Shown piece by piece: positions 1 through 64,000 of a DNA stretch of 64,000 bases (positions within the stretch are counted from its first letter, which is position 1; each line of letters starts with the position of its first letter). This stretch comes from an uncultured Lachnospiraceae bacterium. Lineage in GTDB: Bacteria; Bacillota; Clostridia; Lachnospirales; Lachnospiraceae. Below the pieces are notes generated by a model. It had not been told where the DNA came from. It was given only the letters and a program-made list of their open reading frames with translations, and ran no database searches. A program made the position numbers and the translations under genes. The stretch spans positions 758 through 64,757 of the forward strand of contig CAMOJU010000003.1 in assembly GCA_946616795.1 (NCBI GenBank), given 5' to 3'.

Positions 1-39
1 CGGCATTGATAATGAATAAAAAGGTAAATCTACAGTAAT

Positions 40-642
40 TCAGTTAGTTTCAAGGATTGCATTCAGCTTCTCTATGATTCTGGGGCCTCTGATATTCTTG
101 ATGCTCTCGGCTTTTTTAATCAGGGAGTGGATTTTGGCATCTCTGCCGGTATCCTTGTAGATCCCGGCCAGGGTCTCGTATGAGGCCGATATGTCCGTAT
201 GGATATCGGTGGCAAATTCGAGGATGGCTGTTTTTTCATCTGTATTAAATGTATCGCCTGCCTCCTCTGATACCATCTCCTGTAGACCTTTTACGAGGGT
301 CTCAAAATTTTTATCATACTCGGAGAGTATATTTATGTTTGGGGCACCATACTTAAGCTTCAGGTCCGTGTTTGATATGCCGTTTAAATTGACGATCTTT
401 GTGTCTTCCTTAAGGAGGGCTTTGAGATCGTCATTGTTAAATCTGTTTATGAGACCGGCGACGTCCTCCGGGATAGTTACATATTCCAGATCGTCCAGGG
501 ATTTACGCCTTGTAAAGTTGGCGTCCTCCTCCCGTTTTCTAAAGCCGTCCTGAGTTTTTTTAAATACCTTGTCAGACCATTTGATGCCTATCCGAAGGTA
601 TATCATAAATACAAGTACAATTGCCAAAACTGCGAGGTTCAT
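40..642 (-). CDS. Conserved-looking hypothetical protein with N-terminal membrane anchor
   Basis: ORF track 40..729. The hydrophobic segment MNLAVLAIVLVFMIYL starts at the ATG at 642, which is the more likely start. No recognisable catalytic motif. Confidence 0.6.
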   Translation of the reverse strand: MNLAVLAIVLVFMIYLRIGIKWSDKVFKKTQDGFRKREEDANFTRRKSLDDLEYVTIPEDVAGLINRFNNDDLKALLKEDTKIVNLNGISNTDLKLKYGAPNINILSEYDKNFETLVKGLQEMVSEEAGDTFNTDEKTAILEFATDIHTDISASYETLAGIYKDTGRDAKIHSLIKKAESIKNIRGPRIIEKLNAILETN

Positions 643-714
643 GATATAATTTTCCTTTATATGAGGGCTGCTTTTCAGCCGATTTTTCCATATGTGATCC
701 GGAGGAATGAGATT

Positions 715-822
715 ATGCTCAACATGCACAGCAACAAAACAAAAAAGACAATATCGACAATCATCATCATATTACTCGTACTCGCCATGGTAGTACCCGT
801 TGTTGTCGGTGCACTTATTTAA
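715..822 (+). CDS. Small single-TM membrane peptide (35 aa, MLNMHSNKTKKTISTIIIILLVLAMVVPVVVGALI), Prli42/DUF4044-like
   Basis: Below the ORF-track cutoff. GGAGG at 701-705, ATG 715, TAA 820-822. Basic N-terminus followed by one hydrophobic helix. Confidence 0.5.
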   Translation: MLNMHSNKTKKTISTIIIILLVLAMVVPVVVGALI

Positions 823-854
823 TCACAGATAGATCGTTTATCAGTAATTATAAC

Positions 855-1463
855 ATGAGATCTGAAATAATGAAGATAATGAGATTACTGCCGGTGATCC
901 TCTTAATGATATTCCTCGTCTCGTGCGGAGAGCCTGACAATGAAGTCAGTGAGGTCGTACTGGGACTGGGTCCTGAAGGCGAGTCTGTGATACCAAAAGG
1001 TGTGACGGCAGACGGAGTGGACCTCTCGGGGATGACCAGGGAAGAGGCGGTAAATGCGATAAACGCATATATAGAGTCTCTCGGCAGTGAAGTGATCGTA
1101 TTAAAGGACGGAGACAATACATATACCGTGACGGCAGGAGAGCTGTCCCCTACATGGGTCAACGAGTACATACTCGATGATATGCTCTCACTTAAAAACG
1201 GTGACAATGTAGTCGACAGATATAAAGCATACAGAGACCTGATAAATAACGGCGCATCATACGAGCTCTATATAGCTCTCGATGCCGGCAAGGTTTGGGA
1301 TTATATGGCATCCCTCGGTATAGATGACCTCAACTATGAGGATGCCGTGGTGATGGTCCAGATGAGATTCTACACAGAATACAAACTGGGCAATAATGAA
1401 TTTGAACTGCCCCATTATGTATATGAAGAGACGGCAGACGATACGGAGAGCAGCGACGGATAA
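855..1463 (+). CDS. Putative lipoprotein with VanW-N-terminal-like peptidoglycan-binding region
   Basis: Lipobox-like LVSC after a hydrophobic stretch. IPKGVTADGVDLSGMTREEA resembles the N-terminus of VanW-family proteins. Confidence 0.55.
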   Translation: MRSEIMKIMRLLPVILLMIFLVSCGEPDNEVSEVVLGLGPEGESVIPKGVTADGVDLSGMTREEAVNAINAYIESLGSEVIVLKDGDNTYTVTAGELSPTWVNEYILDDMLSLKNGDNVVDRYKAYRDLINNGASYELYIALDAGKVWDYMASLGIDDLNYEDAVVMVQMRFYTEYKLGNNEFELPHYVYEETADDTESSDG

Positions 1464-1465
1464 AT

Positions 1466-2437
1466 ATGAAGACCGGAAGGATGCCTGAAAATATATGGAA
1501 ACGTTCGGTCAGGAAAAACCTTGATCACGGTTTCCTCGATAAAGAGGGTATATGTGACGGAGGCACTGTCATATCATGTGACAGTAATTATTTTGTCAGT
1601 GAGATGTGTATGGTCCCCATGTGCCATTGTATGGGCAGGATGGCTGTGATACTCTCAGCCAACGCTTTGGCAGTGAGGGCAAAGGCGGAGTATACAGAGA
1701 TAGAGCTGATGCTGGACGGCAGGACTCCTGAGGAGTATGTATCCCATATAGCAAAGGATGCGGACAGTCAGGCCAAAGACCTCGGTATAAAAATCGGTGG
1801 ATTTAACGTACATGTACTGCCGGGACTGAAAAGACCGTATATACTGGCGAGCGCCTTTTCATCAAAAGAGACATTTACAAAGCATGACAGGGCAAAGCCC
1901 GGTCAGGATATCATAATCACAAAGTGGGCAGCACTGTCCGGAACGGCCATGATCGCATCTGATAAAGGGTGCAGGGAAGAGCTCCTTAAGCAGTATCCGG
2001 AAGAGTACATAAACAGGGCGGAAGCCTTTATCGATTACCTCTCTGTATATGATGAGATGAGTGTCATAAATGATAATGACACCATAGGTTATATCTCACC
2101 TGTATCGGAGACAGGTATCTACGGCAGGCTCTGGAATATGGCAGAGCGCTCGGGAGTCGGATTTAACATAGACTTAAATAAGATCCCGTTCAGGCAGGAG
2201 ACCATAGAGATATGCAACGGACTCGATATCGATCCGTATATACTGAGCTCATCGGGATCCCTGCTGATCACATCAGATGACGGTCCGGAGATAATAAAGG
2301 CATTATCATCAGCCGGTATACCTGCAGAAATAATCGGCCGCACTACAGATAAAAATGACAAGCTCATAATAAACAAAGATGAAGAGAGATATCTGACCAA
2401 ACCACAGTCAGATGAGATATACAGGATACTCGGATAA
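1466..2437 (+). CDS. AIR synthase-related (PurM/HypE-like) protein
   Basis: AIRS C-terminal-type motifs: KPGQDIIITKW, SETGIYGRLWNMAERSGVG, DPYILSSSGSLLI. Confidence 0.7.
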   Translation: MKTGRMPENIWKRSVRKNLDHGFLDKEGICDGGTVISCDSNYFVSEMCMVPMCHCMGRMAVILSANALAVRAKAEYTEIELMLDGRTPEEYVSHIAKDADSQAKDLGIKIGGFNVHVLPGLKRPYILASAFSSKETFTKHDRAKPGQDIIITKWAALSGTAMIASDKGCREELLKQYPEEYINRAEAFIDYLSVYDEMSVINDNDTIGYISPVSETGIYGRLWNMAERSGVGFNIDLNKIPFRQETIEICNGLDIDPYILSSSGSLLITSDDGPEIIKALSSAGIPAEIIGRTTDKNDKLIINKDEERYLTKPQSDEIYRILG

Positions 2438-2450
2438 CAGGAGGAGAAAC

Positions 2451-2933
2451 ATGAGAGAAGAGATACTTAGGGTCATAGAAAAAAACAGCCGTATCGAAAC
2501 CAAGGAACTGGCGGTACGCCTCGGCCTCACGGAAGCGGAAGTCGTGGAAGAGATGCAGGCCATGGAAAATGAAGGTATCATCTGCGGTTATCATACGATG
2601 ATCAACTGGGAAAATACCACAGACGAAAAAGTAACGGCTCTGATCGAAGTAAAGGTGACTCCCCAGCGCGGTGAAGGTTTTGACCACATGGCGGAGAGGA
2701 TATACAACTATCCGGAAGTACAGTCGGTATACCTGATAAGCGGCGGCTTTGACATACTCATCACTATCGAGGGCAAGACTCTCCGTGAGGTGTCCCAGTT
2801 TGTATCTGACAAGCTCTCGACATTTGAATCGATCGTGAGCACAGCTACCCATTTCATACTCAAGAAATATAAAGATCACGGAACGATAATGACTAAAAAA
2901 CATGAAGATGAAAGGCAGATAATAACACCATGA
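2451..2933 (+). CDS. Lrp/AsnC family transcriptional regulator
   Basis: GAGGAG RBS and ATG at 2451. N-terminal wHTH (ILRVIEKNSRIETKELAVRLG) plus AsnC ligand-binding domain. Confidence 0.9.
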   Translation: MREEILRVIEKNSRIETKELAVRLGLTEAEVVEEMQAMENEGIICGYHTMINWENTTDEKVTALIEVKVTPQRGEGFDHMAERIYNYPEVQSVYLISGGFDILITIEGKTLREVSQFVSDKLSTFESIVSTATHFILKKYKDHGTIMTKKHEDERQIITP

Positions 2934-4099
2934 GAAATCCTTTATCAGAGACTATTGTTAACATCAAGCCGTCCGGCATAAGAAAGTTTTTTGATATTGT
3001 AAGTGAGATGAAGGACGCCATATCACTGGGTGTGGGCGAGCCGGACTTTGACACTCCCTGGCATATCAGGGATGAGGGTATCTACTCTCTTGAAAAGGGC
3101 AAGACCTTTTATACATCAAATTCAGGACTACTTGAGCTGCGTCAGGAGATATCAAATTATCTCATGCGCAGGATTCATACATCATACGATCCCAAGAAGC
3201 AGTGTATCATCACTGTCGGAGGATCGGAGGGTATCGATATAGCACTCAGGGCTATGCTGGATCCCGGCGATGAGGTGCTGATCCCCCAGCCTTCGTATGT
3301 ATCATACGAGCCGTGTACCATACTGGCAGGCGGCAAGCCCGTGATCATTAACTTAAAGGCTGAGAACGAGTTCAGACTGACACCTGAGGAAATAATAGAG
3401 GCCTGTACCGAAAAGACGAAAGTCCTCGTACTGCCCTTCCCCAACAATCCTACAGGTGCCATCATGGAGAGAGAGGATCTTGAAAAGATCGCCAGGGTCA
3501 TCGAGGAGAAAGACTTATTTGTCATCTCCGATGAGATCTACTCAGAGCTCTCCTACAAGGATCAGCATGTCTCAATCGTCGAGATGCCCGGCATGAAGGA
3601 GCGGACCATACTGATAAACGGTTTCTCAAAAGCATATGCCATGACAGGATGGAGACTCGGATACGCATGCGGTCCCGAGGAGGTCATCTCCCAGATGACC
3701 AAGATCCATCAGTTCTGCATCATGTGTGCTCCGACTACCAGCCAGTATGCTGCCATAGAAGCTCTTAAAAACGGAGATGACGATGTGGCAAAGATGAGGG
3801 ATGCATACAATCAGAGGAGGAGATTCCTCATGAATGCCTTTAAGGAGATGGGACTTGAGTGCTTTGAGCCCTACGGAGCCTTTTATGTATTCCCCTGCAT
3901 TAAAGAGTTTGGCATGACCAGTGATGAGTTTGCCACCAGACTCCTTAAGGAGGAAAAGGTAGCAGTCGTACCGGGTACAGCATTTGGCGACTGCGGAGAG
4001 GGATTCCTGCGTATCTCCTATGCATACTCGATAGACAATCTTAAAGTTGCTCTGTCCCGTATCAGCAATTTCATAGAAAGACTTCGCAGCGAGAAATAA
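2930..4099 (+). CDS. PLP-dependent aminotransferase class I/II
   Basis: Motifs ISLGVGEPDF, PNNPTG, SDEIY, NGFSKAYAMTGWRLGY. Overlaps the Lrp stop codon (ATGA). Confidence 0.95.
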   Translation: MRNPLSETIVNIKPSGIRKFFDIVSEMKDAISLGVGEPDFDTPWHIRDEGIYSLEKGKTFYTSNSGLLELRQEISNYLMRRIHTSYDPKKQCIITVGGSEGIDIALRAMLDPGDEVLIPQPSYVSYEPCTILAGGKPVIINLKAENEFRLTPEEIIEACTEKTKVLVLPFPNNPTGAIMEREDLEKIARVIEEKDLFVISDEIYSELSYKDQHVSIVEMPGMKERTILINGFSKAYAMTGWRLGYACGPEEVISQMTKIHQFCIMCAPTTSQYAAIEALKNGDDDVAKMRDAYNQRRRFLMNAFKEMGLECFEPYGAFYVFPCIKEFGMTSDEFATRLLKEEKVAVVPGTAFGDCGEGFLRISYAYSIDNLKVALSRISNFIERLRSEK

Positions 4100-4102
4100 A
4101 TA

Positions 4103-4594
4103 ATGAATATAGTACTCCATCAGCCGGAGATACCGGCCAATACCGGAAATATAGGCAGGACCTGTGTGGCCACCGGCACAAAACTGCATCTCATAGAACC
4201 TCTTGGTTTTCGCATCGATGAAAAGCAGATAAAGCGTGCCGGCATGGACTACTGGGATAAACTCGATTACACCAGATATATCAACTACGAGGATTTCCTC
4301 ATAAAGAATCCCGGAGCTAAGATCTGGTATGCCACCACAAAGGCTGAAAAGACGTATACTGATGTGTCTTATTCGGAAAATGATTTCATAATGTTTGGTA
4401 AAGAGAGCGCCGGCATACCTGAGGAAATACTTGTGGAAAACAGGGAATCATGTATCAGGATACCGATGCTCCCGGATATCAGATCTCTTAACCTTTCCAA
4501 CTCTGTAGCAATAGTTTTATATGAAACCCTGCGCCAGACAGGGTTTAAAGATCTTGAATCAAAAGGTGAGCTCCACAGACTGACCTGGAAATAG
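4103..4594 (+). CDS. trmL: tRNA (cytidine(34)-2'-O)-methyltransferase, SPOUT family
   Basis: Motifs PEIPANTGNIGR, RAGMDYW, FGKESAG, RSLNLSNSVAI. Confidence 0.93.
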   Translation: MNIVLHQPEIPANTGNIGRTCVATGTKLHLIEPLGFRIDEKQIKRAGMDYWDKLDYTRYINYEDFLIKNPGAKIWYATTKAEKTYTDVSYSENDFIMFGKESAGIPEEILVENRESCIRIPMLPDIRSLNLSNSVAIVLYETLRQTGFKDLESKGELHRLTWK

Positions 4595-5608
4595 ATGGAT
4601 ACATACTTATCAAGAGACAATTTCAAATGTTTTAAGGGATATCTCGCGATATGCGTTTTTATCCATCACCTCTTTCAGTTCACGGGACTGTTCTGGGATA
4701 CGTTTATAGGCTACCCTATGTATCTCCTCGGACATTTTGCCGTGATACTTTTTTTGTTTGCATCAGGATTCGGACTGGGCTCGTCAGTCCTGGCTAAACC
4801 TGAGTCGTATATAAAAGAGTTTCCTAAAAAGAGGCTCCTGCCGTATTATGTGACATATTTATTTTTTGTGGCTCTGTATGTGATATACGAGTTTAAATGG
4901 GGCAGCGGTATCACCGGCTCACTCCTGCTCAGGTCGTTATTTTACGGAGGTACTTATATCAGCTTTGGATGGTATCTTCAGCTTACCCTTGTACTTTATA
5001 TTGTCTTTTATCTCATATTCAGATTATTTAAAAAGACAGGTGTGCGGCTGTTTTGTCTCTGGCTGTTTGTGGTCCTCTTTATGGGTATCAGCTTTATGAT
5101 TTATCCGCCGGAAAGCAATTACATATACGTATTTGCTTTTGTGGTCGGCATCAGCCTGGCATATTTAAAAAACAGGATCGTGGAGTTTCTCTCCCGTCAT
5201 CCGTATATGGCATTTATATTTATGACAGCATGCTTTTGCATCTTTACGATCGTCAGAGTGCTCATACTCTTTAGATTAAAAGAGCAGATATACGGATCCC
5301 GTGCATACGGCCTTTTGTATCTGTGTGCCATGATTATTTCTGACACATTCCTGATATTTATGATCGTCACTCTGCTATGTGTCATAAACAGGCTGGCACC
5401 TAATGTGATAGACAATCCGGTCAGCAGGTTCCTCGGCAGGTATTCCCTCGAGATGTATGCCGTGCAGGGACTGGTGCTGAGAGTACTAAACGGTGTGATT
5501 AAAAATCCATATGCATATATACTGGGATGCGGATGCGTGGTGATCGTATCAGCCGTCATACTTAACAAGGCAGTTGCTTTTATGACGGCCCGTATAAAGA
5601 CTGTGTAG
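4595..5608 (+). CDS. Acyltransferase-3 family membrane protein
   Basis: About 10 hydrophobic helices, KGYLAICVFIHH, FLFASGFGL, FLGRYSLEMY. Confidence 0.8.
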   Translation: MDTYLSRDNFKCFKGYLAICVFIHHLFQFTGLFWDTFIGYPMYLLGHFAVILFLFASGFGLGSSVLAKPESYIKEFPKKRLLPYYVTYLFFVALYVIYEFKWGSGITGSLLLRSLFYGGTYISFGWYLQLTLVLYIVFYLIFRLFKKTGVRLFCLWLFVVLFMGISFMIYPPESNYIYVFAFVVGISLAYLKNRIVEFLSRHPYMAFIFMTACFCIFTIVRVLILFRLKEQIYGSRAYGLLYLCAMIISDTFLIFMIVTLLCVINRLAPNVIDNPVSRFLGRYSLEMYAVQGLVLRVLNGVIKNPYAYILGCGCVVIVSAVILNKAVAFMTARIKTV

Positions 5609-5814
5609 AACTTTACACCTGTTTTTGCGTATGTTTTGAACAAAATGACAATAAAACGACTGTTTCAATAGGTAATTATTATAAAATGTATTAGTAGAAT
5701 TTGTGATTTTTTAAAGATATAATTTCCGTGTAATATATAAAATACGAAAGTTTTATGTTAAAATCCAATTAACATTTGGCAATAAAGCCAAAAAAATTTT
5801 TTTAAAAGAAAGGG

Positions 5815-6306
5815 ATGGACAAGGACATGACTTACAGCGAAATTTACACTTATGTTAAGAGCGCAGTTGCCAAGAAAAACGTTAAGAAGCTCGGCAACGT
5901 TGCAATCTCAATCTACGTTACAGACGAGGGAGCTACAGGCGAGTTTTACATCGCAGTTAAAGACGGCGAGCTCGAGATTGAGAACTTCAAGTATGAGGAT
6001 TACACAGCTCATCTTTCAATCAGCAGCGCAGATCTCAAGAAGATTGTAGACGGCAAGAAGGTTTCATACAGCTTTGATGACGGAGACGATGCTCAGGGCA
6101 AGGCTCTCATCGCAGCTCTTGTAGCAACAGCACCTGCAAAGGCTCCTGCCAAGGCAGAGGCTAAGAAGGCACCTGCTAAGAAAGCACCTGCAAAGAAAGC
6201 AGCTCCCGCTAAGAAGGCTGAGGAGAAGAAAGCAGAAGCACCCAAGGCTGAAGCAAAGAAAGCAGAGCCTGCTAAGAAGGCACCTGCAAAGAAGGCTTCT
6301 AAATAA
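5815..6306 (+). CDS. SCP2-like domain protein with Lys/Ala/Pro-rich histone-H1-like tail
   Basis: GEFYIAVKDGELEI resembles clostridial SCP2 proteins. The C-terminal ~60 aa are PAKK/AEAKK repeats. The true start may be the ATG at 5827. Confidence 0.65.
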   Translation: MDKDMTYSEIYTYVKSAVAKKNVKKLGNVAISIYVTDEGATGEFYIAVKDGELEIENFKYEDYTAHLSISSADLKKIVDGKKVSYSFDDGDDAQGKALIAALVATAPAKAPAKAEAKKAPAKKAPAKKAAPAKKAEEKKAEAPKAEAKKAEPAKKAPAKKASK

Positions 6307-6319
6307 TATAGAAACAGCA

Positions 6320-6353
6320 AATAAAAAAAGCCGCGCATGCGGCTTTTTTTATT
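6320..6353. terminator. Bidirectional intrinsic terminator
   Basis: AATAAAAAAAGCCGC-GCAT-GCGGCTTTTTTTATT between convergent genes. Confidence 0.9.
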
Positions 6354-6367
6354 GCCTGATATTAAGA

Positions 6368-6556
6368 TTATCCGTTAACCTTTGCAAGAAGGTCATTTAC
6401 GTCAATGCCGTGTACCATGGCAGCTTCCTCAAGGGTCTCGCCCTGGGATGCGGGACATCCGAGACAGTGCATACCGATCTCAAGGAGAGCAGGTGCGATG
6501 TCGGGGTTGATCATGAGTGCTTCGCCGATTGTTGTATCTTTTGTTATCTCAGCCAT
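6368..6556 (-). CDS. DUF1858 domain small protein
   Basis: [11 protein letters not shown]...[23 protein letters not shown] is the typical family pattern. Confidence 0.88.
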
Positions 6557-6761
6557 TTTATTATCCTCCGTATTTATTTCTTTTTTAAACCGTAGATATC
6601 ATTACATATTTTTCCCCAAATTACAATGTGGATTTTTTTATAACGAAGATGACAGAGTTGACATAAAAATAATATGTAAATCATAACTTAACAAATTCTT
6701 AAACTTTTGAGAAAAATCCTTAAAAAAAGCCATTAAAAGAAGCAGAAAATCCAAATCCGTA

Positions 6762-6790
6762 TTGAATAAAATTTTTTTGGTGGTTATAAT
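6762..6790 (+). promoter_or_regulatory. Sigma-A promoter of pflB
   Basis: TTGAAT (6762-6767), 17-bp spacer, TATAAT (6785-6790). Confidence 0.7.
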
Positions 6791-6805
6791 TATTAGGCAC
6801 GGCAT

Positions 6806-6853
6806 CTGTCGTAATGACAGTTTTAAATCCGCGTAAAACAGTCATAACGACTG
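6806..6853. promoter_or_regulatory. Pair of 15-bp palindromic operator-like sites in the pflB leader
   Basis: CTGTC-GTAAT-GACAG (6806-6820) and CAGTC-ATAAC-GACTG (6839-6853), centres 33 bp apart. Confidence 0.55.
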
Positions 6854-6887
6854 TTTCAAAAATATACTTTTATAGGAGGCATTTCAA

Positions 6888-8939
6888 ATGAGTTATGAAA
6901 TGAAGCCCGAATGGGAAGGTTTCAACGACGGCAAGTGGTGCAAAGAGATCAATGTACGTGATTTCATCCAGAGAAACTACACACCTTATGATGGTGATGA
7001 TTCGTTCCTCGTAGGCCCCACACAGGACACAAAGGATCTTTGGGAGCAGGTTCTTGATCTTTCAAGACAGGAGAGAGAAGCAGGCGGCGTCCTTGATATG
7101 GATACAAAGGTTGTTTCTACCATCACTTCACACGGTCCCGGATATCTTGACAAGTCAAAGGAGAAGATCGTAGGTTTCCAGACAGATAAGCCCTTCAAGC
7201 GTTCTATGCAGCCTTACGGCGGTATCCGTATGGCAGAGAAGGCTTGTGCAGATAACGGATACACAGTAGATCCCGAGATTTCCGAGTTCTTCTCAACACA
7301 CAGAAAGACACACAACGCAGGATGCTTCGATGCTTACACACCAATGATGAGAGCATGCCGTTCATCACATGTTATCACAGGTCTTCCCGATGCTTACGGA
7401 CGTGGACGTATCATCGGTGACTACAGACGTGTCGCTCTTTACGGTATCGACAGACTTATCGAGGATAAGGAAGCTCAGAAGGAGTCAACAGGACGTGTTA
7501 TGACAGATGATGTTATCCGTCTTCGTGAGGAGCTTTCAGAGCAGATCACAGCTCTCAAGATGATGAAGGAGATGGCTGCTTCTTACGGATGCGATATCGC
7601 AAGACCTGCTAAGAACGTACAGGAAGCTATCCAGGCTACATACTTCGGATACCTTTCAGCAGTTAAGGAGCAGAACGGTGCAGCTATGTCCCTCGGACGT
7701 ACATCTACATTCATCGACTGCTATGCAGAGCGTGACCTTAAGAACGGTACATTCACAGAGGAAGAGATCCAGGAGTTCATTGATCACTTCATCATGAAGC
7801 TTCGTTGCGTTAAGTTCGCTCGTACACCTGAGTACAACCAGATCTTTGCCGGCGATCCCGTATGGGTAACCGAGTCACTCGGTGGTGTTGGTGTAGACGG
7901 ACGTCACATGGTTACAAAGACTTCATTCAGATACCTCAACACACTTAACAACCTTGGTGCAGCTCCCGAGCCTAACCTTACAGTTCTCTGGTCAACAAGA
8001 CTTCCCCGTGCATGGAAGGAGTTCTGTGCTAAGATGTCTATCAGATCATCATCTATCCAGTACGAGAACGATGACCTCATGAGAGTAACACACGGCGATG
8101 ACTATGCTATCGCTTGCTGCGTATCTTCAATGAGAGTAGGTAAGGAGATGCAGTTCTTCGGTGCAAGAGCTAACCTTGCTAAATGTATGCTTTACGCTAT
8201 GAACGGTGGTATCGATGAGGTTACCAAGAAGCAGGTCGGACCTAAGTACAGAAAGTACGAAGGCGATGTTCTTACATATGACAAGTTCATGCCTATGTTT
8301 GAGGATATGATGGAGTGGCTTGCAGAGACATATGTCAACACACTCAACATCATCCACTACATGCACGACAAGTACTGCTACGAGAGAGCACAGATGGCTC
8401 TTCACGACAGAGATGTAAGAAGATACTTCGCAACAGGTATCGCAGGACTTTCAGTTGTAGCTGACTCACTCTCAGCTATGAAGTATGCAACGGTTAAGCC
8501 TATCAGAGATGAGGACGGCGTGATCGTTGACTTCGAGACAACAGGTGATTTCCCTAAATACGGTAATGATGATGACAGAGTTGACTCAATCGCTCAGGAT
8601 ATCGTATCACTCTTCATGAAGATGATCAGAAGACATCATACATACAGAGACGGATTCCCGACACAGTCAGTTCTTACTATCACATCAAACGTTACTTACG
8701 GTAAGGCAACAGGTAACACACCTGACGGACGTAAGAAGGGACAGCCTTTCGCACCCGGAGCTAACCCTCTTCACGGAAGAGACAGCCACGGAGCAGTTGC
8801 TTCACTTTCTTCAGTATCTAAGCTTCCTTTCATGGATGCTCAGGACGGTATCTCTAATACATTTACCATCATCCCCGGAGCACTCGGAAAAGAGGATACT
8901 GTATTTGCAGGTGACATCAACGTAGATCTTAATAAATAA
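6888..8939 (+). CDS. pflB: Pyruvate formate-lyase catalytic barrel lacking the C-terminal glycyl-radical domain
   Basis: Motifs [25 protein letters not shown] (active-site Cys-Cys), PFAPGANP. The protein ends shortly after DGISNTF and has no RVSGY motif. Confidence 0.95.
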
Positions 8940-8990
8940 TTTAAGATATCTGATATAAAAGCTTTGGATCAATCAAAGGAGGTAACGGTC

Positions 8991-9212
8991 ATGGAAAATG
9001 AAAAGCTAACGGATGATCAGATGATATCCGACCTGGTTGCCCAGCTCGATGCGGGCTTCGCAAACGGTGTTGGTCATGTAAACGTAGGAACTGAAGAAGG
9101 ACAGGCCGGCAGCAGATCAGTTCAGACTATGGGTTGCACAGACTGTTCACGTACGCCTCTCGCATGCAGCGTACCCACCTTTGAAGATCCGAGACTTGAC
9201 GATTATAAATAA
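8991..9212 (+). CDS. 73-aa PFL-associated peptide: copy of the radical-domain N-terminal segment plus CxxC-x6-C
   Basis: AAGGAGG RBS and ATG at 8991. ISDLVAQLDAGFANGVGHVNV aligns without gaps to [21 protein letters not shown] of the next gene. Confidence 0.75.
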   Translation: MENEKLTDDQMISDLVAQLDAGFANGVGHVNVGTEEGQAGSRSVQTMGCTDCSRTPLACSVPTFEDPRLDDYK

Positions 9213-9233
9213 TTATTACAGGAGGAAAATAAA

Positions 9234-9479
9234 ATGGCAGACGCAAGCAAAGCACAGATCAACAATCTTGTTTCATTATTGGACGGTTATGCTACAAAGG
9301 GTGGACATCACCTTAATGTTAATGTACTTAACAGAGAAACTCTTATCGATGCTCAGAAGCATCCCGAGAACTATCCTCAGCTCACAATCCGTGTATCAGG
9401 ATACGCAGTAAACTTCATTAAGCTTACTCCCGAGCAGCAGGCTGATGTTATCTCTCGTACATTCCACGAGTCTCTCTAA
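9234..9479 (+). CDS. grcA: Autonomous glycyl-radical domain (GrcA/YfiD-like) completing PflB
   Basis: GGHHLNVNV and [21 protein letters not shown]. Confidence 0.92.
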
Positions 9480-9495
9480 TCCTTGTATAAGGCAT

Positions 9496-9550
9496 AAAAA
9501 ATACCCCCTGACGCTAAGCACAAGCGCAATGCGTCAGGGGGTATTTTTTT
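9496..9550 (+). terminator. Intrinsic terminator of the pfl operon
   Basis: AAAAAATACCCCCTGACGC ... GCGTCAGGGGGTATTTTTTT. Confidence 0.9.
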
Positions 9551-9677
9551 ATACCGTTTGGAAAATATAAAATAAAGAAATCAGGGTATTTTCTTGGGGA
9601 AATAATTGCAGAAATATGGTAAAATATTGAAGTATGTATGATAATATGCCGATAGACTATATTGGTATTTTCAAATT

Positions 9678-11840
9678 ATGAAAAACAAGAATCTGATTCA
9701 ATTTAAAAAACTGAAAAAGAACAGAGCAGGTCTGTCTATATTTTTCAACCTGATCCTGATCATCATGGTGCTGGCCATTGTATCTGTAGGCGTGGCGGCC
9801 ATCTCTTTCAGTACCATCAAGTCCAAGATGATGGGAGAGTACGTATCTCTCCACGGACTGGCTTCGATATATGAGGAAGGATTAAAGCAGGGAGATGAAA
9901 ATATATACGATCTCCTGGATGCGTCCGGCAGAGATTATATCCTCCTTGATTCAGACGGGGATATTATAAAGCAAAACGGCGAGAATACATGTACTATGGA
10001 CGGAGGCCTCAGCGTATTTTTCGCAGAGGAGATGGTGATATACGGAGACTCTGAAAAGAATCTGATCATCCGTGATGATGACGGGGAAGTGACCGTTGAC
10101 TTTGGAATGATATTAAGGGATCTCTGGAGAGAAGCGTTTACATTCAGGAAAACGGCAGATAGCTACGTCACTATGGGTATCGAGGAGCGTCAGCCGGGTA
10201 TATCCGTAGATATAAAGACAAATGATGATACGGATGTATCCGATGGAGATAAAATACTCTCACAGGATGAGATAATCGAGCTCACCAAAGAGATAGGCAG
10301 GTGGAATATAGGTATCGTCTCATATCCCCTGTGGTGTGCCCTCTCAGTCAATGACGGTAATGAGCAGCTAATTGGCAAGCTGAGTATAAACATAGATAAA
10401 AGCGATGCACTCATCGTGATGCTCCTGGCCGTGCTCCTGGAGATAATGGCCGTGGTAGTCCTCATCATAGGTATCATCAGGATCATCAGAAATGTGATGC
10501 GTCAGAAAAAGATACTGAATCTCTATATGACCGATCCGATCACAGGTGGAAACAACTGGTCATTCTTTATCATAAAGGGCGAGCCGTTCTTAAGGAAAGG
10601 CTCCAACAGGTCAAAGTCATTTGCAGTGATCGAGCTTGTATTTATCAATTACAGAAATTTCTGCATGTGTCATTCCGTAGCTGAGGGCGAGGAGGTCGTG
10701 GAAAAGATCTATGACATAATAAAGACGGGCCTTGGCAAGAAAGACATTGTGGCTCACTTAACCCACGCAGAGTACGCGATCCTCACAGAGTACAGGGACG
10801 AGGAGGAACTTAAAGGCAGACTCCGCAAGCTCCTGGCAGTTCTTGAAAATATAGACGGATCACATAAATTTGCATTTCATATCGGCGTGGATATGATACC
10901 CGCTGTCAAAAATGAAAGAGGCAGATTTATAAAGAGAAAAAATCTGAATCTGGAGACAGATTACAACAATGCATGTACGGCGAGGGCAACCCTTGAATCA
11001 AGCGATGACTCAAGGATAGCATTTTACGGAGAGAAGATGCTGAAAGAGCAGATGTGGCTCGATCAGGTAGGCGAGCTCCAGCAGAAAGCCCTTGATAATG
11101 AAGAGTTCAAGGTTTATTACCAGCCCAAGTATGAGCCGTCTACAGGAAAACTAAAGGGAGCAGAGGCCCTCATCAGATGGCAGAGTCCGGAGCTTGGTTT
11201 TGTATCACCGGGCAGGTTCATACCGATATTTGAAAATAACGGATTCATCACAAAGATAGACCATTATATGATCAGCCATGTGGCAAAGGACCAGAAGGAT
11301 TGGCTCGATCAGGGTATGGATTGCGTACCCGTATCGGTCAATGTATCGAGAGCCCACTTTATCGAAAAGGATCTGGCGGATCAGATCAGAAACATGGTGG
11401 ACAACGCGGGAGCACCCAGGCGTCTCATAGAGATAGAGCTCACCGAGAGCGCATTCTTTGATGACAAGGCTGCAATGATCGAAACCATCAATAAATTAAA
11501 GAGTTACGGATTTGCAGTATCCATGGACGATTTCGGTTCCGGATATTCATCTCTTAACTCTCTTAAGGATATGCCCCTTGATGTTTTGAAACTCGATGCG
11601 GAATTCTTCAGAGGAGAGAATGCCGGAGAGAGAGGCGAGATAGTTGTATCGGAAGCCATAAAGCTCGGCAAGCAGCTGAATATGAGGATAGTAGCCGAGG
11701 GTGTAGAGGAAAAATCCCAGGTGGATTTCCTTGCAGACAGAGGCTGCGATATGATTCAGGGATTCATATTTGACAAGCCCATAGCAAAAGGTGAGTTTAT
11801 AGAAAGATTAAAGACCGGAGTGGCAAAAAATAATGGATAG
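9678..11840 (+). CDS. Membrane-bound degenerate-GGDEF / EAL c-di-GMP phosphodiesterase
   Basis: Two TM segments. The GGDEF position reads AHLTHAEY (degenerate). EAL motifs are intact: EALIRW, ELTES, DDFGSGYSS, KLD, EGVE, QG. Confidence 0.9.
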   Translation: MKNKNLIQFKKLKKNRAGLSIFFNLILIIMVLAIVSVGVAAISFSTIKSKMMGEYVSLHGLASIYEEGLKQGDENIYDLLDASGRDYILLDSDGDIIKQNGENTCTMDGGLSVFFAEEMVIYGDSEKNLIIRDDDGEVTVDFGMILRDLWREAFTFRKTADSYVTMGIEERQPGISVDIKTNDDTDVSDGDKILSQDEIIELTKEIGRWNIGIVSYPLWCALSVNDGNEQLIGKLSINIDKSDALIVMLLAVLLEIMAVVVLIIGIIRIIRNVMRQKKILNLYMTDPITGGNNWSFFIIKGEPFLRKGSNRSKSFAVIELVFINYRNFCMCHSVAEGEEVVEKIYDIIKTGLGKKDIVAHLTHAEYAILTEYRDEEELKGRLRKLLAVLENIDGSHKFAFHIGVDMIPAVKNERGRFIKRKNLNLETDYNNACTARATLESSDDSRIAFYGEKMLKEQMWLDQVGELQQKALDNEEFKVYYQPKYEPSTGKLKGAEALIRWQSPELGFVSPGRFIPIFENNGFITKIDHYMISHVAKDQKDWLDQGMDCVPVSVNVSRAHFIEKDLADQIRNMVDNAGAPRRLIEIELTESAFFDDKAAMIETINKLKSYGFAVSMDDFGSGYSSLNSLKDMPLDVLKLDAEFFRGENAGERGEIVVSEAIKLGKQLNMRIVAEGVEEKSQVDFLADRGCDMIQGFIFDKPIAKGEFIERLKTGVAKNNG

Positions 11841-12909
11841 CGAAAAAGAATACAGTAATTACATATCATATATAAGCACGGCGAAAATAATCAGTCTTTT
11901 ATGTGTACTTATATTTCATTGCTGCCTGTTTTTTGCGAACAATCCTTTCTGGCCCACAAGAGCGGAAAAGACATCAACCGTTGCATATTATTTGTGCGAA
12001 TATTTGGATCTGACCATTATTGCCACATTTGTAATGGCATCGGGGTACCTGTTTTCAGAGAAATTAAAGAGAAAAAAGATTACCATACCGGGAGAGATCG
12101 CTGCAAAGACAAAGCAGTATATCGGCAACTATCTGATATACGGCGGGCTCTGGCTGGTTCCTACATATACGCTCTTTGATTTCAGCTGTTTCGGAAGAGA
12201 ACCGGGGACAAGCCTGCTTGACGGATATTATCTGATGGTGATGGGCGTGTTTTCCGATCACTTATGGTTTTTATGGATGCTCTTCTGGATTGCGATATTC
12301 TGGATACTGTGTCATAAACTCCTTAAAGGATGGGGACTTCCGGCAGCAGCCCTCATAGGCATGGGGTATGCGCTTTTTGCCCAGTTTGTACTGGCGGATG
12401 CTCCGTATTTTAAGATAAGCCAGATCGGACAGTATGTGATGGTTTATTTTGCAGGTATATTGTTATCTCATTTTAAGGATGCATATGAGAAGTTAAGCGG
12501 AATCGTTTTGGGTATAATAATATGTGTGACATTCGGACTGATGACGGCGTATATTATTATAAAACCGGAATATTTCATATGGTGCTGGCTGATCAAGATC
12601 GTCGCAGGTTTATTTATTATATCTTTATTCAGACTGATGTCTGTTACAAAATTTTATAAGGATACGGGAAAGACGAGATTCTGGAAGTTTTTAAAAAAGT
12701 ACAGTTTTGAGATTTATCTTTTCAATATGCCCTTTCCGTATCTCTATTTCAGGATAATATATCCTTTTACCGGAAGTATTCCTGCGGTATGCATAATACT
12801 TAATATATTACTTTCGTTTGTTTCAATACTCTGCACAGTGCAGATATGTGTAGTCATAAGGAATTTTATAAAGAAGGTTTTTGCAAGTGGAAAAGAAAAA
12901 ACAAAATGA
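11833..12909 (+). CDS. Acyltransferase-3 family membrane protein
   Basis: Polytopic. FVMASGYLF, HLWFLWMLF, YSFEIYLF. Confidence 0.8.
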   Translation: MDSEKEYSNYISYISTAKIISLLCVLIFHCCLFFANNPFWPTRAEKTSTVAYYLCEYLDLTIIATFVMASGYLFSEKLKRKKITIPGEIAAKTKQYIGNYLIYGGLWLVPTYTLFDFSCFGREPGTSLLDGYYLMVMGVFSDHLWFLWMLFWIAIFWILCHKLLKGWGLPAAALIGMGYALFAQFVLADAPYFKISQIGQYVMVYFAGILLSHFKDAYEKLSGIVLGIIICVTFGLMTAYIIIKPEYFIWCWLIKIVAGLFIISLFRLMSVTKFYKDTGKTRFWKFLKKYSFEIYLFNMPFPYLYFRIIYPFTGSIPAVCIILNILLSFVSILCTVQICVVIRNFIKKVFASGKEKTK

Positions 12910-14704
12910 AGATAAGAAAAAAAGAAAAAGTATTATCAATCAGGTTACGATGCCTCTCACACTTTTTCTGGCAATACTTATGATAATCGACGGTTTATTT
13001 CTGTATATATTTAATCTCTCCTTCGATATAGTTCAGAGAGAAGAAAACGCCGCAAGAGAAGCTGTATATACCGCAAACTGCTTTATGGAGTTTAAAACCA
13101 TTGGATGGCTGTCTGAGTACTGGCAGGAACATTATGATGAGATGGAACTGGTATATGATCTGCCGGGTATAATCAGAAAAGAAGCAGAAATCAACAGTCT
13201 GATGGAAGATTATCATACTGTGTGGGATACAGAAGAAGAAACGGTAGAAAATGCTTCACCCGAAGCACAGAGAGTATTTGCGGAGCTCGCATATGCCAGA
13301 ATCTGTGAGACACTGACACGTATCAAGATAGACTTTAATCCGTTCTATCTGTACAGCTTTACCATTAAAAATAATGATGAGATGTTCTTTATGGCTACCG
13401 GTGCCCTTGAAAATGAAAAGAGGGTGAGCCAGGGAGGAGAACTGTTTGAACTGGGTGTAACTACCCCTTATGCAGAGGGCGTATATCCCGTACTTGATGA
13501 GATAATCAAGACAGGACAGTTTGTTGAAAATATCGAGACATCACTTTCTCCGGAAGCAGACAGCAGCCTGGTCCACATGTTTGCACCTGTGTATGACGAA
13601 GATGGTGAGGTAGCTCTTTATGTGGGAGTAGCTCTCCCGTGGAAGGACCTGATCGTATCATCCCTTCGTATCACCATAATATTCTGCGTCATCACATTGA
13701 TATTCTTTATACTAATAGGATTTTATATTTCAGGCCTGCTCATTAAAAAGGTAACAGGACCTGTAGGCGTGGAAAAACTGGCTCTGTCCAGATATAAGGT
13801 ATACAAGGATCCGGAGAAACTTAAAGAAAATCTCTCTGACGTCCAGTCAAATAATGAGATAGAAGAGCTCGCAGTCGACTTCTCAGAGATGGCGGACGAA
13901 CTCGACAGATATATGTTCGAGAATCAGAAAGCCACTGTTGACAAAGAGCGCATGAAGGCAGAGCTCTCAATGGCAAAAACTATCCAGGAAAGCAGACTGC
14001 CGAGCAAATTCCCTGCATTCCCCGACAGAAAAGATTTTGACATATATGCATCGATGACTCCGACCAAGGAAGTCGCAGGAGACTTTTACGATTTCTTTAT
14101 GGTGGATGATGATCATATAGCTCTCGTCATAGCTGACGTATCGGGTAAAGGTATATCGGCATCCCTCTTTATGATGCTCTCAAAGGCTATCATCAGATGC
14201 CGACTTCTGGGCGGCGAGAGTCCTGCAGATGCGCTTGACAAGAGTAATGCCCAGATCATGCAGGGTAATGACAGCAACATGTTCGTAACTGTATGGGTTG
14301 CGGTCATCGACCTGCGTACAGGTAAGGGTCTGGCTGCCAATGCAGGCCATGAGCATCCTGCGCTTAGGAGAAAAGACGGAAAGTTTGAGCTGGTAAAATA
14401 TCGTCATTCTCCGGCAATAGGTGTAATGGACGGTATCCCCTATGAGGAGCATGAGTTTACACTTGAGCCCGGAGACACCCTGTTTGTTTATACAGACGGT
14501 GTGCCTGAAGCAACAAATATAAACAGCGAGCTGTTTGGTGAAGAAAAACTCCTTGTGGCATTAAACAGAGATCCTGATGCAGCTCCTGAGGTGATCGACC
14601 GAAATGTCAAGAAATCAATTGATATGTTTGTCGATGAAGCAGAGCAGTTTGATGACATCACGATGCTGACATTTAAGTATTTCGGACCACAGAAGGAAGA
14701 GTAG
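12887..14704 (+). CDS. Membrane sensor with HAMP-like linker and PP2C (SpoIIE/RsbU-type) phosphatase
   Basis: Motifs EVAGDFYD, IADVSGKG, NAGHE, YTDGVPEA, DDITML. GTG at 12887 with AGAAGG upstream is the likely start (track gives 12881). Confidence 0.9.
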   Translation: MEKKKQNEDKKKRKSIINQVTMPLTLFLAILMIIDGLFLYIFNLSFDIVQREENAAREAVYTANCFMEFKTIGWLSEYWQEHYDEMELVYDLPGIIRKEAEINSLMEDYHTVWDTEEETVENASPEAQRVFAELAYARICETLTRIKIDFNPFYLYSFTIKNNDEMFFMATGALENEKRVSQGGELFELGVTTPYAEGVYPVLDEIIKTGQFVENIETSLSPEADSSLVHMFAPVYDEDGEVALYVGVALPWKDLIVSSLRITIIFCVITLIFFILIGFYISGLLIKKVTGPVGVEKLALSRYKVYKDPEKLKENLSDVQSNNEIEELAVDFSEMADELDRYMFENQKATVDKERMKAELSMAKTIQESRLPSKFPAFPDRKDFDIYASMTPTKEVAGDFYDFFMVDDDHIALVIADVSGKGISASLFMMLSKAIIRCRLLGGESPADALDKSNAQIMQGNDSNMFVTVWVAVIDLRTGKGLAANAGHEHPALRRKDGKFELVKYRHSPAIGVMDGIPYEEHEFTLEPGDTLFVYTDGVPEATNINSELFGEEKLLVALNRDPDAAPEVIDRNVKKSIDMFVDEAEQFDDITMLTFKYFGPQKEE

Positions 14705-14733
14705 ATCCATCGGTATTAAAAAGGGGATAACAG

Positions 14734-15363
14734 ATGGCGGACAGACTCTCTCCGGATATACTGGAGAGCTTAAAATCATATATAGAGACCCACTTTATCC
14801 CGTCGGTTTTCGAAGAAGCAGAAGTATCTGAAATAAAGGCGCCTGCCGCGAAAAAGGATAATAAATTATTCGGATTCCTCGGCGCTGCGTCAAATGCAAA
14901 TGCGGTGATGTTTACCGGTGCCGGGAAATGCGCCGCAAGGGAATCGGCTCCCATGGAAATGGCACCCATGGAGGATGTGGATGCATATGATGCCCGTAGC
15001 CTTGAGGATGTGGTCAGAAATATATCTGACACATGGCAGGAAAGTCTGTTCAGGATAATAGACGAAAAGGGGCTGGCCGATACGGATGTATATAAAAAAG
15101 CCGGCATTGACAGAAAACTCTTTTCAAAGATCAGGAGCAATAAAGATTATAAGCCAAAGAAAGATACGGCTGTTGTCCTGGCACTGGCACTTGAACTGAA
15201 TCTCGATGAGACCAGAGATATCCTGGGACGGGCCGGATACGCACTGTCCCCAAGCAGTATTTCAGATCTCATAATAGAGTACTTTATCACAAATGAAATA
15301 TATGATCTCTATACGATCAACCTGGCATTATTTGAACATAAGCAGCCTCTGCTCAGTGAATGA
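14734..15363 (+). CDS. XRE-like HTH protein of the type usually fused to macro domains
   Basis: LFRIIDEKGLADTDVYKKAGIDRKLFSKIR...GRAGYALS. No macro domain is present here. Confidence 0.7.
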   Translation: MADRLSPDILESLKSYIETHFIPSVFEEAEVSEIKAPAAKKDNKLFGFLGAASNANAVMFTGAGKCAARESAPMEMAPMEDVDAYDARSLEDVVRNISDTWQESLFRIIDEKGLADTDVYKKAGIDRKLFSKIRSNKDYKPKKDTAVVLALALELNLDETRDILGRAGYALSPSSISDLIIEYFITNEIYDLYTINLALFEHKQPLLSE

Positions 15364-15376
15364 GCGGAGGTTTTTT
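15346..15376 (+). terminator. Intrinsic terminator
   Basis: CCTCTGCTCA-GTGAA-TGAGCGGAGG-TTTTTT. Confidence 0.75.
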
Positions 15377-15417
15377 ATTTTTCCTACCCGGTCATTTACA
15401 GATCCTTGTCTTAAAAT

Positions 15418-15434
15418 GTCGCCTGCTGGGCGAC
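15418..15434. promoter_or_regulatory. Inverted repeat upstream of the vWA gene (candidate operator)
   Basis: GTCGCC-TGCTG-GGCGAC. Confidence 0.4.
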
Positions 15435-15550
15435 CATGGGGATCTCCTTAAATAATATACTTACCTCATAAAGAAAACAAAAACATCCCGGATATAAAGT
15501 CTGGAAAGCAGACCGGCCGGGACTCTGATTAAGAAAGTGAGGTATTCATT

Positions 15551-16225
15551 ATGAAGAAAGGTTTAACAGAAGTAGTATTTATCTTGGACAGAAGCGGTTC
15601 TATGGGAGGTCTTGAGTCAGATACGATCGGCGGCTACAATTCAATGCTTGATAAGCAGAGAAAGGAAGAGGGAGAGGCGATAATCTCAACAATACTCTTT
15701 GACGATCAGGTGGAAGTCCTCTGCGACAGAAGGTCTGTAAAAGAAGTAAAGAATATCACATCTTCTGAATATTATGTCAGAGGCTGTACAGCTCTACTTG
15801 ATGCAGTGGGACAGAGCATTCATCATATCAATGAGGTTCAGAAATCCCTGCCTGAGTCAGAGAGACCGGAAAAGACACTCTTTATCATCACAACAGACGG
15901 TATGGAAAATGCGAGCAAAAAATATAATTACCAGAAGGTAAAAAAGATGGTGGAGAAGAGAAAAAAGAAAAACGGCTGGGAGTTTATATTCCTGGGAGCC
16001 AATATAGATGCTATCGAAGTAGCAGGCAGGTTTGGCGTATCTGCAAACCGAGCAGTCAGATATGAGTGCGACAGCAAAGGTACAAAGCTAAACTTTGATA
16101 TCATGTCAAGGATGGTGAGCTGTGCCAGGGCATGCGGCTCCGCAAAGATGATGGAGGAGGCATTTGACTCAGACGATATGCTGGCACCTATCCAGGAAGA
16201 TTATAAGAGCAGACACGGTGCATAA
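15551..16225 (+). CDS. von Willebrand factor A domain protein
   Basis: MIDAS DRSGS, GCTALLDA, IITTDGMEN. Confidence 0.88.
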   Translation: MKKGLTEVVFILDRSGSMGGLESDTIGGYNSMLDKQRKEEGEAIISTILFDDQVEVLCDRRSVKEVKNITSSEYYVRGCTALLDAVGQSIHHINEVQKSLPESERPEKTLFIITTDGMENASKKYNYQKVKKMVEKRKKKNGWEFIFLGANIDAIEVAGRFGVSANRAVRYECDSKGTKLNFDIMSRMVSCARACGSAKMMEEAFDSDDMLAPIQEDYKSRHGA

Positions 16226-16226
16226 A

Positions 16227-16268
16227 TAAAAAAAGGCCGTTCCACCTGATAACCGGTGGACGGCCTTT
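16227..16268. terminator. Terminator between convergent genes
   Basis: A-tract, then AAAGGCCGT(T)CCACC ... GGTGGACGGCCTTT. Confidence 0.75.
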
Positions 16269-16271
16269 AAA

Positions 16272-16736
16272 TCAGTGTCCGAGTGCGCCAAAGAATGCTG
16301 CCATAGGTTCTATGGTGGCATTTAAGTTGTCGATGGCGGAATTAAGCTTCTCAAGGTCAATGCTGTCGATACGCTCCATTGTATTACCAAGGGAATCGGT
16401 AGCCTGAACAGTCAGCTCGTTTATGTTATTTACAGTACCGGCCAGGTCAGCCTGGTTTAAGCTGGTAGTGAGGGTCTCGAGATTCTGGAGGGATACCATC
16501 GTGCTATTATATATCGCATCAACCTTTGGCATCGCATATAGTACCACTGTGATCACAACTGCCAGTACGGCGCCCATAAACAAAGCAGAGAGGAGAGAGC
16601 AGAAGAAAGCGAGCTTCTGATACTTGAGCTCTTTCTTTTCCGTGATCGCCATCTCCCGGTTGTGCTGCTCAACACTTTCCTGATGAAGTCTGGTTTCTTC
16701 GATGTGTGAGCCGGTTATTTCATTTTCTGTTCCCAT
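16272..16736 (-). CDS. Hypothetical single-TM coiled-coil protein
   Basis: One TM helix followed by heptad-like repeats. Confidence 0.6.
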   Translation of the reverse strand: MGTENEITGSHIEETRLHQESVEQHNREMAITEKKELKYQKLAFFCSLLSALFMGAVLAVVITVVLYAMPKVDAIYNSTMVSLQNLETLTTSLNQADLAGTVNNINELTVQATDSLGNTMERIDSIDLEKLNSAIDNLNATIEPMAAFFGALGH

Positions 16737-16879
16737 TGCTTTTAAGTCCTTTCTGATATTTATTTCAGTTTTGTAAAAACATATTGATATTATAGTACAC
16801 TTGTTTCAAGTGGGTAAATAAAATGTTAAAATAGTGAGTAAACCAGTCAGTTTTTTACAACAGAAAGGCCCGATGAATC

Positions 16880-18067
16880 ATGAATTACAGAGAAGACAAA
16901 CACGGAGAGAAACTCTCAATACTCGGATACGGCTGTATGCGTTTTACCCAAAACGGCAATTCGATCGATATAGATAAAGCCGAGAAGGAGATAATGGCTG
17001 CGTACAATGCAGGTGTCAATTATTTTGATACGGCATATATTTATACAGGCAGCGAGGCGGCCCTCGGCGAGATAGTAGAGCGAAACGGCATCCGTGACAA
17101 AATAAATATTGCCACAAAGCTTCCCCAGTATCTCATAGGTAACAGGGCGGCGATAGATAAGTATTTTAATGAAGAGCTCTCAAGACTCCGCACGGACCAT
17201 GTGGACTATTATCTCATGCATCACCTCACCGATGTGGATATGTGGAACAAGTTAAAGACCATCGGTATCGAGGACTGGATAAAAGAGAAAAAGGCGTCCG
17301 GCCAGATCAGAAATATAGGTTTCTCATATCACGGAAATACAGAGAACTTCAAGATAATCCTGGATGATTATGACTGGGATTTCTGTCAGATACAGTACAA
17401 CTACCTGGATGAAGTGACCCAGGCGGGAGTCAGCGGACTAAAGGCTGCGGCAGAAAAGGGCATACCTGTAGTCATCATGGAGCCACTCCGAGGCGGCAAG
17501 CTCGTAAACATGCTCCCCGAAAAAGCTGTAAATGCCATTAAGGCAAGTGATAGAGGATGGACTCCGGCAGAGTGGGCATTCAGATGGCTCTATAACCAGC
17601 CCGAGGTGACTGTAGTACTCTCCGGCATGAACTCTTTGGAGATGGTAGAGGAAAATGTAAAGACAGCCTCAGAAGCTAGGCCCGGAGACTTTACGGAAAA
17701 GGATTTCGCTCTCCTTGAAGAAGTGAAAAAGGCTATTAAGGAAAAAGAAAAGGTAGGCTGTACAGGCTGCAGATATTGTATGCCATGTCCCAAAGGCGTG
17801 GATATTCCGGGTACATTTGCCTGCTACAACACGATGTATACGGAAAACAAGAGCGCCGGCAGATTTCAGTATGCCCAGACGGTAGCCCTGGCCAAGGAGC
17901 CGTGCTTTGCGTCCCAGTGTATAGAGTGCGGCAAGTGCGAGAAGCACTGTCCCCAGGAAATCCCCATCAGAGAGAAATTAAAGGAAGCCGACAAGGCACT
18001 GCGGCCTCTTCCGTTTAAGATAGGAATAAATATCGCAAGGAAATATATGTTCCGCAAGAAAAAATAG
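16880..18067 (+). CDS. Aldo/keto reductase with C-terminal Fe-S dicluster
   Basis: LGYGCMR, YFDTAY, MEPLRGG, CTGCRYCMPCP and CIECGKCEKHCP. Confidence 0.92.
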   Translation: MNYREDKHGEKLSILGYGCMRFTQNGNSIDIDKAEKEIMAAYNAGVNYFDTAYIYTGSEAALGEIVERNGIRDKINIATKLPQYLIGNRAAIDKYFNEELSRLRTDHVDYYLMHHLTDVDMWNKLKTIGIEDWIKEKKASGQIRNIGFSYHGNTENFKIILDDYDWDFCQIQYNYLDEVTQAGVSGLKAAAEKGIPVVIMEPLRGGKLVNMLPEKAVNAIKASDRGWTPAEWAFRWLYNQPEVTVVLSGMNSLEMVEENVKTASEARPGDFTEKDFALLEEVKKAIKEKEKVGCTGCRYCMPCPKGVDIPGTFACYNTMYTENKSAGRFQYAQTVALAKEPCFASQCIECGKCEKHCPQEIPIREKLKEADKALRPLPFKIGINIARKYMFRKKK

Positions 18068-18218
18068 GAGAATACATAATCGGGTAATGTAAGGAAAACA
18101 TCCGGTCTGATCCGGAGTTGACTACGAATATTTTATAAGAAAATTCAAATAGTTTATGTAAACAACAATATATACAAATAATTTTATATAATATGTGAAT
18201 TATTTTATAACAGTCCGG

Positions 18219-18246
18219 GTTAATAATTAACGGATGTATCCGATAT
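18219..18246 (+). promoter_or_regulatory. Candidate sigma-28 (FliA/SigD) promoter
   Basis: GTTAA-N16-CCGATAT. The -10 is exact and the -35 is a partial match to CTAAA. Confidence 0.4.
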
Positions 18247-18338
18247 AATAGATATAGTGTAGTGGCATCAGTATGCATTTTAAATGTCGGATACCAGAAT
18301 TTTAGAGAAAACAGTTCATTTTACAAGGAGGTAGCAGC

Positions 18339-18965
18339 ATGAGTGTAAACGGAATTACAGGATCGGCAACATCTGTATCAGAAGCATATTCAAAGCAGAT
18401 GGTCAAACCGGCTGACGGAGTCAAGGCAGAGAGTGCTACGGCATCTGCATCAGATGCGGTTTCAAAGGCATTTGACGGACAGTCGGCAGTATATGAAAAG
18501 AGCGCAGAGTCAGCAGACAAGGCATCGGATAAGTCATCAAAGGTGGCAAATCCCGAGCTGGTAAAGAAACTCAATATGGAACTTGAGGCAAGAACGACCC
18601 AGCTTCAGAATATCGTAAACCAGCTGATCTCAAAGCAGGGACTTACATATAATCACGCAAACGGATTAAAGGGACTCTACGAGGCTCTCGAGGTTGATGC
18701 GGAGACAAAAGCCCAGGCCGAGAAGGATATAGCCGAGGACGGATATTTCGGAGTAGACCAGACATCATCAAGGATCTTTGATTTCGCAATGGCCCTCACC
18801 GGCGGCGATAAAGAAAAGATGGAAAAGATGAAAGACGCATTCCTCAAAGGCTACAAGCAGGCAGAGGATACATGGGGCGACAAACTCCCTGACATCTGCC
18901 AGAAGACCTACGACGCAGTCCTTAAGAAGTTTGAGGATTATGCAAACGCTGAGGAAGAGGCGTAA
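18339..18965 (+). CDS. Hypothetical protein, possibly flagellar-regulon or secreted
   Basis: Low-complexity MSVNGI N-terminus, a conserved-looking helical C-terminus (EDGYFGVDQTSSRIFDF...WGDKLP) and no Sec signal. Confidence 0.65.
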   Translation: MSVNGITGSATSVSEAYSKQMVKPADGVKAESATASASDAVSKAFDGQSAVYEKSAESADKASDKSSKVANPELVKKLNMELEARTTQLQNIVNQLISKQGLTYNHANGLKGLYEALEVDAETKAQAEKDIAEDGYFGVDQTSSRIFDFAMALTGGDKEKMEKMKDAFLKGYKQAEDTWGDKLPDICQKTYDAVLKKFEDYANAEEEA

Positions 18966-18985
18966 GTAAACAGATCAGATTTATC

Positions 18986-19019
18986 AAAGAGTCTGCATAG
19001 AGATATGCAGGCTCTTTTT
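18986..19019 (+). terminator. Intrinsic terminator
   Basis: AAAGAGTCTGCATA-GAGA-TATGCAGGCTCTTTTT. Confidence 0.85.
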
Positions 19020-19100
19020 GATTTCAGATTTTCTGTTGCAAAAAGAAGATTAAAATGATATAGTGGCGATTTTTTTTAGTTTTCACATAATAAACAGCTG

Positions 19101-19180
19101 CTACCCTTTAAACTACCCTTGTAAAAGGTAGGATTCTAAACCGAGGTGTAGTGGTTATTGGAGTGCGGGGACAATATAAT
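19101..19180 (+). promoter_or_regulatory. 80-bp conserved upstream element, copy 1 (before P1)
   Basis: 60/80 ungapped identity to 42152-42231. Contains TACCCTT heptamers and ends in GACAATATAAT. Confidence 0.75.
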
Positions 19181-19382
19181 GTGATAATAATTTAACAGAT
19201 TTTAATTGTCTTTTTTGTATGTAAATTTGTATTGTGTAAAAAGCATATTCTATAATATAATGAAAAAAGTATAAAAAGGGGATAGGGGAATTCTGACTTT
19301 TTTTAAGAAATCTGTCATGATCGACTTTTTCCCATGCAATAAAATAATAATTCTTTAAGTACCATACGAAAGGATGAAATCT

Positions 19383-22300
19383 ATGAAAGTAAGAAAGACT
19401 ATCAAGAGAGCTCTGTCTATGCTCCTCTGCGTAGCTATGATGATGACGACATTTGACCTGTCGGCATTAACTGTACGCGCAGATGAGGGTGATATGACAA
19501 CCATCAGCGGAGACAACATCGTTTTAAACGGCGATGGTGTAAATGTATCCGGCGATGAGATTGGAGAGGGAGGAGACAACAATCCATCAGATATCATATC
19601 TGATAATGACGTGGATGATGCTTCGGAAGACATTGATGAAGAAAGCAGTATTTCTGAAAATAGCATTTCAGAGAACAGTATTTCTGAAAACACTATTTCT
19701 GATAACAGCATAAATCCTGTTGGAGATTCGTTGGCCACAATAGAAGTTGGTGGTTACAAGATTACAGCGGATGACGGATCTATGCCGGATAATGCATGTT
19801 ACTTGAAATCACCTAATGGGGAATATGTGATTATCAATACTGAAGAGGCACTGACAATAGAACTGAATGATGGTGTCACTTCAGCTGATAAACCGATAAA
19901 AGCGGAACATTATGGAATGACGCTTAATCTGACAATAAATAACCTTAAAATCGATGTTTCAGAGAGTTCTTGTTATTGTGGAATTATTGATGCAAGTTAT
20001 TCGTCATTAAATCTGACAATTGAAGGAATAAATGAAATTACAGGGTTTGAGTCAAAAAACCATACTCGTCCAGCAATTTGCGCGGGAAATTATTCATTTT
20101 CGCCATCTGCAGCATACCCTGATGGTGATTTGGTAATAGGTGGAGATGGAACACTTATATTGAATCATTTTGATTGTGCATTTAAGCATTCTGATATAAC
20201 AATTTCTAGTGGATGTTTCAAATTTATAGATTGTGATAAGGTATCGTTTACTACAGCACCTGATTATAAAGTTGAGGTAACAGGCGGTTCATTTAGTACG
20301 GGTGATATCAGATATCAGACTGTTGGCCCTAAGATGGATTCTGATACCTATTATGAAAAAGGTTTTCCTGTATCGGCCGGTTATCAACTTATAGAGACAG
20401 ATGATGAAGATTTTCCTTACAAAATAGTAGAGGCTACATATCAGCAGCGATTTATGGATTACATAATATCTGCTGATGACAAAACTATATTGGAAAGAGG
20501 TAAAGATTACTACATTTACAATTCTAATTCCTCGAAAGAAATTGTAGCAATTAACACTGAAAAGCCTATAACCATCGAGATGGCTGATGGTGTTGATGTT
20601 ACGACCGTTCTAATCAAAGCAGCCAAGAATGGAATGGAACTTAACATAACAATAAAAGATATTTGCATAGATTATTCAAATGTGAAAGTACGTTCTGACT
20701 ATGCATTAATTGATGCAGCAGGATCAACACTTAATCTTACGATTGAAGGTGATAATACACTTATTGGTGATACTAATTATGCTCCATCGGCCTTTTCTGC
20801 AGGAAAAATTTATAGCACTTTACCTGATGGAGACTTAAATATTGACGGTTCCGGTACTGTTTTGTTAGATAGTTTTGATATAGCTTTTAGAAGTATAGAT
20901 TTGACAATTACCGGGGCCAAATTCAGGATTATAAATACTAATTTTACATTTGGATTATATGGTTCAAGTGTGTATGAAATAAATATAACAGGTGGGTATT
21001 TTTCAGATGCTGATATAGAAAAAAATACAGTCGGCAAGGGAAATGCATCGGAATCTAGTAAAACTGTAGGCGTAGCTGTTGCCAATGGCTATATGGTTGT
21101 TGAGAGTGGTGATGATGTTTTCCCTTACAAGGTTATCGCTACCCCTGCAATAATCACTTCATTTGATTTAAGTGAGAGTGCTAAAACTGTATATTTAAAA
21201 GCAGGTGATGAATATGATGTAGACTGGGAAGACGGAGTAGGTGGAAGATCAAGTGCTTTTCTCCTTACAGTTGATAATATAACGGATGAAAATGGTGAAG
21301 AAGTTTCATTTGAAGATGCAAATGTCAGGTTTACATCTTTAAATCCTACTATAGCTGAAGTCACAAAAGACGGTGTTGTTCATGGACTTTCTGTAGGTAC
21401 GGCCAAGATTGAAATAAAAGCCGGATACGGAAATGAGACATACACACAAGTTTGTACCGTAACCGTCAAGAAGGGCTCTATTGATGTGCTCCAGGAAAAG
21501 TGGGCTCCTGTAGACGCTGAAGGTATTCCCGTTGATTTCGACCATTTTGATGAAAACGGACAGCCTGTAGATGCTGAAGGGAAGCCTGTGGCTTGCGAGA
21601 AGTGGGGACCAACCGGAGAGATGATGGTAGTCAATTCATTCGGTAACCTTGTTGAAACAAACGAGTGGATTACAAACGACTGGCAGCTTCAGTATAGCGA
21701 TTGGAAGGACAGACCGAATCCTCAGCCCGATGAAGAATTTTGGCCTTCAAACTATACTGTAAAGGTTTATACAGCCCAGACAATTACTGACTCAACGCTT
21801 AAAGCATTGAATTATACATTTAATCGTGATGGCGTATTGGAAAATGCAAACCATTCAATCACATTTGATCTTTCCGGAAAGACATGGACAGCAAGCGTTC
21901 CGTTTGTTCTTGAAGATCAGATGCTCTTTACAAACGGAATCATCAATGCAAACAAAGATCTGAATATTGGCTATACAAAAACAGTAGATACAGAAAATGT
22001 TACCGTATCAATTGGCGAAGGATTAACTGTAAATGCATCAAATCTGTATGTTGAAGAAAATACAAGCATAATTGTTAACGGTACGCTGACAGTCAAGGGA
22101 GAAACTCAACTCTATGACAACGTTAACATTATAGATAATGGTAGTGTTACTCTAAATAATGTTAACGTTGATACTAATAACTGGAATAATCCCGGCTTTA
22201 TAGGCATTGCCAGATACACAGAAGCAGCACTTTCAATTAATGGTAATGTAGAAAGTGGTGGAGTATTTTTAAATGTTGGATTGATTTCAGCACCTGTCGA

Positions 22301-25300
22301 TTATCGCGATGATGATTTTACAAACGATATTATCGACAATGTAGAAAATGAGGGCGTACTTCAAGCGATAAATGAGAAAACAGAGCTTTTCAAATCAACT
22401 CTTGCAACTTTTGACTGTGAATATGTTAGGGTATGGCAGCCATGGAGCAATCAGGGCGCAAGTTTCCCTATCACATATTATGACAAGACTGAAAAGGCTG
22501 TTTATGCAGGTGAAGAGGCATATTATGTTGAGAATATTACATCTCAATATCATTATGGTGTGTCATTTGCACAATGGTCAGATGTTGCAGAATATGTAGC
22601 TTCTATTAATGATGCTGACAGTGAATATGTTGTAAACATAAATGTAGGAGAAGTTGAAGCATTTGCAAACTTCAAATTCCCCAAGGCTGCAAGGTCAATT
22701 ACATTTAGAAGCAATTACATATTGAAAGATGACGATGGAAACCCCATATCCGAAGTAGATGAAGAGGGTAATCCTGTATATGTAATCGGCGGTACTCTTG
22801 TTAAGTACACCGGTGATCTGACCCTTACTACAGATACAGTATTTGAAAATATTGACTTTGTGAGAGTTGATTCAAATAAAGATGAGACTCCTTATACCCT
22901 TACAAAGGTAGAAATAGCAGGACATGTCCTTTCAACCAGAGGCGAGGTTACATTCAATACACCGGTTAATTTCACTGATAATAAGAAGAGCGGTACTCTT
23001 CGGGTAGAAGAAGGCAAGCTCTTTACGGGATATGTTGCGATAGGCGGCGCAGGTGATAATGGTGGTGACTACCATGACGGAGTTGTTCAGAAATATCTCG
23101 AAAACTATGCTGTAAAAGCATATTTTGACGAAGAATACAAGTATAACAAAGATGACGGCGTAGCAATTATTGCAGGTCAGATTAACGGAGTAGGAAATCT
23201 TGAAGTCAGAGATGCTCAGCTCTTTGTAGTAACTGACTACATGACATTTGCAAGCGGTAAATATACATTTAATGCACCTGTATTTACACCAACTAATATT
23301 GATGAAGGTGCAGGTACAATTATCGTATCCAATATCAACGCAGATTATTTTACAGGCCAAAATACTGATGCAGTATTTGTGGAGGGCATGAAGACAGCTG
23401 CAGAAAACCTTAAAACTAAGGCAAAGGCAACTGTTACAAATGTAAATATTTACAATTACGGTAGATTTATAGCTGATGAAATGCAGCTTACAAATGTAAT
23501 ACTTAACGGTGCTACCGTACAGTCCAAGGGACTCTTTAATATCACAGGTATCCTCAGCAGTACAAACGGAGGAAACCTCCTGGCTACTGCAACGGATCCC
23601 AATAAGAATCTCCCTTACTTAAATGTCAGCGGTGATGTTATAACTTACGAAATGTGTGAGATCAACATTGCCAATGTTGCATCATTTAATATTTTCAATA
23701 CTGATCTTGAATACGAATATCCTGCGTATTCAGGTGTTGCAGGTGAAGGCGAGGCACAGTCAGTACTTCTTATTACAAAGACCGGTACTGCGGAACAGTT
23801 CCGTCCTCAGTACTGGAGACCTATTGATTGGGATAATTCTGATATTATGGCAGAACCGCCAATTTATGCTTTTATAACTGATGGAGAAACAGGTAAATTG
23901 TTAAAACCTCAGACCAACATTCCCCTGAGTATGTATGGTCATTTGGATGATGCAAATAATCTTGTATATGACTATGAGGGTAATTCATGGCAGGATCTTG
24001 CATTCGGTCCTGAGAAGACTGATGGATTCTATACAAAGAAATCCGGTGATAATATATACCTACTCTCAGGAGCAGATATATCAGTGGCTCTTGCTTATGA
24101 CGAGGATCAGCATGCATATTATGATGGGAATAATAATTACGTTAACGAGCTTGAGGCAAATGCGGGTAATATCATCGGATATTATTCGACATGGGCTGAT
24201 GCGGTTGTGGCAATCAATAATCTGAAGAACTCGGATGCATGCTATGAAATCATTCTTATCAATGATGCAGGCTCGGCAGAAAAACCGATAACACTCAGCT
24301 TCCCGACAGCAGCCTGTCTGTCAATGCTCCGGGTTACAGGTATAGATAATGCCAAAATATATTACACGAACGGTCTGACCCTTACATCCAATACGATATT
24401 TGAAGATGTCATACTTGCTCCAGTTAAGTTAAATGACGGAGTATATCAGGGTACAGCACTTGCAATCAATTCAGGTGCGTATAATCTCGATATGAACGAT
24501 GTGTTTTTCCCTACTGTAAACGGTGGGGCGTGTACGCTTGCCTCAATTACAGGTAATGGCAGAAATACAGTAAATATAGAAAGTGTAGAGGGAGGAGTCA
24601 ATAGTAATAATAATCTGGTGCTCACAGGCGGTATCACAAATATTGGTACATTAAATATTAATCGTGGTAAAGTTGTGATTCAGAAAGGTGACGTCAAAGT
24701 TGTTAATCTTAATATAATGGAATATGGAAGCACGCTGACTATCATATCAGGTAACATAAATGCAACCAGCATTTTCAGTAAGGAAACAACTGATATTATC
24801 CTGGAAAAAGGAAAGATTGACGCAACTAACGCTGACATTAACAGAATGACAGTTAATGGAGACGTTACTATAAAAGAATCCATAACTATAAGGGATGGAG
24901 CTAATACCGGCAAATTTACTGCTTCAGATTTAACATTGGGTGATACTATGGTTAAGTTGAAGGCAAATGGAAATGTAGATATTAAGGGAACGCTCACAAT
25001 GAATAGTGCCTCAAGGATATATGCTGAGGGACAAACATATGCAGTCACTATAAAAGACATTAAACTGCTTGGAACGGGAATGATTTATACCTGGCGTAAG
25101 AAGGATGGTTCAACCAACCTGAAGATTACAGGTCAAATAAATATGGACGGAAATTATAAACTAGAGTTATATCAAAACGCAGCCGATGAAGACGGCGATA
25201 TGGTTGTTGCAAACCCGGTTGATAAATTGTCCGTTCAGAACGGCAAAGTAACTCCTGGTGCCAAAAATCTGATTGCCAATATAGGAACGATTCCTTCTGA

Positions 25301-28300
25301 ATACTTTGATTTTGGATATTATCATTATGATGAAGGTCAAACTGTACCTGATGGAGTTATCATCGGTTCCAATGTTCTTTTAAAGTACAACGGTGGTCTC
25401 TACTACGCAGACAGTAGTGTTGCACCGTTTAACAGCAACTTTGTATATCTTGATAAAGAGACAGTCGATGAAAATGGAGGCGTTGCTTACTACGATCATT
25501 CAAGATACCTTGACTGGAATGAAGCTGTTAAGGAAATTAATTCCATTAACGATCCTACAGCAAAGTATCGTATTAACATTGGAGCAGGTGTAACAGATAC
25601 AAACCTTACTGATGCAAATGAATATGGAACCCTTACACTTCCCGCAGCTAAGAAGTGTGCATGGTTGACTGTAAAGGGTAATCAAACGTTAGATCCGAAT
25701 CCGGAACTTTGGTTTACTAACACAAGCCTAACGCTCACAACTAATGTGACAGTAGAATCTCTTAAATTAGGTATGAGAGCGGCAGTTTCGTTATCCCTTG
25801 GTTCATATACATTTATCCAGGATAAATCATGGTTCCCTAGCGGTCTTAAAGGAGTTACAGGAAGCTCGGCAAAGGGAACATCAAAATATGTGATTAAAGG
25901 ACCTTTTTATGATAGTTATACATCAGTTATGGGCAATATCAATAATGTAGGAACTCTTGATATTATTGGTACTGATGTAAGAGTATTTGGAAACATAAAT
26001 GTTGGTAATGTTGTTAAGCGCGGTGATGCATATGTTAGTCTGCAGGCAACTGGAACTGTAAACATAGGAAATATCGAATCATATGGTAATGCAGTTCTTG
26101 AATTAGATGGCTTTGCAAAGGTTGCAACAAAGAATGTTAAAGATGCAAAACCTGAGATAACAGGTATTACATCTAACATCACTATTACAGGTATTATTAC
26201 ATGTGAGGATTCTGATTCTCCTGTACAGGTAAGCCTTTATAATGCAGCACTTGATGTTGGAACATTTGATGATGCCAACTTGCTTTCGCCTGATAATATT
26301 GAAAATCAGAATAATTATTCAAATGGTGCAGATTTCCTTTATACCACAGGTATCACATTTGCAAAGGCTCTTAAGGCTGACACAAATATGATCAGATACG
26401 TGAACGGTACAGACGGCATGATTATCAAGAAGAATGGTAATCTTGTATGGGTTAACAGAGATCGTGTTCCTTATGAACTTCGTTACGGAACCAACTCTGT
26501 GCCTTGTCTCACATTTGCAGATGCCGTAACAGAGATTAAGAATCTTAATAATAAAAATGGTGAGTATACAATTATCCTCATTGCTGATGGTCAGCATGAT
26601 GTAAATGCGGATTATCCTGAGAACTTTACGATGCCTACGGCTGCTACTCTTAAGAGCCTGACAATAAAGCCTGAGGGTAATTCTCCAGTTAACCTTTACT
26701 ATGGTACATACAATGCCACAAAGAAGACGACGACAGCAGTAGCAAAGCTTGCATTTGCAACAGATACTGTTATTGAAAACGTAAAATTCATCGATGCTGA
26801 AGCAGCTGCAAATCTTGTACAGGGAGACTATCCTAACAGAGCAGCCCTTAATGTATCACTCGGTGGAAAGTATGTAACATTTGATAACGTAACATTTGAA
26901 GGCAGAGGAGTTATCTTTGATGGTGGCAAGGGTACGATGGCAATCGGAGATGGTGGTCTTGTTGCAGGTACAGAGCCGGTAACTCTTAATAGTAATTATT
27001 CCGGATGCAGTGTTGTACAGGGTGAGATTAAAAACCTTGCTACACTTGTTACAGCAGAATGTGAAACATTTGGAAGCGGCAGCGGAGAAACTCTTGTTAT
27101 TACAAGATACATTGCTGCAGCAAACGGAACTATGAAGGATGGCGCTCTTGCGACAGTTACTAACCTTAACCTCATAGGAGCAACTATCCAGGTAGATGGT
27201 TCGATAAATGTAACAAATATTATTACAGGAACAGAAACAGCACAGTCAATTGTGATGGCTGATACAGCATTTACCGTATCGGGAACTGTTACTGCAGGAA
27301 GTGCAGACAACCTTGCGCTTATCGGTCGTCAGAAAAATGATGGTAAGACACCTCAGTTGACAATCAGTGGTACGGTTGCTCCTGGCAGCAATCCTGTAGC
27401 AATCGGTATCCTTCCTTACTATGACAGTAAGAGTGAGAAAACAGACAGTTCATATGAAACTTTGGCTGTACCTGAGACAGGTTTATCATTAGTGACTGCA
27501 TCAAAGTGCACTGCTGACAGATTTGTGACAATTACAGAACTAGATGTACAGGACAATATTGTCGGACAATTTGAAACAATGGGATTTGATCCTACACAGG
27601 CATCCGATCAAAGAGGTATAGGTCTTGTTAAGAGTGGCTCTGTCATAATGGCCTTTGACGGAAGTTATATCCATATCGTCCTTTCCAAGATGGCAGATGC
27701 AACAACAGGAAACGTACCTGTTACAGGTGAGGATGTTATCGGATATTACAACACATTCAAGGAAGTAACTGATACAATAAATAACCTGAATAATAAGAAT
27801 GCTCAGTATGGTATTTCACTGCTCGATGATTTTGGAAGTGAAAACGAGACAATCGCAATACCAAATAACTCAAAGGCAGCAGGTATTTGTATTGAAGGAT
27901 GCTTTTATTATGATCAAGAACTTTCGTTGAAGTCTCTTGCAATAACAAACAATCTTACATTATCCAATGTTATAGTTACAGTTAACGGTGCAATTACATC
28001 AACGAAAGGCACGACGCTTACATTAGAAGGTATTGCCCATATCCAAGGTGCAAAAGCAATTACACTTGAAAATATAGATAATAAATGTAGTAATGAAAAT
28101 GGTGGAATATGGTTTGAAAGAACCACATCAAATGTTAGTCAGCTTAAGATTAACGGTACTGTAACAAACAGTGAAAATGGAAAGCTTTATCTGCTAATGC
28201 TTGATGAACGAGCAAATGTAGAAAATTATGTTGTATCTTCTGTAGAAGAGATTACTAAAGGTAATACGAAACAACTTTTTACAGCTCCAAAGGTAATGCA

Positions 28301-31300
28301 GGAAGATCTAGTAATCTATGTTGATGGTAGTGACTGTAAATTTGTTGATAACGAGCAAAGAACGCTTGTAAAGGCCAAGGATGCATTTTATTACGTAAGC
28401 AATGAAAAATTTGAAGATTCAATGGTAAATTTGGCGGTTAATAACGGTACATCCGGAACTTTCCTTGACCTCAACCAGGCACTTCTTCAGATTAAGGCAT
28501 TAGCTGATTCGACAAATACTTACACGGTAATTCTTCGTGGAAATGTATCGGATACAGATGTACTTGATACAACAGCTCACTCAAAGATTGACATGCCGGC
28601 TACAAATACGGCTGGTTCAATCTCTGTTAAAGGAGATGGAGATACAATTACGTATAGCGGGGATATTACCGCATATGTTGCAGCAGATGGAGCACTTACA
28701 TTTAGTGACGTAAAACTTGATAATGTAAATCCTTCTACAGGTGCACCTGTTAATACAGGTAAGATTACCCTTAACAGAAACAGTGCTGACAAGACAGGAA
28801 CAGTAACACTTTACTTTAGTGACGTAACATATACCGGCGATCTTGGTACGATTGCAGGTACAAAGGGTGTTACCGATGTTTACCTCGATAGCAATATTAA
28901 ACTGGCAACAGGATTCTCCAATATCAATGAATTGACGATAGGTAATGGAATCTGTGTTGAGACCCTCAAGTCAGATACTGGTATCGGAACAATTACATTT
29001 ACCGGAAATGCTATATATGAATCGTCAAGTACGGTTGTGGATAATATCAATATAGCTGCGAACAGCAAACCGCTAATCAATACATCGGGCGGTGATAAGT
29101 TTAAGATCAATAAAAATGTAAATGCAGCAAATGAGAATGCCACACTAACAATCGAACTGAATGGTGGCGATTATGAGAATGCAAATCTCGTATATGCACC
29201 CCTTGCAGATGCATCGGTATTTAAAGCAGCGGCTTATGTTTATGATGAAAATTACGTTTCATACAAATCAGGCAACTATGTCCGTGTAGGTAATATGGAT
29301 GATATGACAGTCAGGATCGAAGGCAAGTATGAGACAGCAGCCGGCGATGAGATGAACCTGTCATCATATGCCAAGAATTATAAAGATGCCATCGATATGA
29401 TCAACACCTGGAAGACCAAGGCGGATTATACGGTTGAGCTCCTTAATGATGTGTATGCAACAGGTAAGGATAATGCCTATGCCGCATTTGTAACACCTAC
29501 GGCTGCTAATGCTAATTCTGTGACAATCAAGGGTCAGATTGAAAAAGAAGATGACGGAGAAGAGATAAGCAGAACCGTTATCGCCTTTACAGGAACGATT
29601 AAACCTACAGTTGATGTGATATTTGAGGATGTTGCATTAGATGCCGGAAAAGCCGTAAAGGGTGAATGGGTATCGGATGGAGAGATATCTCTCGACCTCA
29701 GTTCAGCTTCAATAGATATGGGTAATGCTATAACAGCCGCGTATAACAAAGATGATGATTCAATGAATTATAGTGATAGTCTTTGGGTAAAAACTATTAA
29801 AGGAACAAAAGGTGAGCTGACATTACGTGATACATTTATATATATAAGTGATGTAATTAATGTTGGAACACTCAAAATTGATGGATATGTAAATGTTATT
29901 AGAAATTGGAGTGTATTAAAGAATATTACCATCGGATCTGTTATCGGTATAGATATTGATGTAATTAATGAAGATCAGCTGATCATTGATACGCCTATAG
30001 GATCATCACCCATGCTCAAGATTACAGGTGAAGTAACGGGACTTGATAATAGATATGAAATAAGTACGGATGATGAAACGGGGGAGGAAATATCTAATCT
30101 TACAGATTACGGTCTAATCCTTCGTCCCATAAAGAAAGATTCATCCGGAGAGGTCAGATATCTGAATGAATTAGAATTGGATGATCTGGTTCTGGAAGGT
30201 TCTGAGAATACTGCTCAGATGGCTAAGATGAAAATAGCCGATATTGCAAAAGTACCTACCTCTTGTGTGGGAGTACAGGCTAATGGATATGATCTTGATT
30301 GGTCACCTTTTGAAGTATCTGTTACCAAGTCAGGCGGATTCATTTATCTGACAAGGGAGGATAATCTCTGCGTAGATGTTATTAGAACGAGTGGTCAGGA
30401 GTATATGTCACGGTTTACATCATTTGCAGATGCTGTAGCTGATATTGATAAGCTTGCAGATAAAGATGCAGACTATGAGATACATATTACAGATAACTGT
30501 GTCGGAGCTTACGACTGCTGGAGTAGAAAAGCATTCGGAGCAATAACCCTTCCGAAGAATGCAGCTTTTGTAATGATAAAAGGTTGTAAGGATGAAGAAA
30601 CCGGCGAAATGTATGATACAAGTATCTGCACCACAAGTACATCGATAACTGTAAATGTGCTTACGGTATTTGATCATGTACAGTTTGTGAGCGTAAAGCA
30701 GAAGTATAATAATCCTGCACTTGGTTACTATTATGAGCAGAATCCCACACTGATGTCATACAATATTGCGAATAATGCTGATCTTGATCTGTATGGTTGT
30801 TATATGGCGGCAGGTAAGATAACGGGAGATACGCTTTATTTGGACAACTTTTCGATTGTTAAATTAACCGGAGGCTTAACGGTAAAAGATCTTATATTAT
30901 CAGACAATTCAGTAATCACGACTAATGGAAAGACCACGATAACGACACAGAACAAGACAGTTATCATGGGGGATTCCTCAATTGACGCGCCACTTGCAAA
31001 TGTTACATTGAAGGGAACCACCATTGGTGATCCCGATACTGATACGTGCGGTGGAAACTGTATATATGGATCCAATATCACACTTACAGGTGATACCATG
31101 TCGTATGGTGGAACAATTACTGCATGTGGAGAAAATGCTGCCGGAACAGGTAAGTTATCAATTCAGAATCTGACAATTGGAGGAGTAACGGAATACGATT
31201 ATATTGGTGGTGATGATGCTTCAAATCACGATATTAATTTATCTGCAAAGGTTGATGCTTCCGGAAAATCTCAGATCAATATCAGCGGAACTGTATCGAG

Positions 31301-31532
31301 AGAGGATGGCTCAAATGCAAGTATTCGTACGGAGTTGTTAACTGATACAAGCGTTTACTATAATACGAGACCATTCCCTATAAAAACCGGAGACATAATC
31401 ATGATTGCGCCGAAGCTTGATATTGAAGATGCAAATAATTGGATTTTTCTTGAGAACACAGATTGGGGGGAACCGATATTCATAAAATCCGGAAATAATA
31501 TTGTGTTCGATCATGTTGATGATCAAACTTAA
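19383..31532 (+). CDS. P1: giant secreted multi-module beta-helix-like surface protein (~4050 aa)
   Basis: Sec signal peptide, acidic S(E/D)N spacer, two Cthe_2159-like beta-helix modules, one Ig-like (Big_2) domain and eight capped repeat modules. No anchor is recognisable. ATG 19383 fits the AAAGGA RBS (track gives 19374). Confidence 0.85.
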   Translation: MKVRKTIKRALSMLLCVAMMMTTFDLSALTVRADEGDMTTISGDNIVLNGDGVNVSGDEIGEGGDNNPSDIISDNDVDDASEDIDEESSISENSISENSISENTISDNSINPVGDSLATIEVGGYKITADDGSMPDNACYLKSPNGEYVIINTEEALTIELNDGVTSADKPIKAEHYGMTLNLTINNLKIDVSESSCYCGIIDASYSSLNLTIEGINEITGFESKNHTRPAICAGNYSFSPSAAYPDGDLVIGGDGTLILNHFDCAFKHSDITISSGCFKFIDCDKVSFTTAPDYKVEVTGGSFSTGDIRYQTVGPKMDSDTYYEKGFPVSAGYQLIETDDEDFPYKIVEATYQQRFMDYIISADDKTILERGKDYYIYNSNSSKEIVAINTEKPITIEMADGVDVTTVLIKAAKNGMELNITIKDICIDYSNVKVRSDYALIDAAGSTLNLTIEGDNTLIGDTNYAPSAFSAGKIYSTLPDGDLNIDGSGTVLLDSFDIAFRSIDLTITGAKFRIINTNFTFGLYGSSVYEINITGGYFSDADIEKNTVGKGNASESSKTVGVAVANGYMVVESGDDVFPYKVIATPAIITSFDLSESAKTVYLKAGDEYDVDWEDGVGGRSSAFLLTVDNITDENGEEVSFEDANVRFTSLNPTIAEVTKDGVVHGLSVGTAKIEIKAGYGNETYTQVCTVTVKKGSIDVLQEKWAPVDAEGIPVDFDHFDENGQPVDAEGKPVACEKWGPTGEMMVVNSFGNLVETNEWITNDWQLQYSDWKDRPNPQPDEEFWPSNYTVKVYTAQTITDSTLKALNYTFNRDGVLENANHSITFDLSGKTWTASVPFVLEDQMLFTNGIINANKDLNIGYTKTVDTENVTVSIGEGLTVNASNLYVEENTSIIVNGTLTVKGETQLYDNVNIIDNGSVTLNNVNVDTNNWNNPGFIGIARYTEAALSINGNVESGGVFLNVGLISAPVDYRDDDFTNDIIDNVENEGVLQAINEKTELFKSTLATFDCEYVRVWQPWSNQGASFPITYYDKTEKAVYAGEEAYYVENITSQYHYGVSFAQWSDVAEYVASINDADSEYVVNINVGEVEAFANFKFPKAARSITFRSNYILKDDDGNPISEVDEEGNPVYVIGGTLVKYTGDLTLTTDTVFENIDFVRVDSNKDETPYTLTKVEIAGHVLSTRGEVTFNTPVNFTDNKKSGTLRVEEGKLFTGYVAIGGAGDNGGDYHDGVVQKYLENYAVKAYFDEEYKYNKDDGVAIIAGQINGVGNLEVRDAQLFVVTDYMTFASGKYTFNAPVFTPTNIDEGAGTIIVSNINADYFTGQNTDAVFVEGMKTAAENLKTKAKATVTNVNIYNYGRFIADEMQLTNVILNGATVQSKGLFNITGILSSTNGGNLLATATDPNKNLPYLNVSGDVITYEMCEINIANVASFNIFNTDLEYEYPAYSGVAGEGEAQSVLLITKTGTAEQFRPQYWRPIDWDNSDIMAEPPIYAFITDGETGKLLKPQTNIPLSMYGHLDDANNLVYDYEGNSWQDLAFGPEKTDGFYTKKSGDNIYLLSGADISVALAYDEDQHAYYDGNNNYVNELEANAGNIIGYYSTWADAVVAINNLKNSDACYEIILINDAGSAEKPITLSFPTAACLSMLRVTGIDNAKIYYTNGLTLTSNTIFEDVILAPVKLNDGVYQGTALAINSGAYNLDMNDVFFPTVNGGACTLASITGNGRNTVNIESVEGGVNSNNNLVLTGGITNIGTLNINRGKVVIQKGDVKVVNLNIMEYGSTLTIISGNINATSIFSKETTDIILEKGKIDATNADINRMTVNGDVTIKESITIRDGANTGKFTASDLTLGDTMVKLKANGNVDIKGTLTMNSASRIYAEGQTYAVTIKDIKLLGTGMIYTWRKKDGSTNLKITGQINMDGNYKLELYQNAADEDGDMVVANPVDKLSVQNGKVTPGAKNLIANIGTIPSEYFDFGYYHYDEGQTVPDGVIIGSNVLLKYNGGLYYADSSVAPFNSNFVYLDKETVDENGGVAYYDHSRYLDWNEAVKEINSINDPTAKYRINIGAGVTDTNLTDANEYGTLTLPAAKKCAWLTVKGNQTLDPNPELWFTNTSLTLTTNVTVESLKLGMRAAVSLSLGSYTFIQDKSWFPSGLKGVTGSSAKGTSKYVIKGPFYDSYTSVMGNINNVGTLDIIGTDVRVFGNINVGNVVKRGDAYVSLQATGTVNIGNIESYGNAVLELDGFAKVATKNVKDAKPEITGITSNITITGIITCEDSDSPVQVSLYNAALDVGTFDDANLLSPDNIENQNNYSNGADFLYTTGITFAKALKADTNMIRYVNGTDGMIIKKNGNLVWVNRDRVPYELRYGTNSVPCLTFADAVTEIKNLNNKNGEYTIILIADGQHDVNADYPENFTMPTAATLKSLTIKPEGNSPVNLYYGTYNATKKTTTAVAKLAFATDTVIENVKFIDAEAAANLVQGDYPNRAALNVSLGGKYVTFDNVTFEGRGVIFDGGKGTMAIGDGGLVAGTEPVTLNSNYSGCSVVQGEIKNLATLVTAECETFGSGSGETLVITRYIAAANGTMKDGALATVTNLNLIGATIQVDGSINVTNIITGTETAQSIVMADTAFTVSGTVTAGSADNLALIGRQKNDGKTPQLTISGTVAPGSNPVAIGILPYYDSKSEKTDSSYETLAVPETGLSLVTASKCTADRFVTITELDVQDNIVGQFETMGFDPTQASDQRGIGLVKSGSVIMAFDGSYIHIVLSKMADATTGNVPVTGEDVIGYYNTFKEVTDTINNLNNKNAQYGISLLDDFGSENETIAIPNNSKAAGICIEGCFYYDQELSLKSLAITNNLTLSNVIVTVNGAITSTKGTTLTLEGIAHIQGAKAITLENIDNKCSNENGGIWFERTTSNVSQLKINGTVTNSENGKLYLLMLDERANVENYVVSSVEEITKGNTKQLFTAPKVMQEDLVIYVDGSDCKFVDNEQRTLVKAKDAFYYVSNEKFEDSMVNLAVNNGTSGTFLDLNQALLQIKALADSTNTYTVILRGNVSDTDVLDTTAHSKIDMPATNTAGSISVKGDGDTITYSGDITAYVAADGALTFSDVKLDNVNPSTGAPVNTGKITLNRNSADKTGTVTLYFSDVTYTGDLGTIAGTKGVTDVYLDSNIKLATGFSNINELTIGNGICVETLKSDTGIGTITFTGNAIYESSSTVVDNINIAANSKPLINTSGGDKFKINKNVNAANENATLTIELNGGDYENANLVYAPLADASVFKAAAYVYDENYVSYKSGNYVRVGNMDDMTVRIEGKYETAAGDEMNLSSYAKNYKDAIDMINTWKTKADYTVELLNDVYATGKDNAYAAFVTPTAANANSVTIKGQIEKEDDGEEISRTVIAFTGTIKPTVDVIFEDVALDAGKAVKGEWVSDGEISLDLSSASIDMGNAITAAYNKDDDSMNYSDSLWVKTIKGTKGELTLRDTFIYISDVINVGTLKIDGYVNVIRNWSVLKNITIGSVIGIDIDVINEDQLIIDTPIGSSPMLKITGEVTGLDNRYEISTDDETGEEISNLTDYGLILRPIKKDSSGEVRYLNELELDDLVLEGSENTAQMAKMKIADIAKVPTSCVGVQANGYDLDWSPFEVSVTKSGGFIYLTREDNLCVDVIRTSGQEYMSRFTSFADAVADIDKLADKDADYEIHITDNCVGAYDCWSRKAFGAITLPKNAAFVMIKGCKDEETGEMYDTSICTTSTSITVNVLTVFDHVQFVSVKQKYNNPALGYYYEQNPTLMSYNIANNADLDLYGCYMAAGKITGDTLYLDNFSIVKLTGGLTVKDLILSDNSVITTNGKTTITTQNKTVIMGDSSIDAPLANVTLKGTTIGDPDTDTCGGNCIYGSNITLTGDTMSYGGTITACGENAAGTGKLSIQNLTIGGVTEYDYIGGDDASNHDINLSAKVDASGKSQINISGTVSREDGSNASIRTELLTDTSVYYNTRPFPIKTGDIIMIAPKLDIEDANNWIFLENTDWGEPIFIKSGNNIVFDHVDDQT

Positions 31533-31538
31533 TTACCT

Positions 31539-31564
31539 AAATGGACCCTTCGGGGTCCATTTTT
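31539..31564 (+). terminator. Intrinsic terminator after P1
   Basis: AAATGGACCC-TTCG-GGGTCCATTTTT. Confidence 0.88.
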
Positions 31565-31774
31565 GATTTGAAATATTAGATGGCAATAGTAACCATAAAC
31601 ATCATCTAATATATAGCAAAAATACCGTAGAAAATTTAAGGGATTGTGGGGTAAAATATCTATTAGGGTGTATAAAAGGGAGATTGGGGAAATATCGGAT
31701 TATCATTTAAATCTTTATTTTTTCTGACAATTTTTCCGTTAATTATTTGTAATCGCGAAAAGGAGCAAATTATT

Positions 31775-34700
31775 ATGAAAAGAAAGAAATTCGTAAAGAG
31801 AGCGCTGTCTTTTTTTCTTGCGCTATTAATGACATTGTCATATATACCGGAGATAGCTTATGCATATTCGGTCAATGATGGTACAGGATACAGCATCTCG
31901 TCTGATAATGTTCAGTTTAATGATGATGCATCCAATGATATTGACGATGTTCAAATATCGGAAAGTAATAATGATGTTTCCGGCGAGGATGCATCTGAAA
32001 CTATCTCAGATAATAAACCTGATAATGAAGAAGACGACAGTAACATCCAGGACGATCAGGAAGAACAGGATGATAGTGATGTCGATGAAGTGATCGAGGA
32101 TGACAGTATTTCTGAAAACGATATCGATGAAGAAAGTATTTCTGAGAATGTTGCTGAGTTAGAGGAATTAGAGCCGGTTGGGAATGATAGTTACAAGGTA
32201 AGAGTTTCATATCCTAGCGGAATTTATGAATATGATGAGAATGGTAATCCAATCTGGTCAGTGGAAAATATGCTATTTGATTCCATTGACGAGGCTTTTG
32301 GCGCATTTTATGACGGTACATTTATAACAGAAAATAATGATTCACCGATAACAGGAAGATATGAAATAATTCTTAAAAATAATGAACAGATGACAGAGGA
32401 CTTTATTATCCCATCATATGTGCGATTTTTTAATATTACAAGTGAATATGGTACCGAAATTTATTCTCTTGATATGAATGGTCATACAATAAAAACGGGT
32501 GATAAAGATAATAGTGAACTCGATGTTTATATAAATGATGTAAAAATTGTAAGTAATGCAGATGAGTCTGGTTCAATTGAGTTAAATTTTCTGGAGCCGC
32601 CAACAGGAAATGATGTTTTTGGAAAATATTTAAGTGTACTGCCGGAGAATATAATCTGTGAAAATGGAACTGAAATATGCTTGTTTGATAATATTGAAAT
32701 ACGTTCCCCGTATGTGTATTTACGAACGAAAGAAAATAATAAATTAGTATTAAATGATACAATCATTGAAACAGCATCATGTTCTGTTGCTCAGGGAAAA
32801 TGGACAATTAAGGAAATAAACGCTGATTGGTTAAGCGTTAATTGTTTATATGAAGAAAATGGAGATGGGACATATTCATGGACAAAAGCAACACTTGTTG
32901 CGGATAATGTAACATCAGAATGTTCTTTGATGGATTGGTCAACATTTAGGGCTATAAGTATAAAAGGTGAAGCGACAATAAAAAATCTGACATTGAATGA
33001 AGCACGTTTGTCAGTCGAAAAGGCATATGTTTATGGTATTAGTGAGAATGGAACAGGTATTCCATCGGTTTTTTGTCCCTTTGAGCCATCTCTTGATGTT
33101 GATAATATTACACTTACAAAAGGCCCGAGTTCATACGCTTCATATTATGATTCTGAAACTAATTCGGATAATAATTATGCGGTTCAGGTTAACACCGGAT
33201 GTAAATTGTCATGCGATTCATTTGATATGAAAGCGGGTACTTTTTGTAATAGAGGATCCGTAAATTTGGGTCAAGCGTATGTTCAGGATGATTTGATTCT
33301 TCAAAAAGGCTCATCTTTCACGGTTGATGATATTTCTATGGGAACAAGGGGAGAAATATATTTTAATGGTGGATGTACATTAAATATAAATAGTACCGCA
33401 ACTTTATATAATCCATATTTTGAAAATATATATGATAATTATTTAGGTGAGGATCGTGTAATTACTATTAATCGAAAAAATGATACTTCCGTAACCTTTA
33501 ATGGTAATGCTTGTTGGGATAAGGATTTTAAAATGTTGCTTCGAACCGTAGACAACAATGGAAGTCTGATCGGTACACCCGCAGGAACAAAAGTTTTTTC
33601 AGCAAGTTTCTTCTCATTAATAATAGATAATGTAAGTGTGGAACAAACGGAAGAATTTTCCGAATATGATGTTTTAATTGCATATGGTTCCGATGTGGTT
33701 GTCGGAAAGAAATCATTTATTGTTGGAACGGTGGAACCGTTAGGACCCAATGAGGTATACACGCCTGATAGAGAGTTTACTGAGCTCGACAGATTTGTAA
33801 AATGGTCCGATGCTGTAACATACATCGACTCACTTAATAATACAAATGTCGATTATGCCATAATGATCGAGGGTGATACAGATAATTATGAAGCGCTTAC
33901 GTTACCCAAAAATGTTAAGTCTTTTAAAATAATAAGTTCTAATTTTGAAACATTTAAGGAAGAGGATGAAAGACCGTATCTTTCATTTATAGGAAATATC
34001 ACATTAAATACAGATTTAATAGTTGAAGGCGTCATATTAAAACCGATAGCTAAGAACGGAGACGTATACATAGATAATACCGGAATGACAGTATCATTAA
34101 ATGGCAAATGTCTGTATATGTCTGACTCGGAGTTTTACAGTAAGATTGCGTCTGTTACCGGTACAGGTAATTCATCAATTTATCTGATGAGAAATAATTT
34201 GTATGAAGAAAAACCTGCTCTTGAATTGACAGGTAAATTTAGTGTGCCTGACGCTTCAATCAGTGATTACATTGTTAAGGCGTCTGATATACAGATTACT
34301 TCAGTTTTAATGATCACAAACAGTACAATCGAGTCAGACGGAAACATTTCACTTGGAACAGTCTGGGCATTTAACAAAAACGGTGACAAAAACATATTTG
34401 TCACAGGAAACCTGGCAACAAATAAGGTCACAATAAGCAATACTGTAAAAACCGGATATCCGTCAACAGTTGCAGATGTGACTATTCTTGGAGCGGGAGG
34501 TGATGGAACTGATACAGCCCAGCTTAATGTGGATAATGTAATATCATTAAGATCAAAATATATAGAGGATCAGATAGATAAAGGAAACGGAATATCATAT
34601 GGAGATTTCACTGATCACACTCTTGTGACTGGAGCAAAGGTACCGGCATCACTTTTCGTAATCGGATTTGAGTATGATTATTATTTTGATGAGGAAACAT

Positions 34701-37700
34701 ATGAATCCGAGTATACAAACTGCACGGCTGACTTTTTGACTCAGAAATCGGGAAATGATATTAAGGTTTCTGCAGTTACACCTAAAGCGGTAACACTGTA
34801 TACGACCGGATTTTTTGTTGATGAGTACTGCAATCCGGTAGGCTCATACGAAACTTTAGCTGATGCAATCGCAGAAATTGACAAACTTGCAAATGCTACA
34901 GCCGAATATGAGATCCGCATCAATCCGGAGGATTGTGAGACGGTAACAGTTAGCACTGCGAATTTCACTATGCCCAAGGCGACAAGCCTGGCAGCCCTCA
35001 CCATAAAGAGTGCAACAGCTGAACCGGTTGCAATTAATTTATTAAATGCTCTTCCGGCCCTTACATGTGATTTGACTCTCGAAAATGTAAATCTCGTTCC
35101 GTCGCAGGGTAAATTAAGCATGTCGCTTAATAAATATGCTCTGACATTAAAGAATACTGATATTGACGGAATCGTTACCGGTATAACAGGTGGTTCAGCT
35201 ACAGGTACATCATGCCTTAATATCATAGATACAAATGCGACAGCAGGTAATCTTGGATTATTTGAAGTAAACGGCAAGATTAACAATGTGGGAACTATCT
35301 CTCTTGATGGCATAAAGCTTAGCGTAACAGATACAGTTAACATAGGTGACCTGACTCAGGCTGGTGAAACCGGTGCAATATTTGAGGGTACGGTAAAAAT
35401 TACGCAAAAGAATAATGAGATAACCGCTACAACTCCAAATATAACTATAAACGGAAAGATTTCCGGAGATAAATTAAAAATCGGTGCTCTTACCGAAAAA
35501 ACAGTAGATGGCGTAAAAACATATGTACCTGTTGAGGAATATGGCTTTATCAATTATTCAAGTTATGCTACTGACACAGGTATTATAATAGCAAAAGCAC
35601 TTAAGACTGATCCAGACGGTGTGAAATATGTGACCGGTACAGGAATGATGATAAAGAAATCAGGTAATCTTGTTTATATAAACAGAAATTATGTTCCATA
35701 TATTTTGGAATATGATGATAATACGATACCCTGTCTTACTTTTGCGGATGTTGTTACAGAAATCAATAATATAAATAATAAGAACAACTATTACACGGTG
35801 GTTCTGAGAGCTGATGCAAACGGAGACGTGAATGTGGGAGCACCGGAGGCATTTACTATGCCTGCAACAGCAAAGCTTGCCGGTCTGACTATCACTTCAA
35901 ACAGTAATGTCAATCTTTATTATGGAACAGCTAAGAACGGAAAAGTTACTGCTGTATCAAAGCTTGCTTTTACAACAGATACAATCATAAGCAATGTTAC
36001 TTTTATAGATGCTGAAGCATCAGTAAATATGACAGACGTCAATTATCCATACCGCGCGGCTCTTAATATATCTCTTGGTGGCAAGCAGGTTTCTTTTGAG
36101 AATGTTGTTTTTGAAGGCAGGGGAGTGATTATAGACGGCGGCAGGACAGGAGTTCTTACTCTTGTAGGAGATACAGGATTGCTTGCCGGATATGATGTTG
36201 ATCAGTTACGTGCATCTTATGATGGATGTAATGTTATTGAAGGCGAGTTCAAAAACATGAGTACAGTATATCTTGATGATAATGCCGTACTTCTAATGAA
36301 GAGATATATATCTGATAATAAGGGAACAACTCGTAAAGATGCTTCAATGAATTTATCTACTTTTGCAGGATTTGGAAACACTGTTCACGTTGAAGGATCA
36401 ATAACATTAAAAGATATAACATCAAATTATGATGCTAATCAGAATATCATTATAGCTGACAGAGCATTTACGATATCCGGAACAGTATTTGCAGGTGCAG
36501 AAAACAATCTGGTACTGATTGGCAGACAGAAGAATGATAATGCTTTGACACCTTTCCTGAGTATAACGGGTACTTTTAATGCGGAAAGTTATCCTATAGC
36601 GGTAGGAATAATGGCTTATGATATCAATGATTATGATCTGATCATACCGGAAGTAGATACACCTGTATCGCTGCTAAGTGCATCAAAATGCAATGCCGCT
36701 GATTTCGTTACGGTCGTTAATTCAGATTATGCCGGGGACGGAACTATTGCAACTATTGCAGAAGTTGAAGGATTTAATCCGGATAGCGATGAAGCACAGC
36801 GTGGAATCGGACTTATTAAAGATAAAACTCTGATAAGAGCATATGACGGAAGCTATATTCATTTAGCGCTTGTCGCAGTTGAAAATGAATATGAAATGGC
36901 AGACGTTGCTGGAGATGCAGTTATCGGATATTACAACAGTATACCTGAAGCGATGTCTGCTATAAATACTATTAATGATAAGACAGTTCATTATACCATT
37001 ATACTATTGGATGATATCGGTAATTCAACAACTACAGTGACAATTCCGGCAACTGCAAAAACAGCGGGTATCTCTTTCCAGGGATATGGGGATGAAAGAG
37101 TTCTGACACTTAAAACACTGGTGATCAGCAATAATTTGGCCATTGTTAATCTAAAGATTAATATCATTGGTAATGTCACAACTACGAAAAACATGACCCT
37201 TACCCTGAATAATGGATCGGTCCTTTCAGCAAAGGGAACGGTAACCCTTGAGAATATAATAAACAGAGAGGGTAATAATAGAGTTGAATATACAAGAACA
37301 GCAAAGGATGCTAACCAGCTGAAGATTAACGGCAGAGTAACAAACTATAATGGCGGGCAGCTTGCTGTTAAGATGACAAATGAAGCAGGTAATGAATATA
37401 CAGTAGCAGAATATACTGTTGAAAATATTTCAGAAATCTCTAAGCCTGCAAATAAACAGCTCTTTGTAGCACCACTTGTAACCGTGTCTGATATAAAGAT
37501 TATGATCGGTACAAGCGAATTAAATGAATCATATAACGGTACATCCTCAATCGTTGTCAAATCAAAGGATGGATTCTATTATCTTCCGTCAGGCATGCAG
37601 AATACTATAGCTGCACTCGGATACGGGGACAGTGAACCTAATGCATATTATATCGATATGAACCAGGCACTGTATCAGATCAAGGCAATAGCCGACAGGA

Positions 37701-40654
37701 CAGCGGACTATACTGTATACATTGATGATACGATTGATGTAAATGTGATAGATACTGTTGCACATTCAAAAATAGAAATGCCTACAACGAATACTGCAAG
37801 GTCGATAAAGATCACGGGATTTGACGGTGATGAAACAGATATGTATTTCAGCGGTGATATCTCAGCATTTGTGGCAGCAGGCGGAAGCCTTACATTTGAA
37901 GGTATAAAGATGGTACCTGTTGCGGCAGCAGATAAGAATGGCGTCATGGTTAATTCAGAGACAAGCAAGATAACACTCGGAAGAAACGGCGCTGACAAAT
38001 CAGGAGAGGTGACACTTAACCTGATTGAGTGCAGTATAGAAGGATATCTGAACCAGATCGTCGGAACGAAGAATGTAACGGACGTATATGTCGATTCTGA
38101 TATTACATTGAAGGCAGGATTTACAAATGTTTATAATCTCACAGTAGATGGCACTACAGGAGCTACAGTGATCGCAGGAGGAAACAGTACGGTCGGAAAC
38201 CTTTATCTGAAAGGATCGGATGCCGGCTTTGTATCTTTAGGAACAGCAACTGTTGATACGATAAAGATTGATTCAAATCTTGGATTTGAAGGACCGTGGA
38301 TCGGAGCCGCAGGACCGGCCAAGTTCAAGATCAATAAGACAGTTGAATCTGAAAATACAAAAGTGCTCATAAGATTACTTGATACATCAGATAAAACGCT
38401 TTCATATGCAACAATAAATGATGAGAGCTATTTGGCTGACGAAGATGAGAATTATCTTGATAAAGATCTTATATATGCTCCATTAGCAGATACATCTGTA
38501 TTTACCGCATATCCTTATGGAGAAACAGAAGGAAAAACGATCGCGGGCGATGAACCGACTGTGTCATATAAAAATGGTAATAATATCCGTATAGGAAATA
38601 AAGCCGAGATGGTAATCACAGTTGAGGCAGATGGTTTATTCACATATGCAAAAGACTATGCAGAGGCGATTAAGTCTATTAATACATGGAAAAACAAGAC
38701 TGATTATACCATTACATTCTTAAGTACAGGCGCTGTGACAACTACGGCTGCCGGCAAGGACCCCGGAGCATTTACTTATCCGGCGGCTGCCAATGCATCA
38801 TCTCTTACAATAAAAGGTACTGTTGATGGCATAAACATAACCGAGATCCAATTTACCGGTGCAATAAAGCCTGCGGTTGATACAACATTTGAGAATGTTG
38901 TACTTAACTGCGGTAAAATTGCAAATAAAGCATTTATAGAGCTTGGAGAGGTGGCACTTGATCTTGGAACGGCATCTCTTGATATGGGTAATGCGATAAC
39001 AAAAGACATATCATACGGACAGGTAGCCCAATGGCCTGATTTGTTTGTGTCTTCTATTAAGGGTACAAAAGGAACCCTTACATTAAGAGATTGTACGGTG
39101 TATGCAGACAGTATCAGCATGGGAACTCTTAATGTAATGGGAACAGTTGATATTTCAACGAGGAGTGCAATACTTCAGAATTATTCGATTGGTTCGATAT
39201 ATGGAACAGAAGGAGATGATAAATTATTTATTGACGCACCAAAGGCTGCATCACCAATGCTAAAGGTTACCGGTTATGTTAGAGGTATGGAAGAGATAGG
39301 TATCAGACCTGTCTTTAAGGACACAACCATCGGTCATAACAGATATTACAGAATGGAAGAGCTCGACGGTATTGTCACAAATGGTACTGAGACCACCGCA
39401 GTGCTTAACAAGATGAGACTTGCTGATATGGCAAAGGTACCTACCGATATCGTCAATGTATATACGAATTTTGCTCATTCAGAAAAGTTTACGAATGCAA
39501 ATATCAACAAAGTTTCCGGATTTATTTATCTGACTTCACAGATAATGAGCATTACGGTAACCGATGAGAATGATTATTCATCTCAATTTGTGTCATTTAT
39601 GGATGCTGTAACAGACATTGATAAGATTGCGGATAAGACAGCAGATTATCAAATAACACTTAAAGAAGATACGGGCAGAGCATTTTATTATACGTCAAAT
39701 GAGATTAAGGCTGTAACTCTTCCTAAAAATGCTGCAAGTGTGACTGTTAAGGGTGAGAATGTAGAAGTACCGGGAGCAGCTAATGATATCGACGGAGATG
39801 GAAAGTGCACGCTATATACTTCAGGTACATCACTTGTGGTCAATATTCCGACAACATTTGAAAATATATCTGTAAGACCTGTTAAGAAGACGTCAAGCTA
39901 TAAGAGTGGCAATACCACCATGTATTATTATTCGAATAATACATCCGGGCTGGCAATCAATATTGGAAACAATACATCTCTTGAACTAAATGAAGCATAT
40001 CTGGAATATTTTATAAACAAGATAAGCGGAGGAAGTCTCGATGTGTATGGTTCTAGTATAGATGATTATGCCGGAATATTAAAAAATATCACGGTAAAAA
40101 ATTTACATATTCAGAATTCATATGTAATGGTACGCGTAGCAAAGGCGACTATAACATGTCAGACATCAGGATATATAAAAGAATCTAATATAGTATGTGA
40201 AACAGGAAATATATCACTTAAAGATACAGAAATAATCAGATCTTCAATAGAAGCCGCCAACATAAATCTTACAGGTATCACTACTCTTAATGAAACAGTA
40301 GTGAGTGCTATCAGGGATAAAACTGTTGGACAGGGAAAAATATCCATGGCAAATGTTGCCCTTGAAGGAGAAGACAGTACTATACAATACAAACAGGATA
40401 AAGCAGGAAAGCCAATGCTGACCATATCAGGTACAGTAATATCGGACGGTGCAAAGGCAATATTGGGATTGTATTACAGTAACAGTGATTATAAATCACA
40501 AAACAATAAGGTGATTATCTCTGTAGGTACGATTTTTGCTACAGCAGCAAAGGTGACAGATGTAAGTGTATTTGGTACGGAAAACAACTTTGTAACAGGC
40601 TGCAGCATGATGAAATCCGGCAACAATATTGTATATTCTCGCGTAATGTACTAA
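31775..40654 (+). CDS. P2: giant secreted paralogue of P1 (2959 aa)
   Basis: Signal peptide, acidic spacer and eight capped modules; the last five are colinear with P1. Both proteins end in KSGNNIV(F/Y). Confidence 0.85.
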   Translation: MKRKKFVKRALSFFLALLMTLSYIPEIAYAYSVNDGTGYSISSDNVQFNDDASNDIDDVQISESNNDVSGEDASETISDNKPDNEEDDSNIQDDQEEQDDSDVDEVIEDDSISENDIDEESISENVAELEELEPVGNDSYKVRVSYPSGIYEYDENGNPIWSVENMLFDSIDEAFGAFYDGTFITENNDSPITGRYEIILKNNEQMTEDFIIPSYVRFFNITSEYGTEIYSLDMNGHTIKTGDKDNSELDVYINDVKIVSNADESGSIELNFLEPPTGNDVFGKYLSVLPENIICENGTEICLFDNIEIRSPYVYLRTKENNKLVLNDTIIETASCSVAQGKWTIKEINADWLSVNCLYEENGDGTYSWTKATLVADNVTSECSLMDWSTFRAISIKGEATIKNLTLNEARLSVEKAYVYGISENGTGIPSVFCPFEPSLDVDNITLTKGPSSYASYYDSETNSDNNYAVQVNTGCKLSCDSFDMKAGTFCNRGSVNLGQAYVQDDLILQKGSSFTVDDISMGTRGEIYFNGGCTLNINSTATLYNPYFENIYDNYLGEDRVITINRKNDTSVTFNGNACWDKDFKMLLRTVDNNGSLIGTPAGTKVFSASFFSLIIDNVSVEQTEEFSEYDVLIAYGSDVVVGKKSFIVGTVEPLGPNEVYTPDREFTELDRFVKWSDAVTYIDSLNNTNVDYAIMIEGDTDNYEALTLPKNVKSFKIISSNFETFKEEDERPYLSFIGNITLNTDLIVEGVILKPIAKNGDVYIDNTGMTVSLNGKCLYMSDSEFYSKIASVTGTGNSSIYLMRNNLYEEKPALELTGKFSVPDASISDYIVKASDIQITSVLMITNSTIESDGNISLGTVWAFNKNGDKNIFVTGNLATNKVTISNTVKTGYPSTVADVTILGAGGDGTDTAQLNVDNVISLRSKYIEDQIDKGNGISYGDFTDHTLVTGAKVPASLFVIGFEYDYYFDEETYESEYTNCTADFLTQKSGNDIKVSAVTPKAVTLYTTGFFVDEYCNPVGSYETLADAIAEIDKLANATAEYEIRINPEDCETVTVSTANFTMPKATSLAALTIKSATAEPVAINLLNALPALTCDLTLENVNLVPSQGKLSMSLNKYALTLKNTDIDGIVTGITGGSATGTSCLNIIDTNATAGNLGLFEVNGKINNVGTISLDGIKLSVTDTVNIGDLTQAGETGAIFEGTVKITQKNNEITATTPNITINGKISGDKLKIGALTEKTVDGVKTYVPVEEYGFINYSSYATDTGIIIAKALKTDPDGVKYVTGTGMMIKKSGNLVYINRNYVPYILEYDDNTIPCLTFADVVTEINNINNKNNYYTVVLRADANGDVNVGAPEAFTMPATAKLAGLTITSNSNVNLYYGTAKNGKVTAVSKLAFTTDTIISNVTFIDAEASVNMTDVNYPYRAALNISLGGKQVSFENVVFEGRGVIIDGGRTGVLTLVGDTGLLAGYDVDQLRASYDGCNVIEGEFKNMSTVYLDDNAVLLMKRYISDNKGTTRKDASMNLSTFAGFGNTVHVEGSITLKDITSNYDANQNIIIADRAFTISGTVFAGAENNLVLIGRQKNDNALTPFLSITGTFNAESYPIAVGIMAYDINDYDLIIPEVDTPVSLLSASKCNAADFVTVVNSDYAGDGTIATIAEVEGFNPDSDEAQRGIGLIKDKTLIRAYDGSYIHLALVAVENEYEMADVAGDAVIGYYNSIPEAMSAINTINDKTVHYTIILLDDIGNSTTTVTIPATAKTAGISFQGYGDERVLTLKTLVISNNLAIVNLKINIIGNVTTTKNMTLTLNNGSVLSAKGTVTLENIINREGNNRVEYTRTAKDANQLKINGRVTNYNGGQLAVKMTNEAGNEYTVAEYTVENISEISKPANKQLFVAPLVTVSDIKIMIGTSELNESYNGTSSIVVKSKDGFYYLPSGMQNTIAALGYGDSEPNAYYIDMNQALYQIKAIADRTADYTVYIDDTIDVNVIDTVAHSKIEMPTTNTARSIKITGFDGDETDMYFSGDISAFVAAGGSLTFEGIKMVPVAAADKNGVMVNSETSKITLGRNGADKSGEVTLNLIECSIEGYLNQIVGTKNVTDVYVDSDITLKAGFTNVYNLTVDGTTGATVIAGGNSTVGNLYLKGSDAGFVSLGTATVDTIKIDSNLGFEGPWIGAAGPAKFKINKTVESENTKVLIRLLDTSDKTLSYATINDESYLADEDENYLDKDLIYAPLADTSVFTAYPYGETEGKTIAGDEPTVSYKNGNNIRIGNKAEMVITVEADGLFTYAKDYAEAIKSINTWKNKTDYTITFLSTGAVTTTAAGKDPGAFTYPAAANASSLTIKGTVDGINITEIQFTGAIKPAVDTTFENVVLNCGKIANKAFIELGEVALDLGTASLDMGNAITKDISYGQVAQWPDLFVSSIKGTKGTLTLRDCTVYADSISMGTLNVMGTVDISTRSAILQNYSIGSIYGTEGDDKLFIDAPKAASPMLKVTGYVRGMEEIGIRPVFKDTTIGHNRYYRMEELDGIVTNGTETTAVLNKMRLADMAKVPTDIVNVYTNFAHSEKFTNANINKVSGFIYLTSQIMSITVTDENDYSSQFVSFMDAVTDIDKIADKTADYQITLKEDTGRAFYYTSNEIKAVTLPKNAASVTVKGENVEVPGAANDIDGDGKCTLYTSGTSLVVNIPTTFENISVRPVKKTSSYKSGNTTMYYYSNNTSGLAINIGNNTSLELNEAYLEYFINKISGGSLDVYGSSIDDYAGILKNITVKNLHIQNSYVMVRVAKATITCQTSGYIKESNIVCETGNISLKDTEIIRSSIEAANINLTGITTLNETVVSAIRDKTVGQGKISMANVALEGEDSTIQYKQDKAGKPMLTISGTVISDGAKAILGLYYSNSDYKSQNNKVIISVGTIFATAAKVTDVSVFGTENNFVTGCSMMKSGNNIVYSRVMY

Positions 40655-40660
40655 GAATCT

Positions 40661-40704
40661 TAAAGGGGCTGTCGCATTAAAGCTACAGCCCCTCGTTGTT
40701 TTTA
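40661..40704. terminator. Hairpin terminator between P2 and the LuxR gene
   Basis: AGGGGCTGT ... ACAGCCCCT between convergent stop codons. Confidence 0.7.
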
Positions 40705-42077
40705 TGCTCATTAAACATTTTCGATAATTCGGTCCTGTTGGGTACGCCGGTTTTCTTTAAGATATTCTTCATATGAAATTTGACGGTATTTTCAGAGATA
40801 AACAGGGCTTCGGCAATCTTGCTGTTTGAACCGCCCTTGATCACTTCCTGCAAAACCTCTATTTCTCTTGAGGAAAGATTGTTCGCATTTGCAAAGGCCC
40901 TTAACTTCTCCTCTTCATTAACGGTATCGGGGGAAGTATTATTTTTGATCATTATACCGGGCAGATAGACATTCCACCAAAGTAATACCGCGCATATTAC
41001 AGAAGTTAAGAAAAATACGGATATCAGGATAATAAGGATAACGGGATAATCAAGCAGGGGCGTACCGAGCAGAGTTCCGCCGGATTCACCTATTCGTCTG
41101 CAAAGTGTTCCGAATCCGGCGAGAAAAACCGCATCCTGCGCATAATCCGAAAATAATGTAATGCTGTAAACGGTTATAAATCCGGTTATAGCATAATTAA
41201 GTGCCCAAACCACAATATTCCCGATTGAAAAATTGTTAAACAGAAGGGATATGAACGGGCATATGAGTGTGGCGACACATAGCAGCAGACCGCCCTGCCT
41301 TGATCTGTCACATACTATGCCTGCTATTATGAGCCCTACTACAGAAAAAGCCCTGCTGTACTCTATATTGACAGACCCGCTTGTAAAATCGGAGATAGGA
41401 AACATAAATCCAAGACTGCGGGTTGTTTCTATAAATGTTATCGTAAGCATAGACAAAACTATGATTTTGGCAGGGATTTTAGAAGGTTTTTCCTTTACCG
41501 AATTGATCTTATCCCCGGCATCATTAAGCGGGAAATGAATTATAAGCAATGAGATGACAGCAAGTAATCCATACAGGACAAGAGAAAAGTCGCTCTTTAG
41601 GAATTCTCCATCCATTGGAATGGATACCAGCCAGGATGACAGGGTTCCGATTGACCATCCGATTCCGATAGTTATGGCCTTAAATCTTTCGAGGGCTGTC
41701 AGGTACATCAGTGAACATGCGAAAATAACACCGCAGAAGAAATCCATGGATATTCCGAATATAACAGACAGTTGAACGGTCGAAACTGTTATGGCGATTA
41801 TCATAGAAATAAGCTCACAGACAATTGATATCGTAAATGATACTTTTAAATTAAACAGGTTTCTTTTACAACATATTTTAGTGAAAATTGAAAATGCAAC
41901 GATACCGAGTGCCTGTACAAAATAATCTATGATATTAGCAAAAAGATCCACAGTCTCTTCGGGCAATCTGTCCAATAATCTGTATATCCAGCATAAATAT
42001 CCTGTACCTACCCATGAGTAAACTATACCTATGAGAAGGGTAGTTAAAATTGTGTTTCTTATCATTTCTTTTTTCAT
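40683..42077 (-). CDS. Polytopic (~12 TM) membrane sensor fused to a LuxR/NarL-type HTH
   Basis: About 370 hydrophobic aa, then LSSREIEVL...SNSKIAEALFISENTVKFHMKNILKK. Confidence 0.9.
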   Translation of the reverse strand: MKKEMIRNTILTTLLIGIVYSWVGTGYLCWIYRLLDRLPEETVDLFANIIDYFVQALGIVAFSIFTKICCKRNLFNLKVSFTISIVCELISMIIAITVSTVQLSVIFGISMDFFCGVIFACSLMYLTALERFKAITIGIGWSIGTLSSWLVSIPMDGEFLKSDFSLVLYGLLAVISLLIIHFPLNDAGDKINSVKEKPSKIPAKIIVLSMLTITFIETTRSLGFMFPISDFTSGSVNIEYSRAFSVVGLIIAGIVCDRSRQGGLLLCVATLICPFISLLFNNFSIGNIVVWALNYAITGFITVYSITLFSDYAQDAVFLAGFGTLCRRIGESGGTLLGTPLLDYPVILIILISVFFLTSVICAVLLWWNVYLPGIMIKNNTSPDTVNEEEKLRAFANANNLSSREIEVLQEVIKGGSNSKIAEALFISENTVKFHMKNILKKTGVPNRTELSKMFNEHKNNEGL

Positions 42078-42151
42078 TACCTAGTGAGAATATCACATTT
42101 AATAATATTTAACAATGAGAACGAAGTCCCAAAACCCTTATAAATATGCGC

Positions 42152-42231
42152 CTACCCGATAAACTACCCTTAAAAAGGGTGGGATTCCAAACTACGGTGT
42201 AGTGTTAATCGGTTCATAAGGACAATATAAT
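42152..42231 (+). promoter_or_regulatory. 80-bp conserved upstream element, copy 2 (between LuxR and P3)
   Basis: TACCCTT-AAA-AAGGGTG 7-3-7 repeat, ACTAC-GGT-GTAGT, and GACAATATAAT. Confidence 0.75.
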
Positions 42232-42298
42232 TTATCTGAATATTAAGTAAAAGGATCAGAGTTTTTTGATCATTATCTGATGTAAAGGGGACCAGCCT

Positions 42299-45200
42299 AT
42301 GAAATTAACCGGATTCAGAAAAAGAAAAAAGAGAAAAAACCTGTATAGGAGCATATCTTTTCTTCTGGTGTTGATAATGGTATTTACCTATATGCCGTTA
42401 ACATCCTTTGCCGGAGATCAACCGGAACAGGTCGAAGATTCCATATCCGAAAATATCACAAATGAGGATACAAATGATACGGATTCGGTCTCCGGGGATG
42501 ATACAGGTGAAGATGTACCGGACGCCCCGGATGATACGACCGGTGAAGATGATATATCAGATAATATATCAGATAATATATCAGATAATATCGTAGGAGA
42601 AGATACTGAAAATGACGATTCTGTTAGTGGTAATACAATCAGTGACAACACGGCAGAAGAAATATTTGAAACACCGGATACAGTAGAACCCGTAGTAGAC
42701 AGCATCTTCACATATACGGAGGATGAAAACGGAGACAGAATATACAGCGGCGGAGACTGTGATTTTGTCGTGACGGTTGATATGCCGGAGGATCTGACGG
42801 AATTTGAGGGGGATGTCAGCTTCTATACAATGAGCGAGGGTCAGGGAGTATTGTATATATATACGACAAGCCCTGTCACGGTATCAATGAAGGATGGTGT
42901 GACAGTAACAGACCAGAGCATCAGGGTAGGATACTCATCCCATGGTATCCATGACGGAGCACATATCACACTTGACAATGTGCATATTGATATGTCAGAG
43001 CAAAATGCATTTATCAATGCAAGTGATTTCAGTTATCAGGATATTACAGATTATATCAATCGTTTTGCTGCCTTTTCGTATGTAGGTTATGATAGTTATA
43101 CTTCGAGCATAACGGTTACACTTGTTGGCGATAATACACTCATTGGACCCAAAGTAGCTGACTCAAGTAGTTACCAGGCAGCATACGGAATATATGCGCA
43201 AGGCGGATATGGTATAGGTATAAAGGGACACGGCAATCTGACTTCTTATGTAGAAAAAGAGGATACAGATGTGTATGACAACTATAGTATATATGTAAAA
43301 TACGGAGCACTTAGGATAGAATGTGACGGTTATTTTGACCTTGGCCCTGTAGAAAACGGAAATGTGTATTCTGAAGATTCAGCCATAATAACCGGAGGTA
43401 CATATGCTCTTGGTAATGCATCATATGATGCAGTATATGGTGTAAATGCCAGCAGAGAGACATGGGGTGACGGCATACAGAGGCTTTATAGAGTCGGATA
43501 TACAAATAACAAAAATAAATATGATAAATATGATGTGTCGGTATATATGCCGGACGATGCAAAGGCGTATCTTTCGAATTATATAGGCAGAGAAACATTA
43601 TATGCCATGAATGAAGATTACGGTCAGGCGTATGATGCCGTATACGCTGCTGCAGTAAGTTTTACCGGTGGTAGTGAGTTTGATGCAGATTATCATATGA
43701 ATTATGGATTCTCAATGGCAGAGACCGGTATGATTCATAATGCTGTAGTAAATGATCATCCTGAATTTATCTGGTGGTGGTCATCTTCATGGGGAGGCGG
43801 TTCAAGAGGTCTGGTTGTAAACCTGAGTACAGAATCTGCGGTTCAGGGATACGAACTTATAAGAAGACAGAAGGCATTTGAGGAGAGCACGGTAAGACTA
43901 TTAAGAGAAGCCGGAATCACAGATACGATGACTGATTATCAAAAGGCCTATGCGCTCTATCAGGTTTTGGTGGCAAATGTTGTTTATAATCTTGATGCAG
44001 GAGACCAGGGAGCGTATGAGGCTATGGTAAATGGAGAAGGCGTATGTGCCGGTTATGCCAAAGCATATGTATATCTCCTTCAGAGAGCAGGAATAAAGGC
44101 TTCATATGTACCCGGTCAGGCAGCTTTACCGGGCCAGTGGTCACAGGGGCATGCATGGGTAATAGCGAAAATAGATGGAGCATATTACCACAGTGACCCT
44201 ACATGGGATGATAATGGTTCTACGTCAAATTTTAAGTATTTTAATGTGCCTTGGAGTGCTCTTTCGTCAGACCACTGGATAGATGATGATTTGGGATATG
44301 AATTCCCTAATGCAATAACAGCCAAGCCGACTCTTCCGTCAAATGTAGTAAAGATAACTGCAACGGCGGGTGCAAATGGTACATCGTATCCTTCAAGCCT
44401 TAGGATTCCATCAGGTTCAAGTGCAAAAGCTACATTTGTAGCTGAGGAAGGATTTGTTATTGATACGGTTAGGGTTAACGGTGTGCCGGCTACTCCTGTC
44501 AGCGAGGGCGGTGGAGTTTATACGCTTGAATTAAGCAATATCACAACTGCGACAACAGTAAGTGCCACATTTACCGAAGCAGATCCAACTGATGTCATAC
44601 CAAAGCAGGTTGGTGATTTCATAGTTTATTTCAACGATGGAACGGAGATAAACGCGGAAGGTACAAGTGATTGTTTCGCAAGCGGAAATAATTTTTATAT
44701 TTTAACTGATAAACCCATAACAATTGAAATGGGCAAAGATGAAAACGGTGATACCATAGCTTCAAGCAGTATGAAAATTACACCATCCGTAGCTGAGTCC
44801 TATATCACACTAAAGAATGTAACTATTGTATTTGATGTGGAGAATTACGATTCAATAATTGATGCAAAAGGAAAAACTGTTCATCTGACTCTTATTGGAG
44901 ATAATTATCTGATAGATTCCGATCCGAACTTTACCGGTACAAGCGGAATATCAACTGGAAGACCTGATTCGAACTATACGTATTTGAAGGAAGGTGAATT
45001 AACAATAACCGGTACGGGAACACTTACCATGCAGGGACTGCAAAGTGGCCTTGAATTTAGCGATCTGACAATGACGGGAGGATCTCTCAAATTTGTAAAT
45101 TGTACCCAGCCATACGGATACTGGGGCGCAGGAAAGGTAGAGATTAAAGGCGGAAAATTTGCTGATGTTGTGGATGCGTCAAAAGGCATAGTCTTCAAAT

Positions 45201-47719
45201 ATATGGATTACACCAATGGGACAGGACAGCAGAACGTATATGTAGCTTCCGGATATAAGATTGTCACATCCGGTGACGCCTCATATCCATACCAGGTTGT
45301 ATCATCAGGTTCATCATCCGGTGCAGTAAATGTTTCATCGATTACTCTGAATAAGACATCCTGCACACTTTATGTTGGTATGGTAGATGGTGATGTTGTG
45401 GGTGATACGATATCGCTTGTTGCAACAGTAAAACCTGCAAATGCAGATAACCCTGATCTTGTATGGTCATCGTCAAATGAGTCGGTTGCAACAGTGGATA
45501 TCTATGGCAATGTTACGGCTATTGCCCCCGGAACAGCTGTTATAAAGGCTTCAAGTACTGACGGAAGTAATAAGTCGGCTACATGTACCGTCACCGTAAA
45601 GGCTCAGCAGGCTACGGGGATACATATAATGTGTCAGGGATCCATTGTAAGTTCGGTGACTATTGAAACAGGAGGTTCAAGGGTCCTTGATGTATTATTT
45701 GATCCGACAGATACGTATTATAAAAATGTTACATGGACGACATCCAACAGTAATGTTGCCGAAGTTGATGATAATGGAACACTTCATACATATGCAGACG
45801 GTACAGCAACCATTACCGCTACAACAACAGACGGTTCCAATAAGAAAGCAACGCTTACGGTAATTGCGAGAACTCCGGCGACGGATATAACAATTACCGG
45901 TCCAGGAGTAGAAGATGATAAGGTCACTCTTTCTAATGGAAATTCATTACAGTTAACCGCTTCTGTTATGCCGGATAATGCAACGGATAAATCTGTGACA
46001 TGGTCAAGTTCAAATACAGCTGTTGCATATGTATCATCTACCGGACTTGTAAAGGCCAAGGGAACCGGAACGGCTGTAATTACAGCAACCGCTAATGGAG
46101 GAACCGGAGTAAGCGCTTCAATCACTGTTACGGTATTCACCCAGGGCTTTACTATTGACGCTGATGGAAACACGACATATGTAAAAAGTGACCATACTCT
46201 TGCAACAGGCTGGACAACTGTCGGCAGACGTACTTACTATTTTGATCCTGAAACATCTTATATGCTAACCGGATGGGATGTTTTAGATGGTAATAAGTAT
46301 TATTTCAATCCGGAGACGGGAGCCCTTCAGACAGGCTGGCATACCATAGATGATGAATTATATTACTTTAATCCTTATGCAAATGGTGATGTGCATGCAG
46401 GAGCAATGGTTACCGGTGAGTTTACATACAGAGGAAAGACATATTTTCTGGATGAAACGACGGGGGCAACAGTCATTGGATGGAGAACAGTTGGAGATAA
46501 CAGGTATTACTATGATGCGACCGGCGCTATGGTGAGTGGTCTGGTATCTCTGGGAGATGGGGATTACTTCTTTGCAGCCAACGGTACTCTTGTAAAGAAT
46601 GATTTTGTCGAAATTGACGAGGCGGTATACTACTTTGACAATGACGGTAAGAAGGTACTTGGAGACGATGATTATAGAGAAATAAACGGAGAGCGTTTCT
46701 ATTTTGATCCCGAAGGAAAGGTAAAATCCGGATGGGTCGATATAGATCCTTCTGCTGATGAAAGACTGGTATATTGTCTTGAGGCGGGTGATGATCATCA
46801 TAGTTTTGGTCAGGTCGCAGCAGGTCTGGTAGATATTAATGGTAATACATATCTCTTTAGTGGTATTGATGATAATTATTACTATGGTGAAATAAAGACA
46901 GGATTACAGCAGTACTACGATGACTGGTACATGTTTGATTCTGACGGCATAGCTCTCTCCGGCTGGCAGAGTGATGATGGTGATATATACTATTTCGATT
47001 CAAATACGAAAGCTGCTGCTCGTGGTATGACCGTAATCAATAAAAAGACATACTACTTTAATGCTGATGGTAGCGAAAAGCCAACGCTCGTTGTAAATGA
47101 TACTGTAAAAATTGAGGGCGAAGACTACATAGCAGATAAAAACGGAGTCCTGAAGAGTGTCAATAATACTTCGACATGGGTTGATGACGGAGATAAAAAG
47201 ATATTCCTCAGCAAAAACGGAACAGCAGTGTCAGGATGGGTCGCAGACGGTGGTCTGATGTACTACTGTGATCCCGCAACAGGCGAGGCAGTGACAGGCC
47301 TTAAAAAGATTGGTTTAAAGGTTTATCTCTTTGATGATGACGGTGCGCTGGCAACACCGGATCGCGTAACGGCAATCATAAAAGGTGAAGAATATGACTT
47401 ATCAGGTGAGATAACAATAGAGGTTGACGGAGAAAACAGGCAGTACAAGATACGCGGCGATGGTTCTTTGGTGACAGGCTGGGTAAGAGACAACGGATGG
47501 AAGTATATTCCCTCTCCTGTTGCTGCAGTGGGATGTCAGGCATGTTATCCTTCCTATACAGATGCCCTTGGGGCAGCTACTCTCAGCAGTGACATGGCTT
47601 CAGCCAATACTCTTGATATGGCCAACATCGCACCGGTATCATACATGGGATCTGAAAATATAGCTATGATTATTCCAATGCATCTGAAGGCTCATTCACT
47701 GAAAACAATGATGTTCTGA
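42299..47719 (+). CDS. P3: secreted transglutaminase-like-domain protein with Ig-like domains and cell-wall-binding repeats (1806 aa)
   Basis: Triad GVCAGYA / GHAW / SDPTWDD (~43910-44260), two beta-helix modules, three Big_2 (~45330-46140), YYF..TGW repeats (~46150-47500) and a C-terminal tail. Confidence 0.88.
42552..42591 (+). repeat. Perfect 12-bp tandem repeat encoding ISDN x3
   Basis: (ATATATCAGATA)3 followed by ATAT. Confidence 0.9.
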
Positions 47720-47766
47720 CACAAGCAATTATGTAAAGGAGCTGTCGCAGGTCCAAAATTAAAACG

Positions 47767-47806
47767 AAAACCATATCCTGTTATGCAAGACGGGGTATGG
47801 TTTTTT
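47767..47806 (+). terminator. Intrinsic terminator after P3
   Basis: AAAACCATATCCTGT ... ACGGGGTATGGTTTTTT. Confidence 0.75.
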
Positions 47807-47844
47807 ATTGCATACATTTACTTTAGGAAGAATCATGATACTTA

Positions 47845-47873
47845 TTGAATATATAACGTGAACGCGTTATAAT
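47845..47873 (+). promoter_or_regulatory. Sigma-A promoter with embedded palindromic operator
   Basis: TTGAAT-N17-TATAAT, with TATAACG-N6-CGTTATA at 47852-47871 covering the spacer and the -10. Confidence 0.75.
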
Positions 47874-47893
47874 TTAATTACGAGGTTGGAGTA

Positions 47894-48343
47894 ATGAATG
47901 AGTATTTTAAATCAAAAGTGAGAGAGTGTGGGAAAAGTCTGTATAGAATAAGTCATGAAACCGGCATACCGTATACTGTTTTAAATGAGATATATAACGA
48001 TAAGAAAAATATTAACAATATCACATCCGAAACAGTGTACAAGTTATGCCTTTACTTTGATTGCGATATGAAATCGCTCCTTAATCCTTTTCCTCTTCTG
48101 AAAAACAGCAGAGGGATTTACAGAAAAGTATCTTATCAGTGGGTTGCCACGAATAATGGTGAAGAGATGGAATTACAGATATTGGCAGATAATGAGCCGG
48201 AGACAATAATTACTTTGAAGCAAGCTATACCTGATGCATACAAAGAGTACAATAGTCTGGTTGCTGAAGTAGCTATTGATGATTATTTAAAGAGGAAGAA
48301 GGACGAAGAGGTATTAAATGGGGCAATATTTTTTGATGCATAA
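47894..48343 (+). CDS. Cro/C1-type HTH protein (candidate antitoxin)
   Basis: KSLYRISHETGIPYTVLNEIY HTH. Overlaps the downstream kinase gene. Confidence 0.75.
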   Translation: MNEYFKSKVRECGKSLYRISHETGIPYTVLNEIYNDKKNINNITSETVYKLCLYFDCDMKSLLNPFPLLKNSRGIYRKVSYQWVATNNGEEMELQILADNEPETIITLKQAIPDAYKEYNSLVAEVAIDDYLKRKKDEEVLNGAIFFDA

Positions 48344-49484
48344 AAATGATATATGCGGTGCAATGGTTATTGATGATGATAGCAGTTATATCCGATCATA
48401 TAAGGATTCTGGGAAAGGAAAATCTCCTTTTCTGGGAAATTGTGACGAGAGAAAAATAATAAAATGGTGGGAGGGTCGAGCTGTACCGGCTTCGAGAAAA
48501 ATGGTACAGGATATCCTGAAGCACAACGGTTATATCAATACGGAAAAGTATCTCGTGAAAAATCTGGCACTTTCGATGACGGACGCTTATTGGATAAGGC
48601 CTATCAGTATGAAACTGGTATATGAGGACATATCCTTTTCCAATCTCTCACCATACAATGACGGTAAAGTTCCATATCATAACGAGACATCATATGATCC
48701 AAATGCTTCTCTTGGAGGTCAGATGGATAAATATTGGGATTTGAGTACGGAAAAGCCGTCACTGGTAAAAGAAAGTTATAAATATTTTGGTCAGCAGGCA
48801 ATAAATGAAGTCTTTGCCACAATGATTCATCAGAGACAACAGACAAAGATACCATTCGTATCATATACAGCTGAAAAGACGGACGACAATGGAGTTATTT
48901 GTCGTTGTGAAGCATTTACGAGTGAAGATTTGGAATTTGTCCCGGCATATGAAGTAATAGAGAGTTCAAAAAATGAGAGTGAAAGCTCACCATACGATAA
49001 TTATATTAGGATTTGTGCAAATGCCGGAATTAAAAAAGTTGTAATGCAGGAATTCATGGATTATCAGACTATGACGGATTTTATTATAAGTAATACTGAT
49101 GAACATCTCCTAAACTTTGGAATTCTGCGTAACCCGGATACATTTGAGTATATTGGACCGGCCCCTATTTTTGATTCTGGTAACAGTATGTTTTTCTCTG
49201 AAAAAGCAGAGGTATTATCACGTGTGTCATTATTGAAAAGGCAGATTACCGGATTCTATCAGACAGAAGAAAAAATGTTAAAAAATGTAAAAAACAAGGA
49301 TATTGTAGATTTATCTTTGTTACCGTCTGAAAAAGAGTGCAAAGAATTATATAAAGCCTATGGTATACCTAAAGAAAAAGCCGAGGCGATAGCAAAAAAT
49401 TATATAACTAAAGTTAAAATGGCTCATGATTTTCAAAAAGGAATGAAAATCTCACTGTATCATGAGAAAAACAAAAAATCGTAG
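48318..49484 (+). CDS. HipA/CtkA-like Ser/Thr kinase (candidate toxin)
   Basis: ASLGGQMDKYW loop, NTDEHLLNFG catalytic loop, APIFDSGNS. Confidence 0.8.
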   Translation: MGQYFLMHKNDICGAMVIDDDSSYIRSYKDSGKGKSPFLGNCDERKIIKWWEGRAVPASRKMVQDILKHNGYINTEKYLVKNLALSMTDAYWIRPISMKLVYEDISFSNLSPYNDGKVPYHNETSYDPNASLGGQMDKYWDLSTEKPSLVKESYKYFGQQAINEVFATMIHQRQQTKIPFVSYTAEKTDDNGVICRCEAFTSEDLEFVPAYEVIESSKNESESSPYDNYIRICANAGIKKVVMQEFMDYQTMTDFIISNTDEHLLNFGILRNPDTFEYIGPAPIFDSGNSMFFSEKAEVLSRVSLLKRQITGFYQTEEKMLKNVKNKDIVDLSLLPSEKECKELYKAYGIPKEKAEAIAKNYITKVKMAHDFQKGMKISLYHEKNKKS

Positions 49485-49535
49485 CAAAATGAATAAGAAG
49501 CCGGGCCATACCACTTTTTTGGTGCGGGTGTTTTC

Positions 49536-49569
49536 AGGGTTGACACAGAGATGTGTTAACCCTTTATTT
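49536..49569 (+). terminator. Intrinsic terminator after the kinase gene
   Basis: AGGGTTGACACA-GAGA-TGTGTTAACCCT-TTATTT. Confidence 0.7.
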
Positions 49570-49670
49570 ATATGTCGGAAAATAGTAAAATATAGGTAGC
49601 ACGCTTTATTGATTTAAGCGATGACAGCATAGTGATTTTTAATGTATTTTCGTCGAATGGAGGCGGATTT

Positions 49671-52600
49671 ATGAACAGAACTAAAAGTAGAAAAGCGGGA
49701 AAAAGAATTTTTTCGATAATGCTGGCAGTTCTCCTGCTCTTTAATTATATTCCGGAGACAGTTTATGCCGGAACGGTTAATGATGGAGAGGACGTAAGCG
49801 TATCCGGAAATGTAGCGAATTATGACAGCGTATCCAGTGATGACGCAGACGAAACAGTGTCGGATAATACCTACGACGAATCGGGAGATGCTGCAGGCGA
49901 TGAATCAGATAATATCCCGGATGAACCATCGTCAGTTTCAGATAATGATTCGGAGTATTCTGAAAACAATGACGCAGAAGATACTGTATCTGACAATAGT
50001 GTGTCGGATAATGATGTGGATGATTACAGTCAGGTCCCTGATTTTCCGACCGGAGGTAATAATGAGATAGAGGATACCATAGATATTGAGAATGTAAATG
50101 TCAAACCGACAAATTATGTTCCAAATCTTAGGGGAAGCGTCCTTCCTGTTTCATATACTACACCGAATCTTCCAGATCTTCGTAATCAGTATCCGTATGG
50201 AACCTGTTGGGCTCATTCTGCAATGGCACTCGCTGAAATTAGTTTAATAAAGCAGGAATTTGTGGATCCAAGTGTCGACTTATCTGAGTTACATTTAGCT
50301 TACTTTTCTTATAATACGGTAATTGATCCATTGGGTGGACTTGATGGTGATTCGAACGCATGTTTAAACGATACCTTTATGGATAGAGGAGGAAATATCT
50401 CTCTTGCTGAAAATGTGTTGTTTTCATGGACTGGAGCTGCAAGTGAAGAAACAGCCCCTTATTCAAATGCGTCATCAGCACTTGTGAATGGATTAAGCAC
50501 CGGGATTGCATATACCGATTTAGCACATATGACGGCCTGCTATGAAACTACTATTTCAACATCTCAGGCTGATATAAATGCAGTAAAGCAAATGGTGTAT
50601 GATTATGGTGCTGTAGGAATCAGTTATTATGCTGTAAATTCAATGTCTGCTGTTACATCCCAAAATATCTACAGTACAGCAAATAATTGCTATTACAACT
50701 CAGGAGCATCCGGACTTACAGCAAATCACGCTGTTACGATTGTTGGATGGGATGACAGTTTTGCAAAAGAAAATTTTGCTACTCAGCCGGCAGGAGATGG
50801 TGCATGGCTTATCAGAAATAGCTGGACAACAGGAACTGTCTATAGTTATTCAGGATATTTTTGGATGTCATATTATGAACCTTCTATTGATGATGATGCT
50901 GTATCTTATGTGTTTGAACTAGAAAATAACTATGACAATAATTATCAATACGATGGAGGTATGCAGTCAAATTCTGTTCCGGGAACAAAGTTTGCAAATG
51001 TCTTCACAGCACATGCAGAAGGTGGAGATTTAGGAGAAACTATAGAAGCAATTGCTTTTTATACACCGACATCAAATGTTACTTATACTGTAAATATATA
51101 TGGCGATGTAACGGGGACTAATCCGGAGAGTGGTACTTTGATTGCTACACAGACCGGAACTACTACTTACGCAGGATATTATACAGTTAAATTAAAAAAA
51201 CCATGCACAGTTGAAAAAAACACTAAATTTTCTGTCGTAATCTCTCTGTCTAAAGAAGGTTATACAGCTGAAATGGGATATGAACAGCCTGTTTCAACAA
51301 GCGACTGGTATCAGGTAACGACTCATGCGGATGCCGGAGAGAGTTATATATATAATGGTTCGTGGAGAGATTTTACAAATTATTATTCTAATCTTACAAA
51401 TTCTAATCTTAGAATAAAGGCTTTTACCAATAATGTTCAATCAGGTGAAATTGTTGCTCCTGAAAGCATTGAAATAGACGATGAAATATTATCTAACGGA
51501 ATCACTCTTGGTGTAACACAAAGTTATACAGTTAGTGCAAAAGTTAATCCAAGTAATACAACAAACAGGAAACTGATATGGACAAGTTCTGATACAAGTA
51601 TAGCGACTGTGGCTAATGGAGTTGTCACCGGAGTTAGTTCAGGAACGGCAGTTATTACAGTAAAATGCGATGCTGATAATACGATATATAAAACATTTTC
51701 TGTAACGGTAGATGCTGACACACTGATTTCGATTTCTGTCAGCGCAGACTCGCAAAAATTCAAGAGATACAGTGAATATACATTTTCGGCTTCGGCAAAT
51801 CCTTCAACAGCGTCGCTTGAAGGTTTGACGTGGTCGTCATCCAATACAAACGTAGCAACAATAGATTCTACAGGAAAAGTGAAGACGGTAGGTGTTGGTA
51901 AAACAACAATTACTGCAACATGTGGTAATATTACCGGCTCCAAGGAGATAACGGTATATCCTGATGCCCCCAACTTTACTTATTATACGGACGATGATAA
52001 TACAATCAAGCTTTATTGGGAAGCCGTAGATGGAGCGACAGGTTATGAGATTAATTATAACCAAAAGGAAATTAGTATAGTTTCTGAAGAGGGAAAAACA
52101 AATTACGAATATGAGATTAACGATTATTCAGGGATTGAATATAGCGAAAATAATTGCGTTGCGATAACTGTTTATGCGTTGGTTCCCAGTGTTGACAGCA
52201 CAGGAACGTATGGTTATGGATTAACCCAATATGTATATTATGGACCAACATATACAATTATTTATGATGTCGGAAACGGAACGAATAATGCAAATAATCC
52301 CAGCACATACAAATATGGACGCCCGGGTATATCATTTCAAAATCCTATAGCTCCTAAAGGATATACTTTTAAAAGATGGTATTACATAAAAAATAATACA
52401 ACATATACAATTACAGGGATTAGTTCTACATATTATTTTGATAGTTCCACAAAGAGTTTAAAAGTGTATGCGGAGTATAAGCCGATTACTTATACAATAG
52501 CTTTTAACAATAATGGCGGCACGGGTACGATTAATTCCGTTTCATGTACTTATGATACTGCAAAGACTCTTCCAGCATGTACATTCACAAAGAACGGATA

Positions 52601-55568
52601 TACATTTACAGGCTGGAATACCAAGGCTGACGGAACAGGCACATCGTATGCTCCCGGAGCCAGCGTAAGTAATCTTACATCGACCCAGGGGGCGACGGTA
52701 ACACTTTATGCTCAGTGGTCAAAAGGTTCATACACGATTGTTTTCAATGCCAATAATGGAACAGGAACCATGAACAATCAGGTATGTGCATTTGACGAAG
52801 AAATAACACTGTCGGCAAATACATATACGAGAACAGGATATACGTTTGCCGGATGGAATACACAATCAAATGGCAATGGAACATCATATGCTGACAAGGC
52901 AAGTGTAAAGAACCTTGCTGCAAGTGGATCAATAACGTTATATGCACAGTGGACACCGATTACGTATACAATTGCATTTGACGGAAATGGTGGAACAGGT
53001 ACGATGAGTTCCGTTTCATGTACTTACGATAGTGCTAAAACTCTTCCGACATGTACATTTACAAAGACAGGATATTCATTTTATGGTTGGAATACAAAAG
53101 CAGATGGAACAGGTATATCATATGCAGATAAGGCAAGTATAACTAATCTGACATCAACCCAGGGAGCAACGGTTACGCTTTATGCAAAATGGAAGGCCAA
53201 TACATACACGGTAGCATTTAACAGTAATGGTGGAACCGGCACGATGTCATCAATGACAGGTTGTACCTATGACAATGCTTATTATTTAACTGATAATAAA
53301 TTTAAGCTTACAGGTTATATGTTTGCAGGCTGGAATACGAAAGCCGATGGAACGGGTACATCATACGCAGACTGTGCAACTGTGGCAAATCTGGCAACAA
53401 GCGGAACGGTTACATTGTATGCCCAATGGACACCGATTACATATACAATTGCATTTGACGGAAATGGTGGAACAGGTACATCAGCATCGATGACACAGTG
53501 TTCATATGATAATTCGATTGTTCTGACGGCTAACGGATTTACGAAGGAAGGATACACCTTTACAGGATGGAATACATCTTCTGACGGAAAAGGTGTGGCC
53601 TATGCTGACGGGGCATCAGTAAAGAATATGTCATCTGTACAGGGTGCGACGATCACCTTGTATGCACAGTGGAAGGCAAACAAATATACAGTTGTCTTTG
53701 ATGCAAATAGCGGAACAGGAACAATGAATTCCCTTGAATGTACTTATGGTACATCATCAATTCTTCCTCAGTGTTTGTTTACGAAACAAGGATATACTTT
53801 TGCCGGATGGAATACGGAGCCGGATGGTACAGGTATTAACTACGGAGATAAGGCTGATGTGCTGAATCTTGCCACAGAAGGTAATATCACACTTTATGCT
53901 ATGTGGGAAGGCATGCCGGTGACAGTTACGCTCTGTGCTAATGGCGGACAGTTTGATGACGGAAATACTGATAAACAGATAACAGTTTATTATAACGGAA
54001 AATATACATCTCTTGTAACTCCCGAGAGAGCCGGATTCACTTTCGGTGGATGGTATGTTTCATTGGCAGGTGGAAATGAGATTACAACGAATACTCCTGT
54101 GACAAGCTGCGCAAGTCATAAACTGTACGCAAAGTGGATTGCGAATGATGGCTGGCATGTAAGTGGAAGAAGCAGTTATTATACAAGCGGTGGTAATCGT
54201 GTATATGGTCAGTACGATTTTAGTGAATCTGAAAGCTATTACTTCAACCCTTCAACCGGTCTCCTTATGACCGGTCTGATCAAGACTGCTGAAGGAACAT
54301 ATTACGGTGACTCATCCCAGGGCGGAAAACTCATTAAGGGTGAGAAGGTAATCGGATCAAATACGTATTTGTTTGCTGATGGTTACAGAATGGTGACAGG
54401 CTGGTATGATAATTGTTACTACGATGAGATAACCGGCGCCAGACAGACAGGATTTATTGAGATCGAAGGCAATACTTATTACCTGAACCCCGAAAAGGTA
54501 ACCGGCTGGCAGGATATAGATGGTGACAGATACTATTTTGACACAAACGGTATCATGGTCACAGGTCATCAGGCTGATATAAATGGTAAAGAGTATTACT
54601 TCACTGAAGACGGTCAGCTCATGACAGGCTGGATAGATACTGATGCCGGTGAGATATATGCTGTAGAAACGGATGATGTCCTGACGGGAGAAACTATCGG
54701 CGAGATTGTTAAAGACAGAGATCGTCTGATAGATGGAACGATGTATAAATTCAATGCTGACGGTTCTGTTTATGCACCGGAAGAACCCGGAGTAACGGAA
54801 ATAGGCGGTAAATATTATTTCTTTAATGCTGACGGAGTAGCAGTAAAGGGTTGGTATACATTTGATGATGGAAAGACATATTACTTTGGAAGCGACGGAG
54901 CAGCTCTTTTAGGTAATCAGGTAATAAATCTGAAAGCATATCAGTTTGATGCTGATGGCGTCCTCACAAATGAATACAAGCCGGGATCATCGACATTCTT
55001 TAACGATGAAGATGGCGATAAATATTACATAAACAAATATGGCAAGGCCGTAACCGGCTGGATATATTCAGGCAACAGCAAGTATTATATGAACACTGAG
55101 ACAGGTGCTGCTGTGAAGTATGCCTACAAGGTAGGACTCAAGGTTTACTACTTTGACGCAGAGTGCAGGCTGGTATCATCCGGTAATACTGTGCAGATCG
55201 GAAACACTACATATTCAATAAAGAATGACAGCAGCCTGAAGACCGGATGGGTCAGAACAGGTGGTATATGGCAGAGTATCCCTGAACCTGTAATGGGTAT
55301 ACCGGGAACAGTGACACAGCTTCCGCAGAGCACAGGATATATACCTGAACCAATGACATCAACCCAGGCACTTGCAGCTTGTCAGTCGGTATTCAACACA
55401 GAGAACTTTGAATCGGTATATGACGTCACATCAGATACAGCCGGTACAGACAGTGTGACAGATATTATTATGACAGTAGACTTTGAGCAGTTGCCTGTTT
55501 CTACAATGTTGGCGACACATGCAGATTACCATTGTTTATCGTCAAAAAACATGATGGCAAATTATTAA
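49671..55568 (+). CDS. P4: secreted papain-like (C1A) cysteine protease with lectin-like, Ig, InlB-B and cell-wall-binding repeats
   Basis: RNQYPYGTCW, NHAVTIVGW, WLIRNSW. GGAGG RBS and ATG at 49671 (track gives 49632). About eight YT(I/V)xFxxNGG repeats, YYF..GW repeats and a C-terminal tail. Confidence 0.9.
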   Translation: MNRTKSRKAGKRIFSIMLAVLLLFNYIPETVYAGTVNDGEDVSVSGNVANYDSVSSDDADETVSDNTYDESGDAAGDESDNIPDEPSSVSDNDSEYSENNDAEDTVSDNSVSDNDVDDYSQVPDFPTGGNNEIEDTIDIENVNVKPTNYVPNLRGSVLPVSYTTPNLPDLRNQYPYGTCWAHSAMALAEISLIKQEFVDPSVDLSELHLAYFSYNTVIDPLGGLDGDSNACLNDTFMDRGGNISLAENVLFSWTGAASEETAPYSNASSALVNGLSTGIAYTDLAHMTACYETTISTSQADINAVKQMVYDYGAVGISYYAVNSMSAVTSQNIYSTANNCYYNSGASGLTANHAVTIVGWDDSFAKENFATQPAGDGAWLIRNSWTTGTVYSYSGYFWMSYYEPSIDDDAVSYVFELENNYDNNYQYDGGMQSNSVPGTKFANVFTAHAEGGDLGETIEAIAFYTPTSNVTYTVNIYGDVTGTNPESGTLIATQTGTTTYAGYYTVKLKKPCTVEKNTKFSVVISLSKEGYTAEMGYEQPVSTSDWYQVTTHADAGESYIYNGSWRDFTNYYSNLTNSNLRIKAFTNNVQSGEIVAPESIEIDDEILSNGITLGVTQSYTVSAKVNPSNTTNRKLIWTSSDTSIATVANGVVTGVSSGTAVITVKCDADNTIYKTFSVTVDADTLISISVSADSQKFKRYSEYTFSASANPSTASLEGLTWSSSNTNVATIDSTGKVKTVGVGKTTITATCGNITGSKEITVYPDAPNFTYYTDDDNTIKLYWEAVDGATGYEINYNQKEISIVSEEGKTNYEYEINDYSGIEYSENNCVAITVYALVPSVDSTGTYGYGLTQYVYYGPTYTIIYDVGNGTNNANNPSTYKYGRPGISFQNPIAPKGYTFKRWYYIKNNTTYTITGISSTYYFDSSTKSLKVYAEYKPITYTIAFNNNGGTGTINSVSCTYDTAKTLPACTFTKNGYTFTGWNTKADGTGTSYAPGASVSNLTSTQGATVTLYAQWSKGSYTIVFNANNGTGTMNNQVCAFDEEITLSANTYTRTGYTFAGWNTQSNGNGTSYADKASVKNLAASGSITLYAQWTPITYTIAFDGNGGTGTMSSVSCTYDSAKTLPTCTFTKTGYSFYGWNTKADGTGISYADKASITNLTSTQGATVTLYAKWKANTYTVAFNSNGGTGTMSSMTGCTYDNAYYLTDNKFKLTGYMFAGWNTKADGTGTSYADCATVANLATSGTVTLYAQWTPITYTIAFDGNGGTGTSASMTQCSYDNSIVLTANGFTKEGYTFTGWNTSSDGKGVAYADGASVKNMSSVQGATITLYAQWKANKYTVVFDANSGTGTMNSLECTYGTSSILPQCLFTKQGYTFAGWNTEPDGTGINYGDKADVLNLATEGNITLYAMWEGMPVTVTLCANGGQFDDGNTDKQITVYYNGKYTSLVTPERAGFTFGGWYVSLAGGNEITTNTPVTSCASHKLYAKWIANDGWHVSGRSSYYTSGGNRVYGQYDFSESESYYFNPSTGLLMTGLIKTAEGTYYGDSSQGGKLIKGEKVIGSNTYLFADGYRMVTGWYDNCYYDEITGARQTGFIEIEGNTYYLNPEKVTGWQDIDGDRYYFDTNGIMVTGHQADINGKEYYFTEDGQLMTGWIDTDAGEIYAVETDDVLTGETIGEIVKDRDRLIDGTMYKFNADGSVYAPEEPGVTEIGGKYYFFNADGVAVKGWYTFDDGKTYYFGSDGAALLGNQVINLKAYQFDADGVLTNEYKPGSSTFFNDEDGDKYYINKYGKAVTGWIYSGNSKYYMNTETGAAVKYAYKVGLKVYYFDAECRLVSSGNTVQIGNTTYSIKNDSSLKTGWVRTGGIWQSIPEPVMGIPGTVTQLPQSTGYIPEPMTSTQALAACQSVFNTENFESVYDVTSDTAGTDSVTDIIMTVDFEQLPVSTMLATHADYHCLSSKNMMANY
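52965..53479 (+). repeat. 38-bp exact direct repeat within the P4 InlB-B repeats (period 477 bp)
   Basis: TATACAATTGCATTTGACGGAAATGGTGGAACAGGTAC at 52965-53002 and 53442-53479. Confidence 0.85.
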
Positions 55569-55584
55569 TCAAGGAGATAAAGAT

Positions 55585-56361
55585 ATGCAGGGTAGAATTC
55601 ATTCACTTGAGAGTTTTGGTACGGTGGACGGACCGGGAGTCAGATATGTAGTATTTGTACAGGGATGTCCAATGAGGTGTGCATACTGTCACAATCCCGA
55701 TACATGGGAGATGAATGCGGGCACACTTATGGAGCCTTCATATATCATAGAACAGTATGAGAGAAACAAAGGCTTTTACACAGATGGTGGTATCACTGTT
55801 ACAGGCGGCGAGCCACTTATGCAGATTGATTTCCTCATCGAGCTCTTTACTCTTGCGAAAGAAAAAGGCATCCATACGTGTATTGATACGTCAGGTATAG
55901 CATTTAATCCTAATAACGAGGAGTATGTAAAAAAGGTAGACAAGCTCCTGCCACTCACAAACCTCATTATGCTCGATATCAAGCATATCGACCCGGAGAA
56001 GCATAAAGAACTGACACAGCAGCCCAACGACGGAATACTTGCTTTTGCAAAATATATAGATGAAAAAGGCGTGGATATCTGGATCAGACATGTGGTGGTA
56101 CCCGGTATCACAGACGATGATGTATATCTTGAAAAACTCGGATACTTCATCGGCGGTCTTAAGAATCTGAAGGCTCTCGATGTATTGCCGTACCATACAA
56201 TGGGCAAGCCCAAGTATGAGAAGCTTGGCATAGAATACAAGCTAAAGGATGTGCCTGCCATGGACCAGAAGACCGTCATTGAGAAAAAGAAAGTGATCCT
56301 CAAGGGTATCAAAAAGAGAAGGAACGAGGACGGAACAGATCACTTTAATGAGGAAGGATAA
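55585..56361 (+). CDS. pflA: Pyruvate formate-lyase activating enzyme (radical SAM)
   Basis: HSLESFGTVDGPG, CPMRCAYCHNPD, GGITVTGGEPLMQ, LPYH. Confidence 0.95.
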   Translation: MQGRIHSLESFGTVDGPGVRYVVFVQGCPMRCAYCHNPDTWEMNAGTLMEPSYIIEQYERNKGFYTDGGITVTGGEPLMQIDFLIELFTLAKEKGIHTCIDTSGIAFNPNNEEYVKKVDKLLPLTNLIMLDIKHIDPEKHKELTQQPNDGILAFAKYIDEKGVDIWIRHVVVPGITDDDVYLEKLGYFIGGLKNLKALDVLPYHTMGKPKYEKLGIEYKLKDVPAMDQKTVIEKKKVILKGIKKRRNEDGTDHFNEEG

Positions 56362-56367
56362 TCAACA

Positions 56368-57258
56368 ATGGAAGACATCAGCAAGATAAATGAGAGAGTA
56401 ACCGGAAAGACAAGACTGCTGGCATTGATCGGATCGCCTGTCGGTCATTCCGGATCACCGTCTATGTATAATTACAGCTTTGCAAGGCTTGGACTTGATT
56501 ACATCTACACGGCATTTGATGTGAAGGAGGACGGCGTAAAGCAGTATATCGATGCCATGAGACTCCTCAATATGAAGGGCGGTAATGTCACCATGCCCGA
56601 CAAGATTGAAGCTGCAAAATATATGGATGAGCTTTCTCCCGCAGCAAAGATAATAGGTGCCATAAATACTATTGTCAATGATGACGGTAAGCTGACGGGT
56701 CATATCACAGACGGAGAGGGATTTGTAAACAACTTAAAGGATCACGGCGTCGATATTAAGGGTAAAAAGATAACGGTGGCAGGCGGAGGCGGCGCAGCTA
56801 CGGCAATACAGGTTCAGTGTGCCCTTGACGGTGTCAGGGAGATTTCTGTCTTTAACAAAAAGGACAGCTTCTTTGAGCGTACGCTGGCCATGGCAGATAA
56901 GATTAAAGACGCTGTGCCCGGCATAACAGTAAATGTATATGATATCGACGATACAGCAAAGATGACAGAGGAAATAAAGTCAAGTGACATATTTGTAAAT
57001 GCCACAATAGTCGGTATGAATCCAAATCTCGCCGACCAGAGCGTGGTAAAGGATCTGTCTGCATTCAGGGAAGGCCTCGTGGTATGTGATGCGGTATACA
57101 ATCCCGAAGAGACAAAACTTCTTAAAGAAGCAAAGGCAGCAGGCTGCACTACTATCGGCGGCAAGGGTATGCTCCTGTGGCAGGGTGTATCGGCATTTAA
57201 GCTCTTTACGGGAGAGGATATGCCGGTGGATGAGGTAAAAGCGAAATTTTACTCATAA
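56368..57258 (+). CDS. aroE: Shikimate/quinate dehydrogenase
   Basis: GSPVGHSGSP, NVTMPDK, GAINT, TDGEGF, GGGGAA, GMLLWQG. The YdiB-like clade cannot be excluded. Confidence 0.9.
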   Translation: MEDISKINERVTGKTRLLALIGSPVGHSGSPSMYNYSFARLGLDYIYTAFDVKEDGVKQYIDAMRLLNMKGGNVTMPDKIEAAKYMDELSPAAKIIGAINTIVNDDGKLTGHITDGEGFVNNLKDHGVDIKGKKITVAGGGGAATAIQVQCALDGVREISVFNKKDSFFERTLAMADKIKDAVPGITVNVYDIDDTAKMTEEIKSSDIFVNATIVGMNPNLADQSVVKDLSAFREGLVVCDAVYNPEETKLLKEAKAAGCTTIGGKGMLLWQGVSAFKLFTGEDMPVDEVKAKFYS

Positions 57259-57307
57259 TGCACGCTGTAAAAATTTGATATGTAATCTGAAGAAGGATTT
57301 TGAATAA

Positions 57308-57808
57308 ATGAAAAATATTTTTTTTGTCGGCTTTATGGGAGCCGGAAAGAGTACGGTTGCGAGAAATCTCCAGAAGAGACTCAAGATGAATCTGGTCGAG
57401 ATGGATGAACGCATAGAAAAAGAGCAGGGAATGACAATACCCGAAATATTTGAAAAGTACGGCGAGAGCAGATTCCGTGATCTTGAGAGCGAGCTTATCC
57501 TGACCATAGGTAAGGAGGGCAACACGATAGTTTCCTGCGGAGGAGGCGTAGTCGTTCGTCCCGAGAATATTGAATATATGAAGAAAAACGGAATGGTCAT
57601 ATTTTTGTCCGCAAAGCCTGAGACTGTGTTTTACAGGGTTAAGGACAGCACAAACCGTCCGATTCTTAACGGTAATATGAATGTGGAATATATCGGCGAG
57701 CTCATGGAAAAGAGACGGGCTCTTTACGAGGCTGCGGCAGATGTGAAGATCTCCACCGACGGCAAAAGTATAGATGAGATAACAGATGAGGTCATTATTG
57801 CAATCTGA
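57308..57808 (+). CDS. aroK: Shikimate kinase
   Basis: GFMGAGKST P-loop, CGGG, RPIL. Confidence 0.92.
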   Translation: MKNIFFVGFMGAGKSTVARNLQKRLKMNLVEMDERIEKEQGMTIPEIFEKYGESRFRDLESELILTIGKEGNTIVSCGGGVVVRPENIEYMKKNGMVIFLSAKPETVFYRVKDSTNRPILNGNMNVEYIGELMEKRRALYEAAADVKISTDGKSIDEITDEVIIAI

Positions 57809-57837
57809 TCAAAATTTCTTTCGATTTTTTCCCGGAT

Positions 57838-57863
57838 AAGGACGGTTAATATCCGTCCTTTTT
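57838..57863 (+). terminator. Intrinsic terminator
   Basis: AAGGACGG-TTAATAT-CCGTCCTTTTT. Confidence 0.8.
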
Positions 57864-58032
57864 AGTACCATAAAAGTGTAGTTGTTAGAGAGTAATTACC
57901 TCTGACATCTGCACTTATTTTTTTGTGGAAAAAACAGAAAGCATGTAATATTACATAAAATAATCATCTTGCACAAATTGTAATTAAATTTTCGGTCATT
58001 TCGACAAAATATACAATAAAACAATTTTCTCT

Positions 58033-58061
58033 TTGACAGTTTTTTGTGTGAAAGTTATACT
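58033..58061 (+). promoter_or_regulatory. Sigma-A promoter of the mannan locus
   Basis: TTGACA-N17-TATACT. Confidence 0.75.
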
Positions 58062-58149
58062 TAAAATGTAAGTTACCGATTAAGTAAAAACGATAATCGA
58101 TCTAAAACATGCATAAAAAACCATAAATCAAAGTGAAAGGATACCGAAA

Positions 58150-59169
58150 ATGGCTAAATTTATCAATGTTGACTCACTTCCCAATATTCCCTGGCAGGAA
58201 AAGCCCGAAGGATTAAAAGGCGCTCCCGTATGGAGATATACCGAAAACCCGATCATAGACCGTAATCCGGTAGAAGGCGTAGCGAGAATATTTAACTCGG
58301 CGGTAATGCCTTATGAGGGTAAATTTATCGGTGTATTCAGGGGAGAGCAGACAAACGGTATCCCATATATATATCTTGGCAGATCTGAGGATGCGATCCA
58401 CTGGGAGTTTGATAAGGAGAAGATCCCCTTTACGGATGAGGCAGGCAAGCCTTTTATGCCGGTATATGCATACGATCCGAGACTCGTAAAGGTTGAGGAT
58501 ACATATTACATCATATGGTGCGGCGATTTCTACGGTGCGGCTATCGGTCTTGCCAAGACCAAGGATTTCAAGACATTTACCCGCATCGAGAACCCGTTTA
58601 TTCCTTTTAACAGAAATGCGGTATTGTTCCCGAGAAAGATAAACGGCAATTTCGTAATGCTTTCAAGACCTTCCGATTCGGGACATACACCCTTTGGAGA
58701 TATCTTCCTTTCAGAGTCTCCCGATATGACATACTGGGGCAAACACCGCCATGTGATGAGCAAGGGCTCTGAGTGGTGGGAGTCAGTCAAGATAGGCGGC
58801 GGTGCAGCTCCCATCGAGACAGATGAAGGATGGCTCCTTTTCTATCACGGAGTGTCAGGCACCTGCAATGGATTTGTATATTCAATAGGAGGCGCGATCC
58901 TCGATATCGACAACCCTTCAATAGTTAAATACCGTTGCCAGAACTTCCTCTTAACTCCGGAGCAGTGGTTTGAGGAGAGAGGATTCGTACCTAATGTATG
59001 CTTCCCCTGCGCGACTCTTCAGGACAATGACACAGGCAGGATCGCCATCTACTACGGAGCTGCAGACAGCTATGTAGGTCTGGCATTTACAAAGCTTGAC
59101 GAGGTGGTTGATTACATCAAGAAAAACAGTGTGGTCACGACTACCGATACGGAGATCGGCATCCGTTAA
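58150..59169 (+). CDS. GH130 beta-1,4-mannooligosaccharide phosphorylase (GH130_2 type)
   Basis: IPWQEKP, RIFNSAV, YDPR, NRNAVLFP, KIGGGAAP, VPNVCFP. Confidence 0.9.
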   Translation: MAKFINVDSLPNIPWQEKPEGLKGAPVWRYTENPIIDRNPVEGVARIFNSAVMPYEGKFIGVFRGEQTNGIPYIYLGRSEDAIHWEFDKEKIPFTDEAGKPFMPVYAYDPRLVKVEDTYYIIWCGDFYGAAIGLAKTKDFKTFTRIENPFIPFNRNAVLFPRKINGNFVMLSRPSDSGHTPFGDIFLSESPDMTYWGKHRHVMSKGSEWWESVKIGGGAAPIETDEGWLLFYHGVSGTCNGFVYSIGGAILDIDNPSIVKYRCQNFLLTPEQWFEERGFVPNVCFPCATLQDNDTGRIAIYYGAADSYVGLAFTKLDEVVDYIKKNSVVTTTDTEIGIR

Positions 59170-59226
59170 TGATCGGCCGGGTATATGTAAAGACCCGGGT
59201 TATATAAAACATATCAGAAATGCAGG

Positions 59227-60414
59227 ATGAACATAATGGCAAAATTACACCCGAAATATATTGAATTATCAAAAAAATACGAAGACCTGATAACCAGAAA
59301 AAACGAGGTCGACGAGACATTTTATAACGGTATTTACGACAGATATAAATATCCGGTCCTCACAAGAGACCATATACCCCTCACATGGAAATATGATGTG
59401 AATCCGGCGACCAATCCCTATTTCATGGAGAGGCTCGGTGTCAACTGTGTATTTAACGCAGGTGCCATAGAGCTTAATGGCAAATATTATATAGTAGCCA
59501 GGGTTGAGGGCAACGACCGTAAATCATTTTTTGCGGTGGCAGAGTCTGACAGCCCGGTGGACGGTTTCAGGTTTACGGACTATCCCATACTGCTTGATGA
59601 TACATGCCCCGAGGAGACCAATGTGTATGATATGCGTCTCACAAAGCACGAGGACGGATATATATACGGAGTATTCTGCTCGGAGAGCAAGGATACGACG
59701 GTTAACGACCTCTCGGCAGCCGTGGCTGCAGCAGGTATAGTCAGGACAAAGGATTTAAAGACCTGGGAGAGACTCCCTAACTTAAAGACTTTAAATTCTC
59801 CCCAGCAGAGAAATGTAGTCCTCCATCCCGAGTTTGTAAACGGCAAATATGCTTTTTACACAAGGCCCATGGATGATTTCATAGATACCGGTTCGGGCGG
59901 AGGCATCGGATTTGGCCTTTGTGACGATATTATGAATCCCGTAATCGATGAGGAGATCATCACTTCAAAGAGAAAATACCACACCATCACTGAGAGCAAA
60001 AACGGTGCCGGTGCGGTCCCTATAAAGACAGACAAAGGCTGGATACATATCGCACACGGTGTGCGCAATACAGCGGCAGGCCTTAGGTATGTTATCTATG
60101 CCTTTGTCACCTCCCTAAATGACCCGTCAAAGGTAATAGCCGAGCCCGGAGGCTTCCTCATAGCTCCCCTTAAGGGCGAGAGAGTGGGAGATGTATCGAA
60201 TGTGGTATTTACAAACGGCGCGATTGCTAAAGAAAACGGCGAGGTCTACATCTACTATGCTTCATCGGATACGAGGCTCCATGTGGCAAAGACGTCTGTG
60301 GACAGGCTCCTTGATTATGCATTCAATACGCCTGAGGACCCCTTAAGGAGTGTAGAGTGTGTGGCACAACGCACAGAATTGATCAGAAAAAATCTGACAT
60401 ATTTACAACAGTAG
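59227..60414 (+). CDS. GH130 4-O-beta-D-mannosyl-D-glucose phosphorylase (GH130_1 type)
   Basis: [37 protein letters not shown]. Confidence 0.9.
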
Positions 60415-60455
60415 TTTTATTGTAATAACAGGCCGGCATAAGTTAAAATTAAAGA

Positions 60456-61949
60456 ATGAGTAAACGATTAATTAAAATCACATTAACAGCAATTTTGACA
60501 GTGCTTCTGTGCTCCTGCGGAAAAGATAAGGCGGACAAAATCGTGAATACATACAACTGGGAAGAAGCAGATGTCTATGAGGCAGAAGACGGAGTATTAT
60601 TCGGAAACTGCAAGGTCGCAAATACCGCATCCGGATTTGGCGGAACAGGTTATGTGGAAGGCTTTACCGATGACGGAGACAGTGTGACCGTAACCATAGA
60701 GATTTCAGAGGACGGATTCTACGATCTCGATTTTGTATCGGCATCAAGCGGTGGAGATTATAAGGAAAACAATGTGACGGTAGACGGAGAGAGCGTAGGC
60801 GTTACAAGCGTCCAGAGCAGTACGTTTACAGATTCCATACTTGAGCGTATCTACTTAACAGCCGGCACCCATGAGATAAACATTAGTAAATACTGGGGCT
60901 GGATCATGCTTGATGAGATAAAAGTAAAACATTCCGATGATATAGATCCTTCTATATATGAAGTAAACAGGACGCTCTGCAATCCGAATGCTACTGAGGA
61001 GGCTCAGAGATTATACAGCTACATGTGCGATATGTACGGCAACCATATAATCTCAGGTCAGGTTTCGGATGGTATGTACGGACTGGAAAATACCTCTATA
61101 TACAACGAGACCGGCGAGTATCCCGCGATCCTCGGACTCGACATGATGGAGTACTCTCCGTCAAGAGTAGCCCACGGAAGTGTGGGCAATTCCGTTGAAT
61201 CTGCCATAGGATACTGGAACCAGGGCGGCATCGTTGCGTACTGCTGGCACTGGAATGCGCCGGAAAAATATCTGTCCGGTGTATGGTACAGCGGATTCTA
61301 CACAGAGCATACAAATATAGATCTGGCCAAGATACTTAACGGCCAGGATGATGAGGGATATGAACTCCTCATGCAGGATATAGATGCCATCGCGACCCAG
61401 CTTAAAATCCTTCAGGATGCGGGAGTCCCCATTCTCTGGAGACCGCTTCATGAAGCCAGCGGCGGATGGTTCTGGTGGGGTGCATCGGGACCTGATGCAT
61501 ACAAGCAGCTCTACATACTGCTCTACGACAAGCTGACCAATGAATACGGATTAAACAATCTCATATGGGTTTGGAACGGCCAGTCGGCTGACTGGTATCC
61601 CGGTGATGAGTATGTGGATATCATCGGATGGGATATATACCCGGGTGAGCATGTATATACAGCCCAGACCAATACATTCTTAGAGGCTGCATCGATATCG
61701 GAGGACCACAAGATGATAGTCCTTTCGGAGAACGGATGTCTCTTTGATCCGGATCTGGCATTCAGGGACGGAGCGACATGGGGCTACTTCTGTACATGGT
61801 GCGGTGAGTTTGTTCTTAAGTCAGATGGCTTCAATACATACGGTGAAAAGTATACGGAGAAGGATATGCTCATGAAGGTATACAGAGATGAGAGGGTTAT
61901 AACCCGCGACGATCTCCCCGACCTTACGACATATCCGATAAACAAGTAA
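60456..61949 (+). CDS. Lipoprotein GH26 endo-beta-mannanase with CBM35-like domain
   Basis: Lipobox LCSC, YEAED CBM start, RPLHEASGGWFWWG, SENG. Confidence 0.9.
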   Translation: MSKRLIKITLTAILTVLLCSCGKDKADKIVNTYNWEEADVYEAEDGVLFGNCKVANTASGFGGTGYVEGFTDDGDSVTVTIEISEDGFYDLDFVSASSGGDYKENNVTVDGESVGVTSVQSSTFTDSILERIYLTAGTHEINISKYWGWIMLDEIKVKHSDDIDPSIYEVNRTLCNPNATEEAQRLYSYMCDMYGNHIISGQVSDGMYGLENTSIYNETGEYPAILGLDMMEYSPSRVAHGSVGNSVESAIGYWNQGGIVAYCWHWNAPEKYLSGVWYSGFYTEHTNIDLAKILNGQDDEGYELLMQDIDAIATQLKILQDAGVPILWRPLHEASGGWFWWGASGPDAYKQLYILLYDKLTNEYGLNNLIWVWNGQSADWYPGDEYVDIIGWDIYPGEHVYTAQTNTFLEAASISEDHKMIVLSENGCLFDPDLAFRDGATWGYFCTWCGEFVLKSDGFNTYGEKYTEKDMLMKVYRDERVITRDDLPDLTTYPINK

Positions 61950-61964
61950 ACAGGTGGTGATGAG

Positions 61965-62615
61965 TTGAGTGATTTCTTTGCCACTGACGGACCTTTCTTT
62001 ACATTCATCATGAAAGCGGGACAGGTCATCATATTAAACGTCATATGCATACTGATGTGCATACCGGTCATAACCATCATACCTGCGCTGTCGGCATTTT
62101 ATTACAGCATGATAAAATCCGTCCGCCGGGAGAGGGGATATGTCCATAAAGAATATTTCAGATCCTTTAAACACGGGTTGAAAAAAGGACTGATACTTTC
62201 ACTTATATACGTTGGATTGGCGGCAGCAGTCATAGTCAATCTCTATATAGTAGACTGGACAAATGTGACATATATCGCCATATACCTGCTGGTGCTGATC
62301 GTCCTGACCATGAGCTTTGTATATATCATACCGGTGCTCAGCCGGTTTAACATGAAGCTAAAGGATATGATAAAGCTGTCGCTGAATATGAGCATAAAGC
62401 ACTTCCCAACAACACTGCTCCTGGTGGCGGGACTGCTTATAACAGCATTTTTGCAGATCAGGGTACTGCCGATGACTGCGATACTGTTTATCCCGGGAGC
62501 CTGGTGCTACATATCGACATACCCGATAGAAAAGGTATTAAAAAAATACATGGAAGAGATAATAAAAGCCGAGGGAAATCCCGGCGGCGATGAAGATACA
62601 TGGTATTTAGAATAA
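61965..62615 (+). CDS. YesL/DUF624 family membrane protein
   Basis: LMCIPVITIIPALSAFYY pattern, four TM helices, sugar-uptake context. Confidence 0.8.
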   Translation: MSDFFATDGPFFTFIMKAGQVIILNVICILMCIPVITIIPALSAFYYSMIKSVRRERGYVHKEYFRSFKHGLKKGLILSLIYVGLAAAVIVNLYIVDWTNVTYIAIYLLVLIVLTMSFVYIIPVLSRFNMKLKDMIKLSLNMSIKHFPTTLLLVAGLLITAFLQIRVLPMTAILFIPGAWCYISTYPIEKVLKKYMEEIIKAEGNPGGDEDTWYLE

Positions 62616-62631
62616 AGGCGCGAGAAAATCA

Positions 62632-64000
62632 ATGAAGAAAAATCAGATCAAAAAAACTCTTAAGAAAACAGTCTCCGTTGTGATGGCGGCAGCAGTACTG
62701 GCTACAGCCCCGTCAGTATCCGTAAAGGCGGAGACAGATCTTACGGTAAGTGATTATGAGAATCTTGTCAGTACGTATTCCGTGGACGATTCGATTCCTT
62801 CATATCAAAATTATGTATCAAAATTTCCCGAGAGCTACAGTCAGGATGAGGTGATTATCACATCATCCGATTTGTCGCGTTATGAAAACGACGGAGTGGC
62901 GTCAGACCCCGAAATATACACTAATTATAAGGGTGTGACAGGTGACAGTATTCTCTCTGATGAAGAGACACTGATGGAATATGACTTTACCGTTGCCACA
63001 TCAGGATTTTATTATTTCGAGCTAGAGTACTATCCCATCGAAGGCAAGACAAGTGAGATAGAGAGAGCATTCTTTATAGACGGCGAGCTGCCCTATGAGG
63101 AGCTGGCTACAGTAGAGTTTAAGCGTATATGGGTAACCGATGTTACGGATACCTATGTTGATTCAAACGGTGTCACCGTGAAAGTCTGGGATATGGACAA
63201 TCAGGGCTTTGAGATAAAGCCTGAGACTGTTGAAGCTCCCGAGTGGGTGACTACATATTTTTACGATTCAAACGGATATATCACCGATCCCCTTGCTGTC
63301 TATCTCGAGGCAGGAAAGCATACGATCACGATGATGTCCCAGAAAGAGCCCATGCTCGTCCATGAACTTCGTTTTGTTGCGGCAGATACAGTAGCTGACT
63401 ACGCTACAGTAAAGGCCTGTCAGGATTCTATGGGCGCAGCTGCGACTACCGGTCAGTCAATTCGTATCGAGGGTGAAAATGCGGTAAAGATGTCTTCACA
63501 GATGCTTTATCCGAGACAGGATCAGTCATCGCCTGCAGTATATCCCTCAAGTCCCAAATATCTCCTTAACAATACAATAGGCGGTACTTCATGGCAGGAT
63601 GCGGGCCAGTGGATCGAGTGGGAGTTTGACGTAGAGGAGACAGGCTACTACAACATCTCCACATTCTGCAAGCAGAATTTTGTCAGAGGTATCGATGTAT
63701 GCCGTAAGATTTACATTGACGGAGAGGTTCCCTTCTCTGAGATGAATGCTTACGGTTTTGGCTATGTCCAGAACTGGCGAGAGGAAATCTTTTCAGATGA
63801 AAACGGCAATGCTTATGAATTTTACCTGGAAAAAGGTCATCATACGATCCGTATGGAAGTGGTCCTCGGTGATATGGCCGGCATCATCGCCGATGTCCAG
63901 GAGACAGTACAGCAACTCAATGAGATATACAGATCTGTAATTTATGTAACGGGTGTATCGCCTGATATCTACAGAGATTATCAGATAGACTCGACTCTGC
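62632..64000 (+). CDS. Large extracellular sugar ABC solute-binding protein (5' part, runs off the window)
   Basis: Open frame from ATG 62632 (MKKNQIKKTLKKTVSVVMAAAVLA...) to the window end. Contains two CBM-like segments (YYPIEGK...IDGELP and NTIGG..W...GQWIEW). Confidence 0.7.
   Translation, partial: MKKNQIKKTLKKTVSVVMAAAVLATAPSVSVKAETDLTVSDYENLVSTYSVDDSIPSYQNYVSKFPESYSQDEVIITSSDLSRYENDGVASDPEIYTNYKGVTGDSILSDEETLMEYDFTVATSGFYYFELEYYPIEGKTSEIERAFFIDGELPYEELATVEFKRIWVTDVTDTYVDSNGVTVKVWDMDNQGFEIKPETVEAPEWVTTYFYDSNGYITDPLAVYLEAGKHTITMMSQKEPMLVHELRFVAADTVADYATVKACQDSMGAAATTGQSIRIEGENAVKMSSQMLYPRQDQSSPAVYPSSPKYLLNNTIGGTSWQDAGQWIEWEFDVEETGYYNISTFCKQNFVRGIDVCRKIYIDGEVPFSEMNAYGFGYVQNWREEIFSDENGNAYEFYLEKGHHTIRMEVVLGDMAGIIADVQETVQQLNEIYRSVIYVTGVSPDIYRDYQIDSTL

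Follow-up and report, generated by a model that had tools for sequence, protein, structure and literature searches.

A conserved cysteine-bearing small protein encoded between the large subunit and the glycyl-radical subunit of naturally split pyruvate formate-lyase in Lachnospiraceae

In many Lachnospiraceae of the gut and rumen, pyruvate is cleaved and formate produced mainly by pyruvate formate-lyase (PFL), the founding glycyl radical enzyme (GRE). Another GRE, the class III ribonucleotide reductase NrdD, holds a Zn(Cys)4 site within its glycyl-radical domain, with the four Cys residues on the chain that carries the radical glycine.

When the PFL of E. coli is cut after residue 695, the remaining enzyme is catalytically competent with the spare part YfiD, binding of YfiD is too weak to be detected, and the enzyme is poorly activated (PMC8683613). 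Two elements aid the formation of the complex, namely the retained segment 696-733, which duplicates strand beta10 of YfiD and also favours activation, and the N-terminus of YfiD; the corresponding segment of PFL and YfiD holds strand beta10 (y-beta1 in YfiD), which completes the barrel (PMC8683613). Small Cys-bearing subunits of enigmatic role are co-encoded with the catalytic subunit in three other GREs (BSS beta/gamma, HPAD gamma and MASS beta/gamma/delta), and are HiPIP- or rubredoxin-like proteins with four-ligand Fe or [4Fe-4S] sites (PMC13450708). A 2026 review of GREs reports small subunits only for HPAD, BSS and MASS, treats spare parts only as add-ons to an intact PFL, and makes no mention of a naturally split PFL or of an accessory subunit of PFL (PMC13450708). 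Among the NCBI models only GrcA3 is represented, and the literature searched for GrcA3, for split PFL and for a small subunit of PFL yielded no description of a component like the one presented here, in agreement with an earlier reading of this DNA made from its letters (the sequence-only reading).

The window, a stretch of 64,000 nucleotides from contig CAMOJU010000003.1 of an uncultured Lachnospiraceae bacterium (GCA_946616795.1), carries an operon of three genes, pflB, a small ORF and grcA3 (Table 1). Its pflB gene, the sole PFL of the 2.4-Mb window genome, encodes, as judged from its sequence and its model matches, a PFL barrel without the glycyl-radical domain, in which RVSGY is absent. 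The break is located after ALGKED, at the equivalent of residue 695 in E. coli, and is thus found at the same point as in the engineered tPFL (after ALGKDD; PMC8683613). The large subunit then continues into a tail of 13 residues, which is not found in canonical PFL, is kept in all split loci, and runs on into a Cys motif in those loci that are referred to below as tail-type. The product of grcA3 scores 159.6 bits against the NCBIfam model NF038360 (autonomous glycyl radical cofactor GrcA3), for which the cut-off is 158. The terminator closing the operon has a long loop and was missed by a consensus scan, and was seen by folding.

Table 1. Coordinates of the features of the split PFL locus in the window.
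Feature	Coordinates	Strand	Description or evidence
DUF1858 / 'hybrid-cluster-protein-associated redox disulfide' protein	6368-6556	-	62 aa; HCLGCP motif; divergent from pflB
pflB, large subunit	6888..8939	+	683 aa; PF02901 2.5e-215; TIGR01255 (formate C-acetyltransferase) positions 1-665 of 744
Large-subunit C-terminal tail	8898..8936	+	13 residues; tail alignment; strand-like
RBS of the small ORF	8976..8982	+	AAGGAGG; sequence
Small ORF	8991..9212	+	73 aa + stop, ATG at 8991; ORF, homologues, selection
Small protein, N-half	9009..9095	+	residues 7-35; helix + GHVNV strand-like segment; homologous to GrcA3 residues 4-32 and PflB ~678-709
Small protein, C-half	9132..9209	+	residues 48-73; GCTDCSRTPLACSVPT, then acidic/aromatic end; same module as tail-type large-subunit tails
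RBS of grcA3	9220..9225	+	AGGAGG; sequence
grcA3, glycyl-radical subunit	9234..9479	+	81 aa; RVSGYAV; NF038360 GrcA3
Intrinsic terminator closing the operon	9496..9556	+	-34.6 kcal/mol, z -9.1, then T-run
pflA, PFL activase	55585..56361	+	TIGR02493, 292.5 bits

The genes that usually follow grcA3 in relatives are pflA and a gene for a 56-aa 2x[4Fe-4S] ferredoxin. In most relatives pflA is located directly after grcA3, whereas in the window it lies 46 kb downstream of the operon; the intervening region (9678-55568) encodes a GGDEF-EAL protein and four giant ORFs of 4052, 2959, 1806 and 1978 aa. The three ORFs of the operon (6888-9479) share one reading frame with a single TAA between each, an arrangement that is kept in only 7 of the 90 loci of relatives (not, for instance, in L005) and that is probably due to chance rather than to readthrough. 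Upstream of pflB, a homologue of the DUF1858 protein was found within 2.5 kb in 40 of 57 loci of the small-ORF type, and this protein may serve the operon as a redox partner.

The ORF of 73 residues encodes a genuine protein, as the sequence-only reading had assumed, and this protein is strongly conserved and so far unnamed. Its homologues form 1516 clusters at 90% identity, nearly all of 66-75 aa and all labelled hypothetical, and 215 clusters at 50% identity in a whole-library profile search; relatives are present in at least 547 species-representative genomes. Over 41 alignable codons the mean pN is 0.105 and the mean pS is 0.712 (ratio ~0.15), which indicates strong purifying selection across hundreds of species. 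The consensus of the family comprises IDDLVxMLDxxMxxGxGH(V/I/M)NV, a variable acidic linker, DC-x4-6-AC-x-VPTL-xx-G(L/I)D and an acidic end. Residues H29, C52, C59 and P62 are invariant in 49 diverse members. The expectation that homologues keep the HxNV segment and the cysteines was thus borne out for H29, C52 and C59, but not for C49, the first Cys of the window protein, which is not conserved in distant members. The small ORF has no family in Pfam or NCBIfam and no match to NF038360 at E<=1, and a PDB sequence search with the window protein returned nothing meaningful. The AF2 monomer of the small protein, based on a 28-sequence alignment, has a mean pLDDT of 60.7 with helix 8-24 alone confident. 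A pseudo-fusion, obtained by translating 6888-9476 with TAA read as G and modelled with an 82-row, partly paired alignment, has a mean pLDDT of 46.6, PFL barrel included, and nothing was drawn from this model.

Several comparisons identify the N-half of the small protein as a homologue of the GrcA3 N-terminus, i.e. of a helix followed by a beta10-like docking strand. The ungapped identity of 9/21 residues with the Grc subunit, from which the sequence-only reading had started, was found as stated, and only 2 of 2000 shuffled versions of the small protein attained it (p ~0.001). Alignment of the two families with hhalign pairs small residues 7-35 with GrcA3 residues 4-32 (29 columns, P 5.9e-5), and an HMM of 88 diverse members matches all tested GrcA3 proteins at their N-termini (E 6e-9 to 1e-5) as well as residues ~678-709 of intact PflBs. 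When compared with all 18,950 NCBIfam models, two distant members (P0187 and P0264) match GrcA3 only, at positions 2-30 (E 1e-4 and 9e-5), and genome-wide searches with the family profile also returned this segment of one PflB and one GrcA3. The small protein displays the pattern of an N-terminal docking helix and a beta10-type strand (xxLVxLLDGY...GGHHLNVNV), and the hydrophobic face of the N-half (L15, V16, L19, F/M23) is retained in the alignments. The earlier assignment of GGxHLNVNV to barrel strand beta10 agrees with the structure-based description of this segment (PMC8683613). A likeness to E. coli YfiD, in its disordered N-terminal part, was considered and rejected: it involved the GGxHLNVNV strand alone, and similarity to the E. 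coli sequences, PFL segment 696-733 included, came to a negligible 2-3 bits with approximate versions of these sequences.

Beyond this segment the two proteins diverge. The small protein continues with a variable linker of ~15 residues and with the Cys segment GCTDCSRTPLACSVPT (residues 48-63), which is found, as had been noticed from the sequence, where the Gly-radical loop would follow; RVSGY is absent from all members. Because the match of distant members covers positions 2-30 of the 78 of NF038360 and, at 22 bits, falls far below the cut-off of 158, the small protein falls outside the GrcA family and is unable to carry the radical. It resembles the GrcA/YfiD, GrcA2 and GrcA3 spare parts in its ~30 homologous N-terminal residues, in a gene that adjoins GrcA3 and in serving the same enzyme; unlike them, it possesses neither the glycyl-radical loop nor the C-terminal helix, and its Cys motif has no counterpart in the spare parts.

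A paralogous family of 65-75 aa proteins, which have the N-half pattern IDDMIAFLDGTMEKGVSRLKV... and Cys residues of their own, is also without a Pfam or NCBIfam family. It was found in the window genome outside the window (G000:C30:15896-16027) and at three further loci (L124-L126); these genes are unlinked to PFL, and their neighbours include MarR/FabH and mfd genes.

The C-half provided a new result: according to the profile matches, it is a module that in other split PFLs is fused to the end of the large subunit. The motif DC-x4-6-AC-x-VPTL-x-G-LD-acidic, present in the window protein as DCSRTPLACSVPTFEDPRLDDYK, recurs in longer large subunits as a tail immediately preceding the stop codon (...GDLSIDLESGCDCGPDMSCGIPNLMEGIDDNEAGN and ...GDLDVDHLDQCEDFACNIPNLHQGLDRDE), and degenerate forms of the tail also exist (e.g. 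...FELEPDCACCEPN...). The C-half of the small-protein profile matches such tails with E 3.5e-4 and 4.6e-4, and in another family of Clostridia, in which the large subunit ends in ...DDCTNMACSVPTLHEGIDEE, with per-genome E values of 1.2e-6 and 1.7e-6. A split-PFL Cys module is here defined by the motif (D/E)C-x0-8-C-x-(V/I)P(T/N)(L) ... G(L/I)D with an acidic end, encoded at the junction between the large subunit and GrcA3, and present only with a split PFL. Since its N-half is homologous to GrcA3 and its C-half is the same as the tail module, the small protein is a chimera of the GrcA3 docking end and the large-subunit tail module. Unequal recombination between similar strand-like segments, i.e. 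GD(I/L)x(V/I)DL in the tail, GH(V)NV(D)V in the small protein and HHLNVNV in GrcA3, would be a simple route to such a chimera.

A chimeric, duplication-like origin would also fit a non-functional relic of a partial duplication, and a small Cys peptide located near the radical SAM gene pflA in most loci could be taken for a ribosomal peptide precursor that is the substrate of a radical SAM maturase. We consider these readings highly improbable. No dedicated maturase, as is adjacent to SCIFF-type Cys peptides, and no dedicated protease or exporter was found in any locus, the neighbours being pflB, grcA3, pflA and the ferredoxin gene only; furthermore, the same motif belongs to an enzyme of 700 aa in tail-type loci, and the gene is under strong purifying selection in hundreds of species.

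The distribution of the module was scrutinized in 151 genomes, comprising the window genome and one genome from each of 150 other Lachnospiraceae genera, by comparing GrcA3 matches with small-ORF matches. A split PFL, with GrcA3 as a short separate gene, was found in 62 of them. The small ORF is present in 42 of these 62 genomes; among the other 20, nineteen have a longer large subunit (691-733 aa) with a fused tail, and the twentieth has a contig too short to judge. The Cys module, as small ORF or as tail, is therefore strictly associated with the split state, being present in 61 of 61 determinable split genomes and in none of the 89 non-split genomes. The small ORF itself was found in none of these 89 genomes, an apparent match in G078 being due to the N-half of the profile aligning with PflB itself. 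The co-occurrence with split pflB that the sequence-only reading had anticipated was thus observed, with the addition that 3 of the 42 small genes are unlinked from the operon; strict synteny of the small ORF was dropped as a rule for the same reason. In 88 of 90 fetched loci the small gene is located between a PflB of ~680 aa and GrcA3, the other two loci being cut by contig ends, and the same order was found in members as distant as E 1e-6 and in other families of Clostridia. In gut and rumen Clostridia the small protein constitutes a widespread third component of split PFL, which the literature searched does not describe and whose putative function is discussed below.

In the three genomes with an unlinked small gene (G002, G040 and G068) this gene is intact, and the large subunit and GrcA3 remain together; the small protein can therefore, as far as gene position indicates, act in trans. 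Two of these genomes, G068 and G002, have large subunits without Cys, which shows that a physical tether is not required for the module. The unlinked small ORF of G040 (contig C7, L121) adjoins a gene for a flavin-reductase/rubredoxin-domain protein, a single case that suggests a redox context. In two other genomes the match to the small-ORF profile is broken by a stop (G014 and G043), the ORF of G014 ending after GCTDCAK. G005, a sister species from the genus of the window genome, encodes an ordinary PflB of 767 aa that is intact, and lacks the small ORF, and therefore the type of PFL locus varies within one genus.

When canonical intact PflBs served as outgroups in a tree of the PflB core, the split enzymes grouped in a single clade, and monophyly of the main small-ORF group was supported with 100/99. 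One distant small-ORF locus grouped as the sister of tail-type loci (97/90), and therefore the small-ORF and tail arrangements interconvert. The tail-type group also includes nested PflBs that are intact; in three of these re-fused enzymes (G012, G102 and G080) ALGK leads straight into xNLVxLLDGY and the module has been lost, which ties the module to the split state and indicates that it is dispensable once the radical domain is covalently re-attached. Another intact PflB, of 774 aa (L127, G132:C26), keeps the Cys module in fused form, its barrel and radical domain being separated by an internal insert (...ALGKSNMLFVNDTPDVTCGCEEVTCAVDANDQQIENLV...).

The sequence-only reading had proposed a decoy that plugs the open barrel and competes with the radical subunit, as a chaperone, inhibitor or redox- or metal-gated switch. 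In such a decoy the GrcA3-like helix and strand would form the plug, the protein would act as an inhibitor or as a chaperone displaced by activated GrcA3, and the Cys residues would provide a redox or metal gate. The true homology of the N-half to the docking segment, its retained hydrophobic face, the complete absence of the Gly loop and the largely disordered state of the protein alone in AF2 all fit such a decoy. The Cys module of tail-type split PFLs, however, comes without a decoy segment, and the interconversion of the tail and small-ORF types places the conserved function in the C-half. Moreover, the small gene sits between the genes of the two subunits and is co-transcribed with them, with a strong RBS on both, and in E. 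coli an overlapping duplicate of the beta10 segment aids, rather than hinders, the binding of the spare part (PMC8683613). A decoy is thus unlikely, and competition with the radical subunit was not upheld as its role; a transient placeholder or chaperone role is possible. A positive role in assembly or servicing is suggested instead, because the gene is co-encoded between the subunits, the tails carry the Cys half alone, the two arrangements interconvert, and the module is lost upon re-fusion.

On balance we favour, as somewhat probable, that the small protein is a chimeric accessory or assembly subunit of naturally split PFL with a putative Cys2/His redox or metal site. The GrcA3-like half would anchor the small protein where the large subunit ends and GrcA3 begins, probably by pairing with the conserved tail strand FAGDINVDL and/or with the edge of the barrel. 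This would set the Cys2(+His29) site and the acidic end at the position where tail-type enzymes carry them. From there the small protein, or the tail, may promote the formation, activation or retention of the non-covalent complex of large subunit and GrcA3, a task that would be needed only if the radical domain is a separate polypeptide. The Cys2/His site and the acidic peptide would form the working end, whose thiols may bind a metal or serve as a redox-sensitive element. We infer the docking site, the assembly role and the metal or redox chemistry from the sequence comparisons, the assembly role in particular because of its analogy to the two E. coli elements (PMC8683613) and of the association with the split state. 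As in the O2-cleaved E. coli enzyme with its segment 696-733 and the YfiD N-terminus, a second copy of the beta10 segment would lie beside the incoming radical domain (PMC8683613), and the proposed role, i.e. promoting complex formation and activation, is the same; here, in contrast, the copy belongs to a separate gene product that is fused to a Cys/acidic module. Several points speak against the accessory reading: an N-half seated in the exact GrcA3 site would mean competition and not help, GrcA3 is without a Cys to pair with, the spacing of the Cys residues varies, and the Cys-free large subunits of G068 and G002 show that the module can do without a tether.

The Cys residues themselves fit a defined metal site poorly, their spacing varying from 0 to 8 residues, with certain tails having just CC or DCACC. 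Like the small subunits of BSS, HPAD and MASS, the small protein is Cys-bearing and co-encoded with a GRE catalytic subunit; unlike them, it has only two invariant Cys and one His (C52, C59 and H29) at variable spacing, so that a four-ligand site (Cys4 or Cys3His) is not present, the tails having 2-3 Cys, and it has no detectable similarity to these subunits. NrdD likewise has a Cys cluster immediately beside the glycyl-radical domain, but here the 2-3 Cys belong to another polypeptide, either the small protein or the tailed large subunit.

Conserved thiols of variable spacing, which in several tails form a vicinal CC, would suit a protector, in which a Cys pair beside the radical domain would sense oxidants, or would quench or shield the glycyl radical in a reversible manner, and would thereby spare GrcA3 from cleavage by transient O2. 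The flavin-reductase/rubredoxin gene next to one unlinked copy and the CxxC redox-disulfide protein (DUF1858) divergently upstream in 40 of 57 loci point in the same direction, and for HPAD gamma a protective role as a reductant of the radical has been put forward, although without evidence (PMC13450708). These arguments are entirely circumstantial, and they leave unexplained the tie to the split state, the loss on re-fusion and the conserved VPTL-x-G-LD-acidic part; we regard thiol protection as quite unlikely.

A more elaborate and rather doubtful proposal is that the small protein is a dedicated 'cofactor-exchange factor' for a radical carried by a protein, in which a placeholder mimicking beta10 would keep the large subunit folded while it is without the radical, then cede the site to freshly activated GrcA3 and expel GrcA3 damaged by O2, with the thiols or a metal serving as redox switch. 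If this were true, split PFL would be a purpose-built, repairable three-part machine of strict anaerobes. Whichever the role, nature has repeatedly cut PFL exactly at the position used for the engineering of tPFL with YfiD (PMC8683613), each time adding an extra module as a tail or as a protein. The recognition and activation of a detached radical domain, and its holding on the barrel, are now directly testable, and the components described here offer parts for repairable, more O2-tolerant glycyl radical enzymes.

Detached radical domains were also found outside the operon. Several genomes with the three-gene operon encode extra stand-alone GrcA3 genes without PflB upstream (L115-L118, L120 and L135), which are likely true spare radical subunits.

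Follow-up and report, generated by a model that had tools for sequence, protein, structure and literature searches.

The locus and its two copies of an 80-bp element

The window, i.e., the whole 64,000-nucleotide stretch of DNA from a gut Lachnospiraceae member analysed here, contains a gene for a polytopic membrane LuxR-type regulator flanked by genes for two large exported proteins, P1 and P3, each preceded by one copy of an 80-bp element (Table 1). The copies lie where the initial annotation had placed them, copy 2 between the LuxR gene and P3 and copy 1 before P1. The likely start of P1 is the ATG at 19383, and its first 700 amino acids gave no homolog in any of the other 44 species of the genus. 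Copy 1 follows the terminator of the upstream 208-aa gene and so opens a new transcription unit. The island between this 208-aa gene and a radical-SAM gene is mosaic among strains.

Table 1 Features of the locus (positions in the window)
Feature	Position	Strand	Remark
Intrinsic terminator of upstream 208-aa gene	18986–19017	+	
Promoter-operator element, copy 1 (predicted)	19101–19180	+	upstream of giant protein P1
Boxes of copy 1	CTACCC 19101–19106, 19113–19118; AGGTAG 19126–19131, GTGTAG 19146–19151	CTACCC forward; AGGTAG and GTGTAG reverse	
-10 TATAAT of copy 1	19175–19180	+	
P1, 4,052-aa secreted giant protein	19374–31532	+	Big_2 domain; first predicted target
Terminator after P1	31539–31562		
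Polytopic membrane LuxR-type regulator, 464 aa	40683–42077	-	Pfam GerE and hydropathy
CCCTTATAAATA block	42135–42146	unassigned	directly upstream of box 1 of copy 2
Promoter-operator element, copy 2 (predicted)	42152–42231	+	LuxR gene/P3 intergenic region; probable ancestral position
Boxes of copy 2	CTACCC 42152–42157, 42164–42169; GGGTGG 42177–42182; GTGTAG 42197–42202		
-10 TATAAT of copy 2	42226–42231	+	
P3, 1,806 aa	42299–47719	+	transglutaminase-core, Big_2 and choline-binding-repeat domains; second predicted target

Pairwise alignment of the two copies, which lie in direct orientation, gave 60 identical positions out of 80 without gaps, and a second, independent repeat search returned 19101–19161 against 42152–42212 at 79% (repeat family D17). 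Outside the element the likeness ends (19/60 for the 60 bases before it, 23/60 for the 60 bases after), which bears out the earlier claim of an ungapped match between unrelated flanks. The finer structure that had been described was also recovered, i.e., CTACCC twice at 12-bp spacing in both copies, a 7-3-7 inverted repeat (TACCCTT-GTA-AAAGGTA in copy 1, TACCCTT-AAA-AAGGGTG in copy 2), and the sub-motifs GGTGTAGTG and GACAATATAAT in both.

It is conceivable that the copies are relics of one gene duplication or gene conversion, their likeness reflecting shared descent with no shared regulator implied. P1 and P3 have domains in common (E 2e-24) and N-terminal regions that align at 27% amino-acid identity, and since they are thus partial paralogs, part of the likeness could be inherited rather than selected. 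However, the element is 75% identical between the copies, whereas not only the flanks but also the 5' UTRs (about 200 nt for P1, 68 nt for P3) are unrelated, and a global alignment of the coding regions over their first 300 nt gives just 171/327; moreover, where the copies agree, the position is mostly also invariant in orthologs whose regulator is about 60% identical. We regard shared descent as a quite improbable account of the likeness.

The element is rare. The genome-wide motif scan that the initial annotation had proposed, done with nhmmer and a profile of both copies, found it at two sites only in the 2.4-Mb genome (E 1e-22, the next match having E = 10), with no third copy. CTACCC-N6-CTACCC occurs exactly twice in the genome against about 0.02 expected from its 286 single CTACCC hexamers, and GGTGTAGT-N20-23-TAWAAT is present genome-wide at the two element sites only. 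A further non-coding AAACTACCC, at C11:4738 of the genome contigs, is a lone box without a partner at the required distance. We also examined the regions upstream of P2 and P4 for a third copy; local alignments there were not above shuffles (p > 0.1), and GGTGTA and GGGATT look-alikes upstream of P2 were dropped since their alignments were no better than shuffles. A BLAST-type search of 60 relatives with the 120-nt region around copy 1 found nothing real; its best match (G060, E 7.6e-5) falls within a coding ORF. The regulon defined by the element is predicted to comprise P1 and P3 only, without P2 or P4.

Architecture of the element

Each copy carries four hexamer boxes with the consensus (AAA)CTACCC, two forward at element positions 1–6 and 13–18 and two reverse at 26–31 and 46–51, the last being GTGTAG. 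Boxes 2 and 3 form the palindrome CTACCC-N7-GGGTAG; box 3 of copy 2 reads AAAAAGGGTGGGA, and in a related strain copy 1 is kept at 79/80 with its one change turning box 3 into a perfect GGGTAG. Box 4 spans -41 to -36 with respect to the -10 box, which occupies element positions 75–80 and is TATAAT here and TAAAAT in relatives. The distance from GGTGTAGT to the -10 is fixed at 22 nt in six sequences (both copies, L034, L036, L039, and L069). We found no usable -35 partner, and a consensus scan gave no plus-strand sigma-70-type promoter using either -10. A consensus-like -10 without a -35, and a predicted regulator site at the -35 position, are features of an activator-dependent, class II-like sigma-A promoter. 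Taken together, the 80-bp element is likely a composite operator array plus core promoter used by the adjacent membrane LuxR/GerE regulator.

Directly upstream of box 1 in copy 2 lies the CCCTTATAAATA block, which is kept in the LuxR-adjacent copies of relatives and missing from copy 1 (alignment A2); it may serve as the -10 region of a minus-strand promoter for the LuxR gene itself (TATTTATAAGGG). A CTACCC...GGGTAG pair within the LuxR coding region, at its 5' end (42009–42044), also scores above shuffles. This pair is not kept in the 62% and 59% relatives and comes from T-T-L and W-V-G codons, and for these two reasons it is probably fortuitous.

If the element were transcribed, it might act as a structured 5' leader RNA, given that boxes 2 and 3 could pair as an 8-bp hairpin and that each copy has a -10-like sequence some 10 nt before it. 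Against such a leader, there is no Rfam match, the fold z-scores are 0.37, -1.47, -0.28, and -0.94 with the two copies folding differently, and the stem neither extends nor covaries in relatives (alignment A2); conservation is confined to the hexamers, a direct repeat forms the core feature, and several lineages have no third box. A leader RNA is hardly credible on this evidence.

The membrane LuxR regulator

The regulator has a C-terminal GerE helix-turn-helix at residues 400–454 (PF00196, E 3.6e-20; Pfam), a domain present in 14/14 aligned homologs, which are annotated as Lachnospiraceae MAG proteins. Its N-terminal part is predicted to hold about 11–12 hydrophobic helices and to be MFS-like: a Kyte-Doolittle scan, on which the count is based, gave about nine clear hydrophobic segments and about three weaker ones before residue 365, and MFS_1 was matched in four of the 14 homologs (best E 3.8e-8). 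The Pfam domain search found no receiver domain. Please note that a protein scan of the genome contigs with the single LuxR sequence was set aside, its sole return being an unrelated Maribacter HTH.

According to Dong et al. 2022 (PMC9734109), DadR, HcdR, and CadR of Eggerthella lenta are LuxR-type proteins with 10–12 transmembrane helices that have been shown to activate adjacent genes, the class being one that responds to small molecules, and the membrane domains of such family members are less than 20% identical to each other. Likened by domain layout, i.e., by the GerE domain and a membrane part in the range of 10–12 predicted helices, both found here, our protein probably belongs with these known activators. 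As in them, the N-terminal membrane domain is polytopic and joined to a GerE/LuxR HTH at the C-terminus, and the gene lies beside the controlled one, with one regulator per local target, the control being a prediction in our case (PMC9734109). The differences are that our host is a member of the Lachnospiraceae (Firmicutes) and theirs of the Coriobacteriia, and that the predicted targets here are secreted or giant surface proteins whereas theirs are reductases or dehydroxylases (PMC9734109). Term searches of that paper, together with its section on family distribution, yielded no operator sequence (PMC9734109).

Conservation of the element with the regulator

Regulator homologs at 62% and 59% identity (L034, L036, and L069) have the whole 80-bp element, ungapped, at the same divergent position beside the regulator gene. 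Between copy 2 and the elements of these orthologs 47/80 positions are invariant (alignment A2), the changes falling in the spacers and sparing the boxes and the -10. The LuxR/P3 intergenic region is 221 nt long, and its length and box positions differ by no more than 1 nt from what is seen in the 62% relative. Two related strains have P3-like genes (88–89% identity) without a LuxR gene directly upstream; their upstream regions are different and hold no element.

More distant homologs (30–51% identity) keep CTAYCC boxes, mostly as direct repeats 11–12 bp apart (G035/G003, P0005, G331, G355, and G015). The geometry varies, which weighs against the operator reading: the two palindromes differ in internal spacing (N7 versus N4), P0006 has one palindrome, CTACCCC-TAT-GGTGTAG, with its axis near -44, the boxes of P0007 are 21 bp apart, and in the G035/P0005 clade GTGTAGT stands 14 bp further from the repeats, with other -10 candidates there. 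CTAYCC-N5-6-CTAYCC occurs once or twice per genome in G035, G003, G331, and G355, with a match beside the LuxR gene in each. Overall, the element or CTACCC boxes were found in the divergent intergenic region at every close regulator homolog examined, and CTACCC is the top enriched hexamer in regulator-adjacent intergenic regions in 8/8 independent lineages against 0.22 expected. The eight lineages, a modest number, include members of the same genus and of other genera in the family, as well as metagenomic ones.

In relatives the gene divergent from the regulator belongs to family X, a secreted protein family of unassigned function, which occurs once per LuxR-bearing genome and always adjoins the regulator, as the single divergent gene that the element would drive. 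Family X is absent from this genome and has no homology to P1 or P3 by BLASTP or hhalign, and the regulator-element pair persists here although the target gene differs. Box sequence and recognition helix, furthermore, change together, NTVKFH being paired with CTACCC, NTVRFHVS with CTATCC, and STVKYH with GATACC or GGTACC.

Two side observations concern mobile DNA. G031 has a 19-nt identical box pair beside a phage integrase gene, without a LuxR homolog or family X, and the L036 locus has transposase genes on its flanks.

The boxes could in principle be bound by another transcription factor encoded elsewhere, the LuxR gene being merely a neighbour, and the box pair of G031, a genome without any LuxR homolog, speaks for this. 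Such a factor is unlikely, since the element tracks the LuxR gene through at least eight lineages and a full change of target gene, its boxes co-vary with the recognition helix, and no other regulator is conserved at these loci (an HTH-HipA pair is limited to this genome and close strains, and a two-component pair to G331). The repeats could also be recombinase or integrase binding sites at the junctions of a mobile or rearranging island; consistent with this are the mosaic island of the window, the position of the G031 pair just downstream of a tyrosine-integrase gene, and the transposase genes around the locus in L036. We consider such sites very improbable, as the window's island holds no recombinase gene, the copies point the same way and share only 75% identity, and the distances to the -10 and to the downstream gene's start codon are constant in all lineages.

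The comparison of sequences lends strong support to the proposed tie of the element to the membrane LuxR gene, on the basis of the eight lineages, the rarity of one to two sites per genome, the target swap, and the co-variation of helix and box. Because the boxes always adjoin the regulator gene in related species, they are very probably the docking site of the regulator.

Proposed mechanism and significance

We propose that the regulator, without leaving the membrane, contacts the boxes through its C-terminal HTH in the form of dimers or a higher oligomer, and that once bound it would recruit RNA polymerase to a promoter weak on its own (class II-like activation), the trigger possibly being a ligand sensed by the MFS-like domain. 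As to history, comparison shows regulator and operator to be a conserved cassette, which in relatives would drive the family X gene; with family X lost here, the ancestral copy now stands before P3, and a second copy was set before P1. With the ancestral copy at P3 and a second one at P1, one sensor probably switches on both lineage-specific giant surface proteins; joint activation of P1 and P3, as the initial annotation had supposed, is what we infer from the sequences. The arrangement suggests that in this organism an external signal decides whether giant adhesin-like wall proteins are expressed.

Gut bacteria have numerous polytopic-membrane LuxR regulators, and, to our knowledge, almost all of them are orphans without known ligands or DNA sites. 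For one Lachnospiraceae subfamily the locus supplies a well-supported predicted operator sequence and the layout of its promoter, and it offers a natural experiment, with one regulator-operator pair standing beside unrelated exported proteins in different species; on this basis, reporter-based ligand screens and binding assays are easily designed. Please note that the regulon prediction is sound yet fairly ordinary, and no new regulatory principle emerges from it. More tentatively, and with rather less confidence than we attach to the operator itself, the MFS-like LuxR and its AAACTACCC box array may be a portable sensor-plus-operator cassette of Lachnospiraceae, rewired onto each lineage's exported protein, and here onto two giant wall-bound proteins via promoter replacement and duplication in a hypervariable surface-protein island. 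If this were true, it would be the first cis-element defined for the 10–12-TM LuxR class, and reporter fusions would give a direct handle on the ligands of orphan membrane sensors.

Comparison with NarL and class II promoters

The half-sites had been likened to those of NarL. NarL/NarP sites are TACYYMT heptamers (PMC4886647, citing Tyson et al.), which TACCCTT matches at 6/7 and TACCCGA at 5/7, the relative G015 having TACCCCT (7/7). The HTH is also of the GerE type, the NarL C-terminal domain appearing among the PDB matches (E 3e-7) as one of many GerE-type ones. The analogy is approximate: the TACCC core resembles the NarL half-site and the HTH type agrees, but only five to six of seven positions agree in our element, NarL is one match among many, the boxes form direct repeats 12 bp apart together with a 6-7-6 palindrome rather than the inverted 7-2-7 pair to which a phosphorylated response regulator binds, and the regulator, unlike NarL, is without a receiver domain.

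In class II LuxR-type promoters the lux box is centred near -42.5. Our element differs from them in that its proximal site combines one strong half-site and a degenerate partner, further boxes reaching to about -86, and in that the regulator is predicted to be membrane-embedded and is not an acyl-homoserine-lactone receptor. It resembles them in its good -10, the lack of a -35, and a predicted regulator site abutting the -35 position, and so does the P0006 palindrome in its location.

The duplicated element and its rarity

Two copies of an 80-nt element, a putative promoter-operator, are present in the window. As the initial annotation had described, they align without gaps at 60 of 80 identical positions (pairwise alignment) between unrelated flanks, of which only 19/60 and 23/60 bases on either side are identical. 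The sub-motifs it named are all found in both copies, and its placement of copy 1 before P1, the giant protein, and of copy 2 between the membrane LuxR gene and P3, the transglutaminase-like protein, was confirmed. A repeat search of the window independently recovered the same pair (D17, 79% over 61 nt). Each element carries four boxes, i.e., CTACCC-type hexamers, at positions 1-6 and 13-18 in the forward and 26-31 and 46-51 in the reverse orientation; boxes 2 and 3 make up a palindrome, and box 4, with a degenerate partner CTAAMC 10 bp upstream of it, spans -41 to -36 with respect to a -10 without a -35. The -10 is always 22 nt past GGTGTAGT, and it is TATAAT in the window copies and TAAAAT in the elements of three further loci (L034, L036, and L069).

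The pairing of just these two sites also held in a genome-wide scan with the two-copy profile (2.4 Mb, 122 contigs), in which the next site had E = 10. CTACCC-N6-CTACCC occurs exactly twice in this genome, where the 286 single hexamers would predict ~0.02 occurrences, and GGTGTAGT-N20-23-TAWAAT is found in the whole genome only at copies 1 and 2. No element was found upstream of P2 and P4, and they are not predicted to be targets, save through read-through. The sole other non-coding AAACTACCC in the genome (contig C11, outside the window) is a single box without a partner at 11-12 bp, with TTACCCC ~50 nt downstream. A CTACCC-N24-GGGTAG pair within codons 1-25 of the LuxR gene is element-like above the shuffle level; it is not kept in the closest relatives and is thus probably fortuitous.

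As for an RNA reading of the element, an Rfam search of the window gave no match, the folding energy is unremarkable for either strand of either copy (z = 0.37, -1.47, -0.28, and -0.94), and the folds of copies 1 and 2 differ. The small hairpin of boxes 2 and 3 showed neither extension nor covariation in relatives, where the hexamers alone are kept.

Features of the window and of related loci (window positions unless a locus or contig is named)
Feature	Position	Strand	Remarks
Hypervariable island	18966-55584		208-aa gene to radical-SAM gene
Intrinsic terminator of 208-aa gene	18986-19017		upstream of copy 1
Element copy 1	19101-19180		
P1	19374/19383-31532		4,052 aa; Big_2 domain; downstream of copy 1
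Terminator of P1	31539-31562		followed by P2
P2			2,959 aa; follows P1 terminator
Regulator gene	40683-42077	minus	464 aa; C-terminal GerE helix-turn-helix, E 3.6e-20
CTACCC-N24-GGGTAG pair	42009-42044		within LuxR gene
Element copy 2	42152-42231		
P3	42299-47719		transglutaminase-core, Big_2, and choline-binding-repeat domains
HipBA-like pair	47894-49484		between P3 and P4
Single AAACTACCC	C11:4738-4746		
Family X	L016 3498-5531		
Family X	L018 10968-13556		
Family X	L019 12311-15232		
Family X	L031 310-2682		
Family X	L032 4652-7774		
c-di-GMP enzyme	L041 1614-3482		
c-di-GMP enzyme	L032 1644-3074		
c-di-GMP enzyme	L060 9857-10984		
Orphan boxes	L060 about 12085-12125 (G031:C49:59100-59117)		directly downstream of tyrosine-integrase gene

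The regulator and the adjoining boxes in relatives

The regulator has roughly 11-12 hydrophobic helices, an MFS_1 match is found in 4 of 14 homologs, and the homologs in the database carry annotations as proteins of Lachnospiraceae MAGs. In the proposed mechanism, the membrane-bound regulator would bind the boxes and, once bound, may activate both promoters, before P1 and before P3. Homologous LuxRs with 10-12 transmembrane helices are described as activators in Eggerthella in PMC9734109, in which a term search found no description of the operator, of a Lachnospiraceae subfamily with exported-protein targets, or of a target swap; a literature search on LuxR, transmembrane helices, and Lachnospiraceae yielded only an unrelated review. 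The analogy to NarL and its heptamer TACYYMT (PMC4886647) drawn initially is partial, and NarL itself is just one among many GerE-type PDB matches. The regulator class is already known, and the regulon prediction, though well supported, is conventional.

A protein search of relatives' genomes found regulator homologs in a minority of them. The divergent intergenic region beside the homolog reads CTACCCcaaaaaCTACCCC in G035 and G003 (50% identical regulator), CTACCCccttcCTAtACCaaaaCTACCCC in G015 (36%), CTACCCcaaaaCTACCCttacaagttGGGGTA in G331 (34%, another genus), and CTATCCaaaaaCTATCC in G355 (30%); the more distant homologs of G269 and G370 have GATACC and GGTACC repeats, respectively. CTAYCC-N5-6-CTAYCC is scarce in these genomes (one or two matches each), and one match in each of G035, G003, G331, and G355 is the site adjoining the regulator gene. 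In a set of ten intergenic regions that represents eight independent lineages, the most enriched hexamer is CTACCC/GGGTAG (8/8 lineages versus 0.22 expected), which overlapping words extend to AAACTACCC. Box geometry differs among clades, and box sequence and recognition helix change together: CTACCC is paired with (S/T)xNTVKFH, CTATCC with NTVRFHVS, and either GATACC or GGTACC with AESTVKYH.

We consider the closer metagenome homologs to be the decisive evidence in this comparison. The whole element is present at those with 62% (P0002, L034) and 59% identity (P0003, L036) and on a further contig (L069); in ungapped alignment with both window copies, 47 of 80 positions are invariant, including CTACCC, TAAACTACCCT, GGT-GGATTC-AA-C, GGTGTAGT, and the -10. 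At the 51% homolog P0006 (L039) the element is compact and reads CTACCCC-TAT-GGTGTAGT-N22-TAAAAT, with the palindrome axis near -44.

Family X and the exchange of targets

Synteny between L034 and the window extends to both flanks, with the aldo-keto reductase and 208-aa genes shared on the left and those for radical-SAM, shikimate dehydrogenase, shikimate kinase, and GH130 on the right. The slot between them in L034 has just the regulator and, divergent from it, a unit of two genes (685 and 281 aa). The leading gene of this unit, without a Pfam match there, belongs to a conserved secreted family, here called family X (677-1,040 aa). On the divergent side of the membrane LuxR homolog, family X always comes first, and it occurs exactly once per regulator-bearing genome tested, always adjoining the regulator. 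Its conserved motifs include VEVPEGY, YATYYHP, and GTQIGSGKGVYW, and it has no informative Pfam match (isolated weak matches in two members only); several loci encode after it a protein of ~210-305 aa, also without an informative Pfam match. Family X was not found in the window's genome, and no relationship to P1 or P3 was found. Copy 2 lies in the 221-nt divergent region between the regulator gene and P3; its intergenic length and box positions differ from the ancestral ones by at most 1 nt, and a CCCTTATAAATA block on the regulator side is kept as well. It is therefore the orthologous promoter, now in front of P3. The block is missing at copy 1, which is a derived duplicate ahead of P1.

P1 and P3 have domains in common (E 2e-24), and over their first 300 coding nt only 171 of 327 aligned positions are identical, with UTRs unlike in length and sequence; the element is therefore conserved far better than its surroundings. 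A search of the genus's 44 other species found no homolog of the first 700 residues of P1. In one related strain, a P1-like gene retains copy 1 at 79/80, the single change making box 3 a perfect GGGTAG; a P3-like gene (88% identical) directly follows it with a P2-type upstream region, and their junction holds neither a regulator gene nor an element. A P3-like gene of a second related strain also lacks the element. The element thus tracks the regulator and not the P3 gene family. The P3-like gene after P1 has a P2-type promoter and N terminus, as a mosaic or chimeric gene.

The island (compared with L034, L063, and L064) contains P1, P2, the inverted regulator gene, P3, HipBA, and P4 in this genome, and only the regulator and the two-gene secreted-protein unit in the relative with the 62% LuxR. 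The HipBA-like toxin-antitoxin pair within this surface-protein island, a Cro/C1-type HTH gene (149 aa) overlapping a HipA_C-like kinase gene (388 aa), is also found in a related strain (L064).

A box pair without a regulator

In the genome of G031, where neither a regulator homolog nor family X was found, a 19-nt identical box pair and GGGGTA adjoin a tyrosine-integrase gene, and this is most simply read as a remnant in a rearranging locus. The orphan boxes read CTACCCCAAAAACTACCCC-N9-GGGGTA, and beyond them come ~1.1 kb of non-coding, AT-rich sequence and then a membrane GGDEF gene. In three lineages, genes for c-di-GMP enzymes (EAL, dCache-GGDEF, and membrane GGDEF) are neighbors of the regulator cassette or of its remnant.

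What the first reader, a model, noticed from the sequence alone, without database searches (positions are those of the whole stretch)
19383..40654. Two anchorless giant proteins built from eight capped beta-helix-like modules
Each module starts with a cap (Y/F)x(S/T)(F/W)xDAVxxIxxL...YxIxLxxD...LP...LTIxG resembling parallel beta-helix N-caps. It ends with LxIxGxV...AxK...KSGxxI. P1 caps are near 22550, 24170, 25490, 26490, 27730, 28450, 29360 and 30400. P2 caps are near 32260, 33780, 34830, 35720, 36915, 37640, 38635 and 39570. The last five modules are colinear with similar spacings, indicating an old tandem duplication with swapped N-termini. There is no LPxTG, SLH, TM or cell-wall-binding repeat, so how they stay on the cell is unexplained. 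This may be a new adhesin or matrix-fibre family.
Basis: partly seen in the sequence, partly recalled or inferred. Interest (0 to 1): 0.72.

Follow-up and report, generated by a model that had tools for sequence, protein, structure and literature searches.

The report
Giant secreted proteins of eight beta-helix modules
Two neighbouring genes of an uncultured Lachnospiraceae gut or rumen bacterium encode huge secreted proteins, each a fixed series of eight rigidly joined beta-helix-like modules; they belong to a real but unnamed family with no known cell-wall anchor and most likely form stiff extracellular stalks that carry exchangeable functional heads.

Summary
P1 (19374-31532, 4052 aa) and P2 (31775-40654, 2959 aa) each have a signal peptide, an acidic linker and eight helix-capped modules.

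- **Cap support:** a cap HMM built only from foreign homologues finds 15 of the 16 caps at E 1e-12 to 1e-21. The sixteenth (first module of P2) is recovered by a whole-module HMM at 1.7e-12.
- **No known family:** the modules match no Pfam, NCBIfam, PHROG or PDB family.
- **Fold:** AlphaFold2 gives confident all-beta models. One module scores pLDDT 87 and pTM 0.90. Two modules score pLDDT 88 and pTM 0.86, with an ordered junction. Only borderline fold matches appear, and all are right-handed beta-helices.
- **Family size:** an exhaustive profile search finds 407 clusters. Most are giants of 2,500-5,700 aa with 7-8 modules in a conserved order, and the named ones are from Lachnospiraceae.
- **No anchor:** members end right after the last module. 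No anchor motif appeared in the listed members (the best-scoring clusters plus homologues from two other searches).
- **Exchangeable heads:** the N-terminal heads vary. The heads of the choline-binding neighbours P3 and P4 occur fused to such arrays in other species.

Best reading: a rigid, non-enzymatic stalk or scaffold for surface display or adhesion. How it is retained on the cell is unresolved. I class it as a new variant of a known kind, of moderate interest.

The parts
19374..31532 (+). P1, 4052-aa secreted giant (433 kDa, pI 4.3). An in-frame ATG at 19383 is the start implied by the N-terminus of orthologue P0004.
19374..19748 (+). P1 signal peptide (VRA|DEG cleavage site) plus acidic ISEN/ISDN linker, about aa 1-125
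19797..21470 (+). P1 head: two copies of a domain shared with P3 (aa 142-350 and 393-620), then Big_2 (aa 648-699)
21969..22451 (+). P1 capless remnant of a type 1 module (aa 866-1026)
   Evidence: i-E 7.3e-10
22554..24170 (+). P1 module 1: type 2 cap with a type 4 body (chimera)
24171..25493 (+). P1 module 2 (type 5)
25494..26504 (+). P1 module 3 (type 3)
26505..27734 (+). P1 module 4 (type 4, the most conserved type)
27735..28448 (+). P1 module 5 (type 5, short form with the internal deletion shared with P2)
28449..29357 (+). P1 module 6 (type 6)
29358..30401 (+). P1 module 7 (type 7)
30402..31529 (+). P1 module 8 (type 8). The protein ends ...FIKSGNNIVFDHVDDQT.
31539..31562 (+). Terminator-like hairpin just after the P1 stop, so P1 and P2 are probably separate transcription units
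31775..40654 (+). P2, 2959-aa secreted giant (316 kDa, pI 4.4): signal peptide (AYA|YS), acidic linker, then only the eight-module array
32285..33784 (+). P2 module 1 (type 1, divergent cap)
33785..34834 (+). P2 module 2 (type 2)
34835..35731 (+). P2 module 3 (type 3)
35732..36919 (+). P2 module 4 (type 4)
36920..37636 (+). P2 module 5 (type 5, short form)
37637..38638 (+). P2 module 6 (type 6), modelled alone: pLDDT 86.8, pTM 0.90
38639..39574 (+). P2 module 7 (type 7), modelled together with module 8
39575..40651 (+). P2 module 8 (type 8). The protein ends ...MMKSGNNIVYSRVMY.
42299..47719 (+). P3 (context): transglutaminase-like domain, Big_2 and choline-binding repeats. Its transglutaminase-like region is 30-42% identical to heads fused to arrays in other species.
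49632..55568 (+). P4 (context): lectin-like head, Big_2, Flg_new and choline-binding repeats. Its head (aa 170-605) is 34-37% identical to heads fused to arrays in five other giants.

Best explanation
P1 and P2 are Sec-exported extracellular structural proteins.

**Module structure (modelled).** Each protein is an ordered array of eight diverged beta-solenoid modules of the right-handed beta-helix type, about 240-540 aa each. Every module begins with two short strands, an amphipathic cap helix and the strand YxIxL. It then runs through about ten coils. It ends in a small beta element (LxxAxKA...F...KSGxxIy) that packs against the start of the next module.

**Shape (inferred).** Such a chain should form one stiff rod. 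At about 4.8 A rise per coil, eight modules would give a few tens of nm.

**Role of the array (inferred).** The array itself is the conserved functional unit, since P2 and 12 other family members have nothing else. In most members it carries an exchangeable N-terminal head: transglutaminase-like, lectin-like, CAP, DUF5722, or Big_2. The same heads also occur on conventional stalks with choline-binding anchors, such as P3 and P4 next door. So the array most likely plays the stalk/scaffold role of a surface adhesin. It would hold a head, or its own sugar-binding beta-helix surfaces, away from the cell.

**Retention (not shown).** It would have to be non-covalent, most plausibly through the conserved C-terminal modules. 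Otherwise the proteins are released.
For: **Shown**
- Intact ORFs with cleavable signal peptides and no other hydrophobic segment.
- 16 caps, supported by independent HMMs.
- Conserved module order 1-8 across seven giants at 25-39% identity.
- AF2 of one module: pLDDT 86.8, pTM 0.90, one helix and about 22 short strands.
- AF2 of two modules: pLDDT 88.3, pTM 0.86, with the junction at pLDDT about 91-94.
- Foldseek's borderline neighbours are only right-handed beta-helices: GH55 8e-4, EspC and pertactin 1.2e-3, then Hbp, Hap, PL6 and tailspikes.
- The family has 407 clusters, with a mode of 7-8 caps per protein. Members end within a few residues of the module-end motif, and none of the listed members has LPxTG or choline-binding repeats.
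- Heads are always N-terminal. P3 and P4 heads recur on arrays elsewhere.
- Residues invariant among positional orthologues are almost all Gly, Pro or hydrophobic, with no conserved acidic cluster.
- Composition is acidic and rich in T, N, G and D, as is usual for surface proteins.

**Inferred**
- Rod shape, length, stalk role and mode of retention.
Against: - There is no localisation, expression or binding evidence.
- Model coordinates could not be inspected, so handedness, cross-section and rod length were not measured.
- Fold matches are only borderline (TM 0.23 or less).
- No anchor or conserved partner gene was found, so surface retention is unproven.
- The conserved order of eight different modules is unlike ordinary repeat stalks and hints at position-specific functions not explained here.
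- Enzymatic activity of single modules cannot be excluded from 5-9 sequences per type.
Confidence: 0.55

Rival explanations
1. The proteins are released carbohydrate-active or carbohydrate-binding proteins. The beta-helix modules would be lyase/hydrolase-like or CBM-like units acting on plant or host polysaccharides. The proteins would work in the medium or on the substrate, not on the cell.
For: - The beta-helix is the classic polysaccharide-binding and -cleaving fold.
- The borderline fold neighbours include GH55, PL6, pectate lyases, polygalacturonases and tailspike depolymerases.
- The absence of any anchor fits a released protein.
- The window also holds a mannan-utilisation cluster with GH26 and GH130.
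Against: - There is no sequence-profile link to PbH1 beta-helix families: hhalign probability 0.2%, and Pfam shows only sub-threshold noise.
- No charged cluster is conserved among positional orthologues.
- The fixed order of eight modules is not typical of CAZymes.
- Genomic contexts of homologues are housekeeping genes, not polysaccharide-utilisation loci.
Confidence: 0.17
2. Attachment or self-assembly is enzymatic. The transglutaminase-like (papain-fold) head, fused in about a third of the family and supplied here in trans by the wall-bound neighbour P3, would cross-link or process the arrays. This would build them into a wall-attached fibre or matrix without sortase.
For: - 34 of 111 long members carry a transglutaminase-like head, always N-terminal. 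30 of these contain loose Cys- and His-containing patterns compatible with a catalytic site.
- Read by eye, the P3 sequence contains Cys, His and Asp in the expected motifs.
- P3 lies two genes downstream of P2 and is choline-binding anchored.
Against: - Most members have other heads or none, so the head is not obligatory.
- PF01841 domains are usually proteases or of unknown function.
- No conserved Lys/Gln acceptor was identified.
- The adjacency is seen in a single genome only.
Confidence: 0.1
3. The proteins are contact-dependent effector-delivery or phage-derived fibres, in the manner of CdiA/FHA or tailspikes.
For: Borderline fold similarity to autotransporter and TPS beta-helices and to tailspikes.
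Against: - There is no C-terminal toxin or variable tip. The C-terminus is the conserved end of module 8.
- There is no TPS or translocator domain.
- No PHROG match and no phage genes in the window.
- The variability sits at the N-terminus.
Confidence: 0.03

Closest known systems
Autotransporter passenger domains and TpsA/FHA-type beta-helix adhesins (pertactin, EspC, Hbp, Hap, Ag43, HxuA)
   Same: Both are long right-handed beta-helix stalks that display functional parts outside the cell. These are the best, though borderline, Foldseek neighbours of the two-module model.
   Different: - Those proteins are diderm systems that need a C-terminal beta-barrel or a TpsB partner. None is present here.
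- They form one continuous helix, not eight separately capped modules.
- No sequence similarity was detected.
Tandem beta-helix CAZymes (GH55 Lam55A, PL6 alginate lyases) and pectate-lyase-fold proteins (PF13229 Beta_helix)
   Same: They have two beta-helix domains in one chain, and an N-terminal helix caps the hydrophobic core. GH55 gave the lowest E-values (8e-4).
   Different: - TM is 0.15 or less.
- hhalign probability against PF13229 sequences from relatives is 0.2%.
- No conserved catalytic residues were found.
Tapirins and Cthe_2159 (anchorless beta-helix adhesins or binding proteins of cellulolytic Clostridia)
   Same: They are Gram-positive, secreted, anchorless beta-helix proteins that bind polysaccharide. 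They appear in the weak Foldseek list.
   Different: - The matches are not significant (E 3.8-7.4).
- From my own knowledge, tapirins have a single beta-helix domain and lie beside type IV pilus genes. Here there are eight modules and no pilus context in the window.
Choline-binding and LPXTG surface proteins with Ig-like stalks (P3 and P4 in this window; 'periscope' repeat stalks)
   Same: The overall logic is the same: signal peptide, N-terminal head, long stalk. The same heads occur on both kinds of scaffold.
   Different: - P1 and P2 have no choline-binding repeats, LPXTG or other anchor.
- The stalk units are 240-540-aa beta-solenoids of eight different types in fixed order, not near-identical Ig-like repeats of variable number.

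Membership tests
Pectin-lyase-fold right-handed beta-helix (Pfam Beta_helix PF13229 / PbH1 repeats) | PbH1-type repeats detectable by sequence profile | tested here: not met
   - No Pfam hit on P1 or P2.
- Scanning 55 modules gives only sub-threshold noise: Pectate_lyase_5 at E 0.022, Bactofilin in 5 of 55 modules.
- hhalign of the module profile against PF13229 sequences from relatives gives probability 0.2%.
Pectin-lyase-fold right-handed beta-helix | Three-dimensional right-handed parallel beta-helix | tested here: inconclusive
   - The AF2 models are confident.
- Foldseek returns only beta-helix proteins, but at E 8e-4 or worse and TM 0.23 or less.
Pectin-lyase-fold right-handed beta-helix | N-terminal amphipathic helix capping the solenoid core | tested here: met
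   A helix sits at residues 28-38 of the single-module model, and at 27-37 and 340-350 of the two-module model. In each case this is at the conserved (Y/F)x(S/T)(F/W)xDAVxxI motif.
Autotransporter / two-partner-secretion adhesins | C-terminal beta-barrel translocator, or N-terminal TPS domain with a TpsB partner | tested here: not met
   Pfam and NCBIfam find no such domain. Neighbouring genes encode none. By its named homologues the organism is a Lachnospiraceae, which I know to be a monoderm lineage.
Sortase-anchored (LPXTG) surface proteins | C-terminal LPXTG, hydrophobic segment and basic tail | tested here: not met
   There is no LPxT[GASN] motif and no C-terminal hydrophobic peak. None was found in the listed family members. 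The genome has one sortase, on another contig.
Choline-binding / cell-wall-binding-repeat proteins | Tandem CW_binding_1 / Choline_bind_3 repeats | tested here: not met
   The repeats are absent from P1 and P2 and present in P3 and P4. In this genome they occur in only three proteins.
Repeat-stalk ('periscope'-type) adhesins | Near-identical tandem repeats whose number varies | tested here: not met
   BLASTP finds no internal self-hits at 1e-5. Modules are 13-29% identical to the reference module, apart from its P1 counterpart at 44%. The eight types keep a fixed order across species.
Tapirins | Significant structural match to the tapirin C-terminal beta-helix, and a type IV pilus locus context | tested here: not met
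   4wa0 and 6n2c match at E 3.8 and 7.4. No pilus genes were found in the window.

The most novel reading that the evidence does not exclude
The conserved, ordered eight-module array may be a sortase-independent, partner-independent surface organelle in its own right. Its position-specific modules would divide the labour. For example, the C-terminal types 7-8, with the conserved GYGxYKSGxxIxYG end, would bind a wall polymer or self-associate. The most conserved type 4 would do a central job. The N-terminus would accept plug-in heads. This would be a new way for Gram-positive gut bacteria to mount large proteins on or around the cell.
Probability: 0.15. Interest if true: 0.75.

Novelty: new variant of a known kind. 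Interest (0 to 1): 0.5.

Why it matters
- **Cost to the cell.** P1 and P2 are the two largest proteins of this 2.4-Mb genome and take up about 0.9% of it. Lachnospiraceae are major gut and rumen fermenters, yet their surface biology is poorly known.
- **What is defined here.** This work defines an unannotated domain family of about 400 clusters at 50% identity, with a confident predicted fold. Its architecture is unusual: eight different modules in a fixed order, exchangeable heads, and no anchor.
- **What a domain model would do.** It would annotate hundreds of 'hypothetical' giants.
- **What experiments could show.** Working out how these proteins stay on the cell, or why they do not, could reveal an anchoring or matrix-building principle outside the sortase, choline-binding, SLH and CWB2 repertoire.

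Tried and rejected
- **Known-family searches.** Pfam, NCBIfam and PHROG scans of the whole proteins and of 55 separate modules found nothing significant.
- **PDB by sequence.** A profile search found nothing; the best hit was a GH87 protein at E 0.07.
- **Fold search, single module.** Foldseek against PDB and the viral library gave no hit below E 0.17.
- **Link to PbH1 beta-helices.** hhalign against PF13229 Beta_helix sequences gave no relation.
- **Coil periodicity.** Hydrophobic autocorrelation in search of a regular coil length gave only weak peaks at lags 2, 12-13, 18-19, 31 and 44.
- **Named genomes.** The search for related loci failed with alignments A2 and A3 because they are too divergent. 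With P2 alone it found no relative.
- **Conserved partner genes.** I looked for pilins, TasA-like proteins and small membrane proteins, prompted by earlier notes on other anchorless giants. Homologue contexts are unrelated housekeeping genes, and the upstream ORFs are not homologous.
- **Synteny as an inserted island.** In same-genus genomes the two flanking marker genes I searched for never lie on one contig. In the closest relative both contigs break exactly at the cluster's edges.
- **Invertible promoter.** Only one weak AT-rich 17-nt inverted repeat lies upstream of P1.
- **Flawed alignment.** A first two-module alignment (A4) was spoiled by overlapping fragments and was replaced by A5.
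Full report
**1. What is in the sequence**

The region holds two intact ORFs on the + strand: P1 (19374-31532, 4052 aa) and P2 (31775-40654, 2959 aa).

- Each starts with a basic n-region, a hydrophobic core and an AxA-type cleavage site (VRA|DEG in P1, AYA|YS in P2).
- An acidic, low-complexity ISEN/ISDN linker follows.
- The signal peptide is the only hydrophobic segment, and there is no LPxTG.
- Pfam and NCBIfam recognise only a Big_2 domain in P1 (aa 648-699) and nothing in P2.
- Terminator-like hairpins lie at 18986-19017 and at 31539-31562, just after the P1 stop. The two genes therefore look like separate transcription units.
- They are the two largest ORFs of a 2.4-Mb, 97%-complete MAG.
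- The mature proteins are 433 and 316 kDa, with pI about 4.3. They are rich in T, N, G and D and poor in R, C, H and W.

**2. The modules are real**

- A regex for the cap found nine sites, and an HMM seeded on them found 15.
- An alignment of 16 caps (A1) shows the motif (Y/F)x(S/T)(F/W)xDAVxxIN..., then YxIxL, LT(M/I)P, LTIxG, LxLTxD and FENV.
- Searched against the whole genome, this profile hits only P1 and P2, 16 times.
- To avoid circularity I rebuilt the cap HMM from five non-window homologues only. It finds all 8 caps of P1 and 7 of P2 at i-E 1e-12 to 1e-21.
- The first P2 cap is weak in leave-one-out (i-E 0.004). A whole-module HMM made from the first modules of four other giants covers P2 aa 192-638 at 1.7e-12.
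LxxAxKAxxxxF ... KxGxxx.

**3. P1 versus P2, and module identity**

- One BLASTP HSP aligns P1 2050-4048 with P2 1030-2957 at 38.5% identity, which spans six modules. Neither protein shows internal self-hits at 1e-5, so the modules within a protein are very diverged.
- All-against-all comparison of 56 modules from seven giants shows that the best match of module n is nearly always module n of the other proteins.
- Type-specific HMMs built only from foreign giants read P2 as types 1-2-3-4-5-6-7-8.
- The same HMMs read P1 as follows:
  - head;
  - capless remnant of type 1 (aa 866-1026);
  - 2/4 chimera;
  - type 5;
  - types 3-4-5-6-7-8.
- Both proteins share the same internal deletion in the type 5 module (profile positions 92-174). 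They are therefore paralogues that arose within this lineage.
- The array is an old, ordered set of eight different modules, not a recent tandem repeat.

**4. The family**

- A word-indexed search found only seven relatives. These are a P1 orthologue at 39% identity to P2 and five giants at 25-27% identity. A second search seeded with one of these gave 23 relatives.
- An exhaustive profile search of 1.84 billion cluster representatives found 407 clusters at E 1e-3 or better, and 222 at 1e-30 or better.
- I examined 155 proteins: the best-scoring clusters of that search plus the window proteins and the homologues.
  - Most are 2,500-5,700 aa long and start with a signal peptide.
  - The mode is 7-8 caps per protein.
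  - They end about 300-400 aa after the last cap.
  - None has LPxTG or choline-binding repeats.
- In 110 of 131 long members the chain stops 2-25 residues (mostly 3-9) after a conserved end resembling GYGxY(K/V)(S/N)G(N/K)x(I/L)Y(Y/L)G.
- Precomputed Pfam domains on homologues are only head domains: Transglut_core, DUF5722, CAP, YDG, Flg_new, Big_2 and Big-like. NCBI names them after these heads, and all named ones are 'Lachnospiraceae bacterium' MAGs.
- The family is rare and patchy. Only 3 of 401 sampled genomes of the order have a strong match. Within the genus, 10 of the 61 genomes searched (all 10 in the window's genus) carry shorter proteins of 580-1,200 aa with two caps, fused to LRR, PPC or Ig-like parts.
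- Genomic contexts of five homologues are unrelated housekeeping genes, with no conserved partner.

**5. Fold**

*Single module*
- AF2 on P2 module 6 with the 55-module alignment gave pLDDT 86.8 and pTM 0.90. The model has two short strands, one helix at the cap motif, then about 20 short strands.
- Foldseek found nothing significant in PDB or the viral library. The weak lists consist almost entirely of beta-solenoids: AlgG, tapirins, Cthe_2159, tailspikes, LpxA, ice-binding proteins and SufBD.

*Two modules*
- AF2 on P2 modules 7-8 (691 aa, 27 non-overlapping two-module sequences) gave pLDDT 88.3 and pTM 0.86.
- The junction residues score about 91-94, which argues for a fixed, ordered connection between modules.
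- Foldseek on this model gives borderline hits that are all right-handed parallel beta-helices:
  - GH55 Lam55A, itself two tandem beta-helices, at 8e-4.
  - EspC and pertactin at 1.2e-3.
  - Hbp, Hap, IgA1 protease, EspP, PL6 lyases, pectate lyases, polygalacturonases, HK620 tailspike, Ag43 and HxuA, at weaker values.
  - TM-scores stay at 0.23 or less.

*Other tests*
- A module profile has no hhalign relation to PF13229 sequences from relatives (probability 0.2%).
- It has no PDB sequence match.

The modules model as beta-helix-like solenoids and belong to no described family. I could not inspect coordinates, so handedness and dimensions remain unmeasured.

**6. Clues to function**

- **The array is the unit.** P2 and 12 of 111 long members have no head.
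- **Heads are N-terminal and exchangeable.** 34 of 111 long members have a transglutaminase-like head, and five have the lectin-like head.
- **The heads of the two neighbours recur on arrays elsewhere.**
  - P4 aa 170-605 is 34-37% identical (E down to 2e-56) to the heads of five array proteins.
  - P3's transglutaminase-like region is 30-42% identical to heads of several others.
  - P3 and P4 carry these heads on Big_2/Flg_new stalks with choline-binding repeats.
  - The same heads thus ride on two alternative scaffolds. This makes the array the functional counterpart of 'stalk plus anchor', with the C-terminus as the likely cell-proximal end.
- **No catalytic signature.** Residues invariant among positional orthologues are nearly all Gly, Pro or hydrophobic. 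That argues for a structural rather than catalytic role, though from few sequences.
- **Anchoring repertoire of the genome.** There is one sortase, on another contig, and only three proteins with choline-binding repeats.

**7. Interpretation**

- **Best reading (0.55).** These are rigid, non-enzymatic beta-solenoid stalks or scaffolds, exported by Sec. They display heads, or their own surfaces, for adhesion or matrix formation. Retention is unexplained; it is either non-covalent through the conserved C-terminal modules or absent.
- **Rivals.**
  - Released polysaccharide-binding or -cleaving proteins (0.17).
  - Enzymatic attachment or assembly by the transglutaminase-like head or P3 (0.10).
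  - Effector-delivery or phage-like fibres (0.03).
- **Novelty.** This is a new variant of the known kind 'giant beta-helix surface/secreted protein'. It differs by its eight separately capped, positionally conserved modules and by the family-wide lack of any anchor or partner.

**8. Limits**

- Synteny could not be resolved, because assemblies of relatives break at the cluster's edges.

Noticed in passing
window 42299-47719 and 49632-55568: The heads of the choline-binding neighbours P3 (transglutaminase-like, aa 419-649) and P4 (lectin-like, aa 170-605) are 30-42% identical to N-terminal heads fused to eight-module arrays in other species. Heads therefore appear to be shuffled between two kinds of scaffold.
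   Followed up: partly
window 21969-22451: P1 contains a capless remnant of a type 1 module (aa 866-1026, i-E 7.3e-10) ahead of its first capped module. The first capped module is itself a chimera of a type 2 cap and a type 4 body.
   Followed up: partly
window 19000-56000: The cluster of four giant genes has lower G+C (0.34-0.40) than its flanks (0.43-0.47). In the closest relative (98% identical flanking genes) both contigs end exactly at the cluster's edges. The cluster may be a variable or hard-to-assemble surface-protein island.
   Followed up: partly
window 19040-19056 / 19199-19215: A 17-nt AT-rich imperfect inverted repeat (88% complementary, 142 nt apart) overlaps promoter-like sites on both strands upstream of P1. 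It is too weak to call an invertible switch.
   Followed up: no
window 19480-19750, 31870-32200, 42400-42700, 49750-50050: All four giants share an acidic linker after the signal peptide, with repeated (S/T/D)(I/V)S(E/D/G)N units. The same motif occurs in several other exported proteins and lipoproteins of this genome.
   Followed up: partly
genome contig C25 (minus strand, start 10844), outside the window: A 2313-aa ORF begins with a type IV pilin-like N-terminus (GFTLVELIVV...). It may be a giant pilin-fused protein.
   Followed up: no
genome contig C23:19345-19857, outside the window: The genome's only sortase gene lies directly upstream of a 1631-aa ORF.
   Followed up: no
L010:74-652: The signal peptide and acidic linker of homologue P0006 are called as a separate 192-aa ORF just upstream of the giant gene. 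This is probably a frameshift or an assembly or gene-calling error in that MAG.
   Followed up: no
window 9678-14704 and 40683-42077: Several signalling genes flank the giant-gene cluster: an EAL/GGDEF protein, an acyltransferase_3 and a SpoIIE-type phosphatase upstream, and a polytopic LuxR-type regulator convergent with P2. They may regulate it.
   Followed up: no

Follow-up and report, generated by a model that had tools for sequence, protein, structure and literature searches.

Choline-binding repeat modules are often located at or near the C-terminus of the proteins that carry them, with exceptions such as Pce and CbpL. In the DNA analysed here, a stretch of 64,000 nucleotides from an uncultured rumen Lachnospiraceae bacterium (the window), two large secreted proteins, P3 and P4, continue past such repeats into an extra C-terminal tail. 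The question raised by this locus is what these tails are, how they are related to each other, and which role they may play behind a module that is itself predicted to bind the cell wall.

Tails behind the wall-binding repeats of P3 and P4

Both proteins are encoded by uninterrupted open reading frames, in which choline-binding-type repeats are followed directly by the tail:

42299-47719, forward strand: P3, a secreted protein of 1806 aa, defined by its open reading frame, translation and Pfam matches
46157-47506, forward strand: cell-wall-binding repeat region of P3, residues ~1287-1736, with matches from residue ~1287 and a last hairpin ending in W-K-Y-I
47507-47716, forward strand: P3 tail, 70 aa, from IPSPV to KTMMF, with the stop codon at 47717-47719
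49632-55568, forward strand: P4, a secreted protein of ~1965-1978 aa, with a likely ATG start at 49671
54171-55277, forward strand: cell-wall-binding repeat region of P4, residues ~1514-1882, defined by profile matches and AlphaFold hairpins
55278-55565, forward strand: P4 tail, 96 aa, from IPEPV to NMMANY, with a duplicated IPEP hinge and the stop codon at 55566-55568

P3 consists of a Sec-type leader, an acidic Ser/Asp linker, a transglutaminase-like core, three Big_2 domains, the repeats and the tail (Pfam E-values of 3e-13 for Transglut_core, 3e-39 for Big_2 and 1e-42 for Choline_bind_3). P4, which is the same protein as P0005 (1965 aa), combines a papain-family C1 peptidase (Peptidase_C1, E = 9e-13 when the domain is scanned alone), a lectin-like domain, Big_2, eight Flg_new repeats, the choline-binding-type repeats (Choline_bind_3, E = 1e-25) and the tail. 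With 143.9 bits in P3 and 89.3 bits in P4 against a Choline_bind_3 cut-off of 27, the repeats pass the Pfam threshold, and by their profiles both proteins are clear members of the choline-binding or cell-wall-binding repeat proteins (PF01473, PF19127), for which binding to the wall is predicted.

A preliminary description of this DNA had placed tails past the repeats of both proteins, and both lie exactly at the positions it gave. The codon phase of the two tails was checked on the raw sequence, the other five frames across them are full of stops, and a scan of all frames revealed no degenerate repeats hidden inside the tails. Among orthologues, P3-type tails differ by an indel of 9 codons that keeps the frame, and contigs from both DNA and RNA runs span the P3 tail without gaps. 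An origin by frameshift or assembly artefact is ruled out, since the alternative frames are closed, independent assemblies and run contigs agree, and the indel is in frame. The tails are genuine translated C-terminal extensions. The RNA contig, obtained from a sheep-gut metatranscriptome, covers positions 47194-47676 and runs over the P3 tail; the P3 tail is transcribed. Contigs from related strains differ largely at third codon positions. Downstream of P3, the scan called no terminator; by eye, a long-loop hairpin followed by a T-run is visible at about 47769-47808.

Distribution within one rumen lineage

When 1.84 billion representative proteins were searched exhaustively with an HMM, three clusters at 50% identity were retrieved, all belonging to this lineage. 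In each of the three, the tail is located at the extreme C-terminus behind the same repeat cassette. The reading frame of the tail is preserved in orthologues and paralogues of independent assemblies, among them the P3-type relatives P0003, P0004, P0009, L109 and L110 and the P4 orthologues P0006 and P0007.

The tail was found in none of the 44 other species of the genus and in none of 300 genera of the family, and a pattern search of the GTDB species genomes gave no match. The window's own genome, searched with either tail at E<=10, contains no further match. At the level of known domains, a Pfam scan of four tails (E<=10) returned no family, including docking or anchoring domains such as dockerin, an NCBIfam scan of the two window tails, each with its last repeat (E<=1), returned none either, and a PDB search with the tails gave no match. 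PF26918 and PF26182, which are listed for homologues, were rejected as tail domains, as they are Ig-like (Ig_Eae and Ig_NUP210_5th) and lie elsewhere in the proteins. According to these searches, the tail is confined to one rumen lineage. Apart from P3 and P4, the window's genome has a single repeat protein, a GH25 lysozyme whose two repeats are internal, and one GH25 lysozyme of a congener ends ~20 residues past its last repeat.

Shared motifs and probable common ancestry of the two tail types

The motif comparison comprised nine tails, six of the P3 type (P3, P0003, P0004, P0009, L109 and L110) and three of the P4 type (P4, P0006 and P0007). The segments of importance in the window are the following:

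47507-47521, forward strand: IPSPV of P3, the end of the last repeat and a Pro-rich exit hinge, placed by alignments
47531-47539, forward strand: Gly-Cys-Gln of P3
47612-47647, forward strand: a block of 12 residues in P3, nearly invariant among P3-type tails
47681-47695, forward strand: HLKAH (HxxxH) of P3, modelled as a helix with very low confidence
55380-55385, forward strand: Cys-Gln of P4, within LAACQS, kept in 3/3 P4-type tails
55518-55532, forward strand: HADYH (HxxxH) of P4, the sole segment that hhalign pairs between the tail families

The preliminary description had proposed an ordered series of motifs shared by both tails, of which only a part withstood the comparison with relatives. 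IPxPV, HxxxH (as HLKAH, HVKTH, HINGH, HADYH or HADSH) and a terminal F or Y are present in 9/9 tails, and CQ is universal too, kept within each type at tail position 10 (P3 type) or 35 (P4 type). SDxA, PVSxM and KxMM, however, are lost in orthologues: SDxA is replaced by NDQV or NDLT, PVSTM by APIAL in P0007, and KxMM by KALV, RRDA or KSKI. Within the P3 type, the blocks GCQ, LDMAxIAP and HxxxH are invariant in 6/6 tails.

When the P3 and P4 tails are compared directly, BLASTP produces no alignment at E<=100, a Smith-Waterman alignment has p=0.58, and hhalign pairs the two families over HxxxHxL alone (E=0.068). Global and ordered alignments reach z=3.0-3.6 with IPxPV included and z=1.5-2.2 (p=0.03-0.09) without it; in the global alignment, z drops from 3.6 to 1.5 once this motif is removed. 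The two tails have a longest common subsequence of 35 residues, compared with 29.5+/-1.7 in shuffles. Similarity beyond IPxPV is borderline on these statistics (p about 0.03-0.2 for ordered alignment), and IPxPV is, by alignment, the sole motif clearly common to all tails. Since its I is the final residue of the last repeat hairpin (W-K-Y-I for W-Y-Y-F), this strongest shared motif is itself partly a repeat end.

Up to IPxPV, the final ~110 residues of the P3 and P4 repeats can be aligned in register, which argues for a common ancestry of the whole C-terminal module and suggests that the two tails are probably fast-diverged homologues. Of the outcomes that the preliminary description had set against its own proposal, tails restricted to the lineage and a motif significance no better than borderline were indeed obtained, but the tails are not the product of frameshifts.

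Selection and a recombining cassette

Differences in selective constraint are evident between the two types. In P3, dN/dS is 0.22 for the tail and 0.12 for the repeats, whereas in P4 the values are 0.56 and 0.21; where P3 is paired with P0004, dS is saturated (1.5-2.1) and the resulting dN/dS is rough. By this measure, the P3-type tail is under purifying selection. Changes in the P4 tail are concentrated in the last 25 residues. None of the nine sequences contains a premature stop within the tail.

The cassettes of P3, P0003 and P0009 show mosaic identity, ranging from 42 to 100% per 40 columns. P0009 carries a different, unassigned passenger and has no recognisable peptidase domain, and in one related strain three tailed genes lie within a single island. 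The reading that we tentatively favour, giving it slightly less than an even chance, takes the tail for an accessory peptide that is confined to this lineage, forms part of a wall-anchoring cassette that recombines, lies close to the wall and folds on binding, and is not a sorting signal. The cassette, composed of choline-binding-type repeats plus tail, is specific to one uncultured rumen Lachnospiraceae lineage and is joined to at least three secreted passengers of one surface-protein island (those of P3, P4 and P0009); on this reading, it also recombines between these genes.

A different explanation is that the tail is a largely functionless appendage, either a decayed domain or an old stop-loss extension, which hitch-hikes with a useful repeat cassette. 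The very narrow distribution, the lack of a confidently predicted fold, the ratio of 0.56 and freely changing end of the P4 tail, the in-frame indel together with the duplicated IPEP hinge, and the divergence of the two tails almost beyond recognition while the repeats are still 36% identical are all compatible with such an origin. It does not readily account for a P3-type ratio near that of the repeats, for blocks that stay invariant in six P3-type tails despite saturated dS, for retention of the tail in three passenger contexts without a premature stop among nine sequences, or for the HxxxH and aromatic C-terminus retained in both types. We consider it unlikely, though less so than the alternatives that follow. 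The relaxed P4-type tail, the ~25 end residues that change freely and the 9-residue indel of the P3 type also count against an accessory peptide, since relaxation and indel fit a weak function, or none, for parts of the tail.

Predicted structure and candidate roles

In AlphaFold models, the hairpins of P3 have a pLDDT of ~80 as far as the last residue ahead of the tail and those of P4 of ~70-79, whereas the tails themselves are at 23-33 (P3) and 27-34 (P4), with weak helices over the T-x-A-L and HxxxH segments. These runs rested on 7-8 closely related sequences, so that the low values are no proof of an absent fold. A charge-hydropathy plot places the tails on its compact side, which is more in keeping with a peptide that binds than with an inert spacer.

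Each tail begins exactly at the end of the final solenoid hairpin and exits via the Pro-rich hinge (IPxPV, duplicated in P4). Past the hinge, it is a peptide of 50-70 residues, moderately hydrophobic, with few basic residues and no confidently predicted fold, which bears a conserved Cys-Gln, T-x-A-L-x-A, a possibly helical HxxxH and an aromatic last residue. On the accessory reading favoured above, its binding might consist in self-association, in a cap over the solenoid, or in the capture of a metal or a partner. Export would be mediated by the N-terminal Sec-type leader and retention by the repeats; if this is correct, the tail is not a sorting signal.

As the preliminary description had stated, the tails are not transmembrane segments (maximum 19-residue Kyte-Doolittle mean of 0.9-1.5), have no basic end (net charge of -2 to -10) and do not qualify as sortase signals; LPXTG is absent from either tail. 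A new covalent or enzymatic sorting signal, equivalent to LPXTG or exosortase signals, could be suspected from the C-terminal position in several surface proteins of one locus and from the superficially lipobox-like string of small residues and Cys (VVGC, AVGC, LAAC). However, no sortase, exosortase or rhombosortase-like gene was found near the tailed genes, P3 and P4 already carry a non-covalent wall anchor in their repeats as well as N-terminal Sec-type leaders, and the tail is restricted to one lineage. The lipobox reading itself was rejected: the string lies ~1900 residues (LAAC, P4) or ~1750 residues (VVGC/AVGC, P3 type) from the N-terminus, where Lgt cannot use it, and no n- or h-region precedes it. 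Altogether, a sorting signal is highly improbable.

The tail might instead be a C-terminal propeptide or processing tag, cut after export, for example by a PDZ-type C-terminal processing protease that recognises the aromatic end or by the cysteine-peptidase domains of P3 and P4. Both proteins have papain-fold domains, the Pro-rich hinge lies exactly at the repeat boundary, and the last residue is aromatic (F or Y) in all tails. Yet no processing protease gene is found nearby, P0009 is tailed despite its lack of a recognisable peptidase domain, and the residues that precede the last one vary (KTMMF, KALVF, RRDAF, MMANY, ILNY), which makes processing quite improbable. More broadly, neither candidate processing or sorting enzymes nor candidate binding partners were found near the tailed genes. 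A radical-SAM gene 17 nt after P4 was rejected as a tail modifier, as it encodes a PflA-type activase (Radical_SAM + Fer4_12); pflB is in the same window, and P3 and P0009 have no such neighbour. Capture of the tail by a neighbouring peptide-binding protein was likewise rejected, as none is encoded in their vicinity.

The conserved Cys and HxxxH raise the possibility of a small Cys/His (plus Met/Asp) metal site, used for metal capture or metal-bridged association. One Cys and the HxxxH pair are conserved in 9/9 tails, the i/i+4 spacing of the His residues fits one helix face, where AlphaFold places a helix at low confidence, and the window's P3 tail contains 10% Met. On the other hand, three ligands are minimal, the Cys lies 49 (P3) or 46 (P4) residues before the first His with no predicted fold joining them, and relatives do not share the Met enrichment (7 residues in the P3 tail of the window, 2-3 in P0003/P0009). 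Nor do the tails match metal-binding families. A zincin reading is dismissed, as the motif is not HExxH and no version has Glu at position 2, and a thioester (Cys...Gln) reading of CQ is ruled out on context. A metal site is, in our estimate, improbable.

Finally, the tail might be a docking handle that holds other proteins of the island on wall-bound P3 and P4, as the preliminary description had suggested for P1 and P2. These candidates, P1 (4052 aa) and P2 (2959 aa), have Sec-type leaders and no wall-binding domain. Both are encoded in the island of the tailed proteins, in the window as well as in two further strains, and, like the tails, P1/P2 are missing from the 44 remaining species of the genus. 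The hydrophobic, low-charge tails with conserved short blocks would suit peptides that fold on binding, and the purifying selection on the P3-type tail, together with its invariant blocks, is compatible with a docking or a metal role. The co-occurrence, however, is effectively a sample of one lineage and as such carries almost no weight, no complementary module was found, a search of the genome with the tails gave no other match, and the two tail types are so unlike that one common receptor is doubtful. Docking of P1/P2 or another island protein has a slim chance of being correct, and we give similarly little credence to the specific version in which P3, P4 and P0009 capture anchorless P1/P2, possibly via a Cys/His-metal bridge.

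A tail with a binding function would give the classical choline-binding-type anchor a second interaction surface and would explain the surface retention of very large anchorless proteins in a rumen Lachnospiraceae bacterium; if capture of P1/P2 were true, it would represent a small lineage-specific, sortase-independent surface-assembly system. At present, a single uncultured lineage has this orphan peptide module, which opens no general question. For annotation, it is of value to record that the tail is real, and neither a frameshift nor a sorting signal.

Comparison with known systems

LPXTG/sortase signals share with the P3 and P4 tails their C-terminal position on surface proteins, but the tails lack the LPXTG motif, transmembrane helix, basic cluster and nearby cognate enzyme gene of that system. 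Closer in position are the extra residues that follow the last choline-binding repeat in PspA, Cpl-1, CbpM and CbpF and the terminal hairpin of LytA, which mediates dimerisation. The tails of PspA, Cpl-1, CbpM and CbpF are four to six times shorter than those of P3 and P4. In PspA, the tail is 17 aa long (PMC8847780), in Cpl-1 a tail of 16 aa forms, together with the last repeats, a sheet in contact with the catalytic module, and CbpM also has a tail after its choline-binding module (PMC4929436). The ends of Cpl-1 and LytA belong to the repeat fold, whereas the P3 and P4 tails are set off from the solenoid by a Pro-rich hinge and do not pack against it in the models. The ends of these pneumococcal proteins are precedents for a cap or association role.

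The nearest counterpart overall is found in Pce (CbpE), a secreted pneumococcal enzyme with an 85-residue tail of no assigned function past its choline-binding module, whose crystal structure was solved without the tail (PMC4929436). The Pce tail resembles those of P3 and P4 in position and length class (85 vs 70-96 residues), whereas organism and passengers differ and the profile search of the 1.84 billion representatives detected no sequence relation. The analogy to the pneumococcal tails is therefore positional only. The accessory role that we consider more likely for the P3 and P4 tails would have its analogues in the tails of Pce, PspA, Cpl-1 and CbpM, and both are a further case of the still-unexplained tails behind choline-binding modules.

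The island and its proteins

The stretch derives from an uncultured rumen or gut Lachnospiraceae MAG. Its PflB shares 99% identity with the protein of MAG RUG13912; after RUG13912, the nearest relatives come from rumen and gut MAGs. Four very large secreted proteins, P1-P4, are encoded in an island at 19.4-55.6 kb (19374-55568), whose G+C content of 0.34-0.43 is lower than that of its flanks (about 0.39-0.47).

Features of the surface-protein island
P1: 4052 aa; Sec-type leader, without wall-binding domain
P2: 2959 aa; Sec-type leader, without wall-binding domain
40683-42077, minus strand: membrane LuxR-type regulator, between P2 and P3
42299-47719: P3, 1806 aa; transglutaminase-like core, three Big_2 domains, choline-binding-type repeats
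47507-47716: P3 tail, 70 codons past the last repeat
47894-49484: HTH_26 protein (149 aa) and HipA-like C-terminal-domain protein (388 aa), with a 26-nt overlap, located between P3 and P4
49632-55568: P4; papain-family C1 peptidase, lectin-like domain, Big_2, eight Flg_new repeats, choline-binding-type repeats
55278-55565: P4 tail, 96 codons past the last repeat

The C1 peptidase of P4 (about 50100-50950) was missed by the whole-protein Pfam scan and found at E=9e-13 when the region was scanned alone. The longest P4 reading frame begins at GTG (49632), and the database copy 13 codons downstream at ATG 49671 (MNRTKSRK). The HTH_26/HipA-like genes may be a toxin-antitoxin-like pair carried within the island; in a related strain they are found at the corresponding position (L008, 15580-17170). 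Behind the P3 stop, at 47769-47808, inspection by eye shows a hairpin (AACCATA...TATGGTT) and then a T-run; the loop is longer than the terminator scan allows, so the scan made no call here.

The tails of P3 and P4 as coding sequence

The tail coordinates of the preliminary description proved exact, and the codon phase was confirmed on the raw sequence. Closed alternative frames, in-frame relatives and gap-free contigs identify the tails as genuine coding sequence and not frameshift products. Across both tails, the five alternative frames are filled with stops and hide no degenerate repeats, and the tail is in frame in independent assemblies, namely in the P3 relatives P0003 and P0004 and the P4 relatives P0006 and P0007, with a 9-codon indel in one of these relatives' tails. 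Two contigs from public runs, one of DNA (539 nt) and one from a sheep-gut metatranscriptome (486 nt), span the P3 tail without gaps, each with 33 substitutions relative to the window, many of which lie three bases apart on third codon positions (47503, 47506, 47509, 47512, 47515 and further). The 486-nt contig corresponds to 47194-47676 and, in a related allele, takes in the final repeats and the greater part of the P3 tail; at least one related strain therefore transcribes the tail, which shows expression of the gene in vivo.

By the Nei-Gojobori method, dN/dS between the P3 and P0004 tails is 0.22, compared to 0.12 in the adjoining repeats, a rough figure given the saturation of dS. Between P4 and P0007 it is 0.56 in the tail and 0.21 in the repeats, and the tail replacements cluster in the last ~25 residues. 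That the tail is a functionless hitch-hiker is unlikely though not negligible.

Nature of the tail peptide

The tails gave no match to Pfam, NCBIfam or PDB sequences. The earlier view that they are neither transmembrane nor basic at their end is borne out: no TM segment was found, the net charge is negative and the terminus is not basic. All tails lie in the compact region of a charge-hydropathy plot, which rules them out as classic disordered spacers. AlphaFold2 gave pLDDT values of ~70-88 for the repeats and 23-34 for the tails, the latter being compatible with a fold in view of a shallow alignment of 7-8 sequences; helices were modeled, at low confidence, over T-x-A-L-x-A and HxxxH. In the proposed reading, a Pro-rich hinge leads into a moderately hydrophobic peptide that has a few constrained blocks.

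Distribution

A HMMER search with a four-tail profile against all 1.84 billion representative proteins recovered three clusters: P3 type, P4 type and P0009, a protein of 1594 aa that joins a different passenger (no recognized domain) to the same repeat cassette and ends in a P3-type tail. In all three, the match lies at the extreme C-terminus, always behind the repeats. The profile found no match in 300 genera of the family, nor, with a threshold as loose as E<=1, in the genus's 44 other species; a tail search of GTDB species genomes was likewise negative. One metagenome contributed two more alleles of the same lineage (L109, L110), and searching the window's genome with either tail gave no other match. 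The sole other repeat-bearing protein of this genome is the following:

Contig C45 of G000 (the window's genome), 8700-12128: membrane-anchored protein, ~1140 aa; Ig-like domains, GH25 lysozyme at the C-terminus

Its two choline-binding repeats are internal, not terminal. Congeners have short repeat proteins, encoded in open frames of ~530-670 aa, and the one congener GH25 lysozyme checked stops about 20 residues past its last repeat. The tail distribution is very narrow and confined to one lineage. Within the genus, P1 and P2 are confined to the window's species and absent from the other 44. The proposal that the tail is a handle for these two proteins, which lack a wall-binding domain, is improbable. 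The lower G+C, together with the lack of P1/P2 and tails in 44 congeners, fits a lineage-specific, possibly acquired surface-protein island.

Shared motifs and probable common ancestry

Nine tails were compared, six of P3 type (window, L109, P0003, P0004, P0009, L110) and three of P4 type. About half of the ordered motifs first described as shared hold up: IPxPV and HxxxH are present in all nine, as is an aromatic last residue, and Cys-Gln is kept within each type (tail position 10 in P3 type, 35 in P4 type), while SDxA (NDQV, NDLT), PVSxM (APIAL in P0007) and KxMM (KALV, RRDA, KSKI) are lost in orthologues. The IPEP hinge is duplicated in the P4 tail. Conserved Cys and His residues might suggest a metal site, a reading to which we give little probability. 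The Cys lies in a lipobox-like string followed by Gln (AVGC/VVGC in P3 type, 47525-47539; LAAC in P4, 55371-55385); given its distance from any signal peptide, lipidation there is unlikely.

Statistical support for similarity between the P3 and P4 tails is weak. BLASTP gave no match at E<=100, Smith-Waterman p=0.58, and hhalign of the two families aligned the HxxxHxL piece alone (E=0.068). Global/ordered alignment reached z=3.0-3.6 with IPxPV and z=1.5-2.2 without it (p 0.03-0.09; p 0.007-0.2 for other pairs). The I of IPxPV is the final residue of the last hairpin (W-K-Y-I in place of W-Y-Y-F). Up to IPxPV, P3 and P4 can be aligned in register over their final ~110 repeat residues. The whole C-terminal module, including the tail, therefore probably has a single ancestor, with much faster divergence in the tail than in the repeats.

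Apparent cassette exchange and proposed function

In a related-strain island, the order is P2-like, P0009, MatE, P0003, HTH, HipA-like and P4-like, with three tailed genes side by side (P0009, P0003, P4-like). At L007 (8757-14941), from a related strain, P0009, a third tailed protein, and the MatE transporter replace the LuxR-type regulator between the P2-like gene and the P3 orthologue. The cassettes (repeats plus tail) of P3, P0003 and P0009 show mosaic identity, from 42% to 100% per 40 columns. Furthermore, ~130 residues of the P2 N-terminus (31775-32200; signal peptide and acidic Ser/Asp/Asn linker, MKRKKFVKRALSFFLALLMTLSYIPEIAYA...) are near-identical in P0004, a P3 orthologue, and P0009, both N-termini coming from other strains. 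Leaders and C-terminal anchoring cassettes are apparently swapped among island genes, and the tail evidently moves together with the repeats.

The tailed genes have as neighbors the membrane LuxR-type regulator, the HTH/HipA-like pair, a PflA-type activase and shikimate genes, along with genes for mannan degradation; genes for a sortase, a processing protease or a binding protein were not found in the vicinity of the tailed genes. A propeptide removed by cleavage is an improbable reading of the tail. Export would proceed via the N-terminal leaders and wall retention via the choline-binding-type repeats, so that a sorting signal would not be needed; no observation points to such a signal, and a general new sorting signal is unlikely. 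The reading with the most support is that the tail is an accessory peptide, restricted to one lineage, of a wall-anchoring cassette that recombines. The peptide most likely makes a contact, either by self-association or capping or with a partner or a metal.

The tails are real and conserved within the lineage. Pneumococcal Pce carries an 85-residue tail of no assigned function behind its choline-binding module (PMC4929436), and short tails follow such modules in Cpl-1 and CbpM (PMC4929436) and PspA (PMC8847780). These four are the closest precedents for the P3 and P4 tails, in a likeness that is positional and not homologous.
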